This document shows, in pieces, positions 1 through 64,000 of a stretch of 64,000 nucleotides of DNA. Every line of letters starts with the position of its first letter. The stretch's first letter is position 1. The notes beneath the pieces are model-generated. The model had not been told where the DNA came from and did not search any database. It worked only from the letters and a program-made list of their open reading frames with translations. A program made the translations under genes and the position numbers. The stretch is taken from the NCBI GenBank assembly GCA_039030655.1, contig JBCCDS010000029.1, forward strand, positions 4,672-68,671, read 5' to 3'. The stretch comes from Bacteroidota bacterium (lineage in GTDB: Bacteria > Bacteroidota > Bacteroidia > Chitinophagales > Saprospiraceae).

Positions 1-2
1 GT

Positions 3-2492
3 ATTTACCAACAGCTTTTCCAGCAGTTACAACAAGACGATCAGCCAGAACTACTTCAGGCAGGGCGTGAGTTGCAGCGTACCGAATCGGTGCTAAAAGC
101 CCTCATCGGCCTCCCTACTGATGGTAGCCTGTGGGACCGACTCGATGCCCGAGGACGCTACCAAAACACGATTGCAGCCATTGTCAACCTTTTTGCAGCC
201 GAAAGCTTGCTCCAGCCGACCGTCATCGAGCTGGAAGACACCCACTGGCTAGATGACGACAGCCGCGTCCTACTACAAGAATTACTGCGGCGCCTGCCTA
301 ATCATGCCATCTTCCTGATTTGTTCTTCGCGCTACACCGATGCCGGAGAAGCGCCGCAATTGATCTCCGCCGAGCTGTTGGAAGAGTTTAAGATCACCCC
401 TTTGCGGATCGACCTCAAGTCTCTCAGTCAGGCCGCCATTCGGGAGTTTGCCGAACAGCAATTAGGTGGCCCCATTTCCAGTAATTGCTTCGACGTCTTA
501 CTGCGTGCCAGTAATCGCAACCCTTTCTACCTCGAACAACTGCTTGGTTATTTCCACGAAAACGAGTTACTGCTCAAAGACAAAGGCAAGTGGGAGTTGC
601 GTGATGGTGACATCAAACTCTCCGAAAGCATTAACTCCATCCTGACAGCTAGAATCGATCGTTTGTCCAATTTGGTCCGGGAAACGGTAAAGGCCGCTGC
701 AGTTATTGGACGGGAGTTTGATTTACCCGTACTTCGGGAAGTACTTCGCCAGCAAACCGGCGAGGATGTCGATCAGATTGTGATTCGCGATCAGGTCAAA
801 AAAGCAGAGCAAGGTCAGATCTGGAGTGCCGTCAACGAACTGCGTTATATCTTCCGGCACAGCCTGCTACGCGAGGCTGTCTATAGTATGCAGCTCAATA
901 CCCGGCTACAGGAATTGCACCGGCAAATTGCTCAGGTGATTGAGCGTCTCTACGCCGCCAATATCGAAACGCATTACGTCGACCTCGCCTTCCACTACGA
1001 GCAATCGGGCGATGAACAAAAGACCGTCGAGTACTTACAAAAAGCGGCCGATTATGCCCGCGCCAACTATCAAAACCAGCTGGCGCTGGATCTTTATGAC
1101 CGCCTCCTGGTCAAAACCGGGAAGGATACCCAGCAGATTGATACGCTGAAGATTTATCTGAGCCGCGGGCAGGTCCTGGAAATTATCGGCAACTGGGAAT
1201 CCGCCCTGGATGCCTACCAAAAAGCACAGCGTATTGCCAAACGCAGTCGCGATATCATCCTGCTCGGCAAGACCAATAACCGCCTTGGTCACCTCTTGAT
1301 GTTGCGCGGCCGCTACGAAGAAGCCATGCAATACCTCCAGGTAGCTGCGGGCCTTTTCGAATCTATCGACGACCCCTTGGGCATCGCCAAAGTTTACGGC
1401 AACCTGGGTTTACTTTATTTCCGCCGGGCACGCTACCAGCAAGCTCTCGATTACTTCCAACGCTCACTGGAAACTGGCTTCAGCCGAGTAGGTACTACCA
1501 GCAGCGCTGAGACGGTGGCCTATCTGGGTTTAACCTACATGAATCGCGGAGAATACCAGCAAGGTATTGAAGTCATAAAAGAACAGATCCCGCTTCACCA
1601 GGAAAACAATGATAGCATGGGCCTGGCCAATCTACACACCAACCTGGGGATCATTTACTTTGAAAGTGGAAACGACGAAGCTGCGGAAGTACACTACCAT
1701 AAAGGCCTACAACTGGCTGAAGAACTCGGCAACAAGCAGCTACAGGCGATCGGTACCGGCTGCCTTGGTGGCGTTTACGAACGCCAGGGAGAATACCCCA
1801 AAGCCATGGAACTCTTCCAACGCGACTTGCAGCTCTGCCAAGAGTTGGGCGACTGGCAAGGCATAGCTATCGCCGAGGGACTGATTGGTGAGCTTTACAG
1901 CATCATGGGGCAGTTTCAGGATGCCGAAAAACATCTAGGGCGCTACCTCAACATCAGCAAAGATCTAGGCTACCAGAAAGGTGTAGCGAAAGCCGTCAAT
2001 ACCCTTGGCGACATTTGCTTCTTTCAGGCTCGCTACGATGAGTCCATCGCCTACTACGACCAGTCTATTGAAATCGCGCGCAAGACCAATAATGTCCCCG
2101 TACTTGGCAACAGCCTAATGGAAAAGGGGATGGTACTGCTCGCTGCTAATCAGTTGGACGACTTAGCGGCTACCGAAGATGAAGCGCTGAAAGTTGCTCA
2201 GGAGTTGGGCAACCCAGACTTACTCTACTCTACCCAACTGCTTAGCGCTCGCGCTGAGGTAGCGCGTGGCAAGGTGTCTGAAGGGCTTAGCATGCTACAA
2301 GACTTACTTAGTTCTCTCAAATTACGACCAGAACAAGAAGCCGCCGCTTACTATGAGCGTTTCCGAATTAGCGATCAGGACATTGAAGCCCGCGACATGG
2401 CGCGTATGCTCTACGAACAACTACATCAGGAAACGCCGAAATACTTATACGAAAAACGCTTGGAGCTGCTGCGTCAGGCCGCTGATAAGTAA
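3..2492 (+). CDS. NTPase (STAND/AAA_16-like) C-terminal part fused to a long TPR-repeat array; probable signal-transduction regulator. The 5' end lies outside the window.
   Basis: The frame is open from base 3 to the TAA at 2490-2492, and the ORF track only starts at an internal TTG (72). The C-terminal two-thirds is repeated 34-40 aa TPR-like units (e.g. YGNLGLLYFRRARYQQALDYFQRSLE, HTNLGIIYFESGNDEAAEVHYHKGLQLAEE). The N-terminal part has the LELEDTHWLDDDS walker-B-like segment typical of AAA_16-TPR regulators. Confidence 0.6.
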   Translation: MYQQLFQQLQQDDQPELLQAGRELQRTESVLKALIGLPTDGSLWDRLDARGRYQNTIAAIVNLFAAESLLQPTVIELEDTHWLDDDSRVLLQELLRRLPNHAIFLICSSRYTDAGEAPQLISAELLEEFKITPLRIDLKSLSQAAIREFAEQQLGGPISSNCFDVLLRASNRNPFYLEQLLGYFHENELLLKDKGKWELRDGDIKLSESINSILTARIDRLSNLVRETVKAAAVIGREFDLPVLREVLRQQTGEDVDQIVIRDQVKKAEQGQIWSAVNELRYIFRHSLLREAVYSMQLNTRLQELHRQIAQVIERLYAANIETHYVDLAFHYEQSGDEQKTVEYLQKAADYARANYQNQLALDLYDRLLVKTGKDTQQIDTLKIYLSRGQVLEIIGNWESALDAYQKAQRIAKRSRDIILLGKTNNRLGHLLMLRGRYEEAMQYLQVAAGLFESIDDPLGIAKVYGNLGLLYFRRARYQQALDYFQRSLETGFSRVGTTSSAETVAYLGLTYMNRGEYQQGIEVIKEQIPLHQENNDSMGLANLHTNLGIIYFESGNDEAAEVHYHKGLQLAEELGNKQLQAIGTGCLGGVYERQGEYPKAMELFQRDLQLCQELGDWQGIAIAEGLIGELYSIMGQFQDAEKHLGRYLNISKDLGYQKGVAKAVNTLGDICFFQARYDESIAYYDQSIEIARKTNNVPVLGNSLMEKGMVLLAANQLDDLAATEDEALKVAQELGNPDLLYSTQLLSARAEVARGKVSEGLSMLQDLLSSLKLRPEQEAAAYYERFRISDQDIEARDMARMLYEQLHQETPKYLYEKRLELLRQAADK

Positions 2493-2521
2493 GCCCAACG
2501 CAGCAACTTCATCCAACTGGT

Positions 2522-3337
2522 TTAGTTTCCTAAAATCAAGGGTAAACCATCGCCTTCTCCACCGACGACGACCACCTTCGTATTAGGCGAAGCGGCTAGT
2601 TCAAGGGTAGCCTCAATACCTTTATCGCGCAGAATATTAGCGGATAAGCTACTGGCCAGAATCCGGTTCGCTTCTGCCTTTGCTTCCGCCTCAATTAGAA
2701 TCCGCTGAGCTTCTTGTCGCTCTTGAGCCAGAATGTATTCGTACTTGAGTGCGAGCTGCTCTGCTTCCAGTTTTTCTTCAATGGCGGTACGCACCTTGTC
2801 TGGTAACTCAATATCGCGAATCAGTACTGCTCGCAAATCAATATAATTGTTGCTAAGAGTCGTCTCCAGATCTTCCTGGATCAAGGTTTGTACTTCGTCA
2901 CGCCGGGTAGAATACAATTCCTCAGGCGTAAACTTACCGAGGATCTGTCGTACACTGGAGCGTATTTCCGGACGAACCAATCGGGTGAGATATTCTTCGC
3001 CAAATTGCTCATGAATTTCCCCAATGCGACCATAATTAGGGTTGACCCGTACCGTTACGTCCACCTTAATATTCAAACCATTACTGGAGAGTACTTCCAT
3101 TTCTTCTTCCAGTTGAATCTCCCGAACATCGTAAACGAAGAGTCGGTTCCAGGGAGCTACTATGTGAAATCCTGGCGAGTAGATGTTTTCCTTGTCTAGC
3201 CCAGCACCGAAGCGGCGGAAAAGCACCCCGCGCTCTCCTGCATCGACCGTCCGAAAGGAGGTAGTTGCAAAAATGATGATTAAAACGAGTAGAAGGAATC
3301 CGAGGGCTCCAAATCGAGCCAGACCTTTTTGTTCCAT
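2522..3337 (-). CDS. SPFH/band-7 (prohibitin/HflC-like) membrane protein
   Basis: 271-aa ORF with an N-terminal TM segment (FGALGFLLLVLIIIFA), an SPFH core (GERGVLFRRFGAGLD...GFHIVAPWNRLFVYDVR) and a coiled-coil EAEAKAEANRILA tail. Confidence 0.8.
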   Translation of the reverse strand: MEQKGLARFGALGFLLLVLIIIFATTSFRTVDAGERGVLFRRFGAGLDKENIYSPGFHIVAPWNRLFVYDVREIQLEEEMEVLSSNGLNIKVDVTVRVNPNYGRIGEIHEQFGEEYLTRLVRPEIRSSVRQILGKFTPEELYSTRRDEVQTLIQEDLETTLSNNYIDLRAVLIRDIELPDKVRTAIEEKLEAEQLALKYEYILAQERQEAQRILIEAEAKAEANRILASSLSANILRDKGIEATLELAASPNTKVVVVGGEGDGLPLILGN

Positions 3338-3500
3338 GATTGGTGTTACTTAAAATCGAAACTGGGGCACTTTTTATGCCACCAGCACATATTACAGTTA
3401 TTTTTTGATCAGTTCCAGCTTTTTTTCTAATCACAATTGGTCCCTTAAGGGTTATACTTGCAACAGACTTAGCCAAATCGATCATATCCATTTACCTACT

Positions 3501-3851
3501 ATGAAACAATTTTCCCTCTTTCTGTTCTTAACCATCCTCATTTTTGCTTGCGGTGGTGGAGAAGAATCTACTTCTTCCAGTAGTAATAGCACCGTAAGTA
3601 GTGCTTCGGCTGATATCGACGTCGAAAAGCTTTGGAAGGTCCGCTGTATCGCCTGCCATGGCCTCTATGGCGACATGGGCACTAACGGTGCAGCCAACCT
3701 ACAAGAAGTCACTAGCCCTTTAGCCGATCGGGTCAAGATCATCACCAATGGTAGCGAGAACGGTATCATGACGGCCTTTGGCGAGATCTTATCCGAGGAA
3801 GAAATCGAAGCGCTAGCTCGCTATACGATGAGTTTTAACGAGAACCTCTAG
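3501..3851 (+). CDS. Class I c-type cytochrome, lipoprotein
   Basis: Start trimmed to the ATG at 3501. Lipoprotein signal MKQFSLFLFLTILIFAC, a single CIACH heme-binding motif and a distal Met (ITNGSENGIMTAF). Confidence 0.75.
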   Translation: MKQFSLFLFLTILIFACGGGEESTSSSSNSTVSSASADIDVEKLWKVRCIACHGLYGDMGTNGAANLQEVTSPLADRVKIITNGSENGIMTAFGEILSEEEIEALARYTMSFNENL

Positions 3852-3854
3852 CCG

Positions 3855-5051
3855 ATGACGCCAGCCGAGTATTGGGTACTGGGTTTAATGTCGGGCAGCT
3901 CCCTAGATGGGCTGGACATGGCGCTTTGTCGTTTTCAGCTAGCGGCGGCTTCCCAGCCTCAGATAGAGGAATGGGAAATTGTAGCGGCAACCACCCGAGA
4001 ATTCCCCAAGCCCTGGCAGGCGCGTCTGCGGATAGCTACCCATTTACCCGCGGCTGAGTTTTGGCGGCTGCACGTTGATTTAGGTCGCTACTTTGGCCAA
4101 CTGGCCAGACAATTCCTCGATCAACAATCGCAAAAGGCGCAGTTGGTCGGCTCTCACGGTCATACCATTTTTCATCGGCCTGATCAGCGGTACACCTGTC
4201 AGATTGGCGACGGAGCAGCCTTAGCTGCCGAACTAGGTCTCCCGGTAGTGGATCAACTGCGATCGAGTGATTTAGCTCAGGGTGGGCAGGGTGCCCCGAT
4301 TGCGCCTTTAGCAGACCGCTACCTTTTCCCCGAATACGGTGCCTTTCTCAATCTGGGGGGGATTGCCAATATCAGTATTCGTACTTCCGCAGGTCCTACC
4401 CCTCCGCTAGAGGCTGAGGACCTGCGGAAGTACAAAAACTCCAACCAATTCTTAGCGGGTGATGTATCTGGCGCCAATCAAATTTTGAATAAGCTAGCCG
4501 TCGCTGCCGGCTCATTACTTCCGTATGATGATGGTGGACGTTTAGCAGCCAGTGGCCATTTGCTGCCTGATTTATTAGAGACCTTAGTCGCCGTAGAATA
4601 TCATCAACAGACCTACCCGAAGTCCTTAGCCAATGCCTGGGTGCAAGAAACGCTCTGGCCAGTTGTCGAGCAAGCCGAAGGTACAGCCGTTGATAAGCTA
4701 CATACCTTTTGCCGTTTTCTGGCCCAACTCATTCATGATGACCTTCGCCGACTGGCCGAGCAAGCCAAGCTGCCCCCACAGCCCATCCAGGTAATGATCA
4801 GTGGAGGTGGCGGTCACAACCGATTTGTAGTGGAATGCCTCCGCAGCCTGGAGCAGGATGATCGCTACCCTTTGGGTTACGCACTTCCCGCCCTAAACAT
4901 CATCAATTTCAAAGAAGCAGCCCTCGTGGCCCTTTCCGCCTTGTGGCGAAAACTAGGCATACCCAATGCTTTTGCCAGCGTGACGGGTGCGAATCAAGAC
5001 ACGATCAACGGGGCATTATATCTACCAGCTCCCAGTTATAAAATCAGCTGA
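3855..5051 (+). CDS. anmK: Anhydro-N-acetylmuramic acid kinase
   Basis: 398 aa with the N-terminal GLMSGSSLDGLD signature, LNLGGIANIS and a C-terminal ISGGGGHN motif of the AnmK/ASKHA family. Carries an extra ~18-aa segment encoded by the hairpin at 4381-4433. Confidence 0.85.
   Translation: MTPAEYWVLGLMSGSSLDGLDMALCRFQLAAASQPQIEEWEIVAATTREFPKPWQARLRIATHLPAAEFWRLHVDLGRYFGQLARQFLDQQSQKAQLVGSHGHTIFHRPDQRYTCQIGDGAALAAELGLPVVDQLRSSDLAQGGQGAPIAPLADRYLFPEYGAFLNLGGIANISIRTSAGPTPPLEAEDLRKYKNSNQFLAGDVSGANQILNKLAVAAGSLLPYDDGGRLAASGHLLPDLLETLVAVEYHQQTYPKSLANAWVQETLWPVVEQAEGTAVDKLHTFCRFLAQLIHDDLRRLAEQAKLPPQPIQVMISGGGGHNRFVVECLRSLEQDDRYPLGYALPALNIINFKEAALVALSALWRKLGIPNAFASVTGANQDTINGALYLPAPSYKIS
4381..4433. 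repeat. 53-nt perfect hairpin element (16-nt arms GTACTTCCGCAGGTCC / GGACCTGCGGAAGTAC, 21-nt loop) embedded in the anmK reading frame
   Basis: The arms at 4381-4396 and 4418-4433 are exact reverse complements. The loop has an inner CCTC/GAGG pair (4401-4404 / 4410-4413). The arms carry the dispersed 12-mer. Confidence 0.85.
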
Positions 5052-6040
5052 TGCAAAACCCTATCCTCTTAACGGGCGCCACCGGCTTTTTAGGCCACCA
5101 CCTTTGCCGAAAGCTGCTGGGAGAAGGGTATCAGGTCCGAGCATTTTGCCGAGCAGAGAGTAATAAGGATTTACTTCCCGCTCCTCAGACTGGCTTTAGC
5201 ATCATTGAAGGTGATATTCTGGATATTTTCACCCTGGCTGACGCTATGGAAGGCTGCGGAGCCGTCATCCACACTGCTGCGCTGGTTTCTTTTCAGAGCA
5301 AGGACAAAAAGCAACTCTATCAAACCAATCAGGAAGGAACGGCTAATGTGGTCAACCTTGCTTTGGACTTAAAAATTCCCCGCCTGGTTTACGTCAGCTC
5401 TGTGGCAGCTCTGGGCAGGAATTCTGGTAGTGAAAAACCAACCAGTCTACGCGACAATTGGCACCATCAGCGAGCCCTTACCCCTTATGCCCGTTCCAAA
5501 TTTGCCGCTGAAAGAGAAGTCTGGCGAGCCCAGGCCGAGGGCTTATCCGTAGGGGCGGTCTATCCCTCAATTATGGTAGGAGCCGGCGACTGGAAACGCG
5601 GAGGCAGCCCAGGTATTTTTGACCATCTAGCTCAAGGTAGTCGCTACTACCCTAACGGCAGTGCCGGCTTTGTAGCGGTAGAAGATGTGGTGCTCAGCTG
5701 TCTTCACCTTTTACAGTCGGAGGAGGCGGCAGAAAGAATCCTTTGTAGTGCTGCCAATCTCAGTTGGGAGAGCTTTCTTACCCAGGCGGCCCGAGCACTC
5801 AAAGTGAAGCCGCCTAGTATCCGATTACGCTCCTGGCAGACGGGACTGCTCTGGCCAATTGTGGGTTTGACCGCTCGGATCAAAGGTAAAAAGCCAATGA
5901 TTACTAGGGCAACCCATCGTACTAGTCAGGCACGGTTCCATTACGATGGCAGTAGCTTTGAAACTATTTTGGGTCGGTCTTATAGCTCCGTTGATGAGGC
6001 TATAAGGCGTACTGCTGCTGCTTATTTGGGTAGCAGTTGA
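5051..6040 (+). CDS. NAD-dependent epimerase/dehydratase family protein (extended SDR)
   Basis: 329 aa with an N-terminal Rossmann motif LTGATGFLGHHL and YARSK (YxxxK). The ATG overlaps the anmK stop by 1 nt (TGATG). Confidence 0.75.
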   Translation: MQNPILLTGATGFLGHHLCRKLLGEGYQVRAFCRAESNKDLLPAPQTGFSIIEGDILDIFTLADAMEGCGAVIHTAALVSFQSKDKKQLYQTNQEGTANVVNLALDLKIPRLVYVSSVAALGRNSGSEKPTSLRDNWHHQRALTPYARSKFAAEREVWRAQAEGLSVGAVYPSIMVGAGDWKRGGSPGIFDHLAQGSRYYPNGSAGFVAVEDVVLSCLHLLQSEEAAERILCSAANLSWESFLTQAARALKVKPPSIRLRSWQTGLLWPIVGLTARIKGKKPMITRATHRTSQARFHYDGSSFETILGRSYSSVDEAIRRTAAAYLGSS

Positions 6041-6271
6041 TGAGGCAGCTTCTGGCTTGGGCAACTAGTAGTAAGCATCAAAACTAGTTTTATCTGTATC
6101 GACAATAGTTGCTACGGCAAACTGTTGGATTGATCCATCGTTCCAGCGATCCAGCAATCATCAATTTTCATCCCAACCATTTTCATGCTACACAACCACC
6201 TCTAACTTCAGCAGCGATTTATAAACCTTCCTGGACCTTCTGCGTTTGGCCTACCGCAAACGAATTACATC

Positions 6272-6964
6272 ATGGCAAACTATCTCATTATTGGAGGTAG
6301 CTCGGGTATTGGCCGAGCACTAGTTGATCAACTATTAGCAGAAGATCATCAGCTTTGGGTCTGGTCTCGCGAGCAGCGTGATTTACCATTGAGTCCACAA
6401 CTGCACTTTACTTCCGTCGATGTTGTGGAGGATGATTTACCCAAAGGCCAGCTACCTGAGCAATTAGATGGCCTCGTATACTGCCCCGGCTCTATTGATC
6501 TGCGATCCTTTCGGGGCTTAAAGCCGGAGGTTTTCCGTACAGCCTATGAATTAAATGTAATCGGTGCAGTACGTTGTATTCAGGCTGCTGAGCGTGCTCT
6601 TAAACAAACTGAGCAGGCAGGCATTGTATTATTTTCAACGGTCGCTGTACAAAAAGGAATGCCCTTTCACGCAGCCGTCGCGGCGGCAAAAGGCGGTGTA
6701 GAAGGCCTTACTCGTTCCTTAGCGGCTGAGTACGCGCCTAAAATTCGGGTTAATGCAATAGCTCCTTCTTTAACGGACACCCCACTAGCCGCCAAGTTGT
6801 TAAGCACCTCAGACAAGCGGCAGGCCAGTGCGGAGCGACACCCGCTTAAACGCGTAGCGGAGCCTACCGAAATAGCGGCTATGGCTGCTTTTCTGCTCAG
6901 TAGCCAGGCCGCATTTATGACGGCCCAGGTAATCGGCATGGATGGTGGAATCGGAAAAATTTAA
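6272..6964 (+). CDS. Short-chain dehydrogenase/reductase family protein (atypical active site)
   Basis: 230 aa with IIGGSSGIG cofactor motif and an RVNAIAPSLTDTPL segment. The position of the catalytic Tyr in YxxxK reads V (HAAVAAAK). Confidence 0.7.
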   Translation: MANYLIIGGSSGIGRALVDQLLAEDHQLWVWSREQRDLPLSPQLHFTSVDVVEDDLPKGQLPEQLDGLVYCPGSIDLRSFRGLKPEVFRTAYELNVIGAVRCIQAAERALKQTEQAGIVLFSTVAVQKGMPFHAAVAAAKGGVEGLTRSLAAEYAPKIRVNAIAPSLTDTPLAAKLLSTSDKRQASAERHPLKRVAEPTEIAAMAAFLLSSQAAFMTAQVIGMDGGIGKI

Positions 6965-6993
6965 AGCGATAGCTCCGGACTAGATATAAAAAA

Positions 6994-7020
6994 CCCCCCT
7001 TCTTAAAAGAAGAAGGGAGG
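6994..7020. terminator. Hairpin between convergent genes (CCCTTCTT aaaag AAGAAGGG)
   Basis: 8-bp stem at 6997-7004 / 7010-7017 flanked by A/T runs, located 30 nt after the SDR stop. Confidence 0.45.
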
Positions 7021-7125
7021 CCATCCCAAAAACCGATTTAAGTTCTTCGCGTCGATTGATTCACAGAGTCTTTTGGGAACTGACTCCTGGGTGAAAACGC
7101 TGTTCCTTGGTCGGTAGATAATATG

Positions 7126-7151
7126 TTTTGAGCAAGAATTAATGCTCAAAA
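7126..7151 (-). terminator. Hairpin downstream of the PorP/SprF gene
   Basis: TTTTGAGCA (7126-7134) pairs with TGCTCAAAA (7143-7151), 50 nt after the minus-strand stop at 7201. Confidence 0.35.
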
Positions 7152-7200
7152 GAAGGCTCTCAAACCTCTAGTAGCACCAAAGGTAATACATTTAGTCCAC

Positions 7201-8169
7201 TTATCTGCGACCTTCACGTACTTCTCGTTGGCGTGCTGCACGACGTTCCTGCATTTCTCCACGATCCAGGTGATAGCCCAGCGTCACTTCGTGAGACCCG
7301 TTGTTGTACTGCTGAAAAGTTGCGAAGGATAAATCGTAACTGTAGTAAATACGTAAGCCATCTAACTTGGTTCCTAATAGTAATCCGACAGCTCCCAAGT
7401 AGCGGTAAGACAAGCCAGTAATCAGTTGCTCATCCAGGAAAGAAGCCTGTAGATTGAAGTCCAGCATGAAGGGCGCATTCTGTACGTTTCGCATCATCAC
7501 TGAAGGCGTCAATATGACCTTCAATTCCGGTAGGTCAAAGTGGTGCCCCAGCAAGAAGGTGTAGTTAAAGCGACTTTCATCAGTAGCTCCTGATATATTA
7601 GCTAAGCGATTACTCACCAGATTATTAATCGTCACCCCACCGAAGGTCTTTTTGCGGAAGGTTCCGTAAAGACCAAATCCAGCATCAAACTCGTTAACCC
7701 CGTTCATGAAATCCATCAGGAGCTCATCACCTGCTTGAATCAAGGGGTTATTCAGTACGGCACCATCTAGCTGGATGCGCTGAAACTGAGTAAAGAAACC
7801 GAAGGCCGCCTGGAAAGCAGGTTGGTCTTTTTCTAGCTCTGGGCCAAATCCGAAGCGAAAAGCAACGTCTAATTGGCCCTTCACCCGATTTAATTGTGCC
7901 GCGGATTCTGAAAAAATGGCGGCACCCAATCCGAAGTTATTTCCGATCGGTCCGTTGAATCGTACGCCCAGCGTTGTAGGAGCATCATCAAAGCCCGCCC
8001 AGGCAGCCCGAGCATTAACCTGTAATTGGTATTCGTTTTCAAAGCCAGCAGCCCCCGGGTTAAGGATGATTGGGCTTTGTACGTAATGATTGAAAATCGT
8101 CTCCTCTTGGGCCGCAAGCCAGTTGGTCAACAGCCCCAGAAGTAGTAAAAGTGGTAGAGACTTTTTCAT
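7201..8169 (-). CDS. PorP/SprF family type IX secretion system membrane protein
   Basis: 322 aa with a signal peptide, an N-terminal QEETIFNHYVQSPIILNPGAAGF signature typical of PorP/SprF, and beta-barrel-like alternating sequence. Lies directly downstream of a gene with a type-B T9SS CTD. Confidence 0.8.
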   Translation of the reverse strand: MKKSLPLLLLLGLLTNWLAAQEETIFNHYVQSPIILNPGAAGFENEYQLQVNARAAWAGFDDAPTTLGVRFNGPIGNNFGLGAAIFSESAAQLNRVKGQLDVAFRFGFGPELEKDQPAFQAAFGFFTQFQRIQLDGAVLNNPLIQAGDELLMDFMNGVNEFDAGFGLYGTFRKKTFGGVTINNLVSNRLANISGATDESRFNYTFLLGHHFDLPELKVILTPSVMMRNVQNAPFMLDFNLQASFLDEQLITGLSYRYLGAVGLLLGTKLDGLRIYYSYDLSFATFQQYNNGSHEVTLGYHLDRGEMQERRAARQREVREGRR

Positions 8170-8195
8170 GGTGGGTATTTTAAGATCAGTTCTTG

Positions 8196-8240
8196 GGAAA
8201 AATAAAGAGCTCCTGCTTCGGCGAAACCGAAGCAGGAGCT
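8196..8240 (-). terminator. Rho-independent terminator after the 2947-aa gene
   Basis: Perfect 14-bp stem AGCTCCTGCTTCGG (8208-8221) / CCGAAGCAGGAGCT (8227-8240), followed on the minus strand by CTTTATTTTT. Confidence 0.7.
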
Positions 8241-8248
8241 AAAAGGAT

Positions 8249-11200
8249 TTATTCGCGAAGTATGGTCAAAGAACCACGCTTCTGTAGTCGGTCACCTGAA
8301 GGATTAGCATAATCCAGGATGTAGTAGTAAGGCCCTTCCGGTAGCTCAGAGCCATCATTGTTGCGGCCTTCAAAGCAGTTGAGACCTCCGTCCTGGCTAC
8401 AATCGTAGTCGTTGACCTTATACACTAGCTGTCCCCAGCGATTATAGATCTCCAGGACATTATCGTTGAAGTCAGCCCCATCGGTACAGAATAGGATGAA
8501 GGCCTCGTTCAGTCCGTCACCATTAGGAGTAATCACATTGCGTTCCGACAGACAGGGGAAGCGGCGATCGCGTACGGTTACTTCCACAATGATGGTTTGA
8601 CAACGAGCGTCATCCGAGACTTCAATCGTGTATACACCCGGACAGAGTCCTTCGGCTGTAGCTCCCGTCTGGCCCATTAATTGCGGCCATTCGTAGGTGT
8701 AGAGTCCGTTACCGCCGTTTACCGTTACATCAATGGTGCCGTTACAACCGTCATCAGCATCCGTAGAGCTGACCGTGGCCGTCAGGGCTTCCGGCGCATT
8801 AACCGAGAAGGTACCTTGAGCTAAACAGCCATTAGCATCCATTACTTCTACAGAATAGCGATTCGGACGCAGGAATGGAATCGCCGGCGTAATTCGGCCA
8901 TCTTCCCAGAGGTAATCATAATCGCCAGCACCGCCAGTAGCGACTAGCTCGATACGTCCATCGCGGGCGTCTTCACAACTAGCATCGGTGATATTAGCAA
9001 CCAACTCAATCGGGCTTGGTGCGATCACTTCCAGCTGCTCGTCGACGATACAACCATCTTCACTGATAACACGAAGGTCATAGGTTCCTGCCGGAGCGTC
9101 GTTGACGATTGCATCCATACTGACCAATCCGCCATTGCGGCGCCATTCGTAGGTATAGTTTCCTGTACCGCTAACTTCAGCCACCAGTTGTGCATCGCTA
9201 AATCCAGCACAGCTGACGTCAAAGCCATTGTAATCGGTCGTTACATTAGCCGTCACAAAAAAGCCATTAGCTGAGCTTATAGTGTAAGTCCGCACCAGGC
9301 TGGCACCAGTGTTGTCCGTAATGACAACGGTGTAGTCTCCAGCAGCAACCTCAGTAAGGTCTTCCGTTTCGGCAATTACGTCGGTGCTGCCTGCTTCTGT
9401 CCAGGAGAAGGTGTAAGGACCAACACCGCCAGCAACCGTAAGGTCTACGGAGCCCGTGGCATCCCCCGGACAGGCAACCTCAGTGGTCTCTCCCTCTTCG
9501 GTCAGTTCTCCAACGTTGAGGTCACTCACTATTTGTTGACAACCGTTGGCGTCCGTAATGGTAGCGGCATAAGTACCAGCACATAGCTCGCTGACCTGGA
9601 GGCCATCCAAATCAGGCTGGTTCCAGCTAACCGTATACATGGGGCTTCCCCCTTCTACGTTCAGGGTAATACTACCCACGCAGGCAGGATCTTCAGTATC
9701 AGAAACAATGGTTGTTCCGGCCACCACGATGGCATCGGGAGCAGTGATCGTAACATTAGTCGTTGACTGGTTACCCTGACCGTCCGTAACGGTGATTACA
9801 AAATCACCCGCCGGCAAGGCAATGATAAGCGTATCTGAATCACTGCTCCCCATCAGATCTCCTGGTTGAGCAACGGCCGTGTAAGGCCCCGTACCATTTA
9901 TGATGATCAACTCAGCGCTACCCAAGGAATCCGCACAAAGTGATGGAGAAGCCGTCGTACCGTCAATTGACATCGGTTGGGAATCGATGGTGAAGCACTC
10001 TTCCGTGGCACAACTGGACTGATCGTTGATCGTAACGCAGTAAACGCCGGGAGCCAGGCCGTCGACATCTTCCGTCATCGCAAAGATGTCGGTTTCACCG
10101 TCGACCCGCCACTCAAAAGTATAAGGCGCAGCCCCTCCCGTAGGACTCAGGTCAATCGTTCCGTTATCTCCGTTGGTAGAAGAAGAAGTCGACCCATTAG
10201 CTAGGATGGGGGTAGGAGCGAAGAGGGTAAAGTTTGAATTGATCGATTCCGTACCGCAGGTAATTTCTACGGAGTAGGTACCGGGTTCTAAACCATCGAT
10301 ATCTTCCATCATGCCAATCACCATACCTTCTGAGTCGGTCCAGACGAAACTACATTCGCCATTACCTCCAGCTACCGTGATGTCGATTGAACCATTGTTT
10401 GCGCCTACACAACCACTATTGATCGTTTGATCGACCAACACTAATCCTTCTGACACCTGGAAACATTGTGCTCTTTCACACATGCGGCTATCCGTCACAG
10501 TTACACAGTAGGTACCCACCATCGTAAGACCAGCAATATCCTCCGTACCTGCGCTAAAGCCACCAGGGCCTGACCAGTTGTAGGTATACTCTGGAGTGCC
10601 TCCATTAACCAGCAGATCGATAGCTCCATCGGTTCCAGCACTGATATTAGTGATCGAACCACTAGCCACCAGAATTTCTGGTTCTTCTACTTCGATGTCG
10701 ATAAGCTCACGACTACAGCCGTTCCCATCCGTCACGGTAACGGAGTAGAAGCCTGCGGCCAAATTGGTCTGCTGCAGCATTCCATCGGGCAGGTTGCCGC
10801 TCCAGTCGATGATGTAAGGACCATTACCCCCTAGAGTAGCAATCGTAATGCTGCCGTTGGCTTCGCCATTACAGCGCACGTCCTGGACATCTACCGCATT
10901 GACCGAGAAGGGCGGAGGTGCATTTACGGTGTAAGTGGCAGAGGCCGTTTCGTTGGTATTCGGGTTGGTAACTATTACGGTGTAGACCCCAGGCGGTAGG
11001 TCCATGACTACGGGGCCATTGCCCACGTTGGGCGACCATTCGTATTCCAGGTTAGCACCACCGGTAATCGTTAGGCTGATGCTACCGTCCGTATCACCTT
11101 CACAGCTGGTGCCTTGCACATCCGCGTCGACAATCATCGGCGCGTCCGAGCAATTGATACCTCCGTTGATCAGCGTAGCTGGAATCTGCCCGTCAGGGCC

Positions 11201-14200
11201 GAAGAATTCAACGGCAATTTGCTGATTGGTAAAGCTGACCGGCCCACATTCTTCCGACTGAATTTCGAAACAAAGTTCAAAGACCTGCGTCCCGTCCGCC
11301 ACTGTTTTTTCCAGACCATCTGGGGAAGGCCAGGCGACCCTTACATCATCATCTCCTGGATTGGTAATCAGGAAGGGGAATAGCCCAGGAATACAATCAA
11401 ATACCGGTCCGCCATCCAGCGGACAATTGGGTACGTTGGCATTCTGAAAAGTGATTACCGCCGGATCGAAAGTGATACCAAACTGGAAGCTGGATACTGC
11501 TTCAAAATTGAAGACCGTAACCGGCACACAAACGGTTTCTCCCACCATACCTTCGGCGGTACCGATGAGGAAGGTCAAACCACTACCTGGTGGCGGGAAA
11601 CCGCTATTAACGATTCCGCCCATCGCAACTACGCCTACATTTTGACCATTCGCATTTCCAGCAATGATAACCGTAGGTACGGCAGTAGGCGTCACCATGG
11701 TCTGAGCAGCTTCTAGTACTTCGAAGCAAATCGAAACCATCACTGAGCCATCCGCGAGGGTTTCACCTGCGGGAGTACCACTCTCCCACACAAAGGACAA
11801 GGCCCCGGGAGAGGGATTAGTGATATTCGCATTCGACAAGCCCGTCAGGTTGAAGTTGGTCGCGTTGTTGTAGCTCAGCACCGTGCTATTGTAGCTCACG
11901 GAAAATTCGAGCTCGGTGAGTTCATCAAAGTTCTCTACCGTAATGTCCAAACAGACTTCTGAGCCAACACCACCACTACCATCTCCAATATCGAAGATGA
12001 GGTTATCCGGCTGGTCGTTACAAGGAATACCATTATTGACCACTCCACCACTTACGTTGACGGTGACGTCGTCATTAGCGGCATTATTGGCCTCAATCAC
12101 TTGAGGCATATTGGTGATAGTAACCGGGGTAGTACAAGCTTCGATCACCGTATAACAGATGTCCAAAATGGTTTCCCCATTGGGCAAGGTCACACTACCA
12201 CTGGCCGCCGACCAGTTGACGATAATCTGCCCTGGAGTGGCGCCACTAGCAGTCAAGCCCGTTAGCGCACCATTAGGCGTCGCCACAGCAAACTGCAGCT
12301 TGGTTGGATCGTAATTGATGCTGAACTGGAAGTCGGTGATGGTATTAAAGTCAAAAGCATTGATATCGAGGCAAACCTGCTCGCCGACCATGCCCGTACC
12401 GTTACTAACCGTTAAGGTAATCTCATTGGGTGGACAAGCAGGACAGTCAGGACCACCACAGTCGATACCCGTCTCTTGGCCATTCATAATACCGTCTTCA
12501 CAGTCACCGGGGCATTCTGGGCAATCGGGACCGCCACAGTCCACACCCGTCTCCTGACCGTTTTGGATACCATCCTCACAGGTCGGCGGGCAAGCGGGGC
12601 AATCGGGACCGCCACAGTCGACGCCCGTCTCCTGGCCATTCTGGATGCCGTCGTCACAAGTCGGGCCACCACCGCAGCCGGCATTTACCGTGCCTGGGAA
12701 GACATCGATGGCCAGACTCTGCCCCAGGTTATTGGAGCCGGTAATGGAAATCGGGTCACCCGTTATTTCTACGGTAGTCGTACAATCATCCTCGATCGTG
12801 AAGCAGAAAGAAGCAATTACGGTTCCATCTGGAAAAGTAAGCCCCATAAACTCCGGGCTCTGATCTACCCAGACCACCCGCAGTGCATCACTGGGTGAAT
12901 TGGTCACCTGCATCGGGCTGAAGGCTGCCAGGAAGTCAGGATTTGCCGTAAAGCTGTTGTAGTTCAGGAAGGCTTCATCGAAATTGATGCTGAACTGGAA
13001 GGCCGTAACGTCGGTAAAGTTGGTCGTAACGACGTCTAGGCAAATTTCCGTGCCTACTCCACCTTCGCCGTTGAGGACGCGGAAGGTCAGGTTGTCCGAA
13101 CAGGGCGCACAGTTAGGACCACCACAGTCGATCTGCGTTTCGCCATTATTTAGGATACCATCATCACAAGTCTCGGTGGGCGGACAAGCAGCACAATCAG
13201 GGCCACCGCAGTCAACCCCCGTTTCTTGACCATTCTGAATACCATCCTCGCAGGTCGGAGGATTGATGCAAGGATCACAATCAGGACCGCCACAATCGAC
13301 ACCAGTTTCGTTGCCATTCTGGACACCATCATTACAAGTCGGACAGGGTGCACAATTGGGACCGCCACAATCGACATCCGTCTCGCCGTTGTTCTGGATG
13401 CCGTCATTACAGCTTTCAGTCGTACCGCCATTGACGATACCGCCACTGACGAATACATCCTGGCTCTGGCCCAGGTTATTGGAGGCTGTAATCGAAATGG
13501 GCGTACCCGTGATGTCCACCGGCGTTTGGTCGTCATCAAGCACCGTAAAGCAAAGCGTTGCAATCACCGTTCCGTCGGGGAAGCTGAGACCCATGAATTC
13601 CGGGCTCTGGTCTACCCAGACGATACGTAGAGCGTTGCTTGGCGAGTTGGTCACCTGCATCGGGCTGAAGGCCGCCAGGAAATCGGGATTGGCCGTGAAG
13701 TTATCGTAAGAAAGGAAGGCCTCGTCAAAGTTAACACTGAACTGGAAGGCCGTAATGTCGGTAAAGTTGGCCGTAGTAATATCCAGACATACCTGGCTAC
13801 CGACGCCACCGTTACCATCTTGTAGATCGAAAGTCAATAAGCTGTTACAGGGGGCACAGTTGGGGCCACCACAGTCGACTTCAATCTCACCGTTGTTCAG
13901 GATACCATCATCGCAGGTTTCCATGACGTTACAGGGCATACAATCAGGGCCACCACAGTCTATACCGGTTTCGTTACCGTTCTGGATGCCATCAGTACAG
14001 TTCGGTGGGTCGATACAAGGATCACAATTAGGACCGCCACAGTCCACGCCCGTTTCACCATTATTCTGGATACCGTCGTTACAGGTCTCGGTAGTCGAAC
14101 CGTTGACGATACCGCCATCGACAAATACATCCTGGCTCTGGCCCAGATTATTAGAGGCTGTGATAGAAATCGGCGAGCCCGTAATATCGACCGTTGTTTG

Positions 14201-17092
14201 ACCATCATCCACTACCGTAAAGCAGATGGTGGCAATCACCGTTCCGTCTGCAAAACTCAGGCCCAGGAATTCCGGGCTCTGGTCTACCCAGACCACCCGT
14301 AGTGCATCACTAGGCGAGTTAGTCACCTGCAGTGGGCTGAAAGCCGCTAGAAAATCAGGATTAGCCGTGAAGTTGTCGTAAGTCAGGAAGGACTCATCGA
14401 AATTGACACTGAACTGGAAAGCCGTAATGTCGGTAAAGTTGGCCGTGGTAATATCCAGACAGACTTGAGCGCCAATGCCCCCAGCGCCATTTTGAACATC
14501 AAAGGTCAGATCATCGCTCATGACCATACAAGGATCACAGCTACCGCCACAGTCTACGCCGGTTTCATCGCCGTTTTGAATTCCATCATTACAAGTCGTA
14601 CAAGGTGCACAACTACCGCCACAATCGACACCAGTTTCGTCACCGTTCTGGATGCCGTCGTTACAGGTCGGGGTCATCCCATCTCCATTAACGATGCCTC
14701 CTTGGGTGCTTACCGCCAGCGCCATACCGCTATTATCGGAAGCCGTGATGGAGATCGGTGAGCCGCTTATATCTACGAAAGTCTGACCATCGTCAACAAC
14801 CGTAAAGCAAATCGTAGCGATCACCGTTCCGTTAGGGAAGCTCAGGCCTTGGAATTCCGGGCTCTGATCCACCCAGACAACTCGTAAAGCATTGCTCGGT
14901 GAATTAGTCACCTGCAGTGGGCTGAAGTTGGCGATAAAATCGGGGTTGGCCGTAAAGTTGTCGTAAGTCAGGAAGGACTCGTCAAAATTGACACTGAATT
15001 GGAAGGCGGTTACATCCGTGAAGTTAGTCGTCGTGATGTCGAGACAAACCTGCGTACCTACATCGCCATCACCAGGCTGAATCGTGAAGCTCAAATCATC
15101 ACCTCCAGCACAAGGAGAGCAATTAGGGCCACCACAGTCAACGCCCGTCTCGCCATTGTTCTGGATGCCATCATTACAGCTTTCGCAAGGCGCACAAGAG
15201 CCACCGCAGTCAACACCAGTCTCTGTTCCGTTCTGGATACCGTCGTTACAAGTAGGCGTCGTTCCACCATTGACGGAACCACCCTGCGTATCCACCGGTA
15301 AGGCCTGTCCCATATTGTTGGCTGCCGTAATGACGATTGGGCTATTGGTAATGTCTACCGTAGTCGGGCCATCATCTACAATCGTGAAACATAGCGTAGC
15401 CAGGACCGTACCATCAGGGAAGGTAAGTCCCAGGAATTCCGGAGACTGATCCGTCCACACAATCCGCAGTACACCATCCGCTGAGTTAGTTACTTGCAGT
15501 GGACTAAAATTATTGGCGAAAGCCGGATTGGCCGTAAAGTTGGTATAGGCCAGGAAGTCGGTATCAAAATTGACACTAAACTGCCAGGCAGCAATATTGG
15601 TATAATTACTAGTGGTCAGGTCTAGGCAGATCTGCTGTCCGGCGTTGCCTGATCCATCAGCGATGGTAAAGCTCAGATTGTCGCTACCATTATCGCAGGG
15701 TGCACAACTGCCACCACAATCTACTCCCGTCTCCGTTCCATTCTGGATGCCGTCGTTACAGCTTGGTCCGCCGCCATTACCGGCATTGATCGTGCCATCG
15801 TCGGTGATTACGTTGAAGGGTACACCGTTGTTATTAAAGGCCTCGATTGGAATGGGCGTATTCGAAAAGACGACGTCCGTCTCACTATCGTCGAGGATGC
15901 GGAAACAAACCGAAAGCAAGATGGACCCATCGGGCAGGCTTGCACCCAGGTTATCCGCATTCTGGTAGAAATAGCTCACCCGAACTTGACCAGGCGTTCC
16001 ACTAGGTTGACTGGCCTGAATAGTAGGAAAAGCCAGGTTGTCGAAATTTTGGAATTGTAGGCGACTAGCGTCGTAGTTGATACTGAACTGCATCGCAGCC
16101 ACTGCTTCAAAAGCATTGACGGTGAGGTCCAGACAGACCGTAGTGCCGATGGCACCGTTACCATCTGACAAATCAAAGATGAAATCGTCACTGCCTCCTG
16201 CTGGTGGTGATGCCGTACCCGATAGCACGTCGGTTCCAATCATAGCCCCCGCGTCGGTGGTCGCGGAGCCGGCCGCGCCTTCGCTGATCACCTTCGTTCC
16301 TGGATCAGAATAGTTAGCGGGAATAGCATGACAGAGGCTAAAGGCCGTCAAGCCATCAGCTAGCGTTACCCCAGGCGTACTTCCGTGGGTATAACTGATC
16401 AAGGCAGTATTGTTCCCACTCACCGTCAGGTTGCCGGTCAGACTGGGGTGCACATTACTAATCGTAGGGGTGGCCACTGCTCCCAGTGGGTTACTCACCG
16501 TAAACTGGAAACTGGTGATCGCAGAGAACTCGGCGACCGTTACATCCTGACAAATAGTTTGCCCGGGCATAATTTGACCATTGCCGAAGTCGAAGACGAG
16601 ATCATTAGGTACCGCACCATTACCTTCATTGACCAGGCCATTGTTGTAGGTCACCCCGGCAATCGGCCCCGATTGGCCACTCACTTCTGCGGTAATCGGC
16701 GTGCTGGAGAAGACCACATTCGTCTCTTCATCAGACAGCACGTTGAAGCAAACAGTACCAATCAGAAAGGGGTCGGCGCTGGTAAAGCCTTCCAAGCCGA
16801 AAACGGACCATTGCACCCGGATATCTCCAGGGGCCGGATTGCTGATATTAACGGGAGCTCCAATCAGGATTTCTCCGGTTCGAGAGCCGTACTCCAGCAC
16901 ACTGGCGTCGTAATTGACGCTGAACTGAAATCCAAAGATGTTGTCGAAGTTGTCGCCGGTTATATCGAGACAGAGCTCCGTTCCAGTAGCGGCATCTTCA
17001 CTTTCGATCGTGAGAATTGGCACCTGAGAGAATAGTTGCGTAAAGCTGAACAAGCATAGGATGCCCGCCAGTAAACTGTAGCGTCCTTCCAT
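8249..17092 (-). CDS. Giant SprB-like cell-surface protein: 11 cohesin-like modules, 15 four-Cys motifs, about 11 SprB repeats and a T9SS type-B C-terminal sorting domain
   Basis: Uninterrupted 2947-aa ORF with a signal peptide ending LFSFTQLFSQ. The recurring FQFS[VI]N[YF]D motif marks the cohesin-like modules. Other repeats are the motif CxDGxxNxxETGxDCGGxxCxxC (x15) and SprB-type repeats (C.G..NGSI.L...GG..PY.Y.W) over roughly nt 8590-11110. The C-terminus ITPNGDGLNEAF...YNRWGQLVY...GPYYYIL matches the gliding-motility/type-B CTD. Confidence 0.9.
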   Translation of the reverse strand: MEGRYSLLAGILCLFSFTQLFSQVPILTIESEDAATGTELCLDITGDNFDNIFGFQFSVNYDASVLEYGSRTGEILIGAPVNISNPAPGDIRVQWSVFGLEGFTSADPFLIGTVCFNVLSDEETNVVFSSTPITAEVSGQSGPIAGVTYNNGLVNEGNGAVPNDLVFDFGNGQIMPGQTICQDVTVAEFSAITSFQFTVSNPLGAVATPTISNVHPSLTGNLTVSGNNTALISYTHGSTPGVTLADGLTAFSLCHAIPANYSDPGTKVISEGAAGSATTDAGAMIGTDVLSGTASPPAGGSDDFIFDLSDGNGAIGTTVCLDLTVNAFEAVAAMQFSINYDASRLQFQNFDNLAFPTIQASQPSGTPGQVRVSYFYQNADNLGASLPDGSILLSVCFRILDDSETDVVFSNTPIPIEAFNNNGVPFNVITDDGTINAGNGGGPSCNDGIQNGTETGVDCGGSCAPCDNGSDNLSFTIADGSGNAGQQICLDLTTSNYTNIAAWQFSVNFDTDFLAYTNFTANPAFANNFSPLQVTNSADGVLRIVWTDQSPEFLGLTFPDGTVLATLCFTIVDDGPTTVDITNSPIVITAANNMGQALPVDTQGGSVNGGTTPTCNDGIQNGTETGVDCGGSCAPCESCNDGIQNNGETGVDCGGPNCSPCAGGDDLSFTIQPGDGDVGTQVCLDITTTNFTDVTAFQFSVNFDESFLTYDNFTANPDFIANFSPLQVTNSPSNALRVVWVDQSPEFQGLSFPNGTVIATICFTVVDDGQTFVDISGSPISITASDNSGMALAVSTQGGIVNGDGMTPTCNDGIQNGDETGVDCGGSCAPCTTCNDGIQNGDETGVDCGGSCDPCMVMSDDLTFDVQNGAGGIGAQVCLDITTANFTDITAFQFSVNFDESFLTYDNFTANPDFLAAFSPLQVTNSPSDALRVVWVDQSPEFLGLSFADGTVIATICFTVVDDGQTTVDITGSPISITASNNLGQSQDVFVDGGIVNGSTTETCNDGIQNNGETGVDCGGPNCDPCIDPPNCTDGIQNGNETGIDCGGPDCMPCNVMETCDDGILNNGEIEVDCGGPNCAPCNSLLTFDLQDGNGGVGSQVCLDITTANFTDITAFQFSVNFDEAFLSYDNFTANPDFLAAFSPMQVTNSPSNALRIVWVDQSPEFMGLSFPDGTVIATLCFTVLDDDQTPVDITGTPISITASNNLGQSQDVFVSGGIVNGGTTESCNDGIQNNGETDVDCGGPNCAPCPTCNDGVQNGNETGVDCGGPDCDPCINPPTCEDGIQNGQETGVDCGGPDCAACPPTETCDDGILNNGETQIDCGGPNCAPCSDNLTFRVLNGEGGVGTEICLDVVTTNFTDVTAFQFSINFDEAFLNYNSFTANPDFLAAFSPMQVTNSPSDALRVVWVDQSPEFMGLTFPDGTVIASFCFTIEDDCTTTVEITGDPISITGSNNLGQSLAIDVFPGTVNAGCGGGPTCDDGIQNGQETGVDCGGPDCPACPPTCEDGIQNGQETGVDCGGPDCPECPGDCEDGIMNGQETGIDCGGPDCPACPPNEITLTVSNGTGMVGEQVCLDINAFDFNTITDFQFSINYDPTKLQFAVATPNGALTGLTASGATPGQIIVNWSAASGSVTLPNGETILDICYTVIEACTTPVTITNMPQVIEANNAANDDVTVNVSGGVVNNGIPCNDQPDNLIFDIGDGSGGVGSEVCLDITVENFDELTELEFSVSYNSTVLSYNNATNFNLTGLSNANITNPSPGALSFVWESGTPAGETLADGSVMVSICFEVLEAAQTMVTPTAVPTVIIAGNANGQNVGVVAMGGIVNSGFPPPGSGLTFLIGTAEGMVGETVCVPVTVFNFEAVSSFQFGITFDPAVITFQNANVPNCPLDGGPVFDCIPGLFPFLITNPGDDDVRVAWPSPDGLEKTVADGTQVFELCFEIQSEECGPVSFTNQQIAVEFFGPDGQIPATLINGGINCSDAPMIVDADVQGTSCEGDTDGSISLTITGGANLEYEWSPNVGNGPVVMDLPPGVYTVIVTNPNTNETASATYTVNAPPPFSVNAVDVQDVRCNGEANGSITIATLGGNGPYIIDWSGNLPDGMLQQTNLAAGFYSVTVTDGNGCSRELIDIEVEEPEILVASGSITNISAGTDGAIDLLVNGGTPEYTYNWSGPGGFSAGTEDIAGLTMVGTYCVTVTDSRMCERAQCFQVSEGLVLVDQTINSGCVGANNGSIDITVAGGNGECSFVWTDSEGMVIGMMEDIDGLEPGTYSVEITCGTESINSNFTLFAPTPILANGSTSSSTNGDNGTIDLSPTGGAAPYTFEWRVDGETDIFAMTEDVDGLAPGVYCVTINDQSSCATEECFTIDSQPMSIDGTTASPSLCADSLGSAELIIINGTGPYTAVAQPGDLMGSSDSDTLIIALPAGDFVITVTDGQGNQSTTNVTITAPDAIVVAGTTIVSDTEDPACVGSITLNVEGGSPMYTVSWNQPDLDGLQVSELCAGTYAATITDANGCQQIVSDLNVGELTEEGETTEVACPGDATGSVDLTVAGGVGPYTFSWTEAGSTDVIAETEDLTEVAAGDYTVVITDNTGASLVRTYTISSANGFFVTANVTTDYNGFDVSCAGFSDAQLVAEVSGTGNYTYEWRRNGGLVSMDAIVNDAPAGTYDLRVISEDGCIVDEQLEVIAPSPIELVANITDASCEDARDGRIELVATGGAGDYDYLWEDGRITPAIPFLRPNRYSVEVMDANGCLAQGTFSVNAPEALTATVSSTDADDGCNGTIDVTVNGGNGLYTYEWPQLMGQTGATAEGLCPGVYTIEVSDDARCQTIIVEVTVRDRRFPCLSERNVITPNGDGLNEAFILFCTDGADFNDNVLEIYNRWGQLVYKVNDYDCSQDGGLNCFEGRNNDGSELPEGPYYYILDYANPSGDRLQKRGSLTILRE
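12434..15760 (-). repeat. In-frame tandem module array inside the giant gene (cohesin-like module plus 1-4 Cys motifs per unit)
   Basis: The landmark CTGAA[CT]TGGAA (complement of the FQFS codons) recurs at 12321, 12990, 13737, 14409 and 14994, with variants at 15576 and 16083. Spacings are 669, 747, 672, 585, 582 and 507 nt. The first and last Cys motifs lie at 15695-15760 and 12434-12503. Confidence 0.85.
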
Positions 17093-17177
17093 GGGAGTAA
17101 TCGGGATTTGGGATATGATAGTAATTGGGACGAAAAACTAGGGCGGTTCAGGTGAATAGCTTACATCGGTATAAAAA

Positions 17178-17948
17178 CTAGCCGCCGGTAAAGACGACTT
17201 TTTGACTCAGTTGTAGCTCGTCGCCGGTCACCTCAATTAAGTAGGTGCCCGCGGCGGGCATATCGCTAGCTTCCAAAGATACTTGGTTCACACCAGCATC
17301 CAATTCCAGCGATCGTTGTTGCACCAAACGCCCTTGCAGATCATAGATACGCAACTGGGCCGTTTGTTCTTTTATCATTTCAATACGCAGCTGGGTCGCC
17401 ACGGAGAAGGGGTTGGGAAGGGCGGTCATTTGTACTTCCGCAGGTGTTCCCGTCAGGTCTGGCATTACGCGGATAGTGGCACCAGTAAACTGGGCAGGCA
17501 TTTCCTGACCTACACCGTTGCCCACTAAACAGCGGGTGGGTTGCTCGCTGAAATTGAGATGAACTTCCTCTCCTACCCGAGCCAATACTTTAAAGCGTAG
17601 ACTATAGAGTATAGTCCCGTCTTCCAGGTCATAGCCTTGCAGGGCCGGATCCATAAAAGTATAAGCCAACCGCCCTGCATCGGTCTGACGCAGATTGAAA
17701 TTAGCCGTAGCGGTAGCACCTAATGCTAAGTTCTTTACTTCCTGAAAACTTAATTGCTCTGGATCCCAATTGAGGGAAAGTTGAGCAGCTGCGACTGCAC
17801 GAAAGTCTTCTACAGACAAGTCCAGCTCCACGAACTGATCGGGAGCGGCTTCTACATCAGGAATGAAGAAGGTAGTAAGCTGTGCCTGGAGCTGGCTAGC
17901 CAATAGCAGCGGCAGGACTCCAAGGAAGCGGAGTAGCATTCTGCTCAT
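17178..17948 (-). CDS. Small secreted single-cohesin-domain protein with T9SS type-A C-terminal sorting domain
   Basis: Signal peptide MSRMLLRFLGVLPLLLASQLQAQ (ATG at 17948; the ORF track starts at a GTG at 17954). Cohesin-like signature VAAAQLSLNWDPEQLSF. C-terminal LPNPFSVATQLRIEM...IYDLQGRLV matches the Por secretion tail. Confidence 0.8.
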   Translation of the reverse strand: MSRMLLRFLGVLPLLLASQLQAQLTTFFIPDVEAAPDQFVELDLSVEDFRAVAAAQLSLNWDPEQLSFQEVKNLALGATATANFNLRQTDAGRLAYTFMDPALQGYDLEDGTILYSLRFKVLARVGEEVHLNFSEQPTRCLVGNGVGQEMPAQFTGATIRVMPDLTGTPAEVQMTALPNPFSVATQLRIEMIKEQTAQLRIYDLQGRLVQQRSLELDAGVNQVSLEASDMPAAGTYLIEVTGDELQLSQKVVFTGG

Positions 17949-18063
17949 ATTCACGGGATTATGTTAAACAAGTGGTTGCTGTTCGGACAGCCACTAAAGC
18001 TACGCTAAGGTAACTCTAAATTTCCGAACCGCCTGTGATTTTTGGTCTGCCCTAAAACATTAC

Positions 18064-18090
18064 GCCCCGCCTGCCAAAGGCAGACGGGGC
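18064..18090 (-). terminator. Terminator hairpin after the 1667-aa gene
   Basis: GCCCCGCCTGCC (18064-18075) pairs with GGCAGACGGGGC (18079-18090), 35 nt downstream of the stop at 18125. Confidence 0.55.
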
Positions 18091-18124
18091 GCTTGTATTC
18101 ATTAAGCTTAGGAAGTAGCCCTCT

Positions 18125-21100
18125 TTAGCGGACCACTACCATTTTTTTACTGGCTACGTATTCACCTGCGACTAAGGTGTAAGTCAGCACGCCACTAGCT
18201 TTCAGTTCAGTAGTACTAAGGTTCAGATTATTGTAACCTGCGCTGCCGTCAAACTGACGTACCAGCACTACCCGACCTGCTACATCCTGAACGGTCAACG
18301 TTACCTCTGCATCTTCTACTAGATTGAAGGCGATTTGCGTCCTGTCAGCTACTGGGTTAGGTGCATTTTGGTAAAGGTTGAAAACTTCCAGCTGCAGCTC
18401 ATCTTGACCGAAGTTTAGACCAAGGCCAAAGACTTCACCTACCGAATTGTAGGCTTCCGCACGGATAGCATCGCTAGTCACCATCAGCTGTTCGCTTAGG
18501 TTCACATCTTCTGTAGCACGGACAACCAAACTAAAGAGGACTTCATCGGTATCCAGGCTTTCCGCAAACTGGTTAAAGCTCATCGCCAATTGACCACGCT
18601 CCAGGCGGTTCAAGTTGAAGTTGGCGGTACCTAGCAATCCATAGTTCAAATCAACAAACTCCAGACTTTCTCCCAATTGCAGGGTACCCTGGAAACCAAT
18701 CAGTTCTGCAGCCTCAGCGGCGGTAAACTCAATGGTATACGTGTTCCCCGCTACTAGTTCGCGCTCCGCTACAGACAGTCCCAAGCTCGAACGACCTCCT
18801 TCTTCCATTCCTGGACGAGTGAGGCTGATATCGCCCGAAACGTTACCGACCATGATAGCGATGAAATCAGCACCACTAAGGTCACCAGACAAGTTATTGA
18901 CGTTGTATACCTCTGGGAAAGTTGTAGCCCAGGGGTTGGTAGGATTGGGGAAGACAAAGTCCGCATCAACAAAGCGCCAGGCCGAATTGAATGCATACTC
19001 TTGGTCCAGCCCCAGAATCAAGCGACGAATCGCAACTAGGTCAGTCACTGAAACCATCCGGTTACCATCCGCATCAGCTGCCAGGTATTCGTAAGGCGAA
19101 TCCAGTGCATTAATACCCAGGATGTGCTGAGTAATAAAGACCAAGTCAAGGGTAGAAATATCAAAGAGGTGGAAGCTGTAATCTTCCGAAGCAGGAGAGA
19201 TGGTGTAATCACCACCCAGCTCCAGATCGGAAACTACGTATACGCCTTGGTTGTCAGTCACTACTTGATCGGAAACTTCACCACTTACGTTTACATCCAC
19301 ACCAGGTACTAATTCAGCACCTTCCGTCAGGATAGTACCCTGGATAGATCCAGTTCCGTTTCCTGAACAGATATTATCATTGTTGAATTGTACCAGCAGG
19401 GTCGTCTCACAGTAGTCCGAATTCCCGGCTTGATCCATCGCGTAAACGCGGACGATCAGGGTCGCATCATCGTTACAAGTCAGAATAATTCCAGTATCGG
19501 CTGGATTAGGGCCTTCAAAGTCGGCCGCTGCTGCATCAGCAGCCCGGTAGATCGCATATTCTACTGGGCCAGAGCAATCTTCTGCACCACTGACAATGTA
19601 CTCGCTCGCCCAAATAGCGGCAGTACCCCCACCTAAGCCATCAGGCATTAGGGTCACTGTCAGACCATTGATACAAATAGGCGTCGGAGCCTTGGCATCC
19701 ACGATTTCGAAGATAATCAGGTCAATGTCACTATTACCACAGCCGTCCTCTGCACGAATGCGGATAGCGTGGCGACCTAACGGAAGATTATCCAGATTAA
19801 CCGTAAAGGTTCCGTCACCATTGTTGGTCACTTCACCATTTACCAGGTTGGAAGTCGTAATGAAGTCCGCTAGGTTGAGGACATCGTTACCGTCCGTATC
19901 TCCGAAGAAGGCATCAAGCTGAACCAGCGCACCGAAATCATCGGCTGAAGTACAGGCATCAGCAATGGTGAAGCCTAATTCGACATCTTCGACACAGTCG
20001 CCATCCTCATCCTCAAATGTATCAGGTATAGTGACGGTCAACTCGGGAGCAACATCGTCGTACACCTTGATAAACTGACGGTAGAGGAAGGCACCACGGC
20101 TTTCGTCCGTACCGTAGGGCTCCGTAGAAGAACCGAAGACGCGACCGTTAGGGTCGTGTAAATCTAAGGGGGAGATAAAGCCGTTGAAACGGTTATTGTC
20201 CCGGTCTAGATAAGCAATATCATCATCCAAAGTATTGATCGCACGTGGTAAGACGTGCAACCAAGTACGCTCCTCCAGGAAGTTATCGTCATCGGCATCG
20301 CGAGGAATGGTATAAGGATCTTCCTCGGTGCTATACTCACACCAGTTCAGTACTTCGTAAGTGATACGTAGTTTATAGCACTCATCGGCAGTAGCCTGGA
20401 AAGTATCGATTTCAGTAGTAGTAGTGATCAGATCACAACCCCGCTCGTCAAAGGTTACGGCATTGTAGTCGGGTTCAATACATTCCTCTGAACCAGCATC
20501 AGCGGGGAATACCACCGTGTAGTCATGGATACCCAATACCTGAATGAACTGGCTGCAAGTACCCGTAGAAACGAAGCCTTGCGCATCTTCAACGGAGAAG
20601 CTGCGAATGATCGCACCAACCCCACAAGAGTTACGCGTGTCGATTACCGATTGAGTAACGGTTATTCCAGGACAGTTGTCCAGACCGTTAGCAGCGCCGA
20701 AGATGGCGTCTAATTGAGCGCCCACGCCTACGGGGTCAGCAGCGAAAGCCGCCTCCAACTCCTGCGCCAAGGTAGCTAAATCTTCATCGTCACAAGTAGT
20801 CACCTCTGGACCAGGGGCCACACACTGAGGAGCTAATTTGTCTTCGACCAGTACGTTTAACCAGCAGGTATTGCTGTTGCCTTCGGCATCGGTCACCCGC
20901 AGTCCAATAGCTACTGTACCCAGGTGGTCACAGTTAAGGATCAGGCTTTCTTGCCAGCCTCCAGTACCAGGAAGGGGTAGGTTATCTTCACCAATAAAGG
21001 CGATTTCCCGAGTAATGCCCGAACATTCATCGTAAGAAGCACGGTCAATATCAGCAGGAACGAGGAAAGCCACCCCGGCTCCACCCAGGCTAATATCCAA

Positions 21101-23128
21101 CCCGTCTTCACAGATAGCAACGGGTGCCGTACGGTCTTCGATAGAAATAGGCACATCCAGTGTGTCGCGATTATCGCAGGCATCAGCAGCGATGTAACGT
21201 AAAACGTGTTGGCCAGCTGGAATTTCAAAGGCAGCACCATTTACCGCGAATGGTCCCAGAGCGGCAACTGCCGTGCTGCCACCAGGCAGGATGTAGGCAA
21301 CTACGGTGGGGTTGTCATCACAGTTGTCAGTCACACCTCCAGCGGGAACGATGAAGTTGGCCGAACAATCTGGGTTGCTGGTAGAGAAAATCAGCGGGTA
21401 AGCATCAGGCTCGCCGTTGAAGTCCAGATCCTGAGAAGGAGGCGTAATGGTTGGTGCATCAAAGTCACCGACTTTGACTAATTGTTGGAAAGTTTCTACT
21501 TCGTCGGGCTGACACCAGTCAATGACGGTGAAGGTCCGCACGAACTTGTAGGTCTGTTCGCAAGTCTGAATCCGGGGGCCGTCCTCGAAAGTGGAGCCGA
21601 TATTACAGAAGTTATCGTCTAGGAAGATCGGGCCGTTAGGACCTGCGAAGAAGGGATAATCACTAGGCTGTGGCTCCGGGTTAATATCACCGTACTGGTT
21701 AGGAACCGGCAGCAGTGGGAAGGTTTCGTCGCATTCGAAGATCGCTTCCTGGGCTACACCTTCTACATCATCGATAGAAGGACGGATGAAGGTAATGTCG
21801 TAACTAACTACTGCTGGTGCATTTTCTTCACCGCTGACCGAAGTACAGCTCAGACCGTCACGGGCCGTAAAAGTACGGGTGATGATAATGTCATCACAAG
21901 CACCCGTGTTGGTAACGATATCGTTGACACAAATCTCCAGATTAGAACAACCATCGAAAAAGGTTGGAATACCGCCGCCGGCCAGTAAGCGAGCGCGCAG
22001 TGCTGGGTTCATACTGTTATTCAAGGTGGCTCCGGAATCGCCGTCGGCAATCCAGCAGCGAGAAATTTCGCTAGGCAGGAGGGAGATGTTTACGGTTTCT
22101 ACGGCATCGCAGAAGAGATCATCCGGACCTTCGGGTACATTAACCGGCTCAGGAGAGGTTTTGTCTTCGGCATTAATAGTACCCCAAGCGGTAGTAAATC
22201 CAAATATTTGCTCTGGGTCGGCAGTAACCGTCCACTGCCAAACTCCACAACCATCAATAATTGGACCGTTACTTGGATCATCGTCCTGAACAACAATATT
22301 GTAAGCTTCTGGTGCAGGTACAAGTCCATTACCATCAACATCATAATCTCCTGAAAGAATCATCTCGACCACGACCATTGCCTGACAAGCATCATTCAAT
22401 GTGACATTAACATCGCTGATTGCTGCCAGATTTACTTCCTCTACCCCTGGAGGGATAACAATGACGTCATCATCAGGGTCATCGAACGAAACTCCCATAC
22501 CATCAGGCTGGAAAGTATTGAAAGAAAACTGATCGGCCGTTGCCCCGCCTCCATCTATACCGATGGTTGCAGAAGCAGCATTGTTTTGCCCACCAGCATC
22601 ATCGGCAGTTAAGTCTTGTAAGCTGAAAGCAATGATATTCGTTCCTTCCGTCAGTTGAACCTGAAAGGTGATTGGTTCAAATCCACCTATATAGTTGTAA
22701 ACATTCCATTGAATAATGAAAACTCGGTCTGGTGCTGCTCCTTGTGTTTCTACAAAAACTTGGCTATTGATTGTAGGTTCTTGAAACAGATCATCCCATA
22801 GAGGGAAGATAGCTGGACCAATGCTGGCTGGCAGAGCAGTATTCGTAAAAGGAACATCACCAGTATTAGTACCAATCAGTATCCCGCCGTTACCTCCAAT
22901 CTGGATATTAACCGGAGCGGTATATTCAACACCATAGAATGTAAAATCGAAGGGTATGAAAGAGCTTGCTTCTCCATCATCTCCGAAAGTCCCAGCAATA
23001 GTTCCCGTGCCTGAAATATCGATAAACGGCACTGTGCCCACTCCGCTAGTCACGGTGTATTGAGCCTGCAAGCTGAGACTTCCCAGGCAAAACAGACACA
23101 GTAGTAGATTTTGTAAAATTCGGTTCAT
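18125..23128 (-). CDS. Large secreted multi-domain protein with Ig/HYR-like modules, a dockerin-like segment, a cohesin-like module and a T9SS type-A sorting domain
   Basis: 1667 aa with signal peptide LFCLGSLSLQAQ and repeated D..AP....C module boundaries (DFDAPTITPP, DRTAPVAICEDG, DKLAPQCVAPG, DAKAPTPICINGL). A CarboxypepD_reg-like stretch GSIQGTILTEG...VVTDNQGVYVVSDL is present. The EF-hand dockerin-like DADGNRMVSVTDLVAIRRLILG is at nt 19007-19078. The C-terminus LYQNAPNPVADRTQIAF...VQDVAGRVV is a type-A CTD. Confidence 0.85.
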   Translation of the reverse strand: MNRILQNLLLCLFCLGSLSLQAQYTVTSGVGTVPFIDISGTGTIAGTFGDDGEASSFIPFDFTFYGVEYTAPVNIQIGGNGGILIGTNTGDVPFTNTALPASIGPAIFPLWDDLFQEPTINSQVFVETQGAAPDRVFIIQWNVYNYIGGFEPITFQVQLTEGTNIIAFSLQDLTADDAGGQNNAASATIGIDGGGATADQFSFNTFQPDGMGVSFDDPDDDVIVIPPGVEEVNLAAISDVNVTLNDACQAMVVVEMILSGDYDVDGNGLVPAPEAYNIVVQDDDPSNGPIIDGCGVWQWTVTADPEQIFGFTTAWGTINAEDKTSPEPVNVPEGPDDLFCDAVETVNISLLPSEISRCWIADGDSGATLNNSMNPALRARLLAGGGIPTFFDGCSNLEICVNDIVTNTGACDDIIITRTFTARDGLSCTSVSGEENAPAVVSYDITFIRPSIDDVEGVAQEAIFECDETFPLLPVPNQYGDINPEPQPSDYPFFAGPNGPIFLDDNFCNIGSTFEDGPRIQTCEQTYKFVRTFTVIDWCQPDEVETFQQLVKVGDFDAPTITPPSQDLDFNGEPDAYPLIFSTSNPDCSANFIVPAGGVTDNCDDNPTVVAYILPGGSTAVAALGPFAVNGAAFEIPAGQHVLRYIAADACDNRDTLDVPISIEDRTAPVAICEDGLDISLGGAGVAFLVPADIDRASYDECSGITREIAFIGEDNLPLPGTGGWQESLILNCDHLGTVAIGLRVTDAEGNSNTCWLNVLVEDKLAPQCVAPGPEVTTCDDEDLATLAQELEAAFAADPVGVGAQLDAIFGAANGLDNCPGITVTQSVIDTRNSCGVGAIIRSFSVEDAQGFVSTGTCSQFIQVLGIHDYTVVFPADAGSEECIEPDYNAVTFDERGCDLITTTTEIDTFQATADECYKLRITYEVLNWCEYSTEEDPYTIPRDADDDNFLEERTWLHVLPRAINTLDDDIAYLDRDNNRFNGFISPLDLHDPNGRVFGSSTEPYGTDESRGAFLYRQFIKVYDDVAPELTVTIPDTFEDEDGDCVEDVELGFTIADACTSADDFGALVQLDAFFGDTDGNDVLNLADFITTSNLVNGEVTNNGDGTFTVNLDNLPLGRHAIRIRAEDGCGNSDIDLIIFEIVDAKAPTPICINGLTVTLMPDGLGGGTAAIWASEYIVSGAEDCSGPVEYAIYRAADAAAADFEGPNPADTGIILTCNDDATLIVRVYAMDQAGNSDYCETTLLVQFNNDNICSGNGTGSIQGTILTEGAELVPGVDVNVSGEVSDQVVTDNQGVYVVSDLELGGDYTISPASEDYSFHLFDISTLDLVFITQHILGINALDSPYEYLAADADGNRMVSVTDLVAIRRLILGLDQEYAFNSAWRFVDADFVFPNPTNPWATTFPEVYNVNNLSGDLSGADFIAIMVGNVSGDISLTRPGMEEGGRSSLGLSVAERELVAGNTYTIEFTAAEAAELIGFQGTLQLGESLEFVDLNYGLLGTANFNLNRLERGQLAMSFNQFAESLDTDEVLFSLVVRATEDVNLSEQLMVTSDAIRAEAYNSVGEVFGLGLNFGQDELQLEVFNLYQNAPNPVADRTQIAFNLVEDAEVTLTVQDVAGRVVLVRQFDGSAGYNNLNLSTTELKASGVLTYTLVAGEYVASKKMVVVR

Positions 23129-23672
23129 ATGAGATTACGATGTACGTGAGATAAATTGCAAAAATTCATTTTTCGTGCTGAACTGATTTTTTGCGTTGGT
23201 GAATTCAGCCAGCACTTTACGACGAAACCGCTACTGCTAGGCAGTATACCCGGTGAAAAGACAGACGAAGGGGAGGGAAACAAGGGCAGCTCAATTCACC
23301 ATAGTCTTTGCCGACGTAGGCAAATGCGTGGTGTAAATGAGTGCTTGGGTATGTTTTAAGTCGCCTATCAAAACCAGGTATAGCTACTTTCACAAGTTGC
23401 TATTCTAGGCAAATATAAGCGGTAGCAGTTGAATTCCCGGACTTTTAACATACAATTCTGATGCTTGCCACTACAGTTTACCTCTAGCCACTAATAAAAT
23501 GGCCGATGCTGTGCAGGGCGTTTACACCTGCGGAAGTACCTATACAAATAGATATAAGTAAATCACCATCTGGAGTTTGGCGACCCAAGAATAGCTCATT
23601 TCAGTTAGACAATAGTTCTCAAAAATCAGCCGTGGATGCTTAACTAATTACCTCCTTTTTTGTTAATTAAGC

Positions 23673-24086
23673 ATGCGAAAAGACCATGCCATACCTCCTA
23701 CTCCCAAAGCGCCCACAGACTGGAACCCCTTGAGTCCAGAAGAGGAGTACGTTATTGCTCGCAAGGGTACTGAGCGCCCCTTTTCGGGGGAGTACAACGA
23801 CTTCAAGATAGACGGCGTTTTCGTCTGTCGCCGCTGTGATGCGCCCCTCTACGACAGTCAGGATAAATTCAGCAGCGGTTGCGGCTGGCCCAGCTTCGAC
23901 GATGAAGTGGAAGGGGCCGTACGCCATGAAACCGACGCCGACGGACGTCGCACGGAGATCCTATGCAACAACTGCGGTGGCCACCTGGGGCACGTATTTA
24001 AAGGAGAGCGGTTTACCGCCAAGAATACCCGCCACTGTGTCAATAGTCTGTCGCTTCGCTTCATCCCACGGGAAAAGCTGGCTTAA
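23673..24086 (+). CDS. msrB: Peptide-methionine (R)-S-oxide reductase
   Basis: 137 aa with [24 protein letters not shown] and [17 protein letters not shown] signatures (two CxxC zinc motifs and the catalytic region). Confidence 0.9.
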
Positions 24087-24120
24087 TCAGCAAGGGTAAG
24101 TCCGCTAAATCTCTCAATTT

Positions 24121-24639
24121 TTGGACACAAAAACCATCTACCTCGGTGCTGGCTGCTACTGGAGCAAGGAGTATCACTTAAGCCGTCTGGTGGGTGTGCT
24201 GGGCACCGAGGTAGGTTTTGCCGGCGGGCAGCTCGAAAACCCCAGCTATCTGGAAGTCTGTGGCAAAAAGACTGGACATGCAGAAGTGGTTGCCGTGCGC
24301 TATCAGCCTAAGCTGTTGAGTTTTTACTGCCTTTTACAGCACTTCTTCCAGCTACATCCCGCTCAGGTCGATCGACGGAAAAATGGTGGCCAGTACCGGT
24401 CGGCTATCTTCTTCCCCAACATAGCTAACAAATTGGAAATCAGTACCATAAATTGGATGTTCGGTTTTTTGACTTCCGCAGGTCTATCCCCTACTACCGA
24501 AGTGAAAGAATCCGTTTCGTTTTTTCGGGCTATGGATCGGCATCAAGGCTACTGCGAGCGCCTAAGCAGGCCACCGAAAAACGGGCTTGGTTTTCCGCTC
24601 TACTCCTGGCCAGCAGCGCCCAGCGGCCTTATTTTATAA
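24121..24639 (+). CDS. msrA: Peptide-methionine (S)-S-oxide reductase
   Basis: 172 aa with active-site GAGCYW, then GHAEVV and GGQYRSAIFF motifs. Only a TTG start (24121) is available upstream of the catalytic Cys, because there is an in-frame stop at 24106. Confidence 0.8.
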   Translation: MDTKTIYLGAGCYWSKEYHLSRLVGVLGTEVGFAGGQLENPSYLEVCGKKTGHAEVVAVRYQPKLLSFYCLLQHFFQLHPAQVDRRKNGGQYRSAIFFPNIANKLEISTINWMFGFLTSAGLSPTTEVKESVSFFRAMDRHQGYCERLSRPPKNGLGFPLYSWPAAPSGLIL

Positions 24640-25076
24640 AATTTTAACATTTCCTTAACGCATATTTCCTCCCTTCAGGTAATTAATGGACAAAGCAGTG
24701 ATAATTCTGCGCAGAGTCACAATACCATATTTGATAAGGCATTTAGTCTTCTAAGCCGCTCAAATCAGAAGTGTTAACGGTTGCGACCGATTCGGTCTTT
24801 CTGCCAGATTATCAAGCACTTAGGTTTTCCACAATCATTGTGGATAAAAAGCTTGGCAGGCCTGTTATATGCCCGTACCTTTGTGCCCAATTCGGAATAC
24901 ACGTGAAAACGCGCATTCTGACAGCCCAGACGCTAGCCGTCCTAAGCTGTGTTTTATAATCCCATTAGTCCACACCCCAGGGACTTACAAAAAAGCTGCG
25001 TAGCGGTGAGGCGGTTCGCTCCCCAATTATAGAGGACCACCAAGTCGGCAGCTATTGTTGAACGAAATTAGTTGTG

Positions 25077-26201
25077 ATGAGCAACATTTATCGCTTGTTG
25101 AAGCTAGCCATTATTATGGTTGCTTTTAGCAGCATCTCCACCCCAGCAAACGCTAATACCCTTAGCAACACCGAAAACCTGAACAGTGCCGCCGTTTATA
25201 CGGCTAAGTTGGAGCAACTCAACTTGCCACTGTCCGTTCCGGCCACGCGTCAATTGGAGCGTAAAATTGACCAGTACGTTACTACTGGAGGCCGCAGTAC
25301 CGAGCGCATGCTAGCCCGTATGGAGCTGTATTTCCCCGTTTTTGAACGCTATCTGCTCGAGTCCAAACTACCCAATGCATTAAAGTATCTCTCCATTGCG
25401 GAGTCTTTATTGCAGTCTCGTGCCGTATCCGCAGCCAGTGCTGCTGGTTTATGGCAACTGATGCCCCGCACGGCCCGCTCTTACGGTCTGCGCGTGGATG
25501 GCATTGTAGATGAGCGCCTCGATGTACATCTGTCTACCCAAGCAGCCTTGGACATGCTCACCGAGCTCTACACCGAATATGGTGATTGGAAACTAGCGCT
25601 GGCAGCCTACAATTGTGGACCTGCCCGGGTAAACCGTGCTATCCGCCAGGCAAACAGCACCGACTATCAACAAGTAGTGCGCTTTTTGCCCCGCGAAACT
25701 CGTCAGTATCTGTCGGCTTATCTCGCAGCAGCCTATACCGCCAACTTTTACCAGGACCACGGCCTGCAACCCCGCTTATCCAATTGGAACAGCCGCGAGT
25801 TGAGTGAGTTGGTCGTCTACCGTCAGCTACGGCTGCGAGATGCGGCCGAAGTCTGTGGCATGGAATACAAAGACTTAAGTCGCCTCAACCCAGCCTTTTT
25901 GCGGGGCTACGTGCCCAACAACAAGCAAGGCTACCAACTTCTGGTCCCTGCCGAATCAGTGTATGCGCTCCAGCGCTTCGTCTGGCAACGGGATAATCTG
26001 GTACAACTACCTCGCCAGCAAGAAGCCAAGCTGGCCATTGAAGTTGCTGCGAAGCAAGGCTTTGATGCCTATCGCTGGTTGATGGGTGTCTCTACGGAAG
26101 TGTTGATCGAATACAACGACCTGAGTTTCGCCGAGTACGCAGCGGATCAGCTGGTTCTCGGTGCTTTCCGCGACGCACAAAGACAAGCTATGCGGCCGTA
26201 G
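25077..26201 (+). CDS. Lytic murein transglycosylase (SLT domain, MltD-like) with a C-terminal LysM-like region
   Basis: Signal peptide, then an SLT catalytic block LSIAESLLQSRAVSAASAAGLWQLMPRTARSYGL...AAYNCGPARV. The ORF track starts 3 nt earlier at a GTG. Confidence 0.8.
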   Translation: MSNIYRLLKLAIIMVAFSSISTPANANTLSNTENLNSAAVYTAKLEQLNLPLSVPATRQLERKIDQYVTTGGRSTERMLARMELYFPVFERYLLESKLPNALKYLSIAESLLQSRAVSAASAAGLWQLMPRTARSYGLRVDGIVDERLDVHLSTQAALDMLTELYTEYGDWKLALAAYNCGPARVNRAIRQANSTDYQQVVRFLPRETRQYLSAYLAAAYTANFYQDHGLQPRLSNWNSRELSELVVYRQLRLRDAAEVCGMEYKDLSRLNPAFLRGYVPNNKQGYQLLVPAESVYALQRFVWQRDNLVQLPRQQEAKLAIEVAAKQGFDAYRWLMGVSTEVLIEYNDLSFAEYAADQLVLGAFRDAQRQAMRP

Positions 26202-26229
26202 ACTGATAAACGATGGTGTCCGCACACAA

Positions 26230-26270
26230 GAAGCCCCCTCTCGCAAAATGTGAGAAGGGGCTTCTTTTTA
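26230..26270. terminator. Bidirectional terminator hairpin
   Basis: GAAGCCCC (26230-26237) pairs with GGGGCTTC (26257-26264), followed by TTTTTA. Lies between convergent genes. Confidence 0.6.
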
Positions 26271-26288
26271 TTACTCCCAGTTCGCAAA

Positions 26289-27773
26289 CTAGCGATTTAC
26301 GACCTTAAACAAGGCTCCAGCTGGTAGCTGCTCGGTCAGTAAAATTCCGTTGAGTACAGAGAATTCATTCAAGCGGTCACGGGTAATGCCCTCGGCCAGT
26401 AAGGCTGATTCCATCGTTCGGTTCTGGCTATTGGAAGCAATACGGAGACGCTCTGGCTGACGGTTGATGTAACGCTGGTCAGTCAGGGTAGCAAAGCTGT
26501 TGATGGTTTGCTCAATCTCCCGCTGATAGCGAGCAAAATCCTGCTTGAGGGACATCCCCGTCAGCATGTAGACATTATTGTTGTAGGCAATGAAACCAGA
26601 CTCTACGCTAATTACCTGTTGCACCTGATTGGTTTGCTGATCGCGCTGTTCGACCTCCCCCTGTACCAAATAAGCATTCAGTCCATTGATCGTAATCGGA
26701 CGGCTACTCTGTACCTGGAGGTTGTTTTGTGTAACAAACTCCTGCGCTGCTGCCTCGGGACTGCTACCTTGCGATAGTCGGAGCTGCATAACCGCTTTCT
26801 GGTTAGGATCAATCATTTGTACCATTTGTGGCGAGTTGATCGTGGTCCAATTAGTCGGCACCCGGTACTGAAAGCGCAGCTCAGGGTGATAAAACACACT
26901 GTTTTCTACATAACCTTGCCGTGGGTCCTTACCGTAGATGATACCTTCAATCATACGTAGGTAGCCATCACGATTGACTTTGAAGCTAGTCGTTCCGCCT
27001 TGTTGTGACCGTACATTGTTCTGGGCTTCTACCGCCATTTCGCGCACTCGTAATTCCCGTTGAGCAGGATCGGGATGCGTACTTAAAAAGCTGGGCGCGC
27101 GATTGTCAGATCCACCAGAGAGTCGATCCAAGGTTTCAAAGAAACCAGCCATTTCCCGAGCATCATAACCCTGCCCTGTAGAGTAGCGAACTCCTAACTG
27201 GTCAGACTGACTCTCGGCGTCACGGCTGAATTTGAGAAAGAGTAATTGCAATCCTTGCATCAGGCTTTGCCCCTGGCTTGCTAATTCTGGACTGAGGATC
27301 ATTCCTCCGATCAAACCCAGCTGTGCTAGGGTCTGCTTGGACTGTTGCTGCACCGTATGGCGGGCAGTGACGTGTCCGATCTCATGCCCCAATACGCCGG
27401 CAAATTGTGCCTCATTATTAAAATGCGCCATAATTCCCCGGGTGAAGTAGATAAAGCCACCAGGAACGGCAAAGGCATTCACTACATCAGAATCTACAAC
27501 TTTGAAGCTCCAGGGTAAGGTCGGGCGTTCTGAGGCACGAGCCATAGCCAGGCCTCGAGATTCGATAAATTGCTGTAGGGCGTCATCTGGATACAAGCCA
27601 AATTCCGCAATCACTGCGGGGTCATACTGCTGCCCCATCTGAATCTCCTGTGCCTCAGAGATCATGGAAAACTCACGACGCCCCGTAACTGGATTGCGCG
27701 TACAATCCGTAAGGCCCGTAAAGCCAATCAGGAACACCAGAGAATAAGTAAGGATTCGTTGGGTTCTTTTCAT
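26289..27773 (-). CDS. M48 family zinc metallopeptidase (BepA/Ste24-like), lipoprotein
   Basis: 494 aa with a lipobox LTDC and the HEIGHVTARH (HExxH) motif in an M48-type context, followed by a long C-terminal domain. Confidence 0.8.
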   Translation of the reverse strand: MKRTQRILTYSLVFLIGFTGLTDCTRNPVTGRREFSMISEAQEIQMGQQYDPAVIAEFGLYPDDALQQFIESRGLAMARASERPTLPWSFKVVDSDVVNAFAVPGGFIYFTRGIMAHFNNEAQFAGVLGHEIGHVTARHTVQQQSKQTLAQLGLIGGMILSPELASQGQSLMQGLQLLFLKFSRDAESQSDQLGVRYSTGQGYDAREMAGFFETLDRLSGGSDNRAPSFLSTHPDPAQRELRVREMAVEAQNNVRSQQGGTTSFKVNRDGYLRMIEGIIYGKDPRQGYVENSVFYHPELRFQYRVPTNWTTINSPQMVQMIDPNQKAVMQLRLSQGSSPEAAAQEFVTQNNLQVQSSRPITINGLNAYLVQGEVEQRDQQTNQVQQVISVESGFIAYNNNVYMLTGMSLKQDFARYQREIEQTINSFATLTDQRYINRQPERLRIASNSQNRTMESALLAEGITRDRLNEFSVLNGILLTEQLPAGALFKVVNR

Positions 27774-27809
27774 TTTTTAGTTGGTTTACCGATTTGTTGA
27801 ATCAATGTG

Positions 27810-28616
27810 CTACACTTCAGCCTGCCCTAATTGCTGGGCTACGGTCTGAAAGTGATCGGGAAACTGCTGCTGAAACGATTTAGAATGGGTAAAGTACAAA
27901 ACTGTCGTCAAGGCAGCCCGATCTAGCTCGGCTAAACCGTGCCACTTTAGAGTAGCAGCCTCTTTGAAGCGGCTGACTGACTGTATTTGGTCCCATTCCA
28001 GTGCGGGCAATTCTACTTCCGGATAGGATAGTTGAAATGCCCGCGCGTATTCATAAAGCGCTAAATGCAGAAAATTATTGGATTCTACCGCCGATTGTAC
28101 CAAATCTGGCGTGCTAAAAATCAACACGCCATCACCAGCATGCAACTCACTAAGGTGAAGTTGTTGCTCTTGGGGGCTAGGAAAAGGATGTGGATAGCAG
28201 ACGACGGTACTAAAGTCATCGTAGACTGGTTCTTCTACGCCAAAATTGATTGTAGCGGCTGAGGCCGCAATTAATAAACGTACGTCTTCCGGCACTTTAG
28301 GCAGGGCCTGCCCGCGAAAGCTGGTAGCTTCCCGGTGCAAGAAGGCTCTGCGGCGAAACTCGCGTTTGCCGGGCTGATCCAACTGCTGATAAAAGGTAAA
28401 ATAATTGAGCAGCGGAGCAAAACGGGTGTCCAGATCAGGCGGGTAGCGCCGCCAATACCACCATTTGATCTGAGGCGCCAGCGCATAAACGATAGCTAAG
28501 CCCAGCAAAGGAGGAAGTGGCGCCCAACTGAAACGAGCTGCATCTTGACTGATGGCTAAAACCGCCAGAGCAGATAACATAAACAGTGGGACATAAAAAA
28601 AGCGAAGCGGGTTCAA
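27810..28616 (-). CDS. Membrane-anchored MtfA/M90-like protein with a degenerate zinc site
   Basis: 268 aa with two N-terminal TM segments. The body can be aligned by eye with MtfA (VRLLIAASAATINFG..., VCYPHPF), but the HExxH position reads YEYAR. Confidence 0.4.
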   Translation of the reverse strand: MNPLRFFYVPLFMLSALAVLAISQDAARFSWAPLPPLLGLAIVYALAPQIKWWYWRRYPPDLDTRFAPLLNYFTFYQQLDQPGKREFRRRAFLHREATSFRGQALPKVPEDVRLLIAASAATINFGVEEPVYDDFSTVVCYPHPFPSPQEQQLHLSELHAGDGVLIFSTPDLVQSAVESNNFLHLALYEYARAFQLSYPEVELPALEWDQIQSVSRFKEAATLKWHGLAELDRAALTTVLYFTHSKSFQQQFPDHFQTVAQQLGQAEV

Positions 28617-28715
28617 AAGCGCAGTTTTACGTAATCGGCTCCAAGTTAATCCAAACAGCCGGCATATAGGGTAACACCAAAATCTCTGAAAGTGACAAAA
28701 AAAGTGCCCGGAACT

Positions 28716-28745
28716 TTTGCCGTCCTAGAAAAGGTTGTAAATTTG
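28716..28745 (+). promoter_or_regulatory. Candidate Bacteroidota-type promoter (-33 TTTG, -7 TAAATTTG) for tRNA-Phe
   Basis: TTTG at 28716-28719 and TAAATTTG (TAnnTTTG consensus) at 28738-28745 with an 18-nt spacer, 33 nt upstream of the tRNA 5' end. Confidence 0.35.
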
Positions 28746-28777
28746 CCCCGCTTTAAGTAATAAAGCACAATCCAAAA

Positions 28778-28850
28778 GGTGCGGTAGCTCAGTTGGTAGA
28801 GCAATGGACTGAAAATCCATGTGTCGGCGGTTCGATTCCGCCCCACACCA
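28778..28850 (+). tRNA. tRNA-Phe (anticodon GAA)
   Basis: 73-nt cloverleaf: acceptor GGTGCGG/CCACACC (one C-A mismatch), D arm GCTCAGTTGGTAGAGC, anticodon stem ATGGA/TCCAT with loop CTGAAAA (GAA at 28811-28813), T arm GGCGG TTCGATT CCGCC. CCA is not encoded. Confidence 0.9.
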
Positions 28851-28868
28851 CCCAAACGAAAGAATAGT

Positions 28869-28928
28869 ATGCTTCAGCATCACCACCACTTGACTTTTCA
28901 GGCAGTTGCCCGGCGGCAGGTGGTGTAA
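28869..28928 (+). CDS. Candidate his-operon leader peptide (MLQHHHHLTFQAVARRQVV)
   Basis: 19-codon ORF with four consecutive His codons (CAT CAC CAC CAC, 28878-28889), 105 nt upstream of hisG and followed by a hairpin plus T-run. CACCACC (28881-28887) can pair with GGTGGTG (28919-28925). Confidence 0.5.
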   Translation: MLQHHHHLTFQAVARRQVV

Positions 28929-28958
28929 ACTTATTCTATCGTTACACAATTAATTAAA

Positions 28959-28991
28959 GGTTCGTCGGCAGTGCTGGCGGACCTTTTTTTA
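28959..28991 (+). terminator. Hairpin plus T7 run: candidate his attenuator and/or tRNA-Phe terminator
   Basis: GGTTCGTCGG pairs with CTGGCGGACC (10 bp including G-U pairs), followed by TTTTTTT at 28984-28990, 42 nt before the hisG GTG. Confidence 0.55.
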
Positions 28992-29032
28992 TGGCTCGAT
29001 GCTAGCACCCCCCGTTCCCAAAATCCCCACTC

Positions 29033-29887
29033 GTGAAACTAAAAATTGCTATTCAGAAGTCCGGTCGCTTGTTAGAAGACAGTATTCGTCTGCTTAAAGA
29101 GTGCGGTATTCGGATTGACAACGGCAAAGACCAGCTCAAAGCCAGCGCCCGCAACTTCCCGCTCGAAGTACTTTATTTACGCAATAGCGACATCCCCCAG
29201 TATATTGAAGATGGCGTAGCCGACGTGGCGATAATCGGCGAAAACACCCTCCTCGAAAAAGAGAAGGAAGTCGAAATCGTCGAAAAGCTCGGCTTCAGCA
29301 AATGTCGGCTTTCACTGGCCATCCCCCGCGGCAAAAGCTACACAAGCGTTCAGAGTCTGGCCGGGCAGCGGATTGCGACCTCCTACCCCAACTCCCTGCG
29401 CATCTATTTGAAAGAAGCAGGTGTAAGTGCTGATATCCACGAGATCAGCGGCTCAGTGGAAATTGCTCCCAACATCGGTTTGGCCGACGCCATCTGTGAC
29501 CTGGTATCAACGGGCTCTACCCTTTTCAAAAATGGCCTGGAAGAGTGTGAGGTCATCCTTAGATCTCAGGCCGTACTCGCTAAATCACCGCAAATCGGCC
29601 CCGAGCAGCAGGCCATTCTGGACAAATTGCTCTTTCGCCTCCGTTCTGTCCTAGCCGCCCGCGATAATCGCTATCTGTTGATGAATGCCCCCAACGAGCA
29701 GATCGACAATATCATTCGAATATTACCCGGCATGAAGGCTCCTACCGTTATGCCCTTGGCCACGGAGGGCTGGTCTAGCCTACATACGGTGATCGCCGAA
29801 GATCGGTTCTGGGAAATAATTGGCCAGTTACGTGAACTAGGGGCCGAAGGGATCCTTATTATTCCAATCGAAAAAATGATCCTCTAA
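29033..29887 (+). CDS. hisG: ATP phosphoribosyltransferase (long form)
   Basis: 284 aa with MKLKIAIQKSGRL, DLVSTGSTL and a C-terminal regulatory domain. GTG start. First gene of a his cluster. Confidence 0.9.
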   Translation: MKLKIAIQKSGRLLEDSIRLLKECGIRIDNGKDQLKASARNFPLEVLYLRNSDIPQYIEDGVADVAIIGENTLLEKEKEVEIVEKLGFSKCRLSLAIPRGKSYTSVQSLAGQRIATSYPNSLRIYLKEAGVSADIHEISGSVEIAPNIGLADAICDLVSTGSTLFKNGLEECEVILRSQAVLAKSPQIGPEQQAILDKLLFRLRSVLAARDNRYLLMNAPNEQIDNIIRILPGMKAPTVMPLATEGWSSLHTVIAEDRFWEIIGQLRELGAEGILIIPIEKMIL

Positions 29888-29891
29888 AATC

Positions 29892-31184
29892 ATGCAACTC
29901 CTTCAACAACTAGATCGTCGAGATTGGACATCCGTGCTTCAGCGCCCTGCCAAAGACCTCAGTCAGCTTCAAAGCCCCGTCAAGGAGATTATGCAAGCCG
30001 TGCGGGATGGAGGCGATGCTGCCGTGCGGGATTTTACTGCCCGTTTTGATGGCGTTGAGGTCGATAGCCTTCGGGTACCCCAGGAACAGTTAGCAAAGGC
30101 AGGACAACAATTGAGCTCCGATTTACGGGAGGCCATTCAAATAGCGAAGGCCAATATTGAAGCCTTTCACCGCGCTCAACTGACCAATCCGCAACCTCTT
30201 GAGACGATGCCGGGGGTAAGCTGCTGGCGCAAGCAAGTAGGCATTGACAAGGTAGGGCTGTACATTCCCGGTGGCACCGCTCCGCTTTTCAGCTCCGTAC
30301 TGATGTTAGCCATTCCGGCCGTGATTGCCGGCTGTCAGGAAATTGTGCTCTGCTCCCCCCCACAGAAGGATGGCCAGATTCATCCAGCTACTTTGTACGC
30401 AGCACATTTGTGTGGACTTCCGCAGGTGTATCGTATCGGCGGAGCTCAAGCCATTGCTGCGATGACCTACGGAACAGAATCAGTACCCGCCGTTTATAAA
30501 CTTTTTGGCCCTGGAAATGCCTACGTTACGGTGGCTAAACAGCTGGCCTTTCTAGATGGCCTCGCCATTGATATGCCGGCAGGGCCTAGCGAAGTACTCG
30601 TTTGTGCTGATCAGGGTGCTAACCCAGCCTTCGTTGCCGCTGATTTGCTCAGTCAGGCTGAGCACGGCAGCGATTCTCAGGTGGTCCTACTGACCTTCGA
30701 TCTAGCGCACAGCAAGGCTATCCTACAAGAAATTGACCGGCAGCTTGCCGCACTCCCTCGTCGGGAAATGGCCGCTGCTTCGCTCAGCAATAGTGTAGCC
30801 ATTGTGGTCAATAGCCAGGAAGAAGCCGCCGAACTCATCAATCACTACGCGCCGGAGCACTTGATTCTCAGTATGACCAATGCCCGGCAATTTGCTGAAA
30901 GCATCCGCAATGCCGGTTCGATATTTCTGGGCTATTACACGCCTGAAAGTGTTGGTGACTACGCCTCTGGCACCAACCATACCCTACCGACTTACGGCTA
31001 TGCGCGCCAGTACAGTGGCGTGAGCCTGGACTCTTTTGTCAAGCAGATCACTTTTCAAGAGTTGACGCCTGCAGGACTGCAATCACTGGGTCCTGCGGTA
31101 GCAACACTGGCCGAAGCAGAAGGTCTAGCTGCCCACCGATCGGCCGTAAGTCTTCGTTTAGCGGCTTTAAAAGTCAAGCCCTAA
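29892..31184 (+). CDS. hisD: Histidinol dehydrogenase
   Basis: 430 aa with IGGAQAIAAMTYGT, SQAEHGSDSQ and DYASGTNHTLPT signatures. Confidence 0.92.
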   Translation: MQLLQQLDRRDWTSVLQRPAKDLSQLQSPVKEIMQAVRDGGDAAVRDFTARFDGVEVDSLRVPQEQLAKAGQQLSSDLREAIQIAKANIEAFHRAQLTNPQPLETMPGVSCWRKQVGIDKVGLYIPGGTAPLFSSVLMLAIPAVIAGCQEIVLCSPPQKDGQIHPATLYAAHLCGLPQVYRIGGAQAIAAMTYGTESVPAVYKLFGPGNAYVTVAKQLAFLDGLAIDMPAGPSEVLVCADQGANPAFVAADLLSQAEHGSDSQVVLLTFDLAHSKAILQEIDRQLAALPRREMAAASLSNSVAIVVNSQEEAAELINHYAPEHLILSMTNARQFAESIRNAGSIFLGYYTPESVGDYASGTNHTLPTYGYARQYSGVSLDSFVKQITFQELTPAGLQSLGPAVATLAEAEGLAAHRSAVSLRLAALKVKP

Positions 31185-31257
31185 CTCAACCAAGCTAGCC
31201 CCCAAGCTGAGGGTATCATTAAAATACCAGGGCATCGGGCCCACCAAATAAACAAGC

Positions 31258-32316
31258 ATGACCACCACCAACATTCAATGGACCGACACCGCTATCCGCC
31301 AACTGGTCCGTCCTAACATCCTCAATCTTAAAGCTTACAGCAGTGCCCGTTCCGAATTTAAGGGTAAAGCAGAAGTTTTAATGGATGCCAACGAGAGCCC
31401 TTTTGAAACGGGTATGAATCGCTACCCCGACCCCTTGGCAACTGAGATTCGACTGGAGTTAGCCCGCATAAAGGCAGTCGAACCGTCACAAATTATGCTG
31501 GGCAACGGCAGTGACGAACTGGTCGACTACGTAACCAGAATTTTCTGCCGCCCCGGCGAAGATGCCGTAATAGCGCTGCCACCAACTTTTGGCATGTATA
31601 AAGTCGCTGCTGGCCTCAATGATGCCGAATTCGTCTCCATCCCCTTGACTCCCGACTTCCAGCTGCCCGTGGCCCAAATAGAAGCTGCGATTACGGAGCG
31701 CACTAAGGTGCTCTGGATTTGTAGCCCCAACAATCCTAGTGGAAACCTGATGAAGCGTGAAGAGGTAGCGTATTTGCTGCGGATCTTTCCGGGCATTGTC
31801 GTTATTGATGAAGCTTACGTAGAGTACACTCCTGAAGATTCCTTCATCCCTGAACTTGAAAAATACCCTAACCTCATTATTACCCAGACGCTGTCAAAAG
31901 CTTGGGGATTGGCCGGTATTCGCCTGGGCGCAGCCTATTCCAGCGAGCTCATCACCGGATTTATGCGGACGATTAAGCCTCCCTACAATGTCAATATCCT
32001 AACGCAAAAGGAAGCCTTAAAACAACTGCTACAGCCCGCTAAAATGCAGGAACGCGTTGAGTTTTTAGTTAGTGAACGTCAGCGCCTAGCTGCGGCCTTG
32101 GAAAAGTTAGGCTGTGTCGAACACATCTTCCCTTCGGTCACCAATTTCTTGCTTGTACGCTTTACCAACGGTCAGGCAGTTTATGAGCATTTGCTCGGTG
32201 AAGGCATTGTGGTCAGAAACCAAACCCAACAACCCAATTGTGCCAATTGCTTACGCATTACTGTGGGTACTGCGGAAGAAAACGAACGCTTCCTAAAGCG
32301 CTTAAGCGAGTTTTAA
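31258..32316 (+). CDS. hisC: Histidinol-phosphate aminotransferase
   Basis: 352 aa class II aminotransferase with NPNNPSGN-like CSPNNPSGN and the TLSKAWGLAGIRLG PLP-lysine motif. Confidence 0.9.
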   Translation: MTTTNIQWTDTAIRQLVRPNILNLKAYSSARSEFKGKAEVLMDANESPFETGMNRYPDPLATEIRLELARIKAVEPSQIMLGNGSDELVDYVTRIFCRPGEDAVIALPPTFGMYKVAAGLNDAEFVSIPLTPDFQLPVAQIEAAITERTKVLWICSPNNPSGNLMKREEVAYLLRIFPGIVVIDEAYVEYTPEDSFIPELEKYPNLIITQTLSKAWGLAGIRLGAAYSSELITGFMRTIKPPYNVNILTQKEALKQLLQPAKMQERVEFLVSERQRLAAALEKLGCVEHIFPSVTNFLLVRFTNGQAVYEHLLGEGIVVRNQTQQPNCANCLRITVGTAEENERFLKRLSEF

Positions 32317-32378
32317 TCATCCAATCGTTGCGTTCGTTGCGCTTCTGCGTTGTGTTCGTTGCGTGAAATAAGCTACTC

Positions 32379-33515
32379 ATGCAGAAAGTACTTTTTATCG
32401 ACCGCGACGGTACCCTGGCCCTAGAGCCTGCCGACTATCAGCTCGACCGATTGGATAAGCTGGAGTTTTACCCTGGCGTATTTCGGTGGATGGGCCGCAT
32501 TGCTAGGGAGCTAGATTATCGCCTGGTCATGGTTACTAACCAAGACGGTCTCGGTACAGAAAGCTTCCCGGAAGCTGACTTTTGGCCAGCTCATAACTTC
32601 ATCCTGAAGGCGCTAGAAAATGAAGGCGTTGTTTTTGATGAGATCGTAATTGATCGGACCTTCGCCAGGGACAATAAGCCTAGTCGTAAACCTGGCACAG
32701 CTTTACTAACTCATTATCTGAACGGAGATTACGACCTCACCAATAGCTATGTACTGGGCGATCGACTCACGGACATGCAACTAGCCAAAAATCTAGGTAG
32801 TAAAGGTATTTGGATAGCTACCGACCCTGAGCTGGCTACTGATGAGCTAAGTCAAGAGCAAATCAAACAGTTAGATACCACCATCGCCCTACGCACTACC
32901 GACTGGGAGGATATCTACCGGGAGCTAAGGCTAGCCAGCCGAACCGCCAAAGTACAACGAACGACCAAGGAAACCAATATTCTAATCGAACTAGATCTAG
33001 ATGGCAACGGCCAGACAACAATCGATACCGGACTAGGCTTTTTCGACCATATGCTTGATCAGTTAGGGCGACACAGTGGTTGCGATCTTCGGGTGCAAGT
33101 AAAGGGCGATCTAAACATCGATGAGCATCACACTATCGAAGACACCGCCCTGGCCTTGGGAGAAGCTTTTAAGCAAGCCTTGGGCGACAAATTAGGGATT
33201 CAACGCTACGGTTATTGCCTGCCAATGGACGACGTACTGGCCCAGGTTGCTCTTGATTTGGGGGGGCGGCCCTGGCTGGTCTGGGAAGCAGAATATCGAC
33301 GCGAAAAGATCGGAGACATGCCCACTGAAATGTTCTTCCATTTTTTCAAATCTTTCACCGATACCGCTCAGTGTAACCTCAATATTAAAGTAGCAGGCGA
33401 CAATGAGCACCACAAGATAGAGGGCACCTTCAAAGCCTTGGCCAAGGCCATTGGCATGGCGAAACGCCGAGACGTGGACAACATGCAGCTACCCAGCACT
33501 AAGGGCTTATTATGA
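32379..33515 (+). CDS. hisB: Bifunctional histidinol-phosphatase / imidazoleglycerol-phosphate dehydratase
   Basis: 378 aa with an N-terminal HAD motif FIDRDGTL and a C-terminal IGPD with DEHHTIED and [14 protein letters not shown] motifs. Confidence 0.9.
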
Positions 33516-33555
33516 TACCTCGCTTAGCCAAATACAGCAGATTTCAACCGACCAC

Positions 33556-34149
33556 ATGATCGCAGTAATTGATTACAACGCGGGAAACATCCGATCAGTG
33601 CTTTATGCGCTGGATCGATTAAATGCAGATTATCAGCTGACGGCGGATCATCAGCAGATTCGAGCAGCCGATAAAGTAATTTTTCCCGGCGTCGGCGCCG
33701 CAGGTTCTGCAATGGCTCACTTGAGAAAAACCGGATTGGACGAAGTCATCAAAGGCCTCCAACAACCCACCTTTGGTGTTTGCGTGGGTATGCAATTACT
33801 CTGTAACTATTCCGAAGAAAATGCAACGGACTGCCTGGGTATTTTCCCAGAAAGTGTTCGAAAATTCCAGCCTCAGCAAGGCGAAAAAGTCCCCCATATG
33901 GGCTGGAACACCATCGAGCTGAGTGATAATAACGACTGGGTAAGTCCCGAACTGAACGGTCAGTATTGCTACTATGTGCACAGTTATTACGTAGAATCCA
34001 GTCCGTACTGCTCCGCTACGACCAACTACTGTGGCCGTTTCAGTGCCATGCTGCACAAGGATAATTTCTACGCCGCCCAGTTCCACCCGGAAAAAAGTGC
34101 TAGGGCCGGCGAACGGATCCTTCAGGATTTTCTACAGCTAGGACATTAA
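33556..34149 (+). CDS. hisH: Imidazole glycerol phosphate synthase, glutamine amidotransferase subunit
   Basis: Start trimmed to the ATG at 33556 (MIAVIDYNAGNIRSV). Catalytic GVCVGMQLL and the FHPEKS motif are present. The longer ORF-track start overlaps hisB. Confidence 0.9.
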   Translation: MIAVIDYNAGNIRSVLYALDRLNADYQLTADHQQIRAADKVIFPGVGAAGSAMAHLRKTGLDEVIKGLQQPTFGVCVGMQLLCNYSEENATDCLGIFPESVRKFQPQQGEKVPHMGWNTIELSDNNDWVSPELNGQYCYYVHSYYVESSPYCSATTNYCGRFSAMLHKDNFYAAQFHPEKSARAGERILQDFLQLGH

Positions 34150-34170
34150 TTACCGCTCTAAATTCCAACT

Positions 34171-34902
34171 ATGCTCATCATTCCCGCAATCGATATAATT
34201 GACGGCCAGTGTGTGCGACTAACCCAGGGTGACTATGCACAAAAAAAAGTCTACAATGAAGACCCCGTGGAAGTCGCCAAAGCCTTTGAGGCAGCCGGAT
34301 TGACCCAGCTACATGTGGTTGATCTAGACGGCGCTCGCGGAGGAGGTATCGTCAACTACAAAGTACTAGAGCGGATTGCCAGTAATACCCAGCTGCATAT
34401 CGATTGGGGAGGAGGCATGAAAACGGACGACGATCTGCGCATTGCCTTTGAAAGTGGAGCGCAGCAAGTAACCGGCGGTACCATTGCCGTAAAGCAGCCC
34501 GAAGTCTTTCTGAATTGGCTAGAACGATACGGGGTCGAACGGATCATCCTCGGGGCAGACGTCAGAGGTCAATATATTGCAGTAAGCGGATGGGAAGAAT
34601 CCAGTGAGCGGGAGCTATTCGAGTTTTTGGCGGACTACGTAGCTCGCGGTGTTCGCTACACCATCTGTACGGACGTAGCTAAAGATGGTCTCCTGCAGGG
34701 TACTGCTCGAGAGCTGTACGCCCAAATCAGAGAAGCGCAGCCAGCACTAAAATTAATTGCTAGTGGAGGGGTCACTGATGTGGCGGATCTGGAAGACCTG
34801 CGGAAGTCCAAATGCTACGGAGCGATCGTGGGAAAAGCAATCTACGAGGGGAGAATAAGCCTGTCCACACTAGCTGATTTTTCAAGTACACCAAACCACT
34901 AG
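34171..34902 (+). CDS. hisA: Phosphoribosylformimino-AICAR-P isomerase
   Basis: 243 aa with [25 protein letters not shown] and [11 protein letters not shown] motifs. Confidence 0.9.
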
Positions 34903-34910
34903 ATAAAAGT

Positions 34911-35666
34911 ATGCTAGCTAAACGCATCATCCCTTGTCTCGATATTAAGGACGGCCGTACAGTCAAAGGCGTCAATTTTGTAGCCTTGCGCGATGCCGGC
35001 GACCCCGTAGAACTTGGCGCAAAATATAGCGAAGCCGGTGCCGACGAGCTGGTTTTTCTAGACATCACAGCTACACACGAAAAGCGTAAGACCCTGGCAG
35101 CGCTGGCTAAAGACATTGCCCGGCATCTGAACATCCCTTTTACCATCGGTGGCGGAATTAAGGCCATGGAAGACGTAGATGTACTGCTGGATGCCGGGGC
35201 CGATAAGATCAGCATCAACTCCGCTGCGGTACGCCGGCCCGAGTTGATCGACGACTTAGCCTACGGTTTTGGCAGTCAGTTTGTGGTGGTCGCTATCGAC
35301 GCTAAGCAAATCGACGGTGAATGGTTCGTTCATCTTAATGGTGGGCGCTTGGCTACGGAACATAGACTCTTCGACTGGGCCCACGAAGCCCAGGAAAGAG
35401 GCGCTGGAGAAATACTATTCACCAGCATGGATCACGATGGTACTAAGGCAGGATTTGCCCTGGAGGCTACGGCTCGCTTGAGCGAAGAGCTGGCCATTCC
35501 CATCATCGCTAGTGGTGGGGCCGGGCAGGTAGATCACTTTGTGGACGTGTTCACTCATGGTAAAGCCGATGCCGGGCTGGCCGCCAGTATCTTTCACTTT
35601 GGTGAAATAGGGATAGCACCCCTCAAACAAGAATTGGCTCGTAAAGGGATTCCCGTCAGGGATTAA
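34911..35666 (+). CDS. hisF: Imidazole glycerol phosphate synthase, cyclase subunit
   Basis: 251 aa with [41 protein letters not shown] and ASIFHFGE motifs. Confidence 0.92.
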
Positions 35667-36103
35667 AGGACATCACTTAAAATGGCGTAGGCATAAAAGA
35701 TAATGATTATGATAAGGAAAATGCCCCAAAAGCGAAAGAGGGCCAAAACACCAGCACTCATTTTATGTAGGCTTTCGCGACTACTACCTCCTTCGCCCAA
35801 TTGTCTGGCAGCATTTCCAAAAACAAAGTACCAGTAGATCAGAAAGATGTTGATCGCGAAGCCGATGACTATCGTAATAATGGATGTGCTATCAAAGATG
35901 CTGAAATAGGCGGACCTCATTGAGCTTAGACTACTAATAAAGTTGTAGCCACTGTAAAGCATAGTTAGTAAAATGACTCCGCCTAAAAAGATCGACCAGC
36001 CCCCCGCTACATTGAGGTTAGCGCGATCGAAGTTATTGAGCTTAGTTTCTTCGTCTAGTAGAGAAGATTGATAAACAGGCTGATTATTTTCAGGTTCTAG
36101 CAT
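35663..36103 (-). CDS. Small polytopic membrane protein, paralog 4 of a tandem family
   Basis: 146 aa starting MLE, with a short polar N-terminus, then [13 protein letters not shown] and further TM segments. Its stop overlaps the hisF stop by 4 nt (convergent). Confidence 0.65.
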
Positions 36104-36106
36104 GGC

Positions 36107-36559
36107 CTAGTAATTGTAGTAACTGTACTGATTGACAAGATAGAGGTAGGTGAAAATTCCAAGCAAGGCCATCAATAAAGTGACTACGCCGAAGGTAACG
36201 AAGGCTCTCTTTAAGCCAATACAGACATCTGCCACTTTTCTTTGCGTAAGTGCCCCCCAACGTAGAGCGCGGGTAGCGCTTGCCAATACTTGTAATTGAC
36301 GGCCGACAATAAATAATAAGCCGACAAACATTAGGTAAAAAATCAGATAAAGCAAGCCGTCTCCTCGTACTACCCCATCACCTTCTATGACTAAGGCGTA
36401 GAGAATGATCAGTATAAGCAGACTACCAAGGATATAAAGCAGGATTGAGATAAAGTTGATCCAGCCGCTGGCTTTGACTAAGCGTGAGACGGTTAGCAGG
36501 TCAAAAGCGCCTTTGCCGGAAAATTGGCTATCGTCTAATAATTGTTCTTGTTCGAGCAT
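36107..36559 (-). CDS. Small polytopic membrane protein, paralog 3
   Basis: 150 aa starting MLE, with ASGWINFISILLYILG, the same topology, and a central charged loop (ATRALRWGALTQRK). Only 3 nt separate it from paralog 4. Confidence 0.65.
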   Translation of the reverse strand: MLEQEQLLDDSQFSGKGAFDLLTVSRLVKASGWINFISILLYILGSLLILIILYALVIEGDGVVRGDGLLYLIFYLMFVGLLFIVGRQLQVLASATRALRWGALTQRKVADVCIGLKRAFVTFGVVTLLMALLGIFTYLYLVNQYSYYNY

Positions 36560-36593
36560 GGATATTAGGGGTTAGTGTAGGGTGGAAGGCTAC

Positions 36594-37073
36594 TTACTTC
36601 ATGAGGTTGAGCATCCAATAGAAGTTCCAGTAAAAATAAATCAGGATGAAGAGAAAAATAAAGACCGTTCCCCCGATAAAGATGGTCTGCGCACGAAAGG
36701 ACTGCCAAAGGTTATCGAGCATCCGTGCTATGCCTTGCTCACTCTGAGCGTTACCGATAACATCGGCATCTCTTCCGAATTGTAAAGTCTTGAAATAATA
36801 AATGACCTGAAATACGATAATGAGCAAATAAGAAATGATTAAGACTGTGAACAAGCCCCCCAGCATGCGGAATACTTGTAAAAACTCATCGCCATTAATG
36901 GGGCCAATATTGAAGATGTTTAATAGAATCCGTAAGAGGAAAATTCCCATTAAAATCAAGCCGGTAATCCCGATGAAGCGGGCCCAGGCTCCTGAGGTAC
37001 GGAGTGATTGAAGAGCGACCTGACTAAGTCCTTTTTCTTCACTAGCCGGGTTAGCAGATGATTCGCCTAACAT
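36594..37073 (-). CDS. Small polytopic membrane protein, paralog 2
   Basis: 159 aa starting MLG, with SGAWARFIGITGLILMG and the same architecture. Confidence 0.65.
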   Translation of the reverse strand: MLGESSANPASEEKGLSQVALQSLRTSGAWARFIGITGLILMGIFLLRILLNIFNIGPINGDEFLQVFRMLGGLFTVLIISYLLIIVFQVIYYFKTLQFGRDADVIGNAQSEQGIARMLDNLWQSFRAQTIFIGGTVFIFLFILIYFYWNFYWMLNLMK

Positions 37074-37100
37074 ATTGATCTAATTTAAAAGGTAGTGGAA

Positions 37101-37559
37101 TTAGGTGAGCTTATCAATCACGAAGGAAAGTAAGCTGTAGGCAATTAATACGGCAAAGGAGATGCCCAGTATTTTGAAGTAGGTCGCTAGCTCCTCCAGG
37201 GCAAATTCTAGCTGTTGTTTACTAGCAATTTGGGCGGCCTGATGTGCCTTATTGGCAAATTGGATCAATTTTGAAGCCAGGATGATTGACACCACAAAAA
37301 GGCCGAAGTAAAACAACAACAAAAGCCAGGCCTGAGGCGAGTCAATGGAGCTGAATATATCAGATAGCGGTAAGCCGAAGCGTAAAGCGATGTAAGCAAC
37401 CAGGAGAAAGATGACTCCCCAGAAACCGAGAATGGCTATTCCAGCCCAGCGCGCCCACTTACTGACCAGAACGAGTCGTTGCAAATTAGCGTGACCCAAG
37501 GCAGTCTGAGATTCTTCCATAGGGGCATCCATCGGCCCCGAATCGTAATTTTCCAACAT
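37101..37559 (-). CDS. Small polytopic membrane protein, paralog 1
   Basis: 152 aa starting MLE, with SKWARWAGIAILGFWG and the same architecture. Its start is 38 nt from the divergent hisIE start. Confidence 0.65.
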   Translation of the reverse strand: MLENYDSGPMDAPMEESQTALGHANLQRLVLVSKWARWAGIAILGFWGVIFLLVAYIALRFGLPLSDIFSSIDSPQAWLLLLFYFGLFVVSIILASKLIQFANKAHQAAQIASKQQLEFALEELATYFKILGISFAVLIAYSLLSFVIDKLT

Positions 37560-37570
37560 AGGGTTTTGAT

Positions 37571-37578
37571 TAACTTTG
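37571..37578 (+). promoter_or_regulatory. Candidate -7 box TAACTTTG for hisIE
   Basis: Matches the Bacteroidota TAnnTTTG consensus, 20 nt upstream of the hisIE ATG, within the 38-nt divergent spacer. Confidence 0.3.
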
Positions 37579-37597
37579 TGCCAAGTTAGTAAAGTGT

Positions 37598-38200
37598 ATG
37601 CAATCCGAATTACCCCAATTGAATTTTGCCAAAGGAAACGGCCTCTTACCCGCCATCGTACAAGATGCCGACAGCCGGGTCGTACTCATGCTCGGCTACG
37701 TCAACGAAGCAGCCCTGGATAAAACCCTAGCCAGCGGGAAAGTGACCTTCTTTAGCCGATCCAAGGATCGCCTTTGGACCAAAGGGGAAAGCAGCGGCAA
37801 CTACCTGGAATTTGTCAGCTGGGCCGCCGACTGCGACCAGGACGCCTTACTCATTTTTGCTCGCCCGCAAGGACCAACCTGTCATACCGGCACCGACACT
37901 TGCTGGGGAGCAACTAATGAGGGCGACTTCCTCTCCTATCTGGAAAAGATTATTCATCAACGACGCGACAGCGACGACAGTGGTTCCTACACTAAAAGTC
38001 TTTTGGAGCGCGGAATCAATAAGGTCGCCCAGAAAGTAGGCGAGGAAGCCGTAGAACTAGTTATTGAAGCCAAGGACGACAATAAGGAGTTGTTTCTCGG
38101 CGAAGCAGCCGACCTGATGTATCACTACCTGGTCTTACTGGCGGCTAAAGGGTATACCCTCGAAGAGGTGCTAGCCGTTTTACGTAGCCGACATAGCTAG
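37598..38200 (+). CDS. hisIE: Bifunctional phosphoribosyl-AMP cyclohydrolase / phosphoribosyl-ATP pyrophosphatase
   Basis: 200 aa with GLLPAIVQD, SRSKDRLWTKGESSGN, CDQDALL and CHTG (HisI), then a C-terminal SYT..L...G..K...KVGEEA.E (HisE). Confidence 0.9.
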   Translation: MQSELPQLNFAKGNGLLPAIVQDADSRVVLMLGYVNEAALDKTLASGKVTFFSRSKDRLWTKGESSGNYLEFVSWAADCDQDALLIFARPQGPTCHTGTDTCWGATNEGDFLSYLEKIIHQRRDSDDSGSYTKSLLERGINKVAQKVGEEAVELVIEAKDDNKELFLGEAADLMYHYLVLLAAKGYTLEEVLAVLRSRHS

Positions 38201-38207
38201 AATAGGC

Positions 38208-40406
38208 TTAGACATTCAGCCAGTAGGTCCATTTAAAGACCAGCGCCCGGTTTTTCACACCTAGATCCAGACTGTCATAATTGTCGGTATAGACCAAAAA
38301 GATATCTGAGACCGGTGCGTAACGCCACTGCAAACGAGCGTTGAGATTGATGTTATCGATCTGGTCGTTGTACTGGATGAAAGTGGTCAGGAAGATGGAC
38401 TTGCTGAAGGTCAAATCGATGCGGGGACCAATCAGAAAAAGCGCGGTGCTCGCAAAAGGCGCAGGCAAATCAATGTAACTATAATCTACTCTTAAGTTAA
38501 TACTCCCATAGGGTTGATAACGATAGGTTAGGTTACCACCTACCCCATAACGGTAACCATTGAAAAATTCGCCGGCCTGGCCACGCAGGTTCATACTAAA
38601 TCGCTTGCGGCGATCCGTACTCCAACCGACATTGAAGCGTGTATAATTGTAGCCTTGCTGCCCAGGTAATTCTTCGGAATCCGTACGAGTAGGGTCGAAG
38701 CCCTCCAATAGGTAGATGTAATTATAATCCAGTCCGAAGCCGAAAGAGGAGGTATTATTGTATTCCCAGCCATAGTCTAATGAAACCCGCTGGTCAGTAA
38801 ATCCTTCTCCTTTACTGAAAAGGCTTACTGACTCCACGGAAAGTCCTCGTTCAACGACACTACTACCCACTGGATATTTTCGAAAGCGTAAATCTAAGGC
38901 GGGGCTAAAGTAACCGCGTCTTGGTACAAAGCCTACTTCAGCATCGAAATCCTCTCCTACGTACTGGTGGGAGTAGCCCACAGTAAAGTTTCGTCTTCTA
39001 CGCTCAATAATCAATCCATGACTAAGTGCTTCCGGCCCGGAGTCAGGACCAAAAGAGCCATGTAAATAGACCTTGCCATTCAGGTTGTTGTTATTGGTAG
39101 CCAGATTATAGTCCAGGCCAAATACTCGGTTGTAATCAAGATTGGTTTCAGTAGTATCGGCGAAGTTGCCAAAGTTTTGCTTGTTAACGAAAATGGCTCC
39201 TAGGTTCGAACGCGCGCCAATCAAACGTTGGGCTGTCGCCACTGTATAATTATAACTCGGCAGTCCATTTTCATAATTGGCCGCTGCCTGCATGTTCAAG
39301 AACCCTACGCGCCAGTTATTGTCTAGCTTACCGCTTAAGCGCGCACCGTAGTAAATAGGGTTCTGTAGTGCTTCCCCCGTACTGGTATCCCTGGTCACCC
39401 CGATCCGGCGGGAGAAAAACGGATTGGCCGAGCGCGTGCCGAAACTACCGAAGAGATCGGCATTCTCCAGAAAGAACTGTCGCCGCTCCGGGAAAAACAG
39501 CTCAAAACGGCTGGTATTAATCACCTGCTGGTCGACCTCCACTTGACTAAAATCAGGATTAAAGGTCAGGTCAAGATTCAGTCCACTGGAGATAGCCACT
39601 TTAGCATCGCCACCAATATTACTCGTGAAATCGTTTGGTTGGTTTTCCTCAAAATCGCGGGCTACTCCACCGCTGAGGTAAGGAATCAGCGCAATGCCAC
39701 TGCCTCGTTGTTGAGGCGGTTCTTCAAAAAAAACAGAGCCCATATAAGCCAGACTCATGATCATCTGGTTTTGAGGAATATGGTGCCAGGTAGAACGGGA
39801 ATTGGTCTGGGTATCGAAGCGATAGCTATTAAAATACCATTCTTTTTCTCCTTCCGGGAAGCGCAGTGACGACCACGGAATCCGCAATTCACAAGACCAG
39901 AAGCCCTCTCCGATATAACTATCTCCAAACCAGCGATTATCCCATTCTTCTCGAAAATCCCGGCCACTTTCTCCGCCGTTGTAAATCAAAGCTTCCCGGT
40001 TAACACCCAGCGGATTCATACCAAAAACGATGGCATTGGTTTTGTCTCTGAAGGGGTTGAAAAGAAAAGTGATGTTATCATTCCCCCCGGCCCGGTAATC
40101 CCGCCGCAGACTGCTGATTACATAATCGTCATCTGGCACGTACATCTTGGCTCCTATATAGAGAAAGTCGTCGTCCATCCCAAAATAGATCTCCGTCTGG
40201 TATACCGCGCGTTGCGTATCACTAGGGAAGGTTTCCCAAAAATCGGTGGCGGGTTGCGAGCTCAGCCAGGCTTCCTCATTCAGTACACCATCGATTTCAA
40301 TTGGCTCGTCAAAAATAGGAGCCGTTGCTGACTGTGGTAATTCCAGAGGTTGCGCCCAGCTGGTTAAGGCCAGGCACCAACTAAGCAGACAGAGGGGAAA
40401 TTTCAC
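38208..40406 (-). CDS. Outer-membrane/secreted protein with an N-terminal CBM9-like domain and a large beta-rich domain (DUF5916-like)
   Basis: 732 aa with a GTG start and signal peptide. N-terminal IDGVLNEEAWLSSQPATDFW resembles family-9 carbohydrate-binding modules. The long C-terminal part has alternating aromatic/Gly beta-strand patterns and ends in ...WTYWLNV. Confidence 0.55.
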   Translation of the reverse strand: MKFPLCLLSWCLALTSWAQPLELPQSATAPIFDEPIEIDGVLNEEAWLSSQPATDFWETFPSDTQRAVYQTEIYFGMDDDFLYIGAKMYVPDDDYVISSLRRDYRAGGNDNITFLFNPFRDKTNAIVFGMNPLGVNREALIYNGGESGRDFREEWDNRWFGDSYIGEGFWSCELRIPWSSLRFPEGEKEWYFNSYRFDTQTNSRSTWHHIPQNQMIMSLAYMGSVFFEEPPQQRGSGIALIPYLSGGVARDFEENQPNDFTSNIGGDAKVAISSGLNLDLTFNPDFSQVEVDQQVINTSRFELFFPERRQFFLENADLFGSFGTRSANPFFSRRIGVTRDTSTGEALQNPIYYGARLSGKLDNNWRVGFLNMQAAANYENGLPSYNYTVATAQRLIGARSNLGAIFVNKQNFGNFADTTETNLDYNRVFGLDYNLATNNNNLNGKVYLHGSFGPDSGPEALSHGLIIERRRRNFTVGYSHQYVGEDFDAEVGFVPRRGYFSPALDLRFRKYPVGSSVVERGLSVESVSLFSKGEGFTDQRVSLDYGWEYNNTSSFGFGLDYNYIYLLEGFDPTRTDSEELPGQQGYNYTRFNVGWSTDRRKRFSMNLRGQAGEFFNGYRYGVGGNLTYRYQPYGSINLRVDYSYIDLPAPFASTALFLIGPRIDLTFSKSIFLTTFIQYNDQIDNINLNARLQWRYAPVSDIFLVYTDNYDSLDLGVKNRALVFKWTYWLNV

Positions 40407-40753
40407 GCTAGGTTTTATTTGGGCCTACGAAGGTAACTTGCTACTTTTTAAGCGCCGTTGCTTTTTATAGTTCATTAACAAGCTTTTTCACTTCCGCAGG
40501 TGTAAGCGTCAAGCGTGTTTATTGATTTCCAATCGTTAAGAGGTTTGCTAAAAAATTAGAACCTAGTAATAACTGAGGACCTCGAAGAGTCCGAACGCAG
40601 GAGGATCTTTGAGCGTTCAGATAGTCCTCGGAATTGAGCGTCTAGCTATATCCATAGAGCACCATAGCTTTTGAAACTAGTAAGTCGGCTCAACTGTCGC
40701 ACCCAACCATTTCCAAATATGTCTCATCTTAGTGGTACAACTACTACCGATTT

Positions 40754-41080
40754 ATGAAGTTACTCGGCTCACGTACCCCTAAGCATCAGCAATTCAAGTA
40801 CAAACCCCGTTTCTGGGATCCGGAAAAGGAAGAGTTAGAAGCACGTCGCAAACGGCGGGAGAAACTACAGGAAGACGGTATTGATGGCGCTAAAGAGCGT
40901 ATCCGCTCAGGTTTTGTCACGGGGCGAGGCGGGGCTGCTAGTGGCCGTTATCGCACCCAACAGGTCCGTCGTTCTAATTTCACCTTCCTGATCGTAGTAG
41001 CAGCATTGGTCGTTTTAGCCGTCTTATTATTGGTGGTATACCTCCCCCGTTTTGAAGCCTGGCTGGGCAGTGCGGGATAG
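40754..41080 (+). CDS. Small basic protein with a C-terminal TM anchor; function unknown
   Basis: 108 aa with an Arg/Lys-rich N-terminal half and a single TM segment FTFLIVVAALVVLAVLLLVVYL. Lies 30 nt upstream of mutL. Confidence 0.5.
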   Translation: MKLLGSRTPKHQQFKYKPRFWDPEKEELEARRKRREKLQEDGIDGAKERIRSGFVTGRGGAASGRYRTQQVRRSNFTFLIVVAALVVLAVLLLVVYLPRFEAWLGSAG

Positions 41081-41109
41081 CGTGATCTAATCCCTATCTT
41101 TGGGCTGGC

Positions 41110-43137
41110 ATGGAGCAAGATGTAATTCAATTGTTGCCCGACGCAATTGCCAATCAAATTGCGGCGGGAGAGGTGATTCAGCGGCCGGCCAGTGTGGTCA
41201 AGGAGCTGCTGGAAAATGCTATCGACGCCGGTGGACAAAACCTACAACTCATCCTCAAGGATGGTGGCAAAACTCTAATTCAGATTATCGACGACGGCTG
41301 CGGTATGTCTGAAACCGACGCGCGTATGTCGCTCGAAAGGCACGCAACCAGTAAATTGCGCACAGCGGATGACTTGTTCCGCCTCCGCACCATGGGTTTT
41401 CGCGGTGAAGCTTTACCCAGTATTGCCTCCGTAGCTCACCTAGAGATCAGAACCCGGCGGCATAACGACGAATTAGGCACACTGATCCAGGTAGAAGGAA
41501 GTACGCTTAAAAAGCAAGAAGCCTGCCAGTGCCCTCCCGGCACCAGTATGTCCGTCAAACATCTCTTTTTCAACGTACCGGCTCGGAGGAATTTCCTAAA
41601 AAGCGACTCCGTAGAATACAAGCACATCCGGGAAGAGTTTGTGCGTATCACACTGGCCCATCCGGAAATTTCCTTTTCGCTCTACAACAATGACCAGCTG
41701 GAGTTACAGCTGCCAGCCACCAAGCTACGGCGGCGGGTACTCGCCCTCTTTCCCAAGCGATTGGAGAGTATGCTGGTCCCTATCGAAGAAGAGACCGACA
41801 TCCTCTCGATCCGTGGTTTTGTTGGTAAACCCAGTGCCGCCAAGAAGTCGCGGGGTGAGCAATACTTCTTCGTCAATGATCGCTTCATCCGCTCCAGCTA
41901 CCTCAATCACGCCGTAGTATCGGCCTACGATGAGTTGCTGGCCGAAAAAGCGTATCCATTTTACATCATCTTTCTGGAGGTCGAGCCCGACCGGATTGAC
42001 ATCAACGTGCACCCCACCAAACAGGAAATCAAGTTTGAAGACGAGCGCCTGATCTACAACTTCCTCAAGGCTACCATCCGTTATGGCCTGGGGCGAGCCA
42101 GCATTACACCTACACTAGACTTTGAATCCGATAACGTTTTCCACCCTTCCAAGATAGGCTCTTTACGCTCTGAAGGAAGTCAGCTGGAACCTAGTCAACC
42201 TTTACCCTCAAAAATCAACGCGGGAGCAGCTGCTACACCCACAGAAAACCCCCAGCAAGTTTCGACCCCGCCAGCTCACCCATTCAGCGGTAGCGACAGT
42301 AGGCAGGACGACGCGCGAGGATCAAAACCTCCGCGGGAGGTTTCGACCGGCGGAAGTACACCAACTACCCCACGAACCGGCAGTAGTGAAGGCATCCGGC
42401 AGGCTAATAATTTGCGTAACTGGGAGCGCCTCTACGACGTACTGGGGCAAGAAGCAGAAACGCCTGCGGCCGACAGTAGCTTTAGTTTTGGCGACGAGGA
42501 AGAAAGTGAAATTTTACCCAGTCGATTCTCCAGCGACGAGCCCGAAGATGGACCCAAGCGAAAGGCAGGAGAGAAGCCACCCTATCAGCTACATCTCCGC
42601 TACATCGTGAGCCCGTTAAAAAGCGGTTTACTGTTAATCGACCAGCAGGCGGCCCACGAGCGCATTCTCTACGAGCAGTTCTTGCGGCAACTGCGCGAGC
42701 AAAACAGCCCTTCGCAGCAGAGTCTTTTCCCCCAAACGCTCGAACTATCCGTGGCGGAAGCCGGTTTATTGACCGAAATTCTACCCGATCTAAAAGAGCT
42801 GGGTTTTGACCTGGAACCATTCGGAGGACAATCCTTCATCATCCGCGGTGTGCCAGCTGAGCTGGCGGGAAAAACCAACGAATTAGAGCTGGTGCAGCAA
42901 CTCCTTGCCCGTTACGCAGAAAACCTGGATCCTGAGCTGGATGCCCACGAAAAAGTGGCTCGCTCGCTGGCCCGCTCCGCGGCTACCCGGCCTGGTCAAG
43001 AACTGAGTCAGGCGGAGATGTACAGCCTGATTTCCCAGCTTTTTGCCTGTGAGCAGCACCAGTTTAACCCCGGTGGTAAGCGACGTTGTTTCATTACTTT
43101 CGAACTGGATGAGTTAGAACGCCGTTTTCAACTGTAA
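41110..43137 (+). CDS. mutL: DNA mismatch repair protein MutL
   Basis: 675 aa with a GHKL ATPase N-terminus (IAAGEVIQRPASVVKELLENAIDAG, DDGCGM, GFRGEAL), a Pro/Ser-rich linker, and a C-terminal dimerisation domain. Confidence 0.92.
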   Translation: MEQDVIQLLPDAIANQIAAGEVIQRPASVVKELLENAIDAGGQNLQLILKDGGKTLIQIIDDGCGMSETDARMSLERHATSKLRTADDLFRLRTMGFRGEALPSIASVAHLEIRTRRHNDELGTLIQVEGSTLKKQEACQCPPGTSMSVKHLFFNVPARRNFLKSDSVEYKHIREEFVRITLAHPEISFSLYNNDQLELQLPATKLRRRVLALFPKRLESMLVPIEEETDILSIRGFVGKPSAAKKSRGEQYFFVNDRFIRSSYLNHAVVSAYDELLAEKAYPFYIIFLEVEPDRIDINVHPTKQEIKFEDERLIYNFLKATIRYGLGRASITPTLDFESDNVFHPSKIGSLRSEGSQLEPSQPLPSKINAGAAATPTENPQQVSTPPAHPFSGSDSRQDDARGSKPPREVSTGGSTPTTPRTGSSEGIRQANNLRNWERLYDVLGQEAETPAADSSFSFGDEEESEILPSRFSSDEPEDGPKRKAGEKPPYQLHLRYIVSPLKSGLLLIDQQAAHERILYEQFLRQLREQNSPSQQSLFPQTLELSVAEAGLLTEILPDLKELGFDLEPFGGQSFIIRGVPAELAGKTNELELVQQLLARYAENLDPELDAHEKVARSLARSAATRPGQELSQAEMYSLISQLFACEQHQFNPGGKRRCFITFELDELERRFQL

Positions 43138-43177
43138 TTATCCGTAGTGCGGGTGATTAAAACTGAAAGCCTCCTTC

Positions 43178-44005
43178 ATGCGCCTCACACCGGTTGTCAA
43201 AAATTTACTGATCCTCAATGTTGGTCTGTTCATCATCGTTCTCGTAAGTGAAATGATGGGGAACTATATGGGTCTAAAAGGCCTACTCTCCTTGCACTAC
43301 CCCAGCAGCGAGCTGTTTCGTCCCTTTCAGCTGGTATCACACTTCTTCATGCATGCGGACTTCATGCACATCGCCTTCAATATGTTTGCCCTGGTGATGT
43401 TTGGCCCACCGATTGAGAGCATGTGGGGACCAAAGCGCTTTTTGACTTTTTATATACTCTGCGCGCTTGGTTCTGCGGCCCTACACCTGGGTTATACCTG
43501 GTGGGAGGTGGATCAACTACAAGCTCAAATTGCTCAGTGGTGGACAACCCTGGATTACGACACCTACTACGAACTGGCCAGCAATTCTTTCTGGGCAGCC
43601 CAGGCAGAATTGGATCAGGCTAATGCCGTTTTGCAAGCCCTAGGCAACGGTAATCTAGAATTTGTCCGCCAAGAGGGCCCGGAGGTAATGGCTAATATTG
43701 TCGGCAATAAGGTTGACATTCCTATGCTGGGGGCTTCTGGTGCCATTTTTGGGGTGCTACTTGCCTTTGGGATGCAGTTTCCCGATCTCAAACTCATGTT
43801 GCTCTTCTTCCCCGTCCCCGTCAAGGCGCGTTACTTCATTCCAGCCATCATGGCCTTGGAGCTTTTCCTGGGTGTACAGCGCTACAGCTGGGACAACATG
43901 GCGCACTTTGCTCACCTTGGAGGCGCACTGATAGGCTTAATTCTTATTTTGTACTGGCGCAGGTTTGACCCTCCCGTTGGTAATCGCTGGGACCAAAATG
44001 CATAA
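43178..44005 (+). CDS. Rhomboid family intramembrane serine protease
   Basis: 275 aa, polytopic, with HFFMHADFMHIAFNM, catalytic GASGAIFG, and AHLGG. Confidence 0.85.
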   Translation: MRLTPVVKNLLILNVGLFIIVLVSEMMGNYMGLKGLLSLHYPSSELFRPFQLVSHFFMHADFMHIAFNMFALVMFGPPIESMWGPKRFLTFYILCALGSAALHLGYTWWEVDQLQAQIAQWWTTLDYDTYYELASNSFWAAQAELDQANAVLQALGNGNLEFVRQEGPEVMANIVGNKVDIPMLGASGAIFGVLLAFGMQFPDLKLMLLFFPVPVKARYFIPAIMALELFLGVQRYSWDNMAHFAHLGGALIGLILILYWRRFDPPVGNRWDQNA

Positions 44006-44090
44006 AATGTATTCGCTAAATCCAGGCTTTACCCAACCAAACGGCTAACTCCTCCGTTGACATATTGGTCCAAAGGCCAACATAGCTACT

Positions 44091-45047
44091 ATGCTGCAAT
44101 CTATCTGGGACGATATCAAACGGGAATTTGACTATGGTAACATGATCAAGCGGATCATCATAGTCAATATCGCCGTGTACGTGGCCATCAATCTGATTTG
44201 GGTCATCATTATCGGCACTGCCCCGGATTTGTACCGGGCCATTATTCGCAATCTATCGGTAGCAGCCGATCCATGGTTCATCCTCACGCATCCCTGGACG
44301 CTGATTACCCACATGTTCCTCCACGAGGGCTTCATGCATATTCTCTTCAATATGCTGTTCCTTTTTTGGTTTGGGCGCATTTTCGGTGATTTGCTGGGAG
44401 ATCGACGGGTATTTCCGCTCTATTTACTGGGCGGCTTAGCTGGTGCCGTAGCCGTTATTCTAGTCGGCAATTTAGGGTTCATCGGTCCAGATTTGAACGT
44501 CCCGGCCATGGGGGCTAGTGCGGCCGTTATGGCCATCTTGGTAGCTGCGGGTATGTTTGCGCCCAATTATGAGATACACCTTCTTTTATTGGGGCGGGTA
44601 AAACTGAAGTGGATTGTACTGGCCCTGGTCTTCATGAATATCCTGGGCGTGCGTGCCGCTACTAATGCTGGTGGTGCCTGGGGACATTTAGGGGGCATAC
44701 TTATGGGTTTTGTCTACGCCTATCAGTTGCAACGAGGTAATGATCTGGCTGCTCCGGTAATCCGCTGGATCAATGGTGTAGAAAACTTCTGGAGCCGACT
44801 ATGGTCTAGCAGGAAGAAAAAGCGCCCCGGTCCACGGGCGGCCTTCCGCCGTGGAGAATCAGTTAAAGCCGGAGTAGGGAAAAAAGATAAGGCGCGTCGG
44901 CAAAAGGGTAGCTCCAGTTCCAAGACGCGGCCAATACGCAGTCATCAAGAAGAGCTTGACGCCATTCTGGACAAAATCAAGGAACAGGGCTACGAGTCGC
45001 TCAGCCCTGAAGAAAAAGCCTTCCTCTTCCGCGCTAGTGAAAAGTAG
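44091..45047 (+). CDS. Rhomboid family intramembrane serine protease with a basic C-terminal tail
   Basis: 318 aa with HMFLHEGFMHILFNM, GASAAVMA and GHLGG, plus a Lys/Arg-rich tail. Confidence 0.85.
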   Translation: MLQSIWDDIKREFDYGNMIKRIIIVNIAVYVAINLIWVIIIGTAPDLYRAIIRNLSVAADPWFILTHPWTLITHMFLHEGFMHILFNMLFLFWFGRIFGDLLGDRRVFPLYLLGGLAGAVAVILVGNLGFIGPDLNVPAMGASAAVMAILVAAGMFAPNYEIHLLLLGRVKLKWIVLALVFMNILGVRAATNAGGAWGHLGGILMGFVYAYQLQRGNDLAAPVIRWINGVENFWSRLWSSRKKKRPGPRAAFRRGESVKAGVGKKDKARRQKGSSSSKTRPIRSHQEELDAILDKIKEQGYESLSPEEKAFLFRASEK

Positions 45048-45058
45048 TGTCAATAAAC

Positions 45059-45066
45059 TATCTTTG
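45059..45066 (+). promoter_or_regulatory. Candidate -7 box TATCTTTG upstream of efp
   Basis: TAnnTTTG match 56 nt upstream of the efp ATG. No clear -33 TTTG was seen. Confidence 0.25.
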
Positions 45067-45121
45067 CCGGCGCTTTAAGTAGTGAATTGGCTTTTCAAAT
45101 CAGATAGAACCTAGCTTACCA

Positions 45122-45688
45122 ATGGCCAAAACATCGGACATCCGTAAAGGCTTATGCATCAAGCATAGCAACGACATTTTCACTGTCGTCGAGTTTCAGC
45201 ACGTTAAACCAGGAAAAGGTGCCGCTTTCGTTCGCACTAAACTCAAGAGCCTGACCACGGGTCGAGTGCTGGATAACACCTTTCCTGCCGGTCACAAGAT
45301 CGACGAGGTAAGAGTAGAGCGTCACAAGATGCAATACCTGTATGAAGATGGTACTGCTTACCACTTTATGAATACGGAATCTTATGAGCAAGTAGGCCTC
45401 GATGGAAAACTGCTCGACAATGCCGGCTTACTCAAAGAGGGCATGATTGTAGAAGTGCTCTACAACACGGAGGATAACAATCCCTTGACCTTAGAAATGC
45501 CACAATACGTGGAAATGGAAGTAACTTACACCGAACCCGGTGTGAAGGGAGATACTGCCACCAATACCCTCAAGCCCGCTACGGTAGAAACCGGAGCAGA
45601 AGTGCGCGTACCTTTATTCATTAACCAGGGAGACCATATTCGGATTGACACTGCTAGCGGTGCCTACATGGAGCGTGTCAAAAAATAA
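45122..45688 (+). CDS. efp: Elongation factor P
   Basis: 188 aa with the [21 protein letters not shown] signature containing the conserved loop lysine. Confidence 0.93.
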
Positions 45689-45698
45689 CAGCGACCTT

Positions 45699-46199
45699 AT
45701 GACTTTCAAGGAAATTCAAGAGCTCATTAAGCTCATCACCAAGACCGAGCTTGCCGAGTTCAAGATTAAGGATGGCGATTTCCAGCTGCACATTCGTGGC
45801 AAGGAAGCCGCTCCTACCGAAACCACCCAAGTAATCAGTGTGCCCCAGGTAGCTCCGGCAGCTTTTGCCCCAGCTCCAGCAGCAGCCCCGGCTCCAACGC
45901 CAGCAGCAGCGGCTCCGGCAGCAGCCCCAGCTGAACCAGCTCCGGCAAGTGATGCCAATTTACTGGAGATTCGTTCACCAATGATTGGTACTTTCTATCG
46001 TTCTGCCAGCCCAGACAAGCCACCTTACGCTAAGGTGGGAGACAGTGTCAACAAAGGTGACGTAGTCTGTATCGTAGAAGCGATGAAGCTCTTCAACGAT
46101 ATTGAGTCAGAAGTAAGCGGTAAGATCGTTAAGGTATTGGTCGAAGACGCCCAGCCGATTGAATACGATCAGGTACTGTTTTTAGTGGACCCTTCTTAA
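45699..46199 (+). CDS. accB: Acetyl-CoA carboxylase biotin carboxyl carrier protein
   Basis: Start trimmed to the ATG at 45699 ([13 protein letters not shown]). Ala/Pro-rich linker and the biotinylation motif [10 protein letters not shown]. Confidence 0.9.
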
Positions 46200-46280
46200 G
46201 GGAGGATATTTTACCGTAGGAGCTTCCTCTGTTGTTGGGGCTATTCGCCACAGCAGATTGCTCTACTAAGCCAAATTCCA

Positions 46281-47639
46281 ATGGCAGAAAAGTTCAAGAA
46301 AGTCCTTATCGCAAATCGGGGCGAAATTGCCCTGCGCATTATTCGCACCTGTCGGGAGATGGGCATCAAAACGGTTGCAGTTTATTCTACCGCAGACCGT
46401 GAAAGTCTACACGTGCGCTTTGCCGACGAAGCCGTTTGTATCGGACCACCCTCATCGTCTGAATCTTACCTGAGTATACCCAAGATAATGGCAGCGGTGG
46501 AAATCACCAATGCCGATGCGGTACACCCTGGCTATGGCTTCCTGTCCGAGAATGCTGACTTCGCTGAAGTTTGCACTGAATACGGGATCAAGTTTATCGG
46601 CCCCACCCCAGAGCAGATCCGTATGATGGGCGATAAAGTAACGGCCAAGGATACGATGATCAAGGCCGGCGTGCCGGTTGTGCCGGGTAGTGATGGTCTG
46701 ATTTCTGGTCCGGATGAAGGAAAAATCCTCGCGAAGGACATCGGTTATCCGATCATGATCAAGGCAACCGCCGGCGGCGGCGGCAAAGGCATGCGGATCG
46801 TTCCCGATGAAGCATCCTTTGAAGCTCTATGGGAAAGTGCCCGTAAAGAAGCAGAGGCCAGCTTTGGTAATGCGGGGATCTACATGGAGAAATTCGTGGA
46901 GGAGCCTCGTCACATCGAATTCCAAATTATCGGCGATCAATTCGGAAAAGTCATTCACCTCTCGGAGCGAGATTGCTCTATTCAACGGCGCCACCAGAAG
47001 CTGTTGGAAGAGTGCCCAAGTCCGTTCATGACCGATGAATTGCGGGAAGCGATGGGCGAAGCAGCCATTCGCGCTGGTGAGTTCATTAAGTACGAAGGCG
47101 TTGGTACGGTCGAATTTCTAGTGGACAAGTACCGCAAATTCTACTTTATGGAGATGAATACCCGTATCCAGGTAGAACACCCGGTAACCGAGGAGGTCAT
47201 CGACCACGATCTGATCAAAGAGCAAATCAAGATTGCTTACGGCGAGCCTATTGAAGGCGGTAACTACTTGCCACAGGGCCACGCTATGGAGTGTCGGATC
47301 AATGCAGAAGACCCTTTCAATGATTTTCGCCCAAGTCCAGGTCGCATTAGTAGCTTCCATAGCTCCAAAGGCCACGGCGTACGCGTTGACACACACGTTT
47401 ATGCGGGATACGGAATACCGCCCTACTACGACAGTATGATCGCCAAACTGATCTGCCGGGCGCGTACGCGAGAAGACTGTATCAAAAAAATGGAACGAGC
47501 TTTGGATGAATTCATCATCGAGGGTATCAAGACTACGGTCCCCTTCCATCAATGGCTGCTCAAACAGCAGGACTTCAAGGATGGTAATTTCGATACCAGC
47601 TGGCTATCCACCCAGAATCCATCAGAAGAAGAAAGCTGA
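46281..47639 (+). CDS. accC: Acetyl-CoA carboxylase biotin carboxylase subunit
   Basis: 452 aa with [26 protein letters not shown]-grasp [10 protein letters not shown], and [14 protein letters not shown]. Confidence 0.93.
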
Positions 47640-47694
47640 TCAAAGAACTGGAGTCATCCCAAACTCTGAGCCGCTGTTCTAGCCTTATAGTTTG

Positions 47695-47911
47695 AAGGCT
47701 GCGCAGCAGCGCTCGACCATTACCCACTATTTTTTTAGAACGCGGATCTTTTCTTTTAGGAAGGTAAATGCCTGGGGCAGTGTAGAGGCAATAATGCGCC
47801 AGTGCGCTCAGCCAGTCGTGAGTAGCAGCATGGGAGCGGATGACCACTCACCTGCGGTTCGTTGCACGGATTTCGGTTGCTGCTAGGAGCTTGGTCTACA
47901 GTTTATTCAGT
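47695..47911. repeat. Intergenic repeat, copy 1 (~217 bp)
   Basis: Aligns along its whole length with 48088-48300 (same orientation, estimated by eye at 75-80 percent identity). Begins AAGGCTGCGCAGCAGCGCTCG and ends CAGTTTAT[TC]CAGT. Confidence 0.8.
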
Positions 47912-48087
47912 GGAGGAATCTGCGCGCAAAACTTCAGTTTTGGGTAGATCCGCTATACATCCAGTACTACGAAGAACGCTTTGGAAGAAGCCCATGAAAT
48001 AAACCGACTAGCCTCCAAATCAAAGCCCCAAAGTTGGCCCTGGCCAACATCTGCGGTAATCCGCGAACATCTCATCTGCGCCCAAAA

Positions 48088-48300
48088 AAGGCTGCGCAGC
48101 AGCGCTCGGCCACTATCCACCATTTTTTGGAATACGGATCTTTTTTATTGGGAAGGGAAATGCCGGGGGTAGTATAGGGTCAATACGCCAATGCACTCAG
48201 CCAATGGCGGGAAGCAGCATTGGAGCGGATGAGCACTCACCTACGGCTCGTTGCACGGATTATGGTCGCTGCTGGAAGGTAAGCCTCCAGTTTATCCAGT
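48088..48300. repeat. Intergenic repeat, copy 2 (~213 bp)
   Basis: Direct repeat of 47695-47911, offset by 393 bp. Both copies lie in the 705-bp non-coding gap between accC and rlmB. Confidence 0.8.
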
Positions 48301-48344
48301 TAATTGAATTTTCCATTCTCCCTAAAATTAGGGATGACTCCTAT

Positions 48345-49085
48345 TTATAGGCGAGCTTTCATGCTTTCGTAGAGCATGATCCCGGCGGCTACCGAAACAT
48401 TAAAGCTGTTCATGGTGCCGACCTGCGGAAGTCTAAAACGCCAATTTGCAGCCCGCGCAACCCCAGTACTGATACCTTCTCCTTCCGCGCCTAGCACCAA
48501 ACAGAGCGGAGCCTGTAGATCTAGTTCGGCCAGGTCCTGTTCCGCCTGGAGATCGCTGGCAGCTACTTGGAGACCACATTCTTGTAAGTACTCGATGGTA
48601 TTGATGAGGCTCTTTTCCCGGCAGACGGGTAAGCGAGCCAGAGCGCCAGCCGAGCTTTTCACCGCATCGGGCGTCAAACCAGCGCTATTCTTTTGGCCAA
48701 TAATGATAGCTTGGGCACCACATATTTCCGCCGAGCGGGCAATGGCGCCCAGGTTGCGCACATCCGTCACCCCGTCTAATAACAACAATAAGGGGGTTTG
48801 GCCCTGCTCATAGATAAAGGGCAGGATATCTGTAATCTTCTGGTAGGGAGCCGCCGCCATTTGAGCGGCTACCCCCTGATGGTTGCCTTTAACCATCCGC
48901 TGGAGTTTCTCCTTAGGCACCATAGTCAGTGGGACTTCACGATCACGACATAGGTGGCGCAACTCTTTTTCGAGCTCTCCGCGGGTGCCTTGCAGAAGAT
49001 AGACCTTATCAACCGGTTGCCCGGACTGTAAGGCTTCAATAACCGGATGACGGCCGTAGATTAATTGCTGGCGACTGGACTTCAT
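48345..49085 (-). CDS. rlmB: 23S rRNA (guanosine-2'-O)-methyltransferase RlmB (SpoU/TrmH family)
   Basis: LIYGRHPVIEAL N-terminal L30e-like domain and SPOUT motifs (LLLLDGVTDVRNLGAIARSAE, LVLGAEGEGIS, NSFNVSVAAGIMLYE). The start is placed at the ATG at 49085, which overlaps the upstream stop as ATGA. The ORF track allows 49112. Confidence 0.85.
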   Translation of the reverse strand: MKSSRQQLIYGRHPVIEALQSGQPVDKVYLLQGTRGELEKELRHLCRDREVPLTMVPKEKLQRMVKGNHQGVAAQMAAAPYQKITDILPFIYEQGQTPLLLLLDGVTDVRNLGAIARSAEICGAQAIIIGQKNSAGLTPDAVKSSAGALARLPVCREKSLINTIEYLQECGLQVAASDLQAEQDLAELDLQAPLCLVLGAEGEGISTGVARAANWRFRLPQVGTMNSFNVSVAAGIMLYESMKARL

Positions 49086-50533
49086 TGGGGGCGACTTTCG
49101 GTGATCAGCCATTCACGCCCGACCAGGAGCTTAGTGGCTACAATTTTTTGATGGAGCGTCTCCAGCTTGCGCTTAAACACCTCTTTATCGTAATACTGCG
49201 ACTGAAAGCGCAGATTTACTAATTGCTTAGCGAAGCGGCTGTAGTTGATGTAAGAACGCTTGTCGTTAGTACTAATTTTTTTCTGTCGCAAGACATAAAG
49301 GCGGAAGGTCTCCAGTTGATTCAACAAATAGGTAGACTCCTGCTGTTCGTAAGCAATTCGCACCTGTAGCAGCACCCGAGCCAGGTGATATTTTACGTCC
49401 GAGTCGTTGACTACCCGCAACAAATCACCAGCTTCCTCATAACGGCCACGGCTATAGAGAAACTGTGCTTTATTCAGGGTATAGGCATTGTCCCGTCGTT
49501 TTTCGGGAAGTTTTTCATAATGAGACTCGATGAAGTCTTCGGTCCATTCATACTCTCCCAGCTTACTACCTAGCGTAACTACATTTTTGTAGGCCCACTC
49601 ATCTATTTGGTTCTTTTGGTAGATCAGGCCCGTAGTTATGCCCCGCTGAAACAGGTCAAACAACTCACGTGGAAAGCGCTGGTCACCTTGGCGGATCCGT
49701 AGGATACAGTAGTTGTTAGCAAAGAGGTATAAATCACGCTGCTCGGCGGGTGCCAGTTGATCCAGGCCTGAATTGAGAAATTCCAGCAGCTGTTCGTAGT
49801 GCTGGAGATTCTCACTATCCCGCATGGTCATCAGGATGTGGTAATAACAACGAATGGAAGGCTCATGCTCAAACAGCTCTTGCCCCTGCTCACTTTTCAT
49901 AAAGCTGAGTACCTGATCCAGCAGACTGAAATCGTAAGTGGTGTTCATCACCAACATATTGGCCGACATGTGGCAGGCGTGGCGCAGTTTTTCGAGGACG
50001 TAGTAGCGATCCAGGTCATAGAACATTCCCTGCACCGTTTTCTGGTCGCCTCGATCTTCGTGATAGGTGCGGTAGTAACCGTAAATGGAGTTACTTAGGT
50101 AGCTCGCTTCCAGTACTTTTTTATCCCGAAAGTCGCTTTCCTTTAACATTCGCCCCAGGCGTTTATAGCGACTCTTCAAGAGGTCGTAGCGACCGTTGGC
50201 TTCTGCTCGACGCAGGGTGAGCACTTCGGCCATCAGGGGTTCTTCCTTCAGCTGTTCGACACTTAGGAACTGTCCCAGCAATTTCATCAGGCCAGACATT
50301 AAATCTGCCAGCCGCTGTTCTTTGTAGGGCGTATTGCGACCGAAAAGCTTACGGAAGAGGCGCTTACGGTCGAGGGCAGTACCGCCTTGCTCGATTCCTT
50401 CCAGCAGCAGGTCAAGTAACTGCTGCGTAGTTTGATGCTGATTGAAATAAGGACTAGCCACAAACTGGCGAAAGCGTTCTTGCTCACGGCTGTGCATAGC
50501 CGCTAACTGACGTGCCAGTTTGCTTTCAGTCAT
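49082..50533 (-). CDS. All-helical protein of unknown function (TPR-like helical repeats possible)
   Basis: 483-aa ORF with no signal peptide or TM segment and no motif I recognise. Translationally coupled to rlmB (ATGA overlap) and 12 nt downstream of the 269-aa gene. Confidence 0.55.
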   Translation of the reverse strand: MTESKLARQLAAMHSREQERFRQFVASPYFNQHQTTQQLLDLLLEGIEQGGTALDRKRLFRKLFGRNTPYKEQRLADLMSGLMKLLGQFLSVEQLKEEPLMAEVLTLRRAEANGRYDLLKSRYKRLGRMLKESDFRDKKVLEASYLSNSIYGYYRTYHEDRGDQKTVQGMFYDLDRYYVLEKLRHACHMSANMLVMNTTYDFSLLDQVLSFMKSEQGQELFEHEPSIRCYYHILMTMRDSENLQHYEQLLEFLNSGLDQLAPAEQRDLYLFANNYCILRIRQGDQRFPRELFDLFQRGITTGLIYQKNQIDEWAYKNVVTLGSKLGEYEWTEDFIESHYEKLPEKRRDNAYTLNKAQFLYSRGRYEEAGDLLRVVNDSDVKYHLARVLLQVRIAYEQQESTYLLNQLETFRLYVLRQKKISTNDKRSYINYSRFAKQLVNLRFQSQYYDKEVFKRKLETLHQKIVATKLLVGREWLITESRPQ

Positions 50534-50545
50534 CCAGAAGTAGGG

Positions 50546-51355
50546 CTACTCTTCCTCGTCTTTCGATGCCTCCGTTTTGGCGGGTTCTTCTTCTTTAGCC
50601 GGCGGAGGTGAAGCTTCCGCTGGTGCCTCCTTGGCTTTGCGCATCTGAATCTTATTAAGCAGCAGGGCCGCTTTCATCAGGAAGTCATCGTGATGCTCGG
50701 TATATTCATTGAATACCATCATCAAACGAGCGGCATCATAGGCAGCCGTTTTCGGTAGAATTTGGCGAGCAGCGATGGGGTGTAACCAGTACTCAAGATT
50801 ATTAGAGCGCAGGTAAGAGCGATCGGCTTCGAAGCCAGTAACGACCGCTAGTTTATTGAGACTGAAGAGGTAGTCCGTCTCCCGGTTTAGGTCCTTCTGA
50901 ATATCGATAACGTTGATCCCGTGGAAGTTGACTCCAGAACGCTCGCAGAGGAAGATATCCCGTCGGCCATCAAAAACAATCAGGTCACGGAAACGGTACT
51001 TCCGGAAATTTTTCAGCAGGAAATTCTTAATCGCCGGTTTAGTCGGGCGCAGACTACGGAAGGCATAAGCAAGGTCTTGCTCGCTCAGGCGGAAGTTTTC
51101 ATCAAATTCACGCCGGCGGTTGGTCCGCATATTGATGACTTCCTTACCCCGGCCGATGGTATGCCCTAGATCATCGATATTGGCAAAAACATCGACAATA
51201 TCCACATTGGCACCATTGATCCAGCTTTCGAGGAAAATCTTATTCGTTCCTTGTTCAAATACAAGTAGGGCTATCTCGCTGATAGCATAGAAATTGGGAT
51301 AGCCTCCGTAGATGTTGCCATACTTCAGCTCTAGAAAGGCGATGTTGTTATTCAC
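50546..51355 (-). CDS. Protein of unknown function with an acidic Lys/Glu/Pro-rich tail; weak DEDD-exonuclease-like layout
   Basis: 269-aa ORF. Segments AFLELKYG...AISEIAL, LIVFDGRRDIFL and AAYDAARLMMVF are spaced like Exo I/II/III motifs, but the canonical acidic residues are not all present. Confidence 0.5.
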   Translation of the reverse strand: MNNNIAFLELKYGNIYGGYPNFYAISEIALLVFEQGTNKIFLESWINGANVDIVDVFANIDDLGHTIGRGKEVINMRTNRRREFDENFRLSEQDLAYAFRSLRPTKPAIKNFLLKNFRKYRFRDLIVFDGRRDIFLCERSGVNFHGINVIDIQKDLNRETDYLFSLNKLAVVTGFEADRSYLRSNNLEYWLHPIAARQILPKTAAYDAARLMMVFNEYTEHHDDFLMKAALLLNKIQMRKAKEAPAEASPPPAKEEEPAKTEASKDEEE

Positions 51356-51495
51356 GGTTTGAGGTCAATTTGGTAGTTCGTTCTCTTAGTTTCTTCACGC
51401 CGGACGGTATTTTGCCGATACGCTTTGTTATCTGTTTGCTGTTCAAAACCTACAAGCAGAATAACAAATATACCGAGATTTAACCGGTAAATCGG

Positions 51496-52608
51496 CTAAG
51501 CGTTCAATATCTCTTGGACAAACTGTCCTTTTCGGTAGATTATTTTACCATCTGCGTAGATCTCGCCAGCTCTGGTCATGTCAGCTATCATATCCCAGTG
51601 GACGCTAGATTGGTTGCGCCCACCAGCCTGCTGGTAGCTCTGACCGATAGCCATGTGGATCGTTCCTCCGATCTTTTCATCGAAGAGGATATTCTTGGAA
51701 AAGCGGTCGATCTCATAATTGGTGCCAATCGCGGCCTCGCCGAAATGCCGGGTCCCTTCAATTTCGAAGGTACGATCTAACACTTCCTGACCGGATTCAG
51801 CAGTCCAGCGTTTAATTTCTCCATCTTCGACCCAGAGACTTACCCCACGGACCTCCTGGCCATCGCGGATAGCTGGATAGTCAAAATAAACTGTACCGTT
51901 GACGCTGTCTTCCTCGGGGCTGGTATAGACCTCTCCACTAGGCATGTTGGTGCGGCCATCGCTGTTGATCCAGTGGCGGCCTTTGGTCGTAAAACTGATG
52001 TCAGTTCGCTCATTTTTGTAGCGAAACAAGCTACAGTTATTCAAATAGTCGACGATATGCTGTTGCTTGCGGCCTACTTCTTGCCAAGCGGCAATCGGGT
52101 CTGGACTATTTAAGCGACAGCCTTGATAGACAAACGCACTGTATTCTGCCAGCGACATGCCGGCCGTTTCCGCCAAGCTAGGGCAGGGAAAAAGGCAGAG
52201 GCTGCGTTTGAGGCTTCCCTCAGCAGTACGCCGAGAATAGGTCTGCCAGAGATCCTCCATGGCTTGTTGCCGCAATTTCGCTCTTTCGGGGTACTTTCCC
52301 CCGCGCCCCAAATCAAAGGGAGCTTTGATGGCTAGATAGGCCTCGAAAGTTTCCATAGCCTGGCGGTAGGCTATGGGTAAATAGCTGATTTGGTCATCAT
52401 TTGCTAATTCAAGGAATGAATCCGCCTGTCCATCCATATTCATCTGGATTTCGCAGTGACCGCCCGCTTTAAGGCAGGCGCGATAGATCTCGCGAATCAA
52501 TGGCTCGGCCAGCGTGGTTGATTGTACAAAGAGCCGTTCGCCCGGCTGAATACTCAGGCAGTAATTGACCAGTAAATGGGCGTAACGAGAGAGTTGTTCT
52601 TGAGTCAA
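51496..52608 (-). CDS. M29 family aminopeptidase (AmpS/PepS-like)
   Basis: 370 aa. LLVNYCLSIQPGERLFVQSTTLAEPLIREIYRACLKAGG at the N-terminus and the GEVYTSPEE and HFGEAAIGTN blocks are typical of thermophilic-metalloprotease M29 enzymes. Confidence 0.8.
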   Translation of the reverse strand: MTQEQLSRYAHLLVNYCLSIQPGERLFVQSTTLAEPLIREIYRACLKAGGHCEIQMNMDGQADSFLELANDDQISYLPIAYRQAMETFEAYLAIKAPFDLGRGGKYPERAKLRQQAMEDLWQTYSRRTAEGSLKRSLCLFPCPSLAETAGMSLAEYSAFVYQGCRLNSPDPIAAWQEVGRKQQHIVDYLNNCSLFRYKNERTDISFTTKGRHWINSDGRTNMPSGEVYTSPEEDSVNGTVYFDYPAIRDGQEVRGVSLWVEDGEIKRWTAESGQEVLDRTFEIEGTRHFGEAAIGTNYEIDRFSKNILFDEKIGGTIHMAIGQSYQQAGGRNQSSVHWDMIADMTRAGEIYADGKIIYRKGQFVQEILNA

Positions 52609-52647
52609 GTAATATCCTTTACAAGCTGACGATTAGCAAGCCATTAT

Positions 52648-53859
52648 TTACCATTGTTTAGACAGGTAGGGGTAGCGTTGTTGGTAAGCGGCCTGTACCA
52701 GCTCGGTGAGTCGGGTGCGTAACAAATCGATGTTTTCGCGGGTGTGTGCAGAGATAAAGATAGCTTCTTGGCCGAATTGATGTTGCATACTACCACGTAA
52801 AGCACTTTCTACCTCCTCGCGACCTTCCTCATCTAGTAACTCATCGTAGTTCTTTTCGCGGAACAAATCGATCTTATTACAAACCAGCAGCGTTGGCTTA
52901 TCGTCCGCTTTGAGTTCGGCCAGCAATTGTTGTACCGTACGGATGTGGTCTTCGTGTTGCGGGTGGGCAATATCTACTACGTGCAGTAAAATGTCGCTCT
53001 CTCGTACTTCATCCAAAGTAGAGCGAAAGCTCTCGATTAGGTGAGTGGGTAGCTTGCGAATAAACCCAACGGTATCACTCAACAAGAAGGGCGTACGATC
53101 GAAGGCCAGTTTGCGCACAGTCGTGTCGAGGGTAGCAAAGAGCTTATTCTCGGCAAAAACATCACTCTTAGTGAGCAAATTCATCAGTGTACTCTTCCCT
53201 ACATTGGTGTAACCCACCAGTGCTACGCGAATAAGTTGTCCACGGGTCTTACGGCGGGTCTCGGCTTGGCGGCCGATTTTATCCAGGTCTTTTTTGAGCT
53301 TGGCGATCTTGTCTCGGACAATACGACGGTCCGTCTCGATCTCCGTTTCACCCGGTCCACGCATCCCGATCCCCCCTCGCTGACGCTCCAAGTGCGTCCA
53401 CAGACCTCGAAGGCGCGGCAGTAGATACTGCATCTGAGCGAGTTCTACCTGCTTTTTGGCTTGTGAGGTTTGTGCCCGTCGCGCGAAAATATCCAGGATC
53501 AAGGTGGTCCGGTCTATAATCTTAACCTTCAACTGCTCTTCCAGGATATTCGTTTGCTTGCCACTCAGATCGTCATCGAAGATAACCATAGTGATGTCTT
53601 CGTGTCGTTCGATGTAGTCCCCAATTTCTTCCACTTTCCCTTTACCGACGAAGGTGCGATTGTCAGGATGCGCCAGTTTTTGCAGGAAGCGCTTTTGGGT
53701 GACCGCCCCGGCGGTGAGCGCCAGAAACTCTAATTCGTCTAGGTGCTCCTGCACCAATTCTTCGGACTGCTGCCCGAGAATAGCGCCCACGATGATGGCG
53801 TATTCGGTTGCCTGTTTTTGCCCCGTTTTCTGTTTACCTACGGTCCACTCTGATGCCAT
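52648..53859 (-). CDS. hflX: GTPase HflX
   Basis: 403 aa with an HflX N-domain, G1 motif LVGYTNVGKSTL, DTVGFIRKLPTHLIESFRSTLDE, and NKID. Confidence 0.92.
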   Translation of the reverse strand: MASEWTVGKQKTGQKQATEYAIIVGAILGQQSEELVQEHLDELEFLALTAGAVTQKRFLQKLAHPDNRTFVGKGKVEEIGDYIERHEDITMVIFDDDLSGKQTNILEEQLKVKIIDRTTLILDIFARRAQTSQAKKQVELAQMQYLLPRLRGLWTHLERQRGGIGMRGPGETEIETDRRIVRDKIAKLKKDLDKIGRQAETRRKTRGQLIRVALVGYTNVGKSTLMNLLTKSDVFAENKLFATLDTTVRKLAFDRTPFLLSDTVGFIRKLPTHLIESFRSTLDEVRESDILLHVVDIAHPQHEDHIRTVQQLLAELKADDKPTLLVCNKIDLFREKNYDELLDEEGREEVESALRGSMQHQFGQEAIFISAHTRENIDLLRTRLTELVQAAYQQRYPYLSKQW

Positions 53860-53960
53860 GCGTACTTTTTAAATCAAGATCATCCCGCTAGGGGTACTAA
53901 AAGACTCATAAGCGACCGATAGTACCAAGAATAACTAAAACAGTCTAGCGTCTTTTGTTT

Positions 53961-54146
53961 GTACTTCCGCCCGGTACGGGCCCGTCTGGGCAGGTGTATT
54001 GGGGAACCGAGACCATCCTAGCAGCGCCAGGTATTGCGAGAAACGAGAGTCGAGATGGATGAAATGCACAGGTCTCGACTCTCGACTCTAGGAACCCTGA
54101 TTTAGTCGGGATGGTCTTGATTCTGCTTTTACACCTGCGGAAGTAC
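53961..54146. repeat. 186-bp MITE-like structured element bounded by inverted copies of the 18-mer GTACTTCCGCAGGTGTAA
   Basis: The right end TTACACCTGCGGAAGTAC (54129-54146) is intact. The left end is GTACTTCCGC (53961-53970) plus AGGTGTA (53992-53998), split by a 21-nt insert. Nested perfect stems are GAGAGTCGAGA / TCTCGACTCTC (54045-54055 / 54073-54083) and AGACCATCC / GGATGGTCT (54010-54018 / 54109-54117). Confidence 0.6.
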
Positions 54147-54757
54147 CAATTACAAACCCTAAAAACACCAATAAGTTCCCGCCGGAACAGAATCAATCCC
54201 TAAACCTATTTACCGCTCCTGACCATATTGCCTCCGCACCCTAAAAGGGTTTTTATTTTCCGGGCAGGACTAGACCATTACGCGACTTAGTCCGTTTACT
54301 TTGCAACTCCTCATAAGGAGAGAAGCACCTGAGACGAATTTTCGAGGTTGAATGAACGTAGTAGCTCAGTAGAACTTTTTGATACTTTAATAGAAGTAGT
54401 AATAGTCCTGGAGCGAATTTCCCCAGCATTTTCCACGCCCCCAGTTTAGTGGGCATTCCCATGAAAGTAATGAGTGTTTGACCCTCCCCTTGCGATCCCC
54501 TCGCAAGTGGAACAATAGTGCCTATGAGCAGTCAGTAGCTCGCCTATTCAAGCTAGGCGTCACTTGACCTCAGCAGCAGTATTGGGGCTAGCTCTATGCA
54601 CATTTCCTAAGGCTTTATCAAGGGTAGCTACACCCTTTGACTGGCACTGTAATAGCGCAGTGACTTACTGATATCCTATTGCCAATCACCAAGCAACCAA
54701 CCGAGCGACTGCACATGGTCGCGAGATAATAAACCAACTCAAAGACACGTAATTCAA

Positions 54758-57265
54758 ATGTTTCGTACATCCCAACTACTACTAAGCGGATTAATTCTCT
54801 TGCTGCAAATTCCCTCACTTTTAGCCCAGCAATCACTCCGGGCTATACAACAACAACCAACAGCCGTCAACCAGGCTATGATCGATGAAACGGAAGCGGA
54901 AAGTCCTCTCTTCTCCGTTTTGCCAGCAGCAGCACGCTCCAGTCAGCTGGCCAGTGAATTATCCGATTACCAGCTCTTGCAGATTAACACAGAGGCCCAA
55001 TCCGAATTGATCGCTGCCGCTCCCCAAGAACTGCGCTTAGCATTGCCTGCGGGCCCCAATGGGGAAGTCCTGGACTTGCAGCTCGAGCGGGTTCACTTTC
55101 TTGCCGAAGGCTTTCAGATACGGGAAGCCATTTCTGGTCAGTTACTGGATGCCAGTGTAGTCGGCCACCATTATCGTGGGCAGCTAGCCAATGATCCCAA
55201 TAGCGCTGTAGCCTTGAGTATCAGCGAAGCTGGAGGTATTCAGGGAGTAATCGCTCAGGCCGATGGCGGCAATTTGGTCCTTGGGCAAGTAGATGACCCC
55301 ACTTTGGGACCGGAGACCTACGTCCTCTACCCCGACGAACAACTAGCCGACCAAAACAGCTTCAGTTGCCAAACCCCCGACACCGAAGTAGAATACGATC
55401 CAGAAATGCTGCGAATCAACCCCGACCAAGTTGCGGGGCGATCTGATAATTGTGTACGCTTCTTTCTGGAAGTAGACCACGACATCTATCAGGACAAAAA
55501 CGGTACCGCCGGTGCGGCAGCTTACATCAGTGCAGCATTCAACGAAGTAGCCGCTCTCTACGCCACAATCGGGGTCGGTATTACCATCAGCGAGATCTTG
55601 GTCTGGGAACAGCCCAGTCCCTACCAGAGTAGCAGCTCTAGTGGTATGCTGTCTGCCTTTCAGGCTACGCGCACCAACTTCAACGGAGATTTAGCCCAGC
55701 TGGTCTCTTATAAAGCCAGTGGCGGCATTGCTATCGTAAATGGACTTTGCCACCCTTACGCTGGCGCAAAGCTGAGTTTTTCCAGCATCCGCAGCAGTTT
55801 TGCTGCGACGCCTACCTACAGCTGGACCGTAATGGTTATGGCCCATGAAATGGGGCACCAACTCGGTAGTCAACACACCCACGCCTGTGTCTGGAATGGA
55901 AACGGCAGCGCAATTGATGGCTGCCCCAGTTTTACCGAAGGCAACTGCCCCGTCCCCGGTATCCCAGCGGGTGGAGGCAATATCATGTCTTATTGCCACC
56001 TGACGCAAGCGGGGATCAACTTCAATGTTGGTTTTGGTCAGCAGCCAGCCGCCGTGATTTACAATACGGTTGCTGCAGCCAGCTGTGTCGGAACGGGCTG
56101 CGGTGGTGGCAATCCACCCGTCGGTGGCGGTGGTGGCAACCCGCCCGTTGATCCTCCAGTAGAGGAATGTGAGGACAACATCGTATACCTACGATTGGCT
56201 CCCGACAACTACGGCCCTGAAACAACCTGGCGCATCATCGATGGTACTGACGCCACCGTGGCCAGTGGCGGTCCCTATGGTAAAATGCTAGCTGGTACCC
56301 TTATCCTAGATACCCTCTGCCTGCCCAATGGCTGTTATAATTTTGAAATGCTGGATAGCTACGGCGACGGGATTTGCTGTGAGTATGGAGACGGAAGTTT
56401 CCGAATCACCGATGAAGATGGTCAGGTACTCGTAGATAACGATGAATTTGAGGAGGAGATCAGCGTCAACTTTTGCTTACCCTACACTGAGGAGCCAGGG
56501 GGAGACGATTGCGTCAACGTCAGCTTTGTTGACTATCCACCGATTAGCTACGGGATGAATCAGGACCAAGGGCAGATTACCGTTCAACAAAACGGCAATC
56601 AAATCTATCTGCGCAATAATGCCTGGAAGGCCATTGAGTTCCCTTACCTGCTGACGCCAGAAACGGTGATCGAATTTGATTTCCGGTCTACGATCGAAGG
56701 GGAAGTTCACGGAATTGGCTTCGACGATAATCTTTCCATTTCCTCACAGTTTACCTTCCGTTTGCACGGTACCCAGAGCTGGGGTAACGGCATTTATAAT
56801 ACCTACAACGGTAGCGGACAGTGGCAACACTTCGTGATTCCCGTCGGTGAATACCTACTGGGTGAAGCCTCTCATATGTTCTTTGTAGCCGACCATGATA
56901 ACGGCCTACGCAACGGTAACAGTTATTTTCGTAATATTAGGGTCTACGAAGGCCAGTCCTGTGACGCTGGCAGCAACCTGAATGGTCAGGCCAGCGCTGA
57001 AACAGTGGCACCTTCCGAAGCACTAGGCCTCTGGCCCAATCCTAATCTTGGACGTTTCAACGTAAGTCGACCTTTAAGCAGTCAGGACCTAGGCGGTGAG
57101 TACGAAATTGTATCTGCCACCGGTCAGCTAATGCGTAGTGGTCAACTGGAGGCTGGTACAACCAACTGGCAGCTTAATGTGCAGGACTTAACACCCGGCA
57201 CTTACTGGTTGCGCTACCGTGACGCCCAGGGCGAACATAGCGAGCGCTTTAACTTGCAGCAATAA
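54758..57265 (+). CDS. Secreted reprolysin-like (M12B-type) zinc metalloprotease with Cys-rich and beta-sandwich-like domains and a T9SS type-A sorting domain
   Basis: 835 aa with a signal peptide, HEMGHQLGSQH (HExxHxxGxxH), a Gly/Pro linker GGGNPPVGGGGGNPPVDPP, a Cys-rich module ...CYNFEMLDSYGDGICCEYGDGSF..., and a C-terminal LWPNPNLGRFNV...YWLRY tail. Confidence 0.8.
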   Translation: MFRTSQLLLSGLILLLQIPSLLAQQSLRAIQQQPTAVNQAMIDETEAESPLFSVLPAAARSSQLASELSDYQLLQINTEAQSELIAAAPQELRLALPAGPNGEVLDLQLERVHFLAEGFQIREAISGQLLDASVVGHHYRGQLANDPNSAVALSISEAGGIQGVIAQADGGNLVLGQVDDPTLGPETYVLYPDEQLADQNSFSCQTPDTEVEYDPEMLRINPDQVAGRSDNCVRFFLEVDHDIYQDKNGTAGAAAYISAAFNEVAALYATIGVGITISEILVWEQPSPYQSSSSSGMLSAFQATRTNFNGDLAQLVSYKASGGIAIVNGLCHPYAGAKLSFSSIRSSFAATPTYSWTVMVMAHEMGHQLGSQHTHACVWNGNGSAIDGCPSFTEGNCPVPGIPAGGGNIMSYCHLTQAGINFNVGFGQQPAAVIYNTVAAASCVGTGCGGGNPPVGGGGGNPPVDPPVEECEDNIVYLRLAPDNYGPETTWRIIDGTDATVASGGPYGKMLAGTLILDTLCLPNGCYNFEMLDSYGDGICCEYGDGSFRITDEDGQVLVDNDEFEEEISVNFCLPYTEEPGGDDCVNVSFVDYPPISYGMNQDQGQITVQQNGNQIYLRNNAWKAIEFPYLLTPETVIEFDFRSTIEGEVHGIGFDDNLSISSQFTFRLHGTQSWGNGIYNTYNGSGQWQHFVIPVGEYLLGEASHMFFVADHDNGLRNGNSYFRNIRVYEGQSCDAGSNLNGQASAETVAPSEALGLWPNPNLGRFNVSRPLSSQDLGGEYEIVSATGQLMRSGQLEAGTTNWQLNVQDLTPGTYWLRYRDAQGEHSERFNLQQ

Positions 57266-57281
57266 TATCACCTGAAGCCAC

Positions 57282-58277
57282 CTAAGACAAAGACGACCAA
57301 ACAGCCTGTATCTCAGCCACAATGGTCACGTGATTCAGGTCGCGCATACAGCGAAAATGTCCCTTGGGACAGCTGGCGTGGCCGATCTTAGAGCAAGGCC
57401 GGCAGGAGAGCCCTTCGATCTCCTGCCGCCTTGCTCTTTCTGTTGCTTCCTGGCCGGGCAGATAGGGGTACATCCCAAAGTCCGGCACGGTGTTGCCCCA
57501 GACGGAAATGATCGGCTTATGAAAAGCCGCGGCGATGTGCATCAGTCCGGTATCGTGGGTAAGCACTACCCTAGCCTGCTGCACCAAGGAAGCCGATTGG
57601 CCCAACTTGAAGCTGCCGCAGCTATTATAAACCTGAGGGCCCGCTGCAGTTGCCAGCCGTTCACCAATTTCTTTTTCTCCGGGTCCTCCCAATAAAACAA
57701 GGGGGTAGGGGCAAGCCTGACAGATGGCGAGTAGCTGATCTTCGGGCAAGCGTTTAGTCGCATGAGCGGCACCGATTACCATGGCGACATATTCCTGTGG
57801 CAAGCCAAATTTGCCCAGCGCAACTACATCTTCCGGTCCCAAAAAATAATCCAGCCCTCCACCGTCATTTTGGATGCCCAATGGCTTCGCTGCCGCCAGA
57901 TAACGATCGACAATATGTACTGCTGGCAAGCGATTCAACTTGAAGTTGGTCAGCAACCACTTCTGCCAGTTAAGCTTATTGAAGCGGTAGGTTTTGCACT
58001 TCCGCAGGTGTAAGTCCAGCTGCCGAGTTCGCAGATTATTGTGCAGATCAATGAGCGTATCGAATCCTTCAGCTTTTAGCTCATCGGTAATCTCCGTCAC
58101 TTCTTTTTCGATGGTCCACAACTTAGTCAGATAGGGATTGTGTTTCAAGACCCCTGCGTAGGCGCGTTTGGTGAGAAAGTGCACCTCCGCTCCCAGCTGC
58201 TGCTGTACGGCTCTGATCACCGGTGTGGTCAGTACAACATCCCCAATGGAGGAAAAGCGGACGATGAGGACTTTCAT
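57282..58277 (-). CDS. Glycosyltransferase family 9 (heptosyltransferase-like)
   Basis: 331 aa with MKVLIVRFSSIGDVVLTTPVIRAV at the N-terminus and GGPGEKE...THDTGLMHIAAAF blocks typical of GT9. Confidence 0.8.
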   Translation of the reverse strand: MKVLIVRFSSIGDVVLTTPVIRAVQQQLGAEVHFLTKRAYAGVLKHNPYLTKLWTIEKEVTEITDELKAEGFDTLIDLHNNLRTRQLDLHLRKCKTYRFNKLNWQKWLLTNFKLNRLPAVHIVDRYLAAAKPLGIQNDGGGLDYFLGPEDVVALGKFGLPQEYVAMVIGAAHATKRLPEDQLLAICQACPYPLVLLGGPGEKEIGERLATAAGPQVYNSCGSFKLGQSASLVQQARVVLTHDTGLMHIAAAFHKPIISVWGNTVPDFGMYPYLPGQEATERARRQEIEGLSCRPCSKIGHASCPKGHFRCMRDLNHVTIVAEIQAVWSSLS

Positions 58278-58461
58278 GAGGGTGAAGGTAAGAACTCCCT
58301 GCGGTCGGGGGGACTAGCTCCCTGCGGTCGCCGTGATGACTCGCTTCGCGAGTGGGATTAGCTCCCGATGGTCGCAGTGACTAAATCACAGCGAGCGATT
58401 GCGAGCAATCACGCGAAGGCAGCGCCCGAGTTATCACCACGAGCATAGCTAGTTATCACCT

Positions 58462-60219
58462 TTAAGGGACCACCCGCCCCACCGGATACAGATTATGCGT
58501 AGGCTCATAAAATTCCGACCGACGATAAATGAAGAGGAGCTGCCCGTAAGCATCGGCGGCCAGATCGGGATCAGCGGCCTTCGCTGTAGCCAATTCGGCC
58601 GCTAGATCAGGATTACTGGCCAACAGTTCTTCGGCAATGTCTTCGAAGACGTAGGGCGAGAAGTATTCCTTCTGCTGTAGGATCGCATCGAAGAAATTCC
58701 AGGCAAAGTAGCTATCGGGAGCCTGTGGTTCCAAAGTTTCGACGATGTAGCGCACGCCCGGTTGATCGGTGTAGACCAGATAATCTCCGGCTCGGTAGGT
58801 GACTTCGCGGGTAACGGGACGAAGCTGGACATTATAGTGTAGGTAGTGGCCCTCGTAGGGACTATTACGCGACTCGTAGCTATCGATATAGTACTGTTCT
58901 ACTTCCAGCGTGGTGTCACTGCTTAACTCTTGCAAGACGATACCATTGTTTTGGAGACGCTCAATGACTTCACCCCAGGCGAAGGGGATACAGTACGCAA
59001 ATGGGCGATCAACGGTAGTTGTGGTACTATAATAGTCATATAGCGGCACGGGTTTGACGTAGGGGGCCTCTCGATCGTAGTAGAGGCGATCCTGGCCAGT
59101 AATCGCACTTGGTTTTTGTTTGGCTTCGTAGCCTTTAAATTGGAGCGTGTCGGACCTGCGGGAGTCCAATTCCCAATTCAAAGCCAAGCTATCCGCAGCA
59201 CGGTCTTGAGCGATTGCTTCAGCTCGGGCCGACTGGATTTTCTCCCGATCGCGAGCCACCAAGTCTACGGCCGACTGCATAAACTGATAGACCGACTCCG
59301 AGCGATCGCCAAAGGGCTTGAACATATGGGTCTCGGGCATGAAACCGATGCTGTGATGCAGGGCCGCGTAGCCCGAAGAGTAGCGAGGTAGATCGAGGAA
59401 GCCGGCGATCCCTTCATCGGGGGTAGATCGTACATAAACATAGGGGGTCAAATCCCAGCCACGTACGGGTAGATTCTGATAAAAATGCGGCAACATTTCT
59501 TCTTTCAGGTAGCTGGCCAATGGAGCGCTGAGTTTGTTATGTTGGGTGGCAATCAGCGTAAGCGTGTACTGATAATCAGCCCCGTTGGAGGTATGGTTGT
59601 CGATAAAAACCTCAGGCTGCCAGTCGGTAAATAAGCGGTTGAAGCTACGGGCATTGCGGGAGTCACACTTGATAAAGTCCCGGTTGAGGTCGAGGTTGCG
59701 TGCGTTGCCCCGAAAGCCGTGCTCCAGGGGACCGTTTTGATTAGCGCGGCTATCGCGACCGCGATTCAGGACGCCTCCGATGCTATACATGGGAATAAAT
59801 ACCAACACTACTTCATCAGGAAAAGGAAAATCTTCCGGCAGTTGCAGGTAGTCACGCACCAGTCGCATGGTCGCATCTACTCCACAGGGCTCGCCGGCAT
59901 GAATGGCATTATTGACGAAGAGAATAATTTTATCTGCTGCCCGAGCCTCTTCTGCCGTATTGATGCCCTCATTGGAAAGCGTGCCGTAGAGTAAGGGATA
60001 GCCACTATCGGTCATACCGGCCTCCTGCAGACTGAAGCGACTGGGATAAGCCTCGGCCAATTGCTGATAGAAAGCTACAGACTGAGCGTGGGAAGCGGTC
60101 GTGTTATGTGCTTCGTCTTGCTCGTAGGGAGTGAGCAGGAATTCCAGGTCAGGATCAGTAGCGGGTTGACAGGTGGTGAGGAAGAGAATAAGGAGGAGGG
60201 GGTAGATGGGTAGTTTCAT
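58462..60219 (-). CDS. M14 family zinc carboxypeptidase
   Basis: 585 aa with a signal peptide, NNAIHAGEPCG (HxxE zinc ligands) and NRDFIK/NHTSNGADY blocks of the M14 fold, plus a long C-terminal extension. Confidence 0.75.
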   Translation of the reverse strand: MKLPIYPLLLILFLTTCQPATDPDLEFLLTPYEQDEAHNTTASHAQSVAFYQQLAEAYPSRFSLQEAGMTDSGYPLLYGTLSNEGINTAEEARAADKIILFVNNAIHAGEPCGVDATMRLVRDYLQLPEDFPFPDEVVLVFIPMYSIGGVLNRGRDSRANQNGPLEHGFRGNARNLDLNRDFIKCDSRNARSFNRLFTDWQPEVFIDNHTSNGADYQYTLTLIATQHNKLSAPLASYLKEEMLPHFYQNLPVRGWDLTPYVYVRSTPDEGIAGFLDLPRYSSGYAALHHSIGFMPETHMFKPFGDRSESVYQFMQSAVDLVARDREKIQSARAEAIAQDRAADSLALNWELDSRRSDTLQFKGYEAKQKPSAITGQDRLYYDREAPYVKPVPLYDYYSTTTTVDRPFAYCIPFAWGEVIERLQNNGIVLQELSSDTTLEVEQYYIDSYESRNSPYEGHYLHYNVQLRPVTREVTYRAGDYLVYTDQPGVRYIVETLEPQAPDSYFAWNFFDAILQQKEYFSPYVFEDIAEELLASNPDLAAELATAKAADPDLAADAYGQLLFIYRRSEFYEPTHNLYPVGRVVP

Positions 60220-60497
60220 TATTGGGAGTAGAATAGCAGATAGTCGGTAGTAGATAGTTGGGTAGCGACGCCAAAGGAAGTCTCGTAGCGCAGGCCCTCC
60301 GAAGTCTGGAGATTTTAGAATTGAGAGTAAGATAGTAGATAGTATGGTAGTAGGTAGCTGGGTAGTATTTTAGGGGGTAGACGAAGAATCGTTGATAGCC
60401 TTGGCCCGCGGAAATTGGTCGGTCTGAAATTGGGAGTAACCATCGACCCTGGTGATTTAGCTTGCGGATCTGTTACTAAAGCACTTTATTGTAGTCC

Positions 60498-61388
60498 ATG
60501 GCTAATAACAAACTACTCGTCAACGAGCGTAAAGCTGATCTTGGTAATTTTATGGTAGGGCGCTTATTACCTTTTCGTAAGAAACGACAAGTGGGCCCCT
60601 TTACCTTTATCGATCATATGGGGCCAGCTATCCTAGGCAATGGTCAATACGTTGACGTAGATCAGCATCCGCACATTGGCCTGAGTACCTTAACCTATCT
60701 TTTTGAAGGAGAGATCGAACACCGAGACAGCGTGGGTAGCGTACAAGTTATTCAGCCAGGTGATGTAGGCTTTATGACGGCAGGCAGTGGAGTGACGCAT
60801 ACCGAGCGAACACCACAGCATAGACGTGGCCAAGGCTCTTTTCAGCTACATGGTTATCAAATCTGGGTAGCGCTGCCGCCGGATCAAGAGGAAATGGACC
60901 CTCGCTTCGATTATTACCCCGCTGACACATTACCTAATTGGGAAGAAGCTGGTCTGCAATTTCGATTAGTAGCGGGTAATGCCTTTGGCAGAACGGCCAC
61001 CTTGCAAGGCTATTCTCCGCTATTTATGGTGGATATTTTCGCCCAGGAAGCCAACACGCTGAACCTGCGAGGGCAACTGCAAGGGGAGGTGGCATTCGTG
61101 ATTGTCCGTGGCGCCATTACAGAGGAAGACATGCGGGTGGAAGCTGGCCAGATGTTGATCAGCAAGACCGATGAGCAATGTGAAATCTGCATGGAGGCCG
61201 ACACCCGATTGCTCTTATTTGGTGGCGCACCGCTAGGCCAAGAACATTTTCTGTTGTGGAATTTCGTCTCACACAGTAAAGAGCGACTGCAAGAGGCCAA
61301 GGAAGATTGGAAGAATCACGAATTTCCCCAGGTACCGGGTGATGAGACTTATATTCCAATTCCAGCTATTTTTGATCGAAAGCGGTGA
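60498..61388 (+). CDS. Pirin family protein
   Basis: 296 aa bicupin with the HPHIGLSTLTYLFEGEIEHRDS metal-binding signature. Confidence 0.88.
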   Translation: MANNKLLVNERKADLGNFMVGRLLPFRKKRQVGPFTFIDHMGPAILGNGQYVDVDQHPHIGLSTLTYLFEGEIEHRDSVGSVQVIQPGDVGFMTAGSGVTHTERTPQHRRGQGSFQLHGYQIWVALPPDQEEMDPRFDYYPADTLPNWEEAGLQFRLVAGNAFGRTATLQGYSPLFMVDIFAQEANTLNLRGQLQGEVAFVIVRGAITEEDMRVEAGQMLISKTDEQCEICMEADTRLLLFGGAPLGQEHFLLWNFVSHSKERLQEAKEDWKNHEFPQVPGDETYIPIPAIFDRKR

Positions 61389-61569
61389 TTTTTTGTTGAT
61401 ATGCAGTTTTAGTAGAAAGAGCTTAGTTGGGTAGAAGTTGATTGAAGGGCGGCAGCGTCCGAGGCATGCCGACGCCAGGATGCTTCCTCCGAGGCCTGGA
61501 GCGAATCTAAAAACCAATACTTCTAGACAGCGTTAAGTCAGCGATTACGCTTCCAATAGCTTAGCAGCC

Positions 61570-62148
61570 ATGATCAAAACCGAAAACTTCGCCCAAATTC
61601 CCGTTGCTTCCACAAAAGAACTTCGGCAATGGCTGACCGCCAATCATCAGCAAAAGGAGAGTGTGTGGCTGGTCACTTACAAAAAGATTGTGCCCGACAA
61701 ATACCTCTCTACGTCTGAAGTATTGGATGAGTTACTCTGCTTTGGCTGGATCGATGGTATTCGTCGCAAACTGGATGAAGAGCGGACCATGCAGCTCATC
61801 AGTCCCCGCAAGGTGGAACACTGGACTAAGACTTACAAAGAGCGAGCGGCCCGACTGATTGCAGCAGGACGAATGGAGGAAGCCGGCCTGCAATCCATTG
61901 CGGCCTCAAAAGCCAGCGGCCTATGGTCTTTTATGGATGATGTGGATGCTTTGATTATTCCGGATGACCTGGACGAAGCTTTGGACAAGCATCCTACGGC
62001 AAAAGCATTTTTCACCAACATTAACCCCTCCAGCAAGCGTTTTGTATTGCGGTGGATTAAATTGGCTAAAACCGAAAAGACCAGGGCTAAGCGAATTGCG
62101 AAAATAGCCCTGCTGGCGGCTAATGGAGAGAAGTTAAAGGGTAGCTGA
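61570..62148 (+). CDS. YdeI/OmpD-associated family protein
   Basis: 192 aa with LRQWL....H......W, and a C-terminal RWIKLAKTEKTRAKRIAKIA helix typical of the YdeI family. Confidence 0.7.
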   Translation: MIKTENFAQIPVASTKELRQWLTANHQQKESVWLVTYKKIVPDKYLSTSEVLDELLCFGWIDGIRRKLDEERTMQLISPRKVEHWTKTYKERAARLIAAGRMEEAGLQSIAASKASGLWSFMDDVDALIIPDDLDEALDKHPTAKAFFTNINPSSKRFVLRWIKLAKTEKTRAKRIAKIALLAANGEKLKGS

Positions 62149-62218
62149 ACCTTAACTGGAACAATGGTAACACCTCCTCGTTAAGCTATCAGATTCTTCG
62201 GATAAAACAAACACACTG

Positions 62219-63142
62219 ATGGCCAAGGCAAGTATTTTAAGCAAGACCTTTGATCGCTTTCTATCCGAAGGTGTCAAGGAACGTAGTGAGCGAATTATCC
62301 TCTGGATCGCCATCGTTAGTTACCTCCTTCACCTAGCGATGATCGTCTTGGTTCAGCAAGGGTTTATTGAGCTGGACTCCAAATTCTTCAGCAGCCCGAT
62401 AGCCGCCATTTACACCCCTTTTTCATTCATCCTGGTTTACGAGGTCTACCTGCTCATTTTCTTTCTCCCCCAGTCGATCACCGTTTACATCGGCAAGCAG
62501 TACGAGATCATCACCTTGATTGTGATCCGGCGCATATTCAAAGACATCGCTAACATCAAATTGACCTCTAACTGGTTCCAAAATCAGGATGATTTGCAAT
62601 TCACCTATGACGTAGTTACCGCGGTGCTGCTCTTCTTTTTGATCTTTCTCTTTTTCAAGAATATCATTCAGTCGAGTAGTAAAAAACGGAAGAAATCCGC
62701 CAAGCGAAAAGCAAGGATCGAGCGCTTCGTCCATCTAAAAAAAGCCATCGCTGTAGTCCTGGTCCCGATATTAATCATCCTTGCCTTTTACACCATTTCG
62801 GACTGGATCTATGACGTCGTTCGAGATTACCAGAACGGGATTACGGCCTTTAAAAACATCAACAACATCTTCTTCGACGAATTCTTCACGATCCTCATTA
62901 TCGTCGATGTCTTGTTATTGCTAGCCTCCTTTTTCTATTCCGATAAGTTTCACAAGATTATCCGCAACTCTGGCTTTGTAATCTCCACCATTCTGATCAA
63001 AGTTTCTTTTTCTGTGGAAGGGATTGTCAATAACGCCCTCATCATTGGAGCGGTATTATTCGGTTTACTCATGCTACTCATCCACAACCGCTACGAGAAG
63101 ATGGAGGATGTAAACAAGATCGAAGCGAGCGAGCTTAAATGA
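62219..63142 (+). CDS. Polytopic membrane protein of unknown function
   Basis: 307 aa with about 6 hydrophobic segments and a central basic loop SSSKKRKKSAKRKARIERF. Overlaps the next gene by 4 nt. Confidence 0.55.
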   Translation: MAKASILSKTFDRFLSEGVKERSERIILWIAIVSYLLHLAMIVLVQQGFIELDSKFFSSPIAAIYTPFSFILVYEVYLLIFFLPQSITVYIGKQYEIITLIVIRRIFKDIANIKLTSNWFQNQDDLQFTYDVVTAVLLFFLIFLFFKNIIQSSSKKRKKSAKRKARIERFVHLKKAIAVVLVPILIILAFYTISDWIYDVVRDYQNGITAFKNINNIFFDEFFTILIIVDVLLLLASFFYSDKFHKIIRNSGFVISTILIKVSFSVEGIVNNALIIGAVLFGLLMLLIHNRYEKMEDVNKIEASELK

Positions 63143-63663
63143 GCAATAGCAGCATGAATTTATTTACTATCCGCTTACGGCAGGCCAAGCCCGAAGACCA
63201 GCCTCTACTCGAATACTGGGACCAACAAGCCCACGTCATCGCCTCAGATCCAGACGATGACTGGGAATGGGCCAAAGAATTAGCCTACGACCCGCCCTGG
63301 CGGGAGCAGCTCGTCGCCGAACTGGACGGCCACCCTTTAGGTTTCCTGCAAATCATCAATCCCGCAGAAGAGGTCACGCACTACTGGGGCGAAATCGAAC
63401 CACACTTACGTGCCATCGACATCTGGATTGGAGAGGCCGACCAACTGGGTAAAGGCTATGGCACTCAAATGATGCAGTTGGCCATAGAACGCTGCTTTCA
63501 AGAAAAAAAGGTCAAAGCTATTCTGGTCGATCCACTGGCTACCAATCAGGGCGCACATCGCTTTTATGAACGACTGGGCTTTATTCGTACCGAAGAACGC
63601 GTATTTTCGGGACGATTATGTTACATCTACCGGCTGGATCGCCCAAAATCCAAATCGACGTGA
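63139..63663 (+). CDS. GNAT family N-acetyltransferase
   Basis: 174 aa with the acetyl-CoA binding block QLGKGYGTQMMQLAIERCF and NQGAHRFYERLGF. Confidence 0.8.
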   Translation: MSNSSMNLFTIRLRQAKPEDQPLLEYWDQQAHVIASDPDDDWEWAKELAYDPPWREQLVAELDGHPLGFLQIINPAEEVTHYWGEIEPHLRAIDIWIGEADQLGKGYGTQMMQLAIERCFQEKKVKAILVDPLATNQGAHRFYERLGFIRTEERVFSGRLCYIYRLDRPKSKST

Positions 63664-64000
63664 AAAGTATTTATCGACTTCTTTTTTGCTGTAGCTGTTT
63701 TATGGCTTTGGCGCCTTTAAACGCTCAAGACTTCCCCGATAGTTGGAGCGGGCACTGGGCAGGCACGGTGGAAATATGGAGTCATAATACCATTATTGAC
63801 AGTTTCCCCATGTCAGTAACGATTAGTCCTGCCGATAGTAGCTGGGATTACACCCTCGTCTATGATCGCCCCGGTGCAGAACAACTTGATCAACGCAATT
63901 ACTCGCTGATTACCCTCAATGATAGCCTGGGCCACTACGGCATCGATGAGCACAACAGTATCATTCTAGATAGCTACCTCTTTGGCGATTGTTTCTATTC
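63660..64000 (+). CDS. Secreted protein of unknown function; 3' end outside the window
   Basis: The frame is open from a GTG at 63660 (overlapping the previous TGA) to the window end. It begins with a signal-peptide-like VKSIYRLLFCCSCFMALAPLNAQ. It is absent from the ORF track because no stop is reached. Confidence 0.45.
   Translation, partial: MKSIYRLLFCCSCFMALAPLNAQDFPDSWSGHWAGTVEIWSHNTIIDSFPMSVTISPADSSWDYTLVYDRPGAEQLDQRNYSLITLNDSLGHYGIDEHNSIILDSYLFGDCFY

Follow-up and report, generated by a model that had tools for sequence, protein, structure and literature searches.

DNA uptake sequences (DUS and USS) are recognized by a density on the order of one copy per kb, and their inverted pairs are terminators at gene ends. 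To our knowledge such uptake-signal tags are so far known only from the relatives of Neisseria and Haemophilus, and none is known from Bacteroidota. The REP/REPIN unit is an extragenic, imperfect palindrome of 20-40 nt that carries a GTAG or CGTC tag. In three genomes with USS or DUS, 65%, 49% and 34.5% of the uptake sequences were located in ORFs (PMC2817400). Natural transformation exists in Bacteroidota, and the proteins used for it are widespread in the phylum (PMC8459023). The stretch of DNA analyzed here (64 kb, the window) belongs to a Lewinellaceae-like member of the Saprospiria, within a group of marine-type Bacteroidota, and carries a dispersed 12-mer, ACCTGCGGAAGT, of which no prior description was found in the searchable literature. 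It is very probably a real word at the DNA level, functional or driven, and common to one clade. The best reading is that of a recognition word peculiar to the lineage and akin to USS/DUS (or HIP1), which would be kept by drive or selection.

Occurrence and form of the word

The exact 12-mer or its complement occurs 11 times in the 64 kb, with 0.00 copies expected from 100 dinucleotide shuffles and none found in 30 third-order Markov simulations of the window, which confirms the hyper-abundance claimed in a preliminary description of this DNA. One-mismatch copies number just 4 (0.57 expected), and two-mismatch copies are at background level (5 observed, 6.1 expected). All remaining repeated k-mers of the window lie inside an internally repetitive giant gene (8249-17092), and ACCTGCGGAAGT is therefore its only dispersed word. 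Six exact copies extend to ACACCTGCGGAAGT, as had been described, and position +5 of the flank is A in 11 of 11. The conserved form, (TT)A-S-ACCTGCGGAAGT-N-C-A-A-A, with a CAAA tract in the flank, has about 17 informative bases and is longer than the 12-mer core. The word is asymmetric, with the A-tract on a single side, and contains no stops in any of the six frames.

Eight of the exact copies (73%) lie within ORFs of unrelated genes and are read in four frames, and the earlier frame assignments are correct. TSAG is read antisense in anmK (4383-4394, minus strand) and msrA (24472-24483, minus), and LPQV antisense in hisD (30416-30427, minus) and in rlmB, a SpoU methylase gene (48421-48432, plus). 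DLRK is read in the sense direction in anmK (4420-4431, plus) and hisA (34796-34807, plus), as are HLRK in a family-9 glycosyltransferase (GT9) gene (57998-58009, minus) and PAEV in the gene of a cohesin/T9SS-tail protein (17434-17445, minus). The last copy had been placed at 17444-17455 by a typing error; all other copy coordinates stand. The three intergenic copies are located 147 nt upstream of msrB (23526-23537, plus), 84 nt upstream of a DUF5916 gene (40490-40501, minus), and between hflX and an M12 protease gene (54133-54144, plus). The first and third of these are the two full 18-mers reported before (23522-23539 and 54129-54146). Non-coding DNA makes up 9.8% of the window and holds 3 of the 11 copies, or 4 of 12 with a split copy described below (P ~0.07-0.08), in agreement with the previous estimate of three to four copies in roughly 10%. 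The one-mismatch copies, all on the plus strand, are AGCTGCGGAAGT in a TPR gene (1679-1690), where the exact word needs Ala to Pro; ACCTGCGGGAGT in the giant repeat-protein gene (11765-11776) and again in an M14 peptidase gene (59154-59165, DSRRS), where the exact word needs Phe; and ACCGGCGGAAGT in mutL (42346-42357, TGGS), where it needs Cys. Of two further relatives listed earlier, 47849-47857 matches over 8 nt only, and the perfect palindrome at 729-744 is a separate sequence.

The same word was found in three related lineages (HflX 85-95% and AnmK 58% identical) at about one copy per 5-6 kb. It was missing in other Lewinellaceae (L127-L132 and L135), of which ~20 kb per genome was examined. 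Another member of the Lewinellaceae, SD302, has a different dispersed word, CAAAGTAGCAATG, at similar density. The data on the word comprise ~215 kb from four lineages, so genome-wide statistics are an extrapolation; extrapolated in this way, about one copy per 5.7 kb would be found along the entire chromosome in one Lewinellaceae subclade.

Conservation, origin and pairing of the copies

Alignment of orthologues, proposed earlier as a measure of lineage specificity, showed that 7 of 8 comparable window copies are shared in exact form, at the orthologous place, with the nearest relative (L133/L136). Inside the coding copies 20 of 20 third-codon positions are identical, versus 0.39-0.53 elsewhere and a mean background near 0.45-0.5. 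Synonymous sites of the compared genomes are near saturation, yet the 12-mer stands at orthologous places. Orthologous exact copies of those in msrA and hisA are located at L133 4575 and 14856, the latter within a fully identical run of 32 nt. The anmK copy at 4383 has the 12-mer at the orthologous codons in L115 (AnmK 58%, third positions 38% identical), and in the GT9 gene CACCTGCGGAAGT is identical in all four lineages, where third positions are 42-52% identical. All three intergenic copies are retained between flanks that are unalignable, ~41-43% identical and indel-rich. The ortholog of the msrB-upstream copy is at L133 3634, with indels directly flanking both sides; that of the DUF5916-upstream copy is at L133 20604, adjoined by a 35-nt indel; and that of the copy at 54133 is at L136 6371, being missing in L137 and L139. 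The one-mismatch variants in mutL and the M14 gene are retained in the same form in L136, the latter being missing in L137 and L139. Once exact, copies persist as DNA sequence over very long periods. Because the same 12-mer occupies orthologous places despite near-saturated synonymous sites, is kept in spacers with unalignable flanks, and was perfected in hisD and rlmB by changes to the protein, the claim that conservation is at the DNA and not the protein level is upheld.

Solo copies in hisD, hisA, the GT9 gene and rlmB show no length change relative to their orthologues. An origin of solo copies by insertion was rejected, as stepwise substitution is seen instead of indels. Point substitutions at the site itself create the solo copies, in whichever frame tolerates them and also in spacers. 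At the hisD copy the family consensus is VTK(V/I), L133 has LTQV with the one-mismatch form ACCTGCGTAAGT, and the window has LPQV; among 120 homologues the Pro occurs only in the window and a 93%-identical relative (P0122). A Thr-to-Pro change in the lineage of the window thus made the hisD copy exact. The rlmB copy is exact in L136 and has one mismatch in L137 (RLAQV) and L139 (RLTQV), Ala or Thr being replaced by Pro at the word. In the M14 gene a change from DRNRS to DSRRS yields an 11/12 match. As read from such comparisons, the substitutions bring a site closer to the word and take the protein away from its consensus, in hisD and rlmB at the protein's expense. One-mismatch copies stall in the two frames that need Cys or Phe, both being conserved in L136. 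In anmK the word lies in a variable loop of the protein. The gain of word copies continues in the window lineage.

Three inverted pairs were found, at 4383/4420 and 53961/54133 of the window and at 18536/18639 of L139. All have minus/plus polarity (P ~0.016 if four arrangements are equally likely), and each forms a long hairpin with the GTAC ends outward and coincides with sequence absent from a sister lineage. Their locations are ORFs and a divergent promoter spacer, not gene-end terminators, and two of them (anmK and the L139 ORF) are in-frame insertions. The anmK pair forms the left and right arms of a 67-nt near-palindrome (4374-4440; 31-nt arms, 84% complementarity, 5-nt loop), and the DNA fold of the 90-nt segment 4361-4450 is -23.3 kcal/mol. 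The copy at 4420 lies in an insertion of ~14 aa that the window shares with the 93%-identical P0001 and that the other homologues lack. The second pair belongs to a ~190-nt nested hairpin (53946-54161) between hflX and the M12 protease gene, of which the copy at 54133 is the right arm; the DNA fold of the 225-nt segment 53941-54165 is -50.4 kcal/mol, and the interior has no match elsewhere. Its left arm is the split twelfth copy (53961-53998, minus), which reads TAC-ACCTGC-[21 nt]-GGAAGT-ACAAAC. This copy is real, as had been proposed: both halves have the characteristic flanks of the family, and the 21-nt insert contains the palindrome ACGGGCCCGT. The split copy is unrecognizable in L136.

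Possible biased uptake and its alternatives

The process behind the word may be biased DNA uptake and transformation, the favoured reading, with a probability somewhat below one half. The word would then be the recognition sequence of a putative sequence-specific DNA-binding protein, and an outer-surface DNA receptor of the competent cell would prefer fragments that carry it. Better-matching alleles would have the higher rate of uptake and recombination into neighbours, so that in this model the word accumulates and tags 'own-kind' DNA. A balance of mutation, selection and drive of this kind marks DNA uptake signal sequences, and uptake is suggested on that ground. The inverted pairs would be a by-product in which a copy seeds a hairpin or an inverted duplication whose GTAC ends point outward. 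Besides the traits shared with DUS/USS, the points counted for uptake include natural transformation in the phylum and two features detailed below, the even spacing and the concerted difference at flank position -1. Counted against uptake are the low density, that a Pfam scan of the 40 window ORFs revealed no competence gene, pilin or candidate receptor, that positional conservation equally fits site-by-site purifying selection for a chromosomal function, and that inverted pairs with insertions in ORFs are not predicted by the uptake model. It is conceivable, and rather doubtful, that the subclade represents the first uptake-signal system outside the Proteobacteria, being transformable, with a receptor that would read (TT)AS-ACCTGCGGAAGT-NCAAA and with the words of sister lineages as recombination barriers. 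If so, uptake would presumably proceed by the pilus-independent outer-membrane route described for Riemerella, sister lineages would use other words such as that of SD302, and recombination between species would be limited.

A HIP1-like site is the foremost alternative and is considered unlikely. The word would be bound by a cytoplasmic protein present in abundance (nucleoid-associated, condensin-loading, repair or replication-linked), and purifying selection would keep each copy for the sake of a roughly even coverage, without uptake. Positional conservation in genes and spacers, an argument also made for selection on HIP1 (PMC5861425), is in line with such a site. So is the spacing, whose evenness exceeds that of random placement (P = 0.04; 0.003 when the one-mismatch copies are included), with one copy every 4-8 kb of the window. 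Turnover is likewise low, since no exact copies specific to L133/L136 were found in the 39 kb compared, and the partial dyad symmetry of the 16-mer TACACCTGCGGAAGTA (5/8 Watson-Crick pairs, read by eye; chance P ~0.03) would suit a dimeric binder. However, the costly Thr/Ala-to-Pro changes in hisD and rlmB are hard to explain by purifying selection when synonymous or intergenic alternatives are close by. The concerted change at flank position -1, C in the window and G in L133 (3-4 orthologous copies only), is not explained either. HIP1 is palindromic, has 8 bp and is linked to methyltransferases; the present word has 12-17 nt and is no palindrome.

It is improbable that the word belongs to a system like REP/REPIN-RAYT or miniature TIR elements, as the site at which a transposase, nickase or recombinase acts. 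In such a system the pairs would be what moves or what the enzyme generates, and the solos would be targets or decayed halves. The three hairpin pairs of the same polarity at sequence missing from a sister lineage suggest such an enzyme, as do the two in-frame ORF insertions, which resemble Rickettsia palindromic elements, the indels adjoining intergenic copies, and the copy split by a 21-nt insert. The word is also lineage-specific, as REPs are, and that of SD302 makes one inverted pair as well, ~130 nt apart. Against this, most copies are solos from stepwise substitution and demonstrably not insertions, and 73% are intragenic, unlike the extragenic REPs. The unit lacks a hairpin of its own and the GTAG/CGTC tag of RAYT-associated REPs (PMC3733652). 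The sequence common to the copies is only ~16-32 nt, without shared internal sequence, and the pair interiors (21, ~90 and ~165 nt) are mutually unrelated. No target-site duplication was seen, and the Pfam scan of the 40 window ORFs found no Y1/RAYT or other transposase gene. A reading of the solo copies as REP/RPE/MITE termini was rejected, since they are not insertions and share no internal sequence. Among the analogies drawn in the preliminary description, USS/DUS and HIP1 fit best, and REP/RPE/MITE termini apply to the three inverted pairs and not to the solos.

It is very unlikely that the word has no function and arises neutrally from a repair or mutation bias with sequence specificity, such as a conversion toward the word resembling very-short-patch repair. 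This would account for the directional substitutions, amino-acid-changing steps included, and for the sharp ratio of exact to one-mismatch copies. On the other side, the exact word has long persisted at orthologous sites, spacers among them, which speaks for constraint and not for constant re-creation; the flank A-tract and the even spacing are unexpected; and we know of no repair system that reads 12-17 contiguous asymmetric bases.

A polar chromosomal signal (Chi, KOPS) or a restriction-modification target is highly implausible: the word is an over-represented oligomer and its core contains ACCTGC (BspMI class), but the strands are used 5 (plus) to 6 (minus) across the 64 kb, as the earlier finding of no strand bias had it, with 4 coding copies sense and 4 antisense to transcription; 12-17 nt far exceeds known Chi or KOPS sites; and ACCTGC outside the word is at expectation (41 observed, 41.0 expected), by which the restriction target, already discounted before, was rejected. 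No clear GC-skew switch was seen in the 64-kb window.

Comparison with known systems

The present unit differs from REP/REPIN units in being non-palindromic, in its GTAC end, in the location of 8 of 11 copies in ORFs, and in its solos formed by substitution. The inverted doublets that form long hairpins, the lineage specificity and the in-frame ORF insertions are features common to REP/REPIN-RAYT systems and Rickettsia palindromic elements. Unlike MITEs and Rickettsia palindromic elements, the solos are not insertions and no internal sequence is shared; the pairs do coincide with insertions.

HIP1 (GCGATCGC, cyanobacteria) is similar in being hyper-abundant in genes and spacers, in all frames and with non-random spacing, and in positions conserved among orthologues beyond codon constraint (PMC5861425). 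It differs in being a perfect palindrome that overlaps methyltransferase sites and in a density 5-20 times higher; the present word has no signal of the restriction-modification type. HIP1 itself is not enriched in the window (2 copies, 1.1 expected).

At one copy per 5.7 kb, the word is about five times sparser than the uptake sequences of Neisseria or Haemophilus. Further differences from DUS/USS are that the pairs are not gene-end terminators, two being in-frame insertions, and that the phylum is Bacteroidota. Like the DUS of Neisseriaceae (the 12-mer AT-DUS and its dialects) and the USS of Pasteurellaceae (a 9-mer core with an AT-rich flank), the word is short, exact, asymmetric and hyper-abundant on both strands. 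The A/T-rich flank, with its invariant A at +5 and its CAAA tract, is like that of USS. As in DUS/USS, the majority of copies are genic, in several frames, and arise by point substitution at poorly conserved residues; orthologous positions are stable and inverted pairs occur (PMC2817400, PMC3630211). As far as ~20 kb per genome shows, the word is bounded to its clade, and together with the different word of SD302 it may be comparable to the dialects of DUS (PMC3630211).

A single dispersed word in an ordinary chromosome

The 12-mer ACCTGCGGAAGT or its complement is present in 11 exact copies in the 64-kb window, where both 100 dinucleotide-preserving shuffles and thirty 3rd-order Markov simulations of the window gave an expectation of 0. 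The hyper-abundance and the lack of strand bias (five forward and six complement copies) reported in the preliminary description are thus confirmed, and its coordinates are correct except for 17444-17455, a typing error for 17434-17445. Four one-mismatch copies were found (1679, 11765, 42346 and 59154), where 0.57 would be expected, and copies with two mismatches do not exceed background (5 observed, 6.1 expected), which makes the word family sharply 'exact'. Alignment of the 11 copies revealed conserved flanks, with A at -2 in 8/11, C or G at -1 in 11/11, C at +2 and A at +3 in 8/11 each, A at +4 in 9/11 and A at +5 in 11/11. The word is therefore longer than 12 nt and is described as (TT)A-S-ACCTGCGGAAGT-N-C-A-A-A; its 22-mer version is TTACACCTGCGGAAGTACAAAA. 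The full 18-mer TTACACCTGCGGAAGTAC occurs twice in the window and the extension ACACCTGCGGAAGT in six copies. On direct reading of the sequence, the 12-mer is free of stop codons in all six frames. Non-orthologous copies have nothing in common beyond ~16-32 nt (all-against-all BLAST with ±150-nt flanks). All remaining repeated k-mers of the window lie within an internally repetitive giant gene (8249-17092, 2947 aa), so that ACCTGCGGAAGT is the sole dispersed word. The giant gene carries DNA repeats such as GACGGCATCCAGAA and ACCGCCACAGTC (four copies each), which as internal repeats are rejected as relatives of the word; it contains no exact copy and only the one-mismatch copy at 11765. The copies are spaced more evenly than random (gap coefficient of variation 0.52, P = 0.04; 0.46, P = 0.003 with the one-mismatch copies added), which is only suggestive with 10-14 points.

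The window is ordinary Bacteroidota chromosome and includes the his operon, mutL, efp, accBC, hflX, msrAB and anmK, together with genes for T9SS cargo proteins and PorP/SprF. The closest named homologues of its genes are from Lewinella, Neolewinella and Lewinellaceae. No transposase, RAYT, methyltransferase or competence genes were detected among the genes of the window. Eight of the 11 exact copies lie in unrelated ORFs, four in sense and four in antisense orientation, and encode TSAG (twice), DLRK (twice), HLRK, LPQV (twice) and PAEV. The non-coding 9.8% of the window holds the other three, plus a fourth copy split by a 21-nt insert. The use of four frames and orientations, the intergenic copies and the conserved synonymous sites rule out a protein motif as the origin of the word and bear out the earlier view that conservation acts at the level of DNA, not protein. 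ACCTGC occurs outside the word exactly as often as expected (41 observed, 41.0 expected); there is therefore no restriction-type signal, in line with the doubt already voiced over a type IIS target. Cyanobacterial HIP1 (GCGATCGC) is not enriched (2 copies, 1.1 expected) and is rejected as the word. Also located in the window, between hisF and hisIE (35663-37559, complement strand), is a tandem array of four small ORFs (146-159 aa), with no Pfam match at E<=1e-5. This array is kept in the nearest relative, where one of the four orthologues has a weak DUF5362 match.

Distribution and conservation among relatives

In pattern scans of sequence collections the matches listed were only chance singles, and word-bearing relatives were reached via protein similarity. 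Among the matches listed from the genome-contig collection, the 14-mer ACACCTGCGGAAGT was represented only by taxonomically scattered chance singles. The 18-mer gave 11 single matches at chance level in the metagenome collection, none with a second copy, and ACCTGCGGAAGTNCAAA gave 31 single matches in viral contigs, with no contig carrying two or more copies; no phage link was therefore found. Three lineages besides that of the window carry the exact word. The nearest of these (ENA ERZ27279858, loci L133 and L136; HisD 82% and HflX 95% identical to the window) has 7 exact copies in 39 kb and is syntenic with the window at 20-41 kb and 42-60 kb. The MAG GCA_039025055.1 (NCBI), with Logan SRR22824307 (loci L137, L115 and L138; HflX 86%, AnmK 58%), has 5 exact copies in ~30 kb, and the NCBI MAG GCA_039817625.1 (locus L139; HflX 85%) has 4 in 21 kb. 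Together with the window, this amounts to 27 exact copies in ~154 kb, or one per 5.7 kb. The closest relative (93% identical) is from sample ERR4592245; an exact search for the HisD sequence of the window itself matched no record. At the contig start of L136 (130-210), an 8-nt tandem repeat of the CTACCCAA type is present in ~10 units.

Other Lewinellaceae of like protein distance (Lewinellaceae bacterium SD302, locus L127, and loci L128/129, L130-132 and L135) contain no exact copy in the loci compared (~20 kb per genome). SD302 (PDLQ01000011.1) has a dispersed word of its own, CAAAGTAGCAATG, in 4 exact copies in 16.8 kb (2915, 9396, 9525 and 13830). Two copies fall within ORFs; an inverted pair of copies, ~130 nt apart, is located upstream of the cytochrome c and anmK genes. 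Its extended form is TGGCTAGCAAAGTAGCAATGCC; its complement TTGCTACTTTGCTAG is loosely like TTGTACTTCCGCAGG and may be a 'dialect' of the word of the window. Two 10-mers each occur fourfold in ~20 kb of other loci: ACTGGTGGGG in L128 (3328, 8217, 11666 and 19592), Chi-like with three of four copies on the same strand, and CGAAAAAGGC in L130 (6872, 7984, 13441 and 16027), with all four on the same strand.

The alignment of orthologous genes proposed in the preliminary description shows conservation that is positional and at the level of DNA. In the regions shared with the nearest relative, seven of eight window copies have an exact counterpart at the orthologous position; the remaining one, in hisD, differs by one base in L133. 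The copy in the family-9 glycosyltransferase gene (GT9), CACCTGCGGAAGT, is the same in all four lineages, in a gene whose third-codon positions are just 42-52% identical. The left anmK copy is the same in L115, with third positions 38% identical, and its TSAG falls in a loop that is variable among homologues. For the five coding copies that can be compared with the nearest relative, 20/20 third-codon positions within the word are identical, compared with 0.39-0.53 outside the word in the same genes, even at identical amino acids (P ~1e-6). The intergenic copies at 23526, 40490 and 54133 are all kept exactly (3/3), in surroundings that align at ~41-43% identity and carry 12-57-nt indels immediately next to the word.

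Origin of the copies and inverted pairs

Isolated copies are not insertions. The hisD copy aligns without gaps to an orthologue of solved structure (GLPQV vs GIKNI), the hisA copy is part of an unremarkable conserved segment with only a single-residue gap relative to its solved-structure orthologue, and four-way codon alignments gave the same result for the GT9 and rlmB copies. Mobile-element insertion therefore cannot account for the bulk of the word family. At the HisD site, the family consensus C-G-V-T-K-(V/I)-F is replaced by C-G-L-T-Q-V-Y in the L133 lineage (ACTTACGCAGGT, one mismatch) and by C-G-L-P-Q-V-Y in the window, where the word is exact; among 120 homologues, only that of the window and the one 93% identical to it have proline at this site. 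At the RlmB site, RLAQV in L137 and RLTQV in L139 (one mismatch each) correspond to RLPQV in the window and L136 (exact). In the M14 peptidase gene, DRNRS/DQNRA of L137/L139 becomes DSRRS in the window and L136, an 11/12 match. Judged from these alignments, substitution creates the copies and brings them to the exact form, contrary to the preference of the protein. The one-mismatch copies that the window and L136 share without change belong precisely to the two frames not used by other copies, where the exact word would demand Cys in the mutL copy (TGGS) and Phe in the M14 copy. In the ~11 kb that it has in common with L137/L139, the lineage of the window contains three copies and theirs one; accumulation of the word is therefore ongoing in the window lineage. 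At three to four orthologous copies, position -1 is C in the window and G in L133/L136, one of them at a synonymous Val codon in hisD, which hints at a lineage-specific shift of the preferred extended word.

Three inverted pairs were identified, all of the same polarity (complement copy first, GTAC/AAA ends outward). The pair at 4383/4420, in anmK, makes up a near-palindrome of 67 nt whose 31-nt arms are 84% complementary. It adds ~14 residues that are missing from all homologues but the 93%-identical one, and L115 has the left copy only. The pair at 53961 (split)/54133 bounds a ~190-nt nested hairpin between hflX and a protease gene. In this spacer L136 keeps only the right copy, adjoined by a different hairpin; where the window has the motif-bounded element, L136 has a perfect long hairpin, AGACTCAAGAATCAAGAC...GTCTTGATTCTTGAGTCT (complement ~6420-6480). 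The third pair (L139, 18536 with one mismatch/18639) bounds a ~115-nt segment, an in-frame insertion of ~34 residues relative to L137. Such motif-bounded, in-frame hairpin insertions are an extra route by which words of this kind can remodel proteins. The interiors of the three pairs are unrelated to each other and to the other sequences compared; the pairs are therefore not copies of one MITE, and a MITE family with a common core is ruled out by the all-against-all BLAST of the flanks. The pairs have the look of hairpins or inverted duplications that started from a copy, or may be the product of an enzyme acting at the word. These insertions keep an enzyme-mediated (REP/RAYT-like) origin alive.

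An Rfam search matched only the tRNA-Phe gene; the hairpin element therefore corresponds to no known RNA. At 53972-53990, the 21-nt insert of the split copy (53961-53998) includes a perfect palindrome, ACGGGCCCGT, and may be bordered by a 2-nt (GC) duplication. A perfect 16-nt palindrome in a TPR gene, GTACTTCGGGAAGTAC (729-744), resembles a back-to-back fusion of the word family's two outer ends, and may be due to chance or to the collapse of a pair. A non-coding stretch of ~550 nt (54200-54750) upstream of the M12/T9SS protease gene shows good conservation with L136, far above that of the adjoining spacer, and has no Rfam match; it may represent a long 5' leader or an RNA that is not annotated.

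Significance and comparison with known systems

As a phenomenon, the word is well founded and clean to an unusual degree. In the loci compared it is a clade-specific signal at the DNA level: it arises through point substitution in whichever frame tolerates it, stalls where its cost to the protein is too high, and is kept for very long in genes and spacers. Hyper-abundant words conserved as DNA are known as a kind; in the searchable literature, matches to the present word were confined to primer and shRNA sequences unrelated to it, and no uptake-type or HIP-type word turned up for Bacteroidota. To our knowledge, sequence-tagged 'self' DNA is known functionally from two proteobacterial families only, and we know of no explanation, after 30 years, for HIP1, the one other famous hyper-abundant word. 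The present case is independent; its word is long and unambiguous, and its phylogenetic boundary is sharp in the loci compared. Intermediates are visible in the form of precursors with one mismatch, substitutions that change an amino acid and 'perfect' the word, and copies that have stalled, and a sister lineage has a different word. This provides a clean comparative system for uptake bias, selection for chromosome function and an enzyme as the maker of the word. The word is also a practical marker of native and foreign DNA in these genomes and, should it prove to be an uptake signal, a handle for the genetics of a group that is otherwise intractable to manipulation.

The main rival to an uptake signal is a HIP1-like word under site-wise selection with a role in chromosome structure, since the same positional conservation has been used to argue for both in HIP1 (PMC5861425). 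Ranked first is a putative uptake-signal-like tag of 'own-kind DNA', because the balance of mutation and retention resembles that of uptake sequences and the clade-specific variants resemble DUS dialects. Natural transformation occurs in Bacteroidota, and its apparatus is widespread in the phylum (PMC8459023). Findlay and Redfield described frame bias, a location at poorly conserved residues and doubled encoded tripeptides for uptake sequences (PMC2817400), a balance to which that of the present word is similar, and its clade-specific variants are like the DUS dialects (PMC3630211).

Follow-up and report, generated by a model that had tools for sequence, protein, structure and literature searches.

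How a perfect hairpin of 53 nt came to be translated inside anmK, a housekeeping gene of cell-wall recycling, is the question raised by this locus. A preliminary description had explained it as a palindromic repeat of the type described for Rickettsia, inserted into a surface loop of the enzyme without breaking the frame. The complete stretch of 64,000 nucleotides (hereafter the window) was analysed together with related loci. The reading that we favour, at a probability of roughly 0.7, is that the hairpin is a pair of copies of a DNA word, in which the left arm is ancestral and the rest belongs to a lineage-specific insert that arose by local inverted duplication.

Anatomy of the hairpin and of the insertion in anmK

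The arms GTACTTCCGCAGGTCC (4381-4396) and GGACCTGCGGAAGTAC (4418-4433) are perfect reverse complements of 16 nt with 21 nt between them, and the hairpin is translated in frame as RTSAGPTPPLEAEDLRKY within the 398-aa ORF (3855-5051, plus strand). The arms, the 21-nt loop and the reading frame given in the preliminary description were all borne out. The gene lies in a cytochrome c-anmK-epimerase operon. The features of the locus are as follows.

3855-5051, plus strand: anmK, anhydro-N-acetylmuramic acid kinase, 398 aa (ORF, PF03702, named homologues, AF2 model)
4374-4440, no strand: imperfect palindrome extended to arms of 31 nt (4374-4404 and 4410-4440), the probable footprint of a local inverted duplication
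4381-4396, plus strand: left arm, holding the word copy ACTTCCGCAGGT at 4383-4394 in codons T-S-A-G; ancestral word site
4397-4417, plus strand: loop of 21 nt, part of the inserted segment (from RNA and DNA folds)
4418-4433, minus strand: right arm with the second word copy (core 4420-4431), sense reading E-D-L-R-K-Y; part of the insert
4395-4445, plus strand: insertion of 17 codons in frame, absent from most orthologues, PTPPLEAEDLRKYKNSN, with approximate boundaries

The hairpin is the longest inverted repeat of the window at spacings of up to 120 nt. By our own arithmetic, assuming equal base frequencies, about 0.002 perfect 16-nt inverted pairs within 120 nt are expected per 64 kb. The mRNA fold proposed in the preliminary description proved to be a very stable structure (-42.3 kcal/mol, z = -7.9), and none of 200 shuffled sequences was equally stable. 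The DNA fold gave -23.3 kcal/mol (z = -8.4), and the folds showed an inner mini-stem of 4 bp in the loop (CCTC/GAGG, 4401-4404 with 4410-4413). An independent Logan assembly (L012, SRR22824269) contained the identical sequence, which excludes an artefact of assembly. The hairpin lacks a T-tract, and scanning for terminators gave no call there. The Rfam scan of the window returned tRNA-Phe as its single match and no family corresponding to the hairpin.

The AF2 model of AnmK had a pLDDT of 88 and matched the AnmK crystal structures 3cqy, 3qbx and 8cp9 (E ~1e-28). The extra residues that had been suspected in the window protein were found to be a real, lineage-specific insert of about 17 codons. 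When 25 Lewinellaceae AnmK proteins were aligned, the 17-residue segment was present in the window protein and in one 93% identical relative (P0001, ERR4592245); it was absent from the other 23, and so the orthologues do not share an equally long, conserved loop. The insert separates the GGIAN strand from the AGD(V)SGAN block, and at this place the Shewanella structure 3cqy likewise has a 16-residue gap. The placement in a surface loop was supported by the AF2 model as well: pLDDT falls to 52-63 at residues 181-200, flanked by strands 170-176 and 199-206, and the insertion is predicted to form the tip of a beta-hairpin, as a loop of low confidence. Among orthologues, the loop that holds the T-S-A-G codons of the left arm is variable in sequence.

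A closer view of the boundaries was given by a related locus (L054), in which AnmK is 58% identical at the protein level and anmK 60% identical at the nucleotide level, with 9 of 1088 12-nt windows conserved. Compared with this locus, the insertion is shorter, about 14 codons (4404-4445, approximate boundaries). The L054 gene has no insert and carries the exact 12-mer at the orthologous K-T-S-A-G codons, which makes the left arm ancestral. In these alignments the insertion of 14-17 codons, carrying the right arm, is restricted to the lineage of the window.

A dispersed 12-mer in the window and in its relatives

Both arms of the hairpin contain ACTTCCGCAGGT. This 12-mer was found in the window as 11 exact and 4 one-mismatch copies, against a chance expectation of about 0.008 exact copies in 64 kb (our own arithmetic, equal base frequencies). 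The most frequent 12-mer of the window was ACCTGCGGAAGT, with 11 copies. When the 16-mer was searched at up to three mismatches, 14 matches were obtained against 0.34 expected, and none of 100 shuffles reached 14. On the favoured reading, the hairpin is an inverted pair of this lineage-specific and highly over-represented DNA word. The copies outside anmK are listed below.

1679-1690, minus strand: one-mismatch copy ACTTCCGCAGCT in a TPR / guanylate cyclase gene
11765-11776, minus strand: one-mismatch copy ACTCCCGCAGGT in a SprB-like gene
17434-17445, plus strand: exact copy, antisense in a cohesin / Por_Secre_tail gene
23526-23537, minus strand: exact copy, intergenic, kept in L051 despite diverged flanks
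24472-24483, plus strand: exact copy, sense in msrA, kept in L051
30416-30427, plus strand: exact copy, sense in hisD, reading LPQV; one mismatch at the orthologous site of L051
34796-34807, minus strand: exact copy, antisense in hisA, reading DLRK, kept in L051
40490-40501, plus strand: exact copy, intergenic; the L051 copy lies in the same intergenic region, shifted by indels
42346-42357, minus strand: one-mismatch copy ACTTCCGCCGGT in the mutL linker
48421-48432, minus strand: exact copy, sense in a SpoU methyltransferase gene
54133-54144, minus strand: exact copy, intergenic between hflX and an M12 protease gene
57998-58009, plus strand: exact copy, antisense in a glycosyltransferase-9 gene
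59154-59165, minus strand: one-mismatch copy ACTCCCGCAGGT in an M14-like peptidase gene

Copies were found on both strands (6 plus, 9 minus), sense and antisense and in all six frames, within conserved genes such as hisD, hisA, msrA, mutL and spoU. Twelve of the 15 copies are intragenic (~80% coding) and three are intergenic. The use of the word on both strands, in several frames and in intergenic DNA argues for selection at the level of the DNA and not of the peptide. A single word has no self-complementarity and forms no hairpin, and singlets account for 13 of the 14 word loci of the window. The extended consensus is approximately WTTTGK-ACTTCCGCAGGT-STAACCC, and its flanks are biased, 18 of 23 sites having T at -5 and 17 of 23 having G at -2, giving an asymmetric recognition footprint of about 25 nt. 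The density is about one copy per 4-6 kb. No word was located inside the clear terminator-like hairpins of the window (8208-8240 and 26228-26266). Spacing of the copies in the window was more even than random (CV 0.48, P = 0.003), by a test that was chosen post hoc and is not relied on; by inspection, even spacing was not obvious in the site lists of Lewinella sp. 4G2 and Lewinellaceae SD302.

Conservation of the sites was assessed with the related locus L051, which is 75% identical to the window across 21 kb. At five word sites of the window, it showed three exact copies, one copy with a single mismatch and one that was shifted within the same intergenic region. With 5.4% of the 12-nt windows fully conserved in this alignment, the probability of conserving at least three of five sites is 0.0014. 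Four word copies were counted in L051 and two in L054. The evidence on the word covers about 90 kb, of which ~64 kb are from the source genome and ~28 kb from relatives sharing the word; on extrapolation from these, the word is probably dispersed through the chromosome of the lineage.

Other members of the group showed words of their own. In Lewinella sp. 4G2 a related 18-mer, GCACCYGCGKCAGCGCCC, occurred at 14 sites in 42 kb from two independent loci, seven on each strand. It has ACCTGCGG in common with the window word, the stretch shared by the window clade and 4G2 being ACCTGCGG.AG, and the similarity of its matrix to the window word was equalled by none of 1000 column permutations. SD302, likewise sampled at two independent loci (37 kb), had a distinct word at 11 sites, which was not significantly similar to that of the window (P = 0.18). 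The intergenic word pairs of SD302 were considered as a MITE and rejected, as their inner sequences are unrelated. No clear word was detected within 16-21 kb of L019, L053 and L057; the candidates GCAGGAGCAA and AAAGCAGCCAA of L019 were too weak to call.

The window word was absent from the other sampled Lewinellaceae loci, and no copy was found in 176 kb of distant Bacteroidota loci, a negative control made of contigs recovered by AnmK search at 31-38% identity. A metagenome scan for inverted word pairs returned one contig (L017), where the pair encloses an unrelated 12-nt loop directly after a stop codon, at the contig end. When viral sequences were scanned for the inverted-pair pattern, four identical phage contigs were obtained, with the match in a LysM-like coding stretch and no further word copies. 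A viral scan with the 16-mer ACTTCCGCAGGTGTAA gave 30 single matches, approximately the chance level by our rough estimate, and no enriched contig.

Origin of the hairpin

The palindrome continues beyond its perfect core. The extended 31-nt arms, 5 nt apart, are complementary at 26 of 31 positions (84%), and all five mismatches lie outside the 16-nt core, for which the chance is C(15,5)/C(31,5) = 0.018 by our own arithmetic. As the palindrome reaches 31-nt arms, a local inverted duplication would be its likeliest origin: about 31 nt around the left word copy may have been copied in inverted form, by snap-back or template switch, generating the insertion. Since each arm matches the extended word consensus, part of the flank complementarity is to be expected; at the arm positions outside that consensus, six of six match by our count. 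This origin is deduced from one locus. The insert would persist because the flexible tip of a surface beta-hairpin can tolerate it, and DNA-level constraint on the word may explain why both of its cores have remained perfect. P0001 reads E for K in DLRKY; its right-arm word must therefore carry one substitution or more, and this copy is not strictly constrained. By the favoured route, a protein would have been lengthened by a short DNA-level signal, through inverted duplication in a tolerant loop and not through transposition.

It is improbable that the hairpin was instead selected for a role of its own in anmK at the RNA or DNA level, its match to the dispersed word being incidental. A ribosome pause, a site of mRNA processing or stability in the operon, or a cruciform are the roles meant here. 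The very stable structure and the retention of the insert in the 93% identical relative would agree with such a role. However, both arms match the dispersed word exactly, including the flanking G/T preferences, the K-to-E change of the same relative alters the stem, and the hairpin had neither a terminator signature nor an Rfam match.

It is very unlikely that anmK received a self-contained 53-nt palindromic mobile element, RPE-like or MITE, by in-frame transposition. This was the explanation of the preliminary description, and part of it stood: there is an in-frame, lineage-specific insert, it is palindromic and located in a loop, and its arm sequence is repeated in the genome. The mobile 53-nt palindrome did not stand. 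The left-arm word is older than the insert, as judged from L054, and nothing is new but the loop and the right arm. The 53-nt unit with its loop was not found elsewhere in the window or in L012, L017, L051 and L054; the pair of L017 has a different loop. What recurs is the arm of 12-16 nt, mostly as a single copy in conserved codons of housekeeping genes, and the sequence shows no target-site duplication. With this evidence, the mobile-element explanation is already largely refuted. Rickettsia palindromic elements are reportedly 100-150 nt long and repeated over their whole length. As with these elements, a palindrome is translated in a housekeeping gene, at a surface position, and is present in some orthologues and absent from others; unlike them, this palindrome consists for one half of ancestral gene sequence and is unique as a unit.

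Least probable of all is that the word is a REP and the hairpin a REPIN doublet mobilised by a RAYT (Y1) transposase: a Y1_Tnp gene does exist in the related Lewinella sp. 4G2, but it is flanked by another GC-rich hairpin repeat, GGCCCTTCGGGACGGG, and not by the dispersed word, no Y1_Tnp match was found among the scanned ORFs of the window or the domain matches of L012 and L051, 12 of 15 copies are intragenic, 13 of 14 loci are singlets, and the 12-mer is not a proper palindrome. REP families are said to be lineage-specific, and REPINs to be inverted doublets forming hairpins. The word resembles them as a short lineage-specific repeat with an inverted doublet that forms a hairpin, whereas REPs are extragenic imperfect palindromes, mostly doublets, that flank a RAYT gene.

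Possible roles of the word and comparison with known systems

By analogy with the DUS and USS of other bacteria, the word may be the recognition tag of a sequence-specific DNA-binding or DNA-uptake protein, with dialects between lineages, a proposal that is tentative and held at less than even odds. A doubtful extension is that the DNA words of the Lewinellaceae might be self-recognition tags for uptake or recombination, with evolving dialects, including ACTTCCGCAGGT here, the 18-mer of 4G2 and the unrelated word of SD302. If true, these would be the first uptake-enhancing sequences beyond the two proteobacterial families, and the anmK hairpin would be a case of an uptake tag that lengthened a protein through its own inverted duplication. 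Lewinella sp. 4G2 offers a culturable test case, and a correlation between dialects and genes would be a handle on the recognising protein.

Alternatively, though this too must be called unlikely, the word could be the site of an abundant, sequence-specific chromosomal protein or nuclease (a nucleoid-organising factor, or a single-strand nuclease of the Ssn kind), or the product of a biased repair or gene-conversion drive, and not an uptake tag. Such a site would also be new. The asymmetric footprint of about 25 nt and the conservation of the word at orthologous sites are consistent with it, as is the even spacing in the window (CV 0.48, P = 0.003; post hoc test), which is not obvious by inspection in the 4G2 or SD302 loci. 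We know of no nucleoid-protein site combining such length, copy number and coding location, which counts against it. Ssn and NTS are documented precedents for a lineage-specific repeat paired with its own nuclease (PMC11893778). The NTS/dRS3 and Ssn motifs of GIY-YIG single-strand nucleases are lineage-specific, reach hundreds of copies, have a cognate protein and are tied to natural transformation (PMC11893778). Ssn-related motifs measure about 30 nt, form hairpins, cluster near genes and flank ssnA (PMC11893778), whereas the word is a 12-mer without self-complementarity or hairpin, dispersed and mostly inside genes.

Polar words of the Chi or KOPS type, which are 5-8 nt long with a strong strand skew, were rejected in view of the 12-nt core and the strand counts of 6/9 in the window and 7/7 in 4G2. 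Promoter elements and peptide-level selection were rejected on length, absent strand skew and use of six frames. HIP1 of cyanobacteria, GCGATCGC, is a palindromic octamer at much higher density. Like HIP1, the window word is short, over-represented inside and outside coding DNA whatever the frame, and kept at orthologous sites; unlike HIP1, it is an asymmetric 12-mer with asymmetric flanks.

Returning to the uptake tag, the closest analogues of the word are the DUS of Neisseriaceae (GCCGTCTGAA, with 12-mer dialects) and the USS of Pasteurellaceae (AAGTGCGGT). A word of this class would be expected to enhance DNA uptake or transformation through a specific receptor, the minor pilin ComP or ComN. 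No competence gene was found among the scanned ORFs of the window, a result that says little. The literature search found no paper linking uptake sequences with Bacteroidota and no such word reported for the phylum; searching by the sequence itself gave rRNA and primer matches only. Sequence-specific uptake words are treated as a feature of Neisseriaceae and Pasteurellaceae, both Proteobacteria (bioRxiv 10.1101/2025.10.24.684340). In contrast, the host of this word is a member of the Bacteroidota (Lewinellaceae). A word of like genomic signature in an environmental family of the Bacteroidota would extend the range of the phenomenon by a phylum.

Several differences from DUS/USS were noted. The density of about 1 per 4-6 kb is some 4-6 times lower than that of DUS/USS (~1 per kb), and the SD302 word is unrelated and so is no dialect (P = 0.18). 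Terminators hold about half of the DUS/USS copies of a genome (bioRxiv 10.1101/2025.10.24.684340), whereas ~80% of the copies of the word are coding, single copies dominate and few seem to lie in terminators. As in DUS/USS, a short non-palindromic core (9-12 nt) with a weaker flanking consensus is hugely over-represented, irrespective of strand, in several frames and both within and between genes. Related taxa may carry related but distinct dialects here too, as the words of the window clade and 4G2 suggest, and inverted pairs form hairpins, one of them located just past a stop codon (L017).

The hairpin within anmK

The open reading frame that hosts the hairpin was identified as anmK by a PF03702 match, named homologues and a sequence match to AnmK crystal structures. 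The structure model of the protein was confident (pLDDT 88) and its fold matched those crystal structures. The features are the following:

3855-5051, + strand: anmK open reading frame, 398 codons; arms and loop are translated as RTSAGPTPPLEAEDLRKY
4381-4396, + strand: left arm, GTACTTCCGCAGGTCC, exact reverse complement of the right arm
4418-4433: right arm, GGACCTGCGGAAGTAC, with 21 nt between the arms

The perfect inverted arms, translated in frame, were thus confirmed as the preliminary description had them. They form the strongest local inverted repeat of the window and can be extended imperfectly to 31 nt (4374-4404 / 4410-4440, 26/31 complementary, 5 nt between). Folding, proposed there as a check, gave an energy far outside that of shuffled sequences (z = -7.9 as RNA and -8.4 as DNA). 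The same hairpin sequence was present in an independent Logan assembly (L012, SRR22824269). A T-tract is absent, the terminator scan made no call, and Rfam gave no match in the hairpin region. Each arm contains one copy of the 12-mer ACTTCCGCAGGT (hereafter the word), which the ordinary terminator-like hairpins of the window do not contain. Elsewhere in the window, Rfam reported only the following:

28778-28852: tRNA-Phe

Origin of the inserted segment

In an alignment of 25 AnmK sequences from Lewinellaceae, the family to which the window organism belongs, the 17-residue segment PTPPLEAEDLRKYKNSN was confined to the window protein and P0001, the AnmK of a relative (93% identical). In the other 23, the strand after GGIAN runs almost straight into AGD, and the Shewanella AnmK crystal structure shows a 16-residue gap at this position. 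In the model, strands 170-176 and 199-206 form a beta-hairpin with the insert at its tip, where pLDDT is 52-63 against 88 overall. Three of its 17 residues differ in P0001, one of them a K to E change in DLRKY, which necessarily changes the word in the right arm. With GAG as the codon, this copy would read ACTCCCGCAGGT, a one-mismatch variant also found at 11765 and 59154. The insert peptide therefore evolves faster than the remaining protein, and the right arm is open to change.

Some orthologues already carry (K/R)-T-S-A-G or a similar stretch ahead of the gap. In the related locus L054, whose AnmK is 58% identical to the window protein (60% for the genes in nucleotides), the codons AAG ACT TCC GCA GGT hold the exact word at the orthologous position with no insert, despite just 9 of 1088 12-nt windows being conserved between the two genes; the left arm is therefore older than the insertion. 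Only half of the palindrome was inserted, the loop and right arm being new DNA and the left arm ancestral.

The comparison with a Rickettsia palindromic element, made in the preliminary description, stood as to an in-frame, lineage-specific insertion in a loop and failed as to a mobile palindromic element. The latter was rejected because neither the loop nor the 53-nt unit has a second copy in the window or in the related loci L012, L017, L051 and L054, the left arm is ancestral, and the single further inverted word pair found in a metagenome scan has a loop unrelated to that of anmK:

L017: ttttGGACTTCCGCAGGT-12 nt-ACCTGCGGAAGTCC, 10 nt past a stop codon

We infer instead a local inverted duplication, in which snap-back or template switching would have duplicated the 31 nt surrounding the older word site. 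Arms of 31 nt, 5 nt apart and matching beyond the 16-nt core, are the expected trace of such an event, and by our own count the arms match at 6/6 positions outside the extended word consensus. All five mismatches lie outside the core (chance 0.018 if mismatches were random, by our own arithmetic), which fits a constraint acting on the two word copies, while coding constraint also contributes.

A dispersed word and its counterparts in Lewinellaceae

A 16-mer search allowing up to 3 mismatches gave 14 matches in 64 kb against 0.34 expected from shuffles, and 0/100 shuffles reached 14. No other 12-mer is as frequent in the window as the word (11 exact and 4 one-mismatch copies; 6 on the plus and 9 on the minus strand). 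Copies occur in conserved housekeeping genes (hisD, hisA, msrA, mutL, spoU and others), sense and antisense and in all three phases, encoding TSAG, LPQV, DSRR, DLRK, PAEV and other peptides; three are intergenic. The pattern is therefore set by the DNA sequence and not by a preferred peptide. When 23 sites (window, L051 and L054) were aligned, weaker but clear flanking preferences appeared (5' W-T-T-T-G-K, 3' S-T-A-A-C-C-C), giving an asymmetric footprint of ~25 nt.

The metagenomic contig L051 is syntenic with window 19.6-41.3 kb (HisD 82%, DNA 75% identical). Of five window word sites, three are exact at orthologous positions, one of these intergenic with indel-diverged flanks; the fourth has one mismatch, and for the fifth L051 has a copy that indels have shifted within the same intergenic region. 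As few as 5.4% of all 12-nt windows of this alignment are free of differences, so the probability of keeping at least three of five is 0.0014. The L051 sites and the L054 anmK site together show word sites maintained across substantial divergence.

Several local observations were made. The 14 word loci (1679-59165) are spaced more evenly than random (CV 0.48, P = 0.003, in a test picked post hoc), with six gaps of 5.7-6.1 kb; such spacing is not evident in the loci of Lewinella sp. 4G2 or Lewinellaceae bacterium SD302. The one-mismatch copy in the mutL linker (42346-42357) runs straight into a small hairpin with perfect arms, AAACCTCC-CGCG-GGAGGTTT, the two together spanning 42346-42385. Nested inverted repeats (54004-54018/54109-54123 and 54034-54055/54073-54094) directly adjoin the copy at 54133-54144; they occupy the intergenic DNA from which hflX and the gene of an M12 protease diverge. 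The sole tandem repeats are 72-84-nt units in a 2947-aa SprB-like gene (12435-14670) and a short Ala/Pro-rich AccB-linker repeat (45867-45947).

Of greater interest than the anmK hairpin is a finding beyond it: on present sequence data, Lewinellaceae carry dispersed, lineage-specific DNA words that make up a family, and no description of this family was found in the searchable literature. The word is present in L051, L054 and L017, and absent from the anmK loci of distant Bacteroidota (176 kb) and from SD302 (L018, L055), L019/L020, L053, L057 and 4G2 (L056, L058). Lewinella sp. 4G2 (GCA_001625015.2) has its own 18-mer, GCACCYGCGKCAGCGCCC, with 14 sites in 42.4 kb at two independent loci, on both strands, coding and intergenic. 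Both this 18-mer and the window word contain ACCTGCGG.AG and are followed by A-rich sequence on the 3' side; the similarity is significant, with 0/1000 column permutations reaching the observed matrix score. SD302 carries tttTGGCTAGCAAAGTAGCAATG (11 sites in 37 kb, two independent loci), which is not significantly similar to the window word (P = 0.18):

L018: 2915, 9396, 9526, 13830
L055: 2250, 2491, 9032, 10291, 13065, 17601, 17754

Intergenic SD302 copies often form divergent pairs 120-240 nt apart; these are not MITEs, because the enclosed sequences are unrelated.

Other repeats were seen in these loci. Dense clusters of short repeats in both orientations (TAGTCGGGTAG and AGTACGGTAG) occupy intergenic L058:4788-4915 and L057:14179-14280, from two Lewinellaceae. 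In L053, an internal tandem duplication of ~408 nt (copies at 10149 and 10557) lengthens the HisD homologue (10001-11692) to 563 aa. A (GAACTTT)n array lies at L002:5379-5430, in a distant Bacteroidota metagenome-assembled genome. Four phage contigs (L013, L014, L015, L016; GC 42%) share, flanks included, ACTTCCGCAGGT-27 nt-ACCTGCGGAAGT (L013:1115-1165) within a LysM-like coding stretch (YVTSAGDTWDSIAYKTCGSE); as they hold no other copies, this pair is probably a coincidence.

Function of the word and comparison with known systems

The word is very probably a DNA-level recognition site of some kind under constraint, a reading to which we assign a probability well above 0.8. As an alternative to an uptake function, it could be bound by a chromosomal protein or recognised by a sequence-specific nuclease, the Ssn family being an example, although Ssn cognate repeats are hairpins of ~30 nt clustered around genes (PMC11893778). 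In 4G2, a Y1_Tnp (IS200/RAYT-like) gene (L058:1366-1869) stands among GC-rich hairpin repeats with GGCCCTTCGGGACGGG (L058:1100-2000), also arrayed in L056:16600-17700 with a period of ~206 nt; these features suggest a REP/RAYT system, distinct from the dispersed word. The word itself is unlikely to be such a system, since its copies are mainly intragenic singlets and the repeat flanking the transposase gene is a different one.

A DNA uptake tag is possible rather than probable. Uptake-enhancing sequences (DUS/USS) have been described for Neisseriaceae and Pasteurellaceae (2025 survey, bioRxiv 10.1101/2025.10.24.684340). The word shows their combination of features: a core that is short and asymmetric, flanks of weaker consensus, very strong over-representation, occurrence on both strands and in all frames, retention at orthologous sites, a similar word, perhaps a dialect, in one related lineage (4G2) and occasional hairpin-forming inverted pairs. 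It differs from them in being less dense (one copy every 4-6 kb or so), in having ~80% of its copies within coding sequence and few within terminators, and in that one lineage, SD302, carries an unrelated word.

Follow-up and report, generated by a model that had tools for sequence, protein, structure and literature searches.

The four genes described here lie in a window of 64,000 nucleotides, the whole stretch of DNA that was analysed, from a bacterium of the Saprospiraceae. They may form a conserved surface-assembly cluster of the Lewinellaceae/Saprospiria, in which the dockerin of the first protein, p1, would plug into a cohesin of the second or the third, p2 or p3, with an adhesive output; we consider the chances of this reading to be even. 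Dockerins and cohesins are "plug and socket" modules best known from cellulose-degrading clostridia. In p1, p2, p3 and p4, Pfam and NCBIfam profile searches found no catalytic domain, and the absence of enzyme domains from the block, as claimed in the original prediction, holds.

The four-gene locus

A check of the open reading frames (ORFs) in the window recovered the four co-oriented genes at the coordinates first noted, together with two hairpins:

18125..23128, minus strand: p1, ORF of 1667 aa; secreted HYR/Ig-like adhesin-type protein with a dockerin-cohesin tail
18062..18092, minus strand: G+C-rich hairpin just past the p1 stop codon, 14-bp stem with 11 G-C pairs; consensus match only
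17178..17954, minus strand: p2, ORF of 258 aa (GTG start)
8249..17092, minus strand: p3, ORF of 2947 aa; multi-cohesin giant
8208..8240, minus strand: hairpin and T tract between p3 and p4, 15-bp stem then CTTTATTTTT; consensus match only
7201..8169, minus strand: p4, ORF of 322 aa; PorP/SprF-family outer-membrane protein, presumed anchor of p3

On the source contig p2 is annotated as 253 aa. Signal peptides are predicted for all four products, and T9SS sorting domains are present in the three cargo proteins. The original prediction had described p1 as bearing a dockerin, a cohesin-like module and a type-A sorting domain (CTD), p2 as a single-cohesin, type-A protein of 258 aa, p3 as a combination of 11 cohesin-like modules, SprB repeats and a type-B CTD, and p4 as the PorP/SprF gene adjoining this type-B cargo; the block stands as described, with the ORFs and all of the module assignments confirmed on the evidence given below. 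The window holds, in total, one dockerin against 13 cohesins. A type-A T9SS protease, reprolysin-like, is encoded there as well.

Neolewinella persica (L005), Lewinella sp. W8 (L007) and two metagenome loci (L008 and L009) share the order p1-p2-p3-PorP/SprF, as does a distant relative (L010) where the identity of p3 is only 25%. In each locus the p1 orthologue has a dockerin and a tail cohesin, that of p2 one cohesin and that of p3 8-12 cohesins. The p1 orthologues of the syntenic loci are full-length (46-47% identity), p2 orthologues of identical build occupy the equivalent position in four other loci, and a PorP/SprF gene directly follows the p3 orthologue in five loci. That the four genes stay together across such deep divergence argues for a joint function; judging by the hairpins that follow p1 and p3, a single transcript may not be required.

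The cohesin proteins p2 and p3 and the PorP/SprF-family protein p4

Behind its signal peptide p2 has a single cohesin and then a type-A sorting domain, and p3 is a much larger array on a stalk:

17445-17882, minus strand: p2 cohesin (Pfam Cohesin 44.2 bits, cut-off 24.1)
17193-17417, minus strand: p2 type-A sorting domain (Por_Secre_tail 32.6 bits, cut-off 27; TIGR04183 43.8 bits, cut-off 23)
11135..17026, minus strand: 11-cohesin array, p3 residues 23-1986 (phmmer/hmmsearch with p3's own modules)
12434..15760, minus strand: Cys-rich linker region, p3 residues 445-1553 (pattern search; tandem DNA repeats)
8543..11134, minus strand: SprB-repeat stalk, p3 residues about 1987-2850 (Pfam SprB 202 bits, 8 stretches)
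8261..8542, minus strand: type-B T9SS sorting domain, p3 residues 2851-2944 (CHU_C 73.6 bits, cut-off 27)

Pfam Cohesin scores 232 bits on p3 over 10 stretches, and an HMM made from the protein's own modules finds 11 cohesins, the second of which (residues 160-298) is the divergent one; cohesins 4-8 are mutually 59-84% identical and the others 16-44%. The array is also recognised (E 4.7e-29) by an HMM of p1-type tail cohesins built with p2 and p3 excluded. Cohesins 3 to 9 are joined by linkers made of 15 four-cysteine repeats, each 22-23 aa long (CxDGIQNGxETGVDCGGxxCxxC), which match nothing in Pfam, NCBIfam or PDB sequences. The type-B assignment follows from CHU_C, while TIGR04131 stays under its cut-off (27.6 bits, cut-off 35). 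About 45 relatives have the p3-type build and none of them has a dockerin; Pfam detects no carbohydrate-binding module in p3. As for p4, it matches PorP_SprF (PF11751) with 150.6 bits and TIGR03519 with 172 bits (cut-off 90.55). The suggestion that the platform is "possibly mobile" had been drawn solely from the SprB repeats and the PorP/SprF neighbour; since these are general features of type-B cargo, they give no evidence of movement and the suggestion is unsupported.

The C-terminal tail of p1

The N-terminus of p1 is signal-peptide-like as read from the sequence, and Pfam gives weak HYR and Big_9 matches in the protein. At the C-terminus a β-sandwich, the dockerin, a conserved segment, the cohesin and the sorting domain follow one another:

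22439..23059, minus strand: extra N-terminal domain, residues 24-230, only in this organism's copy and missing from three syntenic orthologues (sole Pfam match NIDO-like, non-significant, E 0.07)
19190..19354, minus strand: CarboxypepD_reg-like β-sandwich (X-module-like), residues 1259-1313, directly preceding the dockerin
19001..19189, minus strand: dockerin-like module, residues 1314-1376; first loop degenerate, second calcium loop canonical
18830..19000, minus strand: conserved post-dockerin segment, residues 1377-1433 (NSAWRFVD...NPW...FPEV..N.NNL)
18416..18790, minus strand: tail cohesin, residues 1447-1571 (hhalign and Foldseek)
18134..18361, minus strand: type-A T9SS sorting domain, residues 1590-1665 (TIGR04183, PF18962)

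To judge from its sequence the p1 dockerin is atypical, being sub-threshold in Pfam, with one canonical calcium loop (D-A-D-G-N-R-M-V-S-V-T-D, the second) and set inside a larger conserved unit. The segment alone scores 21.5 bits with Dockerin_1 (E 2.7e-4, cut-off 22.9); though under the threshold, the predicted dockerin with a degenerate first segment gains support from the solved dockerins matched in a PDB sequence search (8x39_A, E 3.8e-6; 4uyp_B, E 8.2e-5) and from Dockerin_1 matches in 33 of 43 tail homologues. The first loop is degenerate family-wide, and the canonical second loop and the helix pattern are conserved. In the AlphaFold models the dockerin has three main helices (residues 68-78, 87-93 and 103-113 of the tail fragment) and the preceding β-sandwich five strands with pLDDT above 90; CarboxypepD_reg matches the latter under its Pfam cut-off in p1 (26.8-29.8 bits, cut-off 32.3) and is matched by 34 of the 43 homologues. 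In the segment that follows (pLDDT 94-96) the W, F, P, N and L columns of the homologue alignment are nearly invariant, and columns of the segment co-vary with those of the dockerin.

The tail cohesin has no Pfam match of its own, and its identity comes from profile and structure comparison. The profile of its family aligns with the p2/p3 cohesins at a probability of 95% (hhalign, E 3e-8), Pfam Cohesin is matched by 10 of the 43 homologues, and of the 50 best Foldseek matches to the AlphaFold model about 40 are cohesins, the top ones with target TM-scores of 0.5-0.62. Best among them are the C. perfringens cohesins 2jh2 and 2w1n; the A. fulgidus cohesin 2xdh is also matched. The sorting domain passes TIGR04183 with 25.0 bits (cut-off 23), and PF18962 gives 27.7 bits on the tail fragment (cut-off 27).

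These modules might not dock at all: the cohesin-like ones could be β-sandwich spacers or ligand-binding, for example glycan-binding, parts of giant adhesins and the dockerin-like element a structural calcium-binding helix pair, which we think unlikely. The sub-gathering score and the degenerate first loop are in keeping with it, as are the low similarity to characterised cohesins (p2 reaches no better than E 0.03 against PDB sequences) and the co-variation and predicted packing of the dockerin with the following segment, which fit a structural role. However, dockerin and cohesin share tail, locus and lineage far more consistently than unrelated spacers would, the second calcium loop and helices are retained, and non-cellulosomal pairs that bind are known from the GH84/GH33 toxin complexes of C. 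perfringens, whose cohesins are the best structural matches.

Two AlphaFold models of the tail have a mean pLDDT of about 90; pTM is 0.72 when the sorting domain is included and 0.85 when it is left out, and a low-confidence linker separates the halves. A pTM of 0.85 despite a floppy linker implies that the dockerin unit is set against the cohesin of its own chain, so that the p1 dockerin may be occupied in cis. This weakens the simple picture of loading onto a scaffold and makes self-docking or tail-to-tail docking a serious rival to p3 loading. Each tail dockerin would then bind a tail cohesin, either in cis, as a clasp stiffening the membrane-proximal base, or in trans, forming daisy chains or a lateral surface network among neighbouring tail-bearing proteins; the p2/p3 modules would bind something else or serve as spacers, and the genes would lie together because the surface proteins are co-expressed, not because they dock directly. 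Archaeoglobus fulgidus, which has a non-cellulosomal protein with both cohesin and dockerin, offers a precedent. Nonetheless, the modelled packing may not involve the dockerin helices, co-variation between dockerin and cohesin columns is weak (2 of the top 60 pairs, underpowered at an effective number of sequences of 145), and the conserved adjacency of dockerin-less multi-cohesin and lone-cohesin genes to the tail gene is left unexplained. We regard such self-contained tails as possible, if doubtful.

Distribution of the dockerin-cohesin tail

The p1 tail is not peculiar to the four-gene locus: it closes the C-terminus of at least 150 different giant proteins, which range from 545 to 6062 aa, and 8,955 representative proteins carry it at E<=1e-30, against about 45 proteins of the p3 type. 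In all of the best 150 the dockerin is present, paired one-to-one with a cohesin at a fixed distance from the C-terminus, and most tail-bearing genes are apparently remote from any scaffold gene. Since the tail is common on proteins without a neighbouring scaffold gene, it must make sense alone, and these observations, too, favour docking within or between tails. Several tail-bearing paralogues accompany the p3-type gene in the genomes of Lewinella sp. W8, N. agarilytica, N. lacunae and Lewinellaceae SD302.

A cellulosome-like scaffold, with dockerin enzymes encoded elsewhere in the genome and loaded onto p3, appears highly improbable. Multiple cohesins with a T9SS sorting domain do parallel a predicted scaffoldin of 'Ca. 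Stygibacter' (PMC8542988), and Saprospiraceae secrete many T9SS hydrolases, with the type-A protease lying in the window; but neither the 26 tail-bearing proteins sampled nor the 43 tail homologues showed a catalytic domain, p3 has no carbohydrate-binding module, and a profile search of the window found no dockerin on the protease.

A model of surface assembly

The comparisons above establish what the modules are, that the gene order is conserved and that the dockerin-bearing proteins are non-enzymatic; the binding partners and the anchoring steps of p1 docking into p2 or p3 are inferred, as follows. Type-B cargo attaches to its PorP-like protein and type-A cargo to anionic lipopolysaccharide (PMC9143113; PMC11611037), and anchoring by a PorP-family partner has been shown for SprB-SprF and PG1035-PorP (PMC9143113). 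The giant p3 would leave the cell via the T9SS and be retained on the outer membrane by its cognate β-barrel, p4, with the SprB-repeat part as a stalk and the 11 cohesins projecting outwards, spaced by disulfide-rich mini-repeats. The type-A domain of p2 would be cleaved and the product linked to anionic lipopolysaccharide, leaving a single bare cohesin on the surface. A non-enzymatic HYR/Ig-like adhesin, p1 would have its dockerin unit near the membrane-proximal end and plug it into a p2 or p3 cohesin, possibly after leaving the cohesin of its own tail, and many paralogous giants with the same tail could dock likewise. This would couple a lipid-anchored adhesin to a protein-anchored platform and present it in multiple copies, for adhesion to particles, prey or other cells rather than catalysis. 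We counted in favour of such assembly the complementary parts, namely p3-type proteins devoid of dockerins, best-scoring tail proteins that all have one and tail-bearing paralogues in genomes with a p3-type gene, and against it the packing in cis, the tails remote from scaffolds, the atypical dockerin, the hairpins and the excess of cohesins in the window.

Comparison with known systems

In Ruminococcus flavefaciens the sca cluster encodes the scaffoldins ScaA and ScaB, an adhesin (CttA) that carries an X-dockerin, and ScaE, a single-cohesin protein anchored by sortase. As there, one cluster encodes a scaffold with several cohesins together with a solitary cohesin anchored at the surface and an adhesin without enzymatic function, in which a β-sandwich X module comes before the dockerin, and the lone cohesin would be attached covalently by a sortase-type reaction, the part of PorU for type-A T9SS cargo. 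Here, instead, the host is a Gram-negative Bacteroidota with T9SS export, anchoring would involve lipopolysaccharide and a PorP/SprF barrel rather than the cell wall, p3 has neither dockerin nor CBM, dockerin enzymes were not found among the sampled proteins, and the adhesin tail has a cohesin of its own; sequence similarity to clostridial modules is very low. With C. perfringens and A. fulgidus the locus shares the use of cohesin and dockerin outside cellulose degradation and, with the latter, their presence on one polypeptide, but those modules belong to enzymes or small proteins, whereas in p1 they form a fixed C-terminal cassette of giant T9SS adhesins, beside a separate 11-cohesin platform. 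Non-cellulosomal pairs are covered by Peer et al. (2009), as cited in PMC6487960.

As in F. johnsoniae SprB/SprF and P. gingivalis PG1035/PorP (PMC9143113), a PorP/SprF-family gene of its own comes after the giant or type-B cargo, and SprB repeats occur in the cargo; unlike SprB, p3 has a cohesin array, not reported for SprB, in its distal two thirds, lies downstream of genes for a dockerin-bearing adhesin and a lone cohesin, and comes without signs of movement. Within the same class, Saprospiria, Aureispira has the 'grappling hook' GhpA, a giant Ig-repeat T9SS cargo forming an outer-membrane-anchored appendage for capture and adhesion, with the adjacent PorP homologue GhpB and the PorE homologue GhpC (bioRxiv 10.1101/2024.01.29.577165). 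The p3-p4 pair is similar; a PorE homologue is absent beside p4, and cohesin or dockerin is unmentioned for GhpA (bioRxiv 10.1101/2024.01.29.577165). The scaffoldin of 'Ca. Stygibacter' (Cloacimonadota), predicted from sequence only and proposed as a CTD-anchored enzyme scaffold, is likewise very large, with tandem cohesins and a T9SS sorting domain (PMC8542988). That system includes CBM2/CBM3 and dockerin enzymes (GH18, GH57, peptidases), in contrast to p3, which has no CBM, a type-B sorting domain, a PorP/SprF partner and dockerin partners that, where found, are non-enzymatic.

Cohesin-dockerin assembly and the pairing of type-B cargo with PorP are each already known, and their arrangement in one locus is apparently undescribed in the literature searched. 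The presence of cohesin and dockerin modules on giant adhesin-like proteins, and not on enzymes, suggests an unstudied way of building a sticky surface.

The Gene Cluster and Its Surroundings

The cluster consists of four ORFs, all on the minus strand and at exactly the coordinates of the original prediction, and each of the four products has a signal-peptide-like N-terminal start.

18125-23128, minus strand: p1, ORF of 1667 aa, HYR/Ig-like protein
17178-17954, minus strand: p2, ORF of 258 aa, lone-cohesin protein
8249-17092, minus strand: p3, ORF of 2947 aa, multi-cohesin giant
7201-8169, minus strand: p4, ORF of 322 aa, PorP/SprF protein

Gene calls on the source contig (Logan assembly, run SRR22824269) give these four genes as well, with p2 at 253 aa. 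The flanks are occupied by housekeeping genes: msrB, msrA and those for a lytic transglycosylase and an M48 peptidase on one side, and those for a short-chain dehydrogenase, an epimerase and AnmK on the other. Neither dockerins nor cohesins were found outside the cluster in the 64-kb window. Strong G+C-rich hairpins, with stems in the range of 13-15 bp, follow the stop codons of p1, p3 and p4.

18062-18092, minus strand: hairpin after the p1 stop codon
8208-8240, minus strand: hairpin after the p3 stop codon
6992-7022, minus strand: hairpin after the p4 stop codon

T tracts lie behind two of the three. Hairpins inside the cluster may be terminators or attenuators and, because of them, a single transcript for the four genes is not assured; a scan for sigma-70 promoters, the consensus of which is unsuited to Bacteroidota, gave fewer matches than shuffled sequence.

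Elsewhere in the window, two ORFs have no evident link to the cluster: one (72-2492, plus strand), cut by the window start, encodes the C-terminal end of a protein of 1342 aa that has guanylate cyclase, AAA_16 and TPR domains, and the other (38208-40406, minus strand) a 732-aa DUF5916 protein. Three neighboring ORFs (36107-37559, minus strand), each about 150 aa long and with several hydrophobic stretches, have neither a Pfam match nor detectable similarity to one another.

The Multi-Cohesin Protein and Its Neighbors

The cohesins predicted in p2 and p3 are confirmed by Pfam Cohesin (PF00963, cut-off 24.1), with 44.2 bits for p2 and 232 bits over 10 stretches for p3. An HMM built from the modules themselves finds in p3 the 11 cohesins originally counted, including a divergent second one (residues 160-298) that is missed by Pfam; identity is 59-84% among modules 4-8 and 16-44% for the remaining ones. 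The type-A sorting domains of p1 and p2 were likewise recovered by TIGR04183 (25.0 and 43.8 bits, cut-off 23). In p3, the SprB repeats (202 bits over 8 stretches, cut-off 28) and the type-B sorting domain are both evident, the latter through CHU_C (PF13585, 73.6 bits, cut-off 27), with TIGR04131 giving 27.6 bits, under its cut-off of 35. The assignment of p4 to PorP/SprF holds: both PorP_SprF (PF11751, 150.6 bits, cut-off 22.3) and TIGR03519 (172.1 bits, cut-off 90.55) are covered over the entire profile. The p4 gene directly adjoins that of the type-B cargo p3, which has the same orientation and lies 79 bp away.

The marks of SprB (its repeats, the type-B sorting domain, a sprF-like neighbor) are all present; they are common to many type-B cargo proteins unrelated to motility. 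The suggestion that the platform is mobile draws on nothing beyond these general features of type-B cargo, and no gliding genes were found in the scanned parts of the window.

A Cysteine-Rich Linker Repeat

Between cohesins 3 to 9 of p3 (residues 445-1553, window 12434-15760) the linkers are made of 15 four-cysteine repeats of 22-23 aa, arranged in runs of 1, 2, 2, 3, 4 and 3, with the consensus CxDGIQNGxETGVDCGGxxCxxC and the looser form CxDG[IV]xNxxExxxDCGGxxCxxC. The repeat has no match in Pfam, NCBIfam or the PDB sequences. Proteins that carry it, with 2-23 copies each, include T9SS reprolysin-like metalloproteases, GEVED proteins, S8 peptidases, di-haem oxidoreductases, a Bradymonadia IPT/TIG protein and further secreted proteins. 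It appears to be an uncatalogued extracellular mini-domain. The window itself encodes a metalloprotease of the reprolysin-like (M12B) type (54758-57265, plus strand) that ends in a type-A T9SS sorting domain; in contrast to many relatives retrieved via p3, it has neither DCGG repeats nor a dockerin.

The Dockerin and the Cohesin of the p1 Tail

The weakest claims of the original prediction, a dockerin and a cohesin on p1 itself, both survive. The dockerin-like segment (residues ~1314-1376, encoded at 19001-19189), when searched alone, scores 21.5 bits (E 2.7e-4) against Pfam Dockerin_1 (PF00404), which falls just short of the gathering score (22.9); as part of a longer sequence it scores 12.3 bits. 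Nevertheless, it matches the solved dockerins 8x39_A (E 3.8e-6) and 4uyp_B, the ScaB dockerin of A. cellulolyticus (E 8.2e-5), and 33 of 43 aligned homologs of the p1 C-terminal region (74 found) match Dockerin_1 at E<=0.01. The second repeat is canonical (DADGNRMVSVTD, then a helix); in the first, the helix is kept (STLDLVFITQHILG) and the acidic loop is missing, here and family-wide, so that the degenerate first segment originally noticed holds throughout the family, with only the second calcium loop canonical. There are known dockerins in which one repeat is degenerate and the binding mode is single. AlphaFold predicts a compact three-helix fold for the segment (residues 68-78, 87-93 and 103-113 of the tail fragment, pLDDT 86-96). 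The possibility that the dockerin is an insertion in the CarboxypepD_reg sandwich found no support in the sequence: after its removal in silico the Pfam match stopped at position 53 of 82 of the profile.

The tail cohesin (residues 1447-1571) has no Pfam match on its own sequence, and Pfam Cohesin is matched by 10 of the 43 aligned homologs. Its family profile aligns with the cohesins of p2 and p3 at an hhalign probability of 95% (E 3e-8), and the tail-cohesin HMM, built without p2 or p3, recognizes both p3 (E 4.7e-29) and p2 (E 5e-7). Two AlphaFold models of the tail are confident (mean pLDDT 89.8 and 90.2). Cohesins make up about 40 of the 50 best Foldseek matches in the PDB, aligning over some 140 columns at target TM-scores of 0.5-0.62, and the first-ranked are the non-cellulosomal modules 2jh2 and 2w1n of C. 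perfringens. The cohesin-type β-sandwich fold was checked in this way on the p1 tail cohesin alone.

At the opposite end of p1, an extra domain of about 205 aa (residues 24-230, window 22439-23059), absent in three syntenic orthologs, has nothing significant in Pfam, NCBIfam or the PDB sequences, the NIDO-like match around FPLWDDL having an E of 0.07; it may be a ligand-binding tip.

A Widespread Tail Cassette

The C-terminal end of p1 (residues 1259-1665, window 18134-19354) is a cassette of a β-sandwich, the dockerin, a conserved NPW/FPEV segment, the cohesin and the type-A sorting domain, about 400-540 aa long and preceded by ~130 further conserved residues. No Pfam or NCBIfam model covers it as a unit. 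When the tail profile was searched against 1.84 billion representative proteins, 8,955 matched at E<=1e-30, and in the best 150 of these (all below E 1e-177) the whole cassette is C-terminal on proteins of 545-6062 aa. Each of these 150 proteins has both dockerin and tail cohesin, with the dockerin ending ~290 residues from the C-terminus, and some carry 2-4 dockerins. The cassette is therefore carried by at least 150 distinct giant proteins and probably by thousands; those cluster members that are named come from Saprospiraceae or Bacteroidota and are called “hypothetical” or “HYR domain-containing.” Several paralogs occur per genome, with at least four in Lewinella sp. W8, and in a long-read assembly two tail genes, ending giants of cadherin/Big_9 and HYR/LTD type, have no scaffold gene nearby. 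In an uncultured member of the Saprospiraceae, a T9SS protein of 1208 aa (locus L002, 9065-12691) has the cysteine-rich repeats of the p3 linkers, DUF7507, a weak SprB repeat and the dockerin unit, and no tail cohesin by our HMM; it may be a dockerin-only variant.

With its 11 modules, p3 has the multi-cohesin build of a cellulosome scaffoldin, and p3 could be a true enzyme scaffold. However, in agreement with the original prediction, profile searches detected no catalytic domain in the four proteins, the cluster contains no carbohydrate-binding module, and the 26 sampled proteins with this dockerin type carry HYR, PKD, Ig-like, CHRD and LTD domains and no catalytic one, which leaves an enzyme scaffold very improbable.

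Conservation of the Cluster

About 45 p3-type proteins, combining 3-13 cohesins with SprB repeats and CHU_C, were retrieved from Lewinella sp. W8, Neolewinella persica, N. agarilytica, N. lacunae, N. aurantiaca, Lewinellaceae SD302 and many metagenomes, under NCBI names including “cohesin domain-containing protein,” and none of them has a dockerin. The order p1-p2-p3-PorP/SprF, and with it the type-B cargo/PorP-SprF pairing, is kept in N. persica (L005), in Lewinella sp. W8 (L007), in two JGI metagenome contigs (L008, L009) and in a distant relative (L010), in which p3 is only 25% identical. In the syntenic loci, p1 orthologs of 1468-1728 aa, alignable over their full length at 46-47% identity, always have dockerin and tail cohesin by our HMMs, and p2 orthologs of 253-295 aa always have one cohesin. 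The persistence of this gene order over so much divergence is the main argument that the four products work together. The syntenic p1 dockerins were also considered as a distinct subtype and rejected as such, since pairwise identities show no clear separation from the paralogs.

Variations on the arrangement were also observed. In L010, the PorP/SprF gene is followed by two more genes (20285-26822), the first encoding a HYR protein with a dockerin of 30.7 bits, above the Pfam cut-off, and a tail cohesin, and the second a HYR protein cut short by the end of the contig, for which a Cohesin match is precomputed; clusters can thus hold more than one dockerin-bearing adhesin. In Saprospiraceae bacterium DHS20C18 (L011, 8775-19407) the order of the pair is reversed, with a PorP/SprF gene followed by that of a five-cohesin CHU_C protein and of a second SprB/CHU_C protein; no p1- or p2-like gene is found at this locus, and the scaffold can therefore occur without both upstream partners. 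The cohesin alignment was too divergent to give search patterns. A scan of the reference genome collection with p3 residues 1-2000 returned one locus, matched through the cysteine-rich repeats only, indicating that the source species is not among the reference genomes at close identity.

Possible Mechanisms of Docking

In T9SS secretion, cargo of type A loses its sorting domain and becomes attached to anionic LPS (review PMC11611037; PMC9143113), while cargo of type B remains on a PorP-like barrel of its own, as was shown for SprB-SprF and PG1035-PorP (PMC9143113; PMC11611037). By these rules, p4 would hold p3 at the outer membrane, with the SprB-repeat stalk proximal and the 11 cohesins projecting outward, p2 would provide a single lipid-anchored cohesin, and p1, together with its many paralogs, would be a lipid-anchored adhesin with its dockerin unit next to the membrane. 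Dockerins of the p1 type would then plug into the cohesins of p2 or p3, so that lipid-anchored adhesins would be tied to a protein-anchored platform and displayed in multiple copies, a reading that we favor and to which we give an even chance.

The tail offers a cohesin of its own, and the dockerin might instead bind this one, within the same chain or from tail to tail. The single structural clue points to this alternative. The AlphaFold tail model has a pTM of 0.72, which rises to 0.85 when the sorting domain is left out, residues 171-189 being a low-confidence linker. Since two rigid bodies of ~175 and ~130 residues placed independently could not give a pTM of 0.85, the sandwich-dockerin unit appears to be placed confidently against the cohesin of its own chain, a placement that does not imply contact by the dockerin helices, and the value hints at packing in cis. 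The tail is also widely distributed and pairs dockerin and cohesin strictly one to one; taken with the model, these features make docking in cis or from tail to tail a serious rival, if on balance a doubtful one. In an underpowered covariation analysis (MI with APC, 194 tails, effective number 145), dominated by one hub column, dockerin-cohesin pairs are 2 of the top 60, and pairs between the dockerin and the segment following it are 15. That the modules are purely structural seems to us improbable.

Docking of p1-type dockerins on the p2 and p3 cohesins can be extended to a T9SS ‘adhesiosome’, which we offer as speculative and rather unlikely: an outer-membrane filament, anchored by the PorP/SprF barrel, in which each of the 11 cohesins would grip one giant adhesin of the HYR type by a dockerin bond of high mechanical strength. 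The lone lipid-anchored cohesin p2 would be a second docking site, the tail cohesins of the adhesins would cap the dockerin during export or daisy-chain to extend the assembly, and the whole might be carried along the gliding track. If true, this would be the first Gram-negative cellulosome-style architecture devoted to load-bearing adhesion or prey capture rather than to catalysis.

Relation to Known Systems and Significance

The layout of the cluster parallels that of the sca cluster of R. flavefaciens, whose products include a scaffold with several cohesins, CttA (an adhesin with an X-dockerin) and ScaE (a single cohesin anchored by sortase). The pair p3 and p4 has its parallel in GhpA, the grappling hook of Aureispira, and the PorP homolog GhpB, of the same class (bioRxiv 10.1101/2024.01.29.577165), and the pairing of type-B cargo with PorP is already established. 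Cohesin-dockerin modules are known outside cellulosomes, including in Bacteroidota (Peer et al., 2009, as cited in PMC6487960), and for Cloacimonadota there is the prediction of a multi-cohesin scaffoldin anchored by a CTD (PMC8542988). In the literature searched on cohesins or dockerins with T9SS, SprB, Saprospiraceae or Lewinella, we found no description of this system: neither a multi-cohesin type-B cargo with a PorP/SprF partner, nor the four-gene cluster, nor the dockerin-cohesin-CTD cassette, and in public databases the proteins of the cluster stand under automatic names only.

The cluster joins the anchoring of T9SS cargo, an active question in the biology of Bacteroidota, to cohesin-dockerin assembly, the textbook system of Gram-positive cellulose degraders, and it provides a testable idea of how lipid-anchored giant adhesins could be tied to a protein-anchored platform. 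Surface display would benefit from new orthogonal cohesin-dockerin pairs that work on Gram-negative cells, and the giants that carry the cassette are now labeled “hypothetical” or “HYR domain-containing.” Saprospiria, some of them predators, are abundant on particles and filaments in the sea and in wastewater, which makes their adhesion machinery ecologically relevant.
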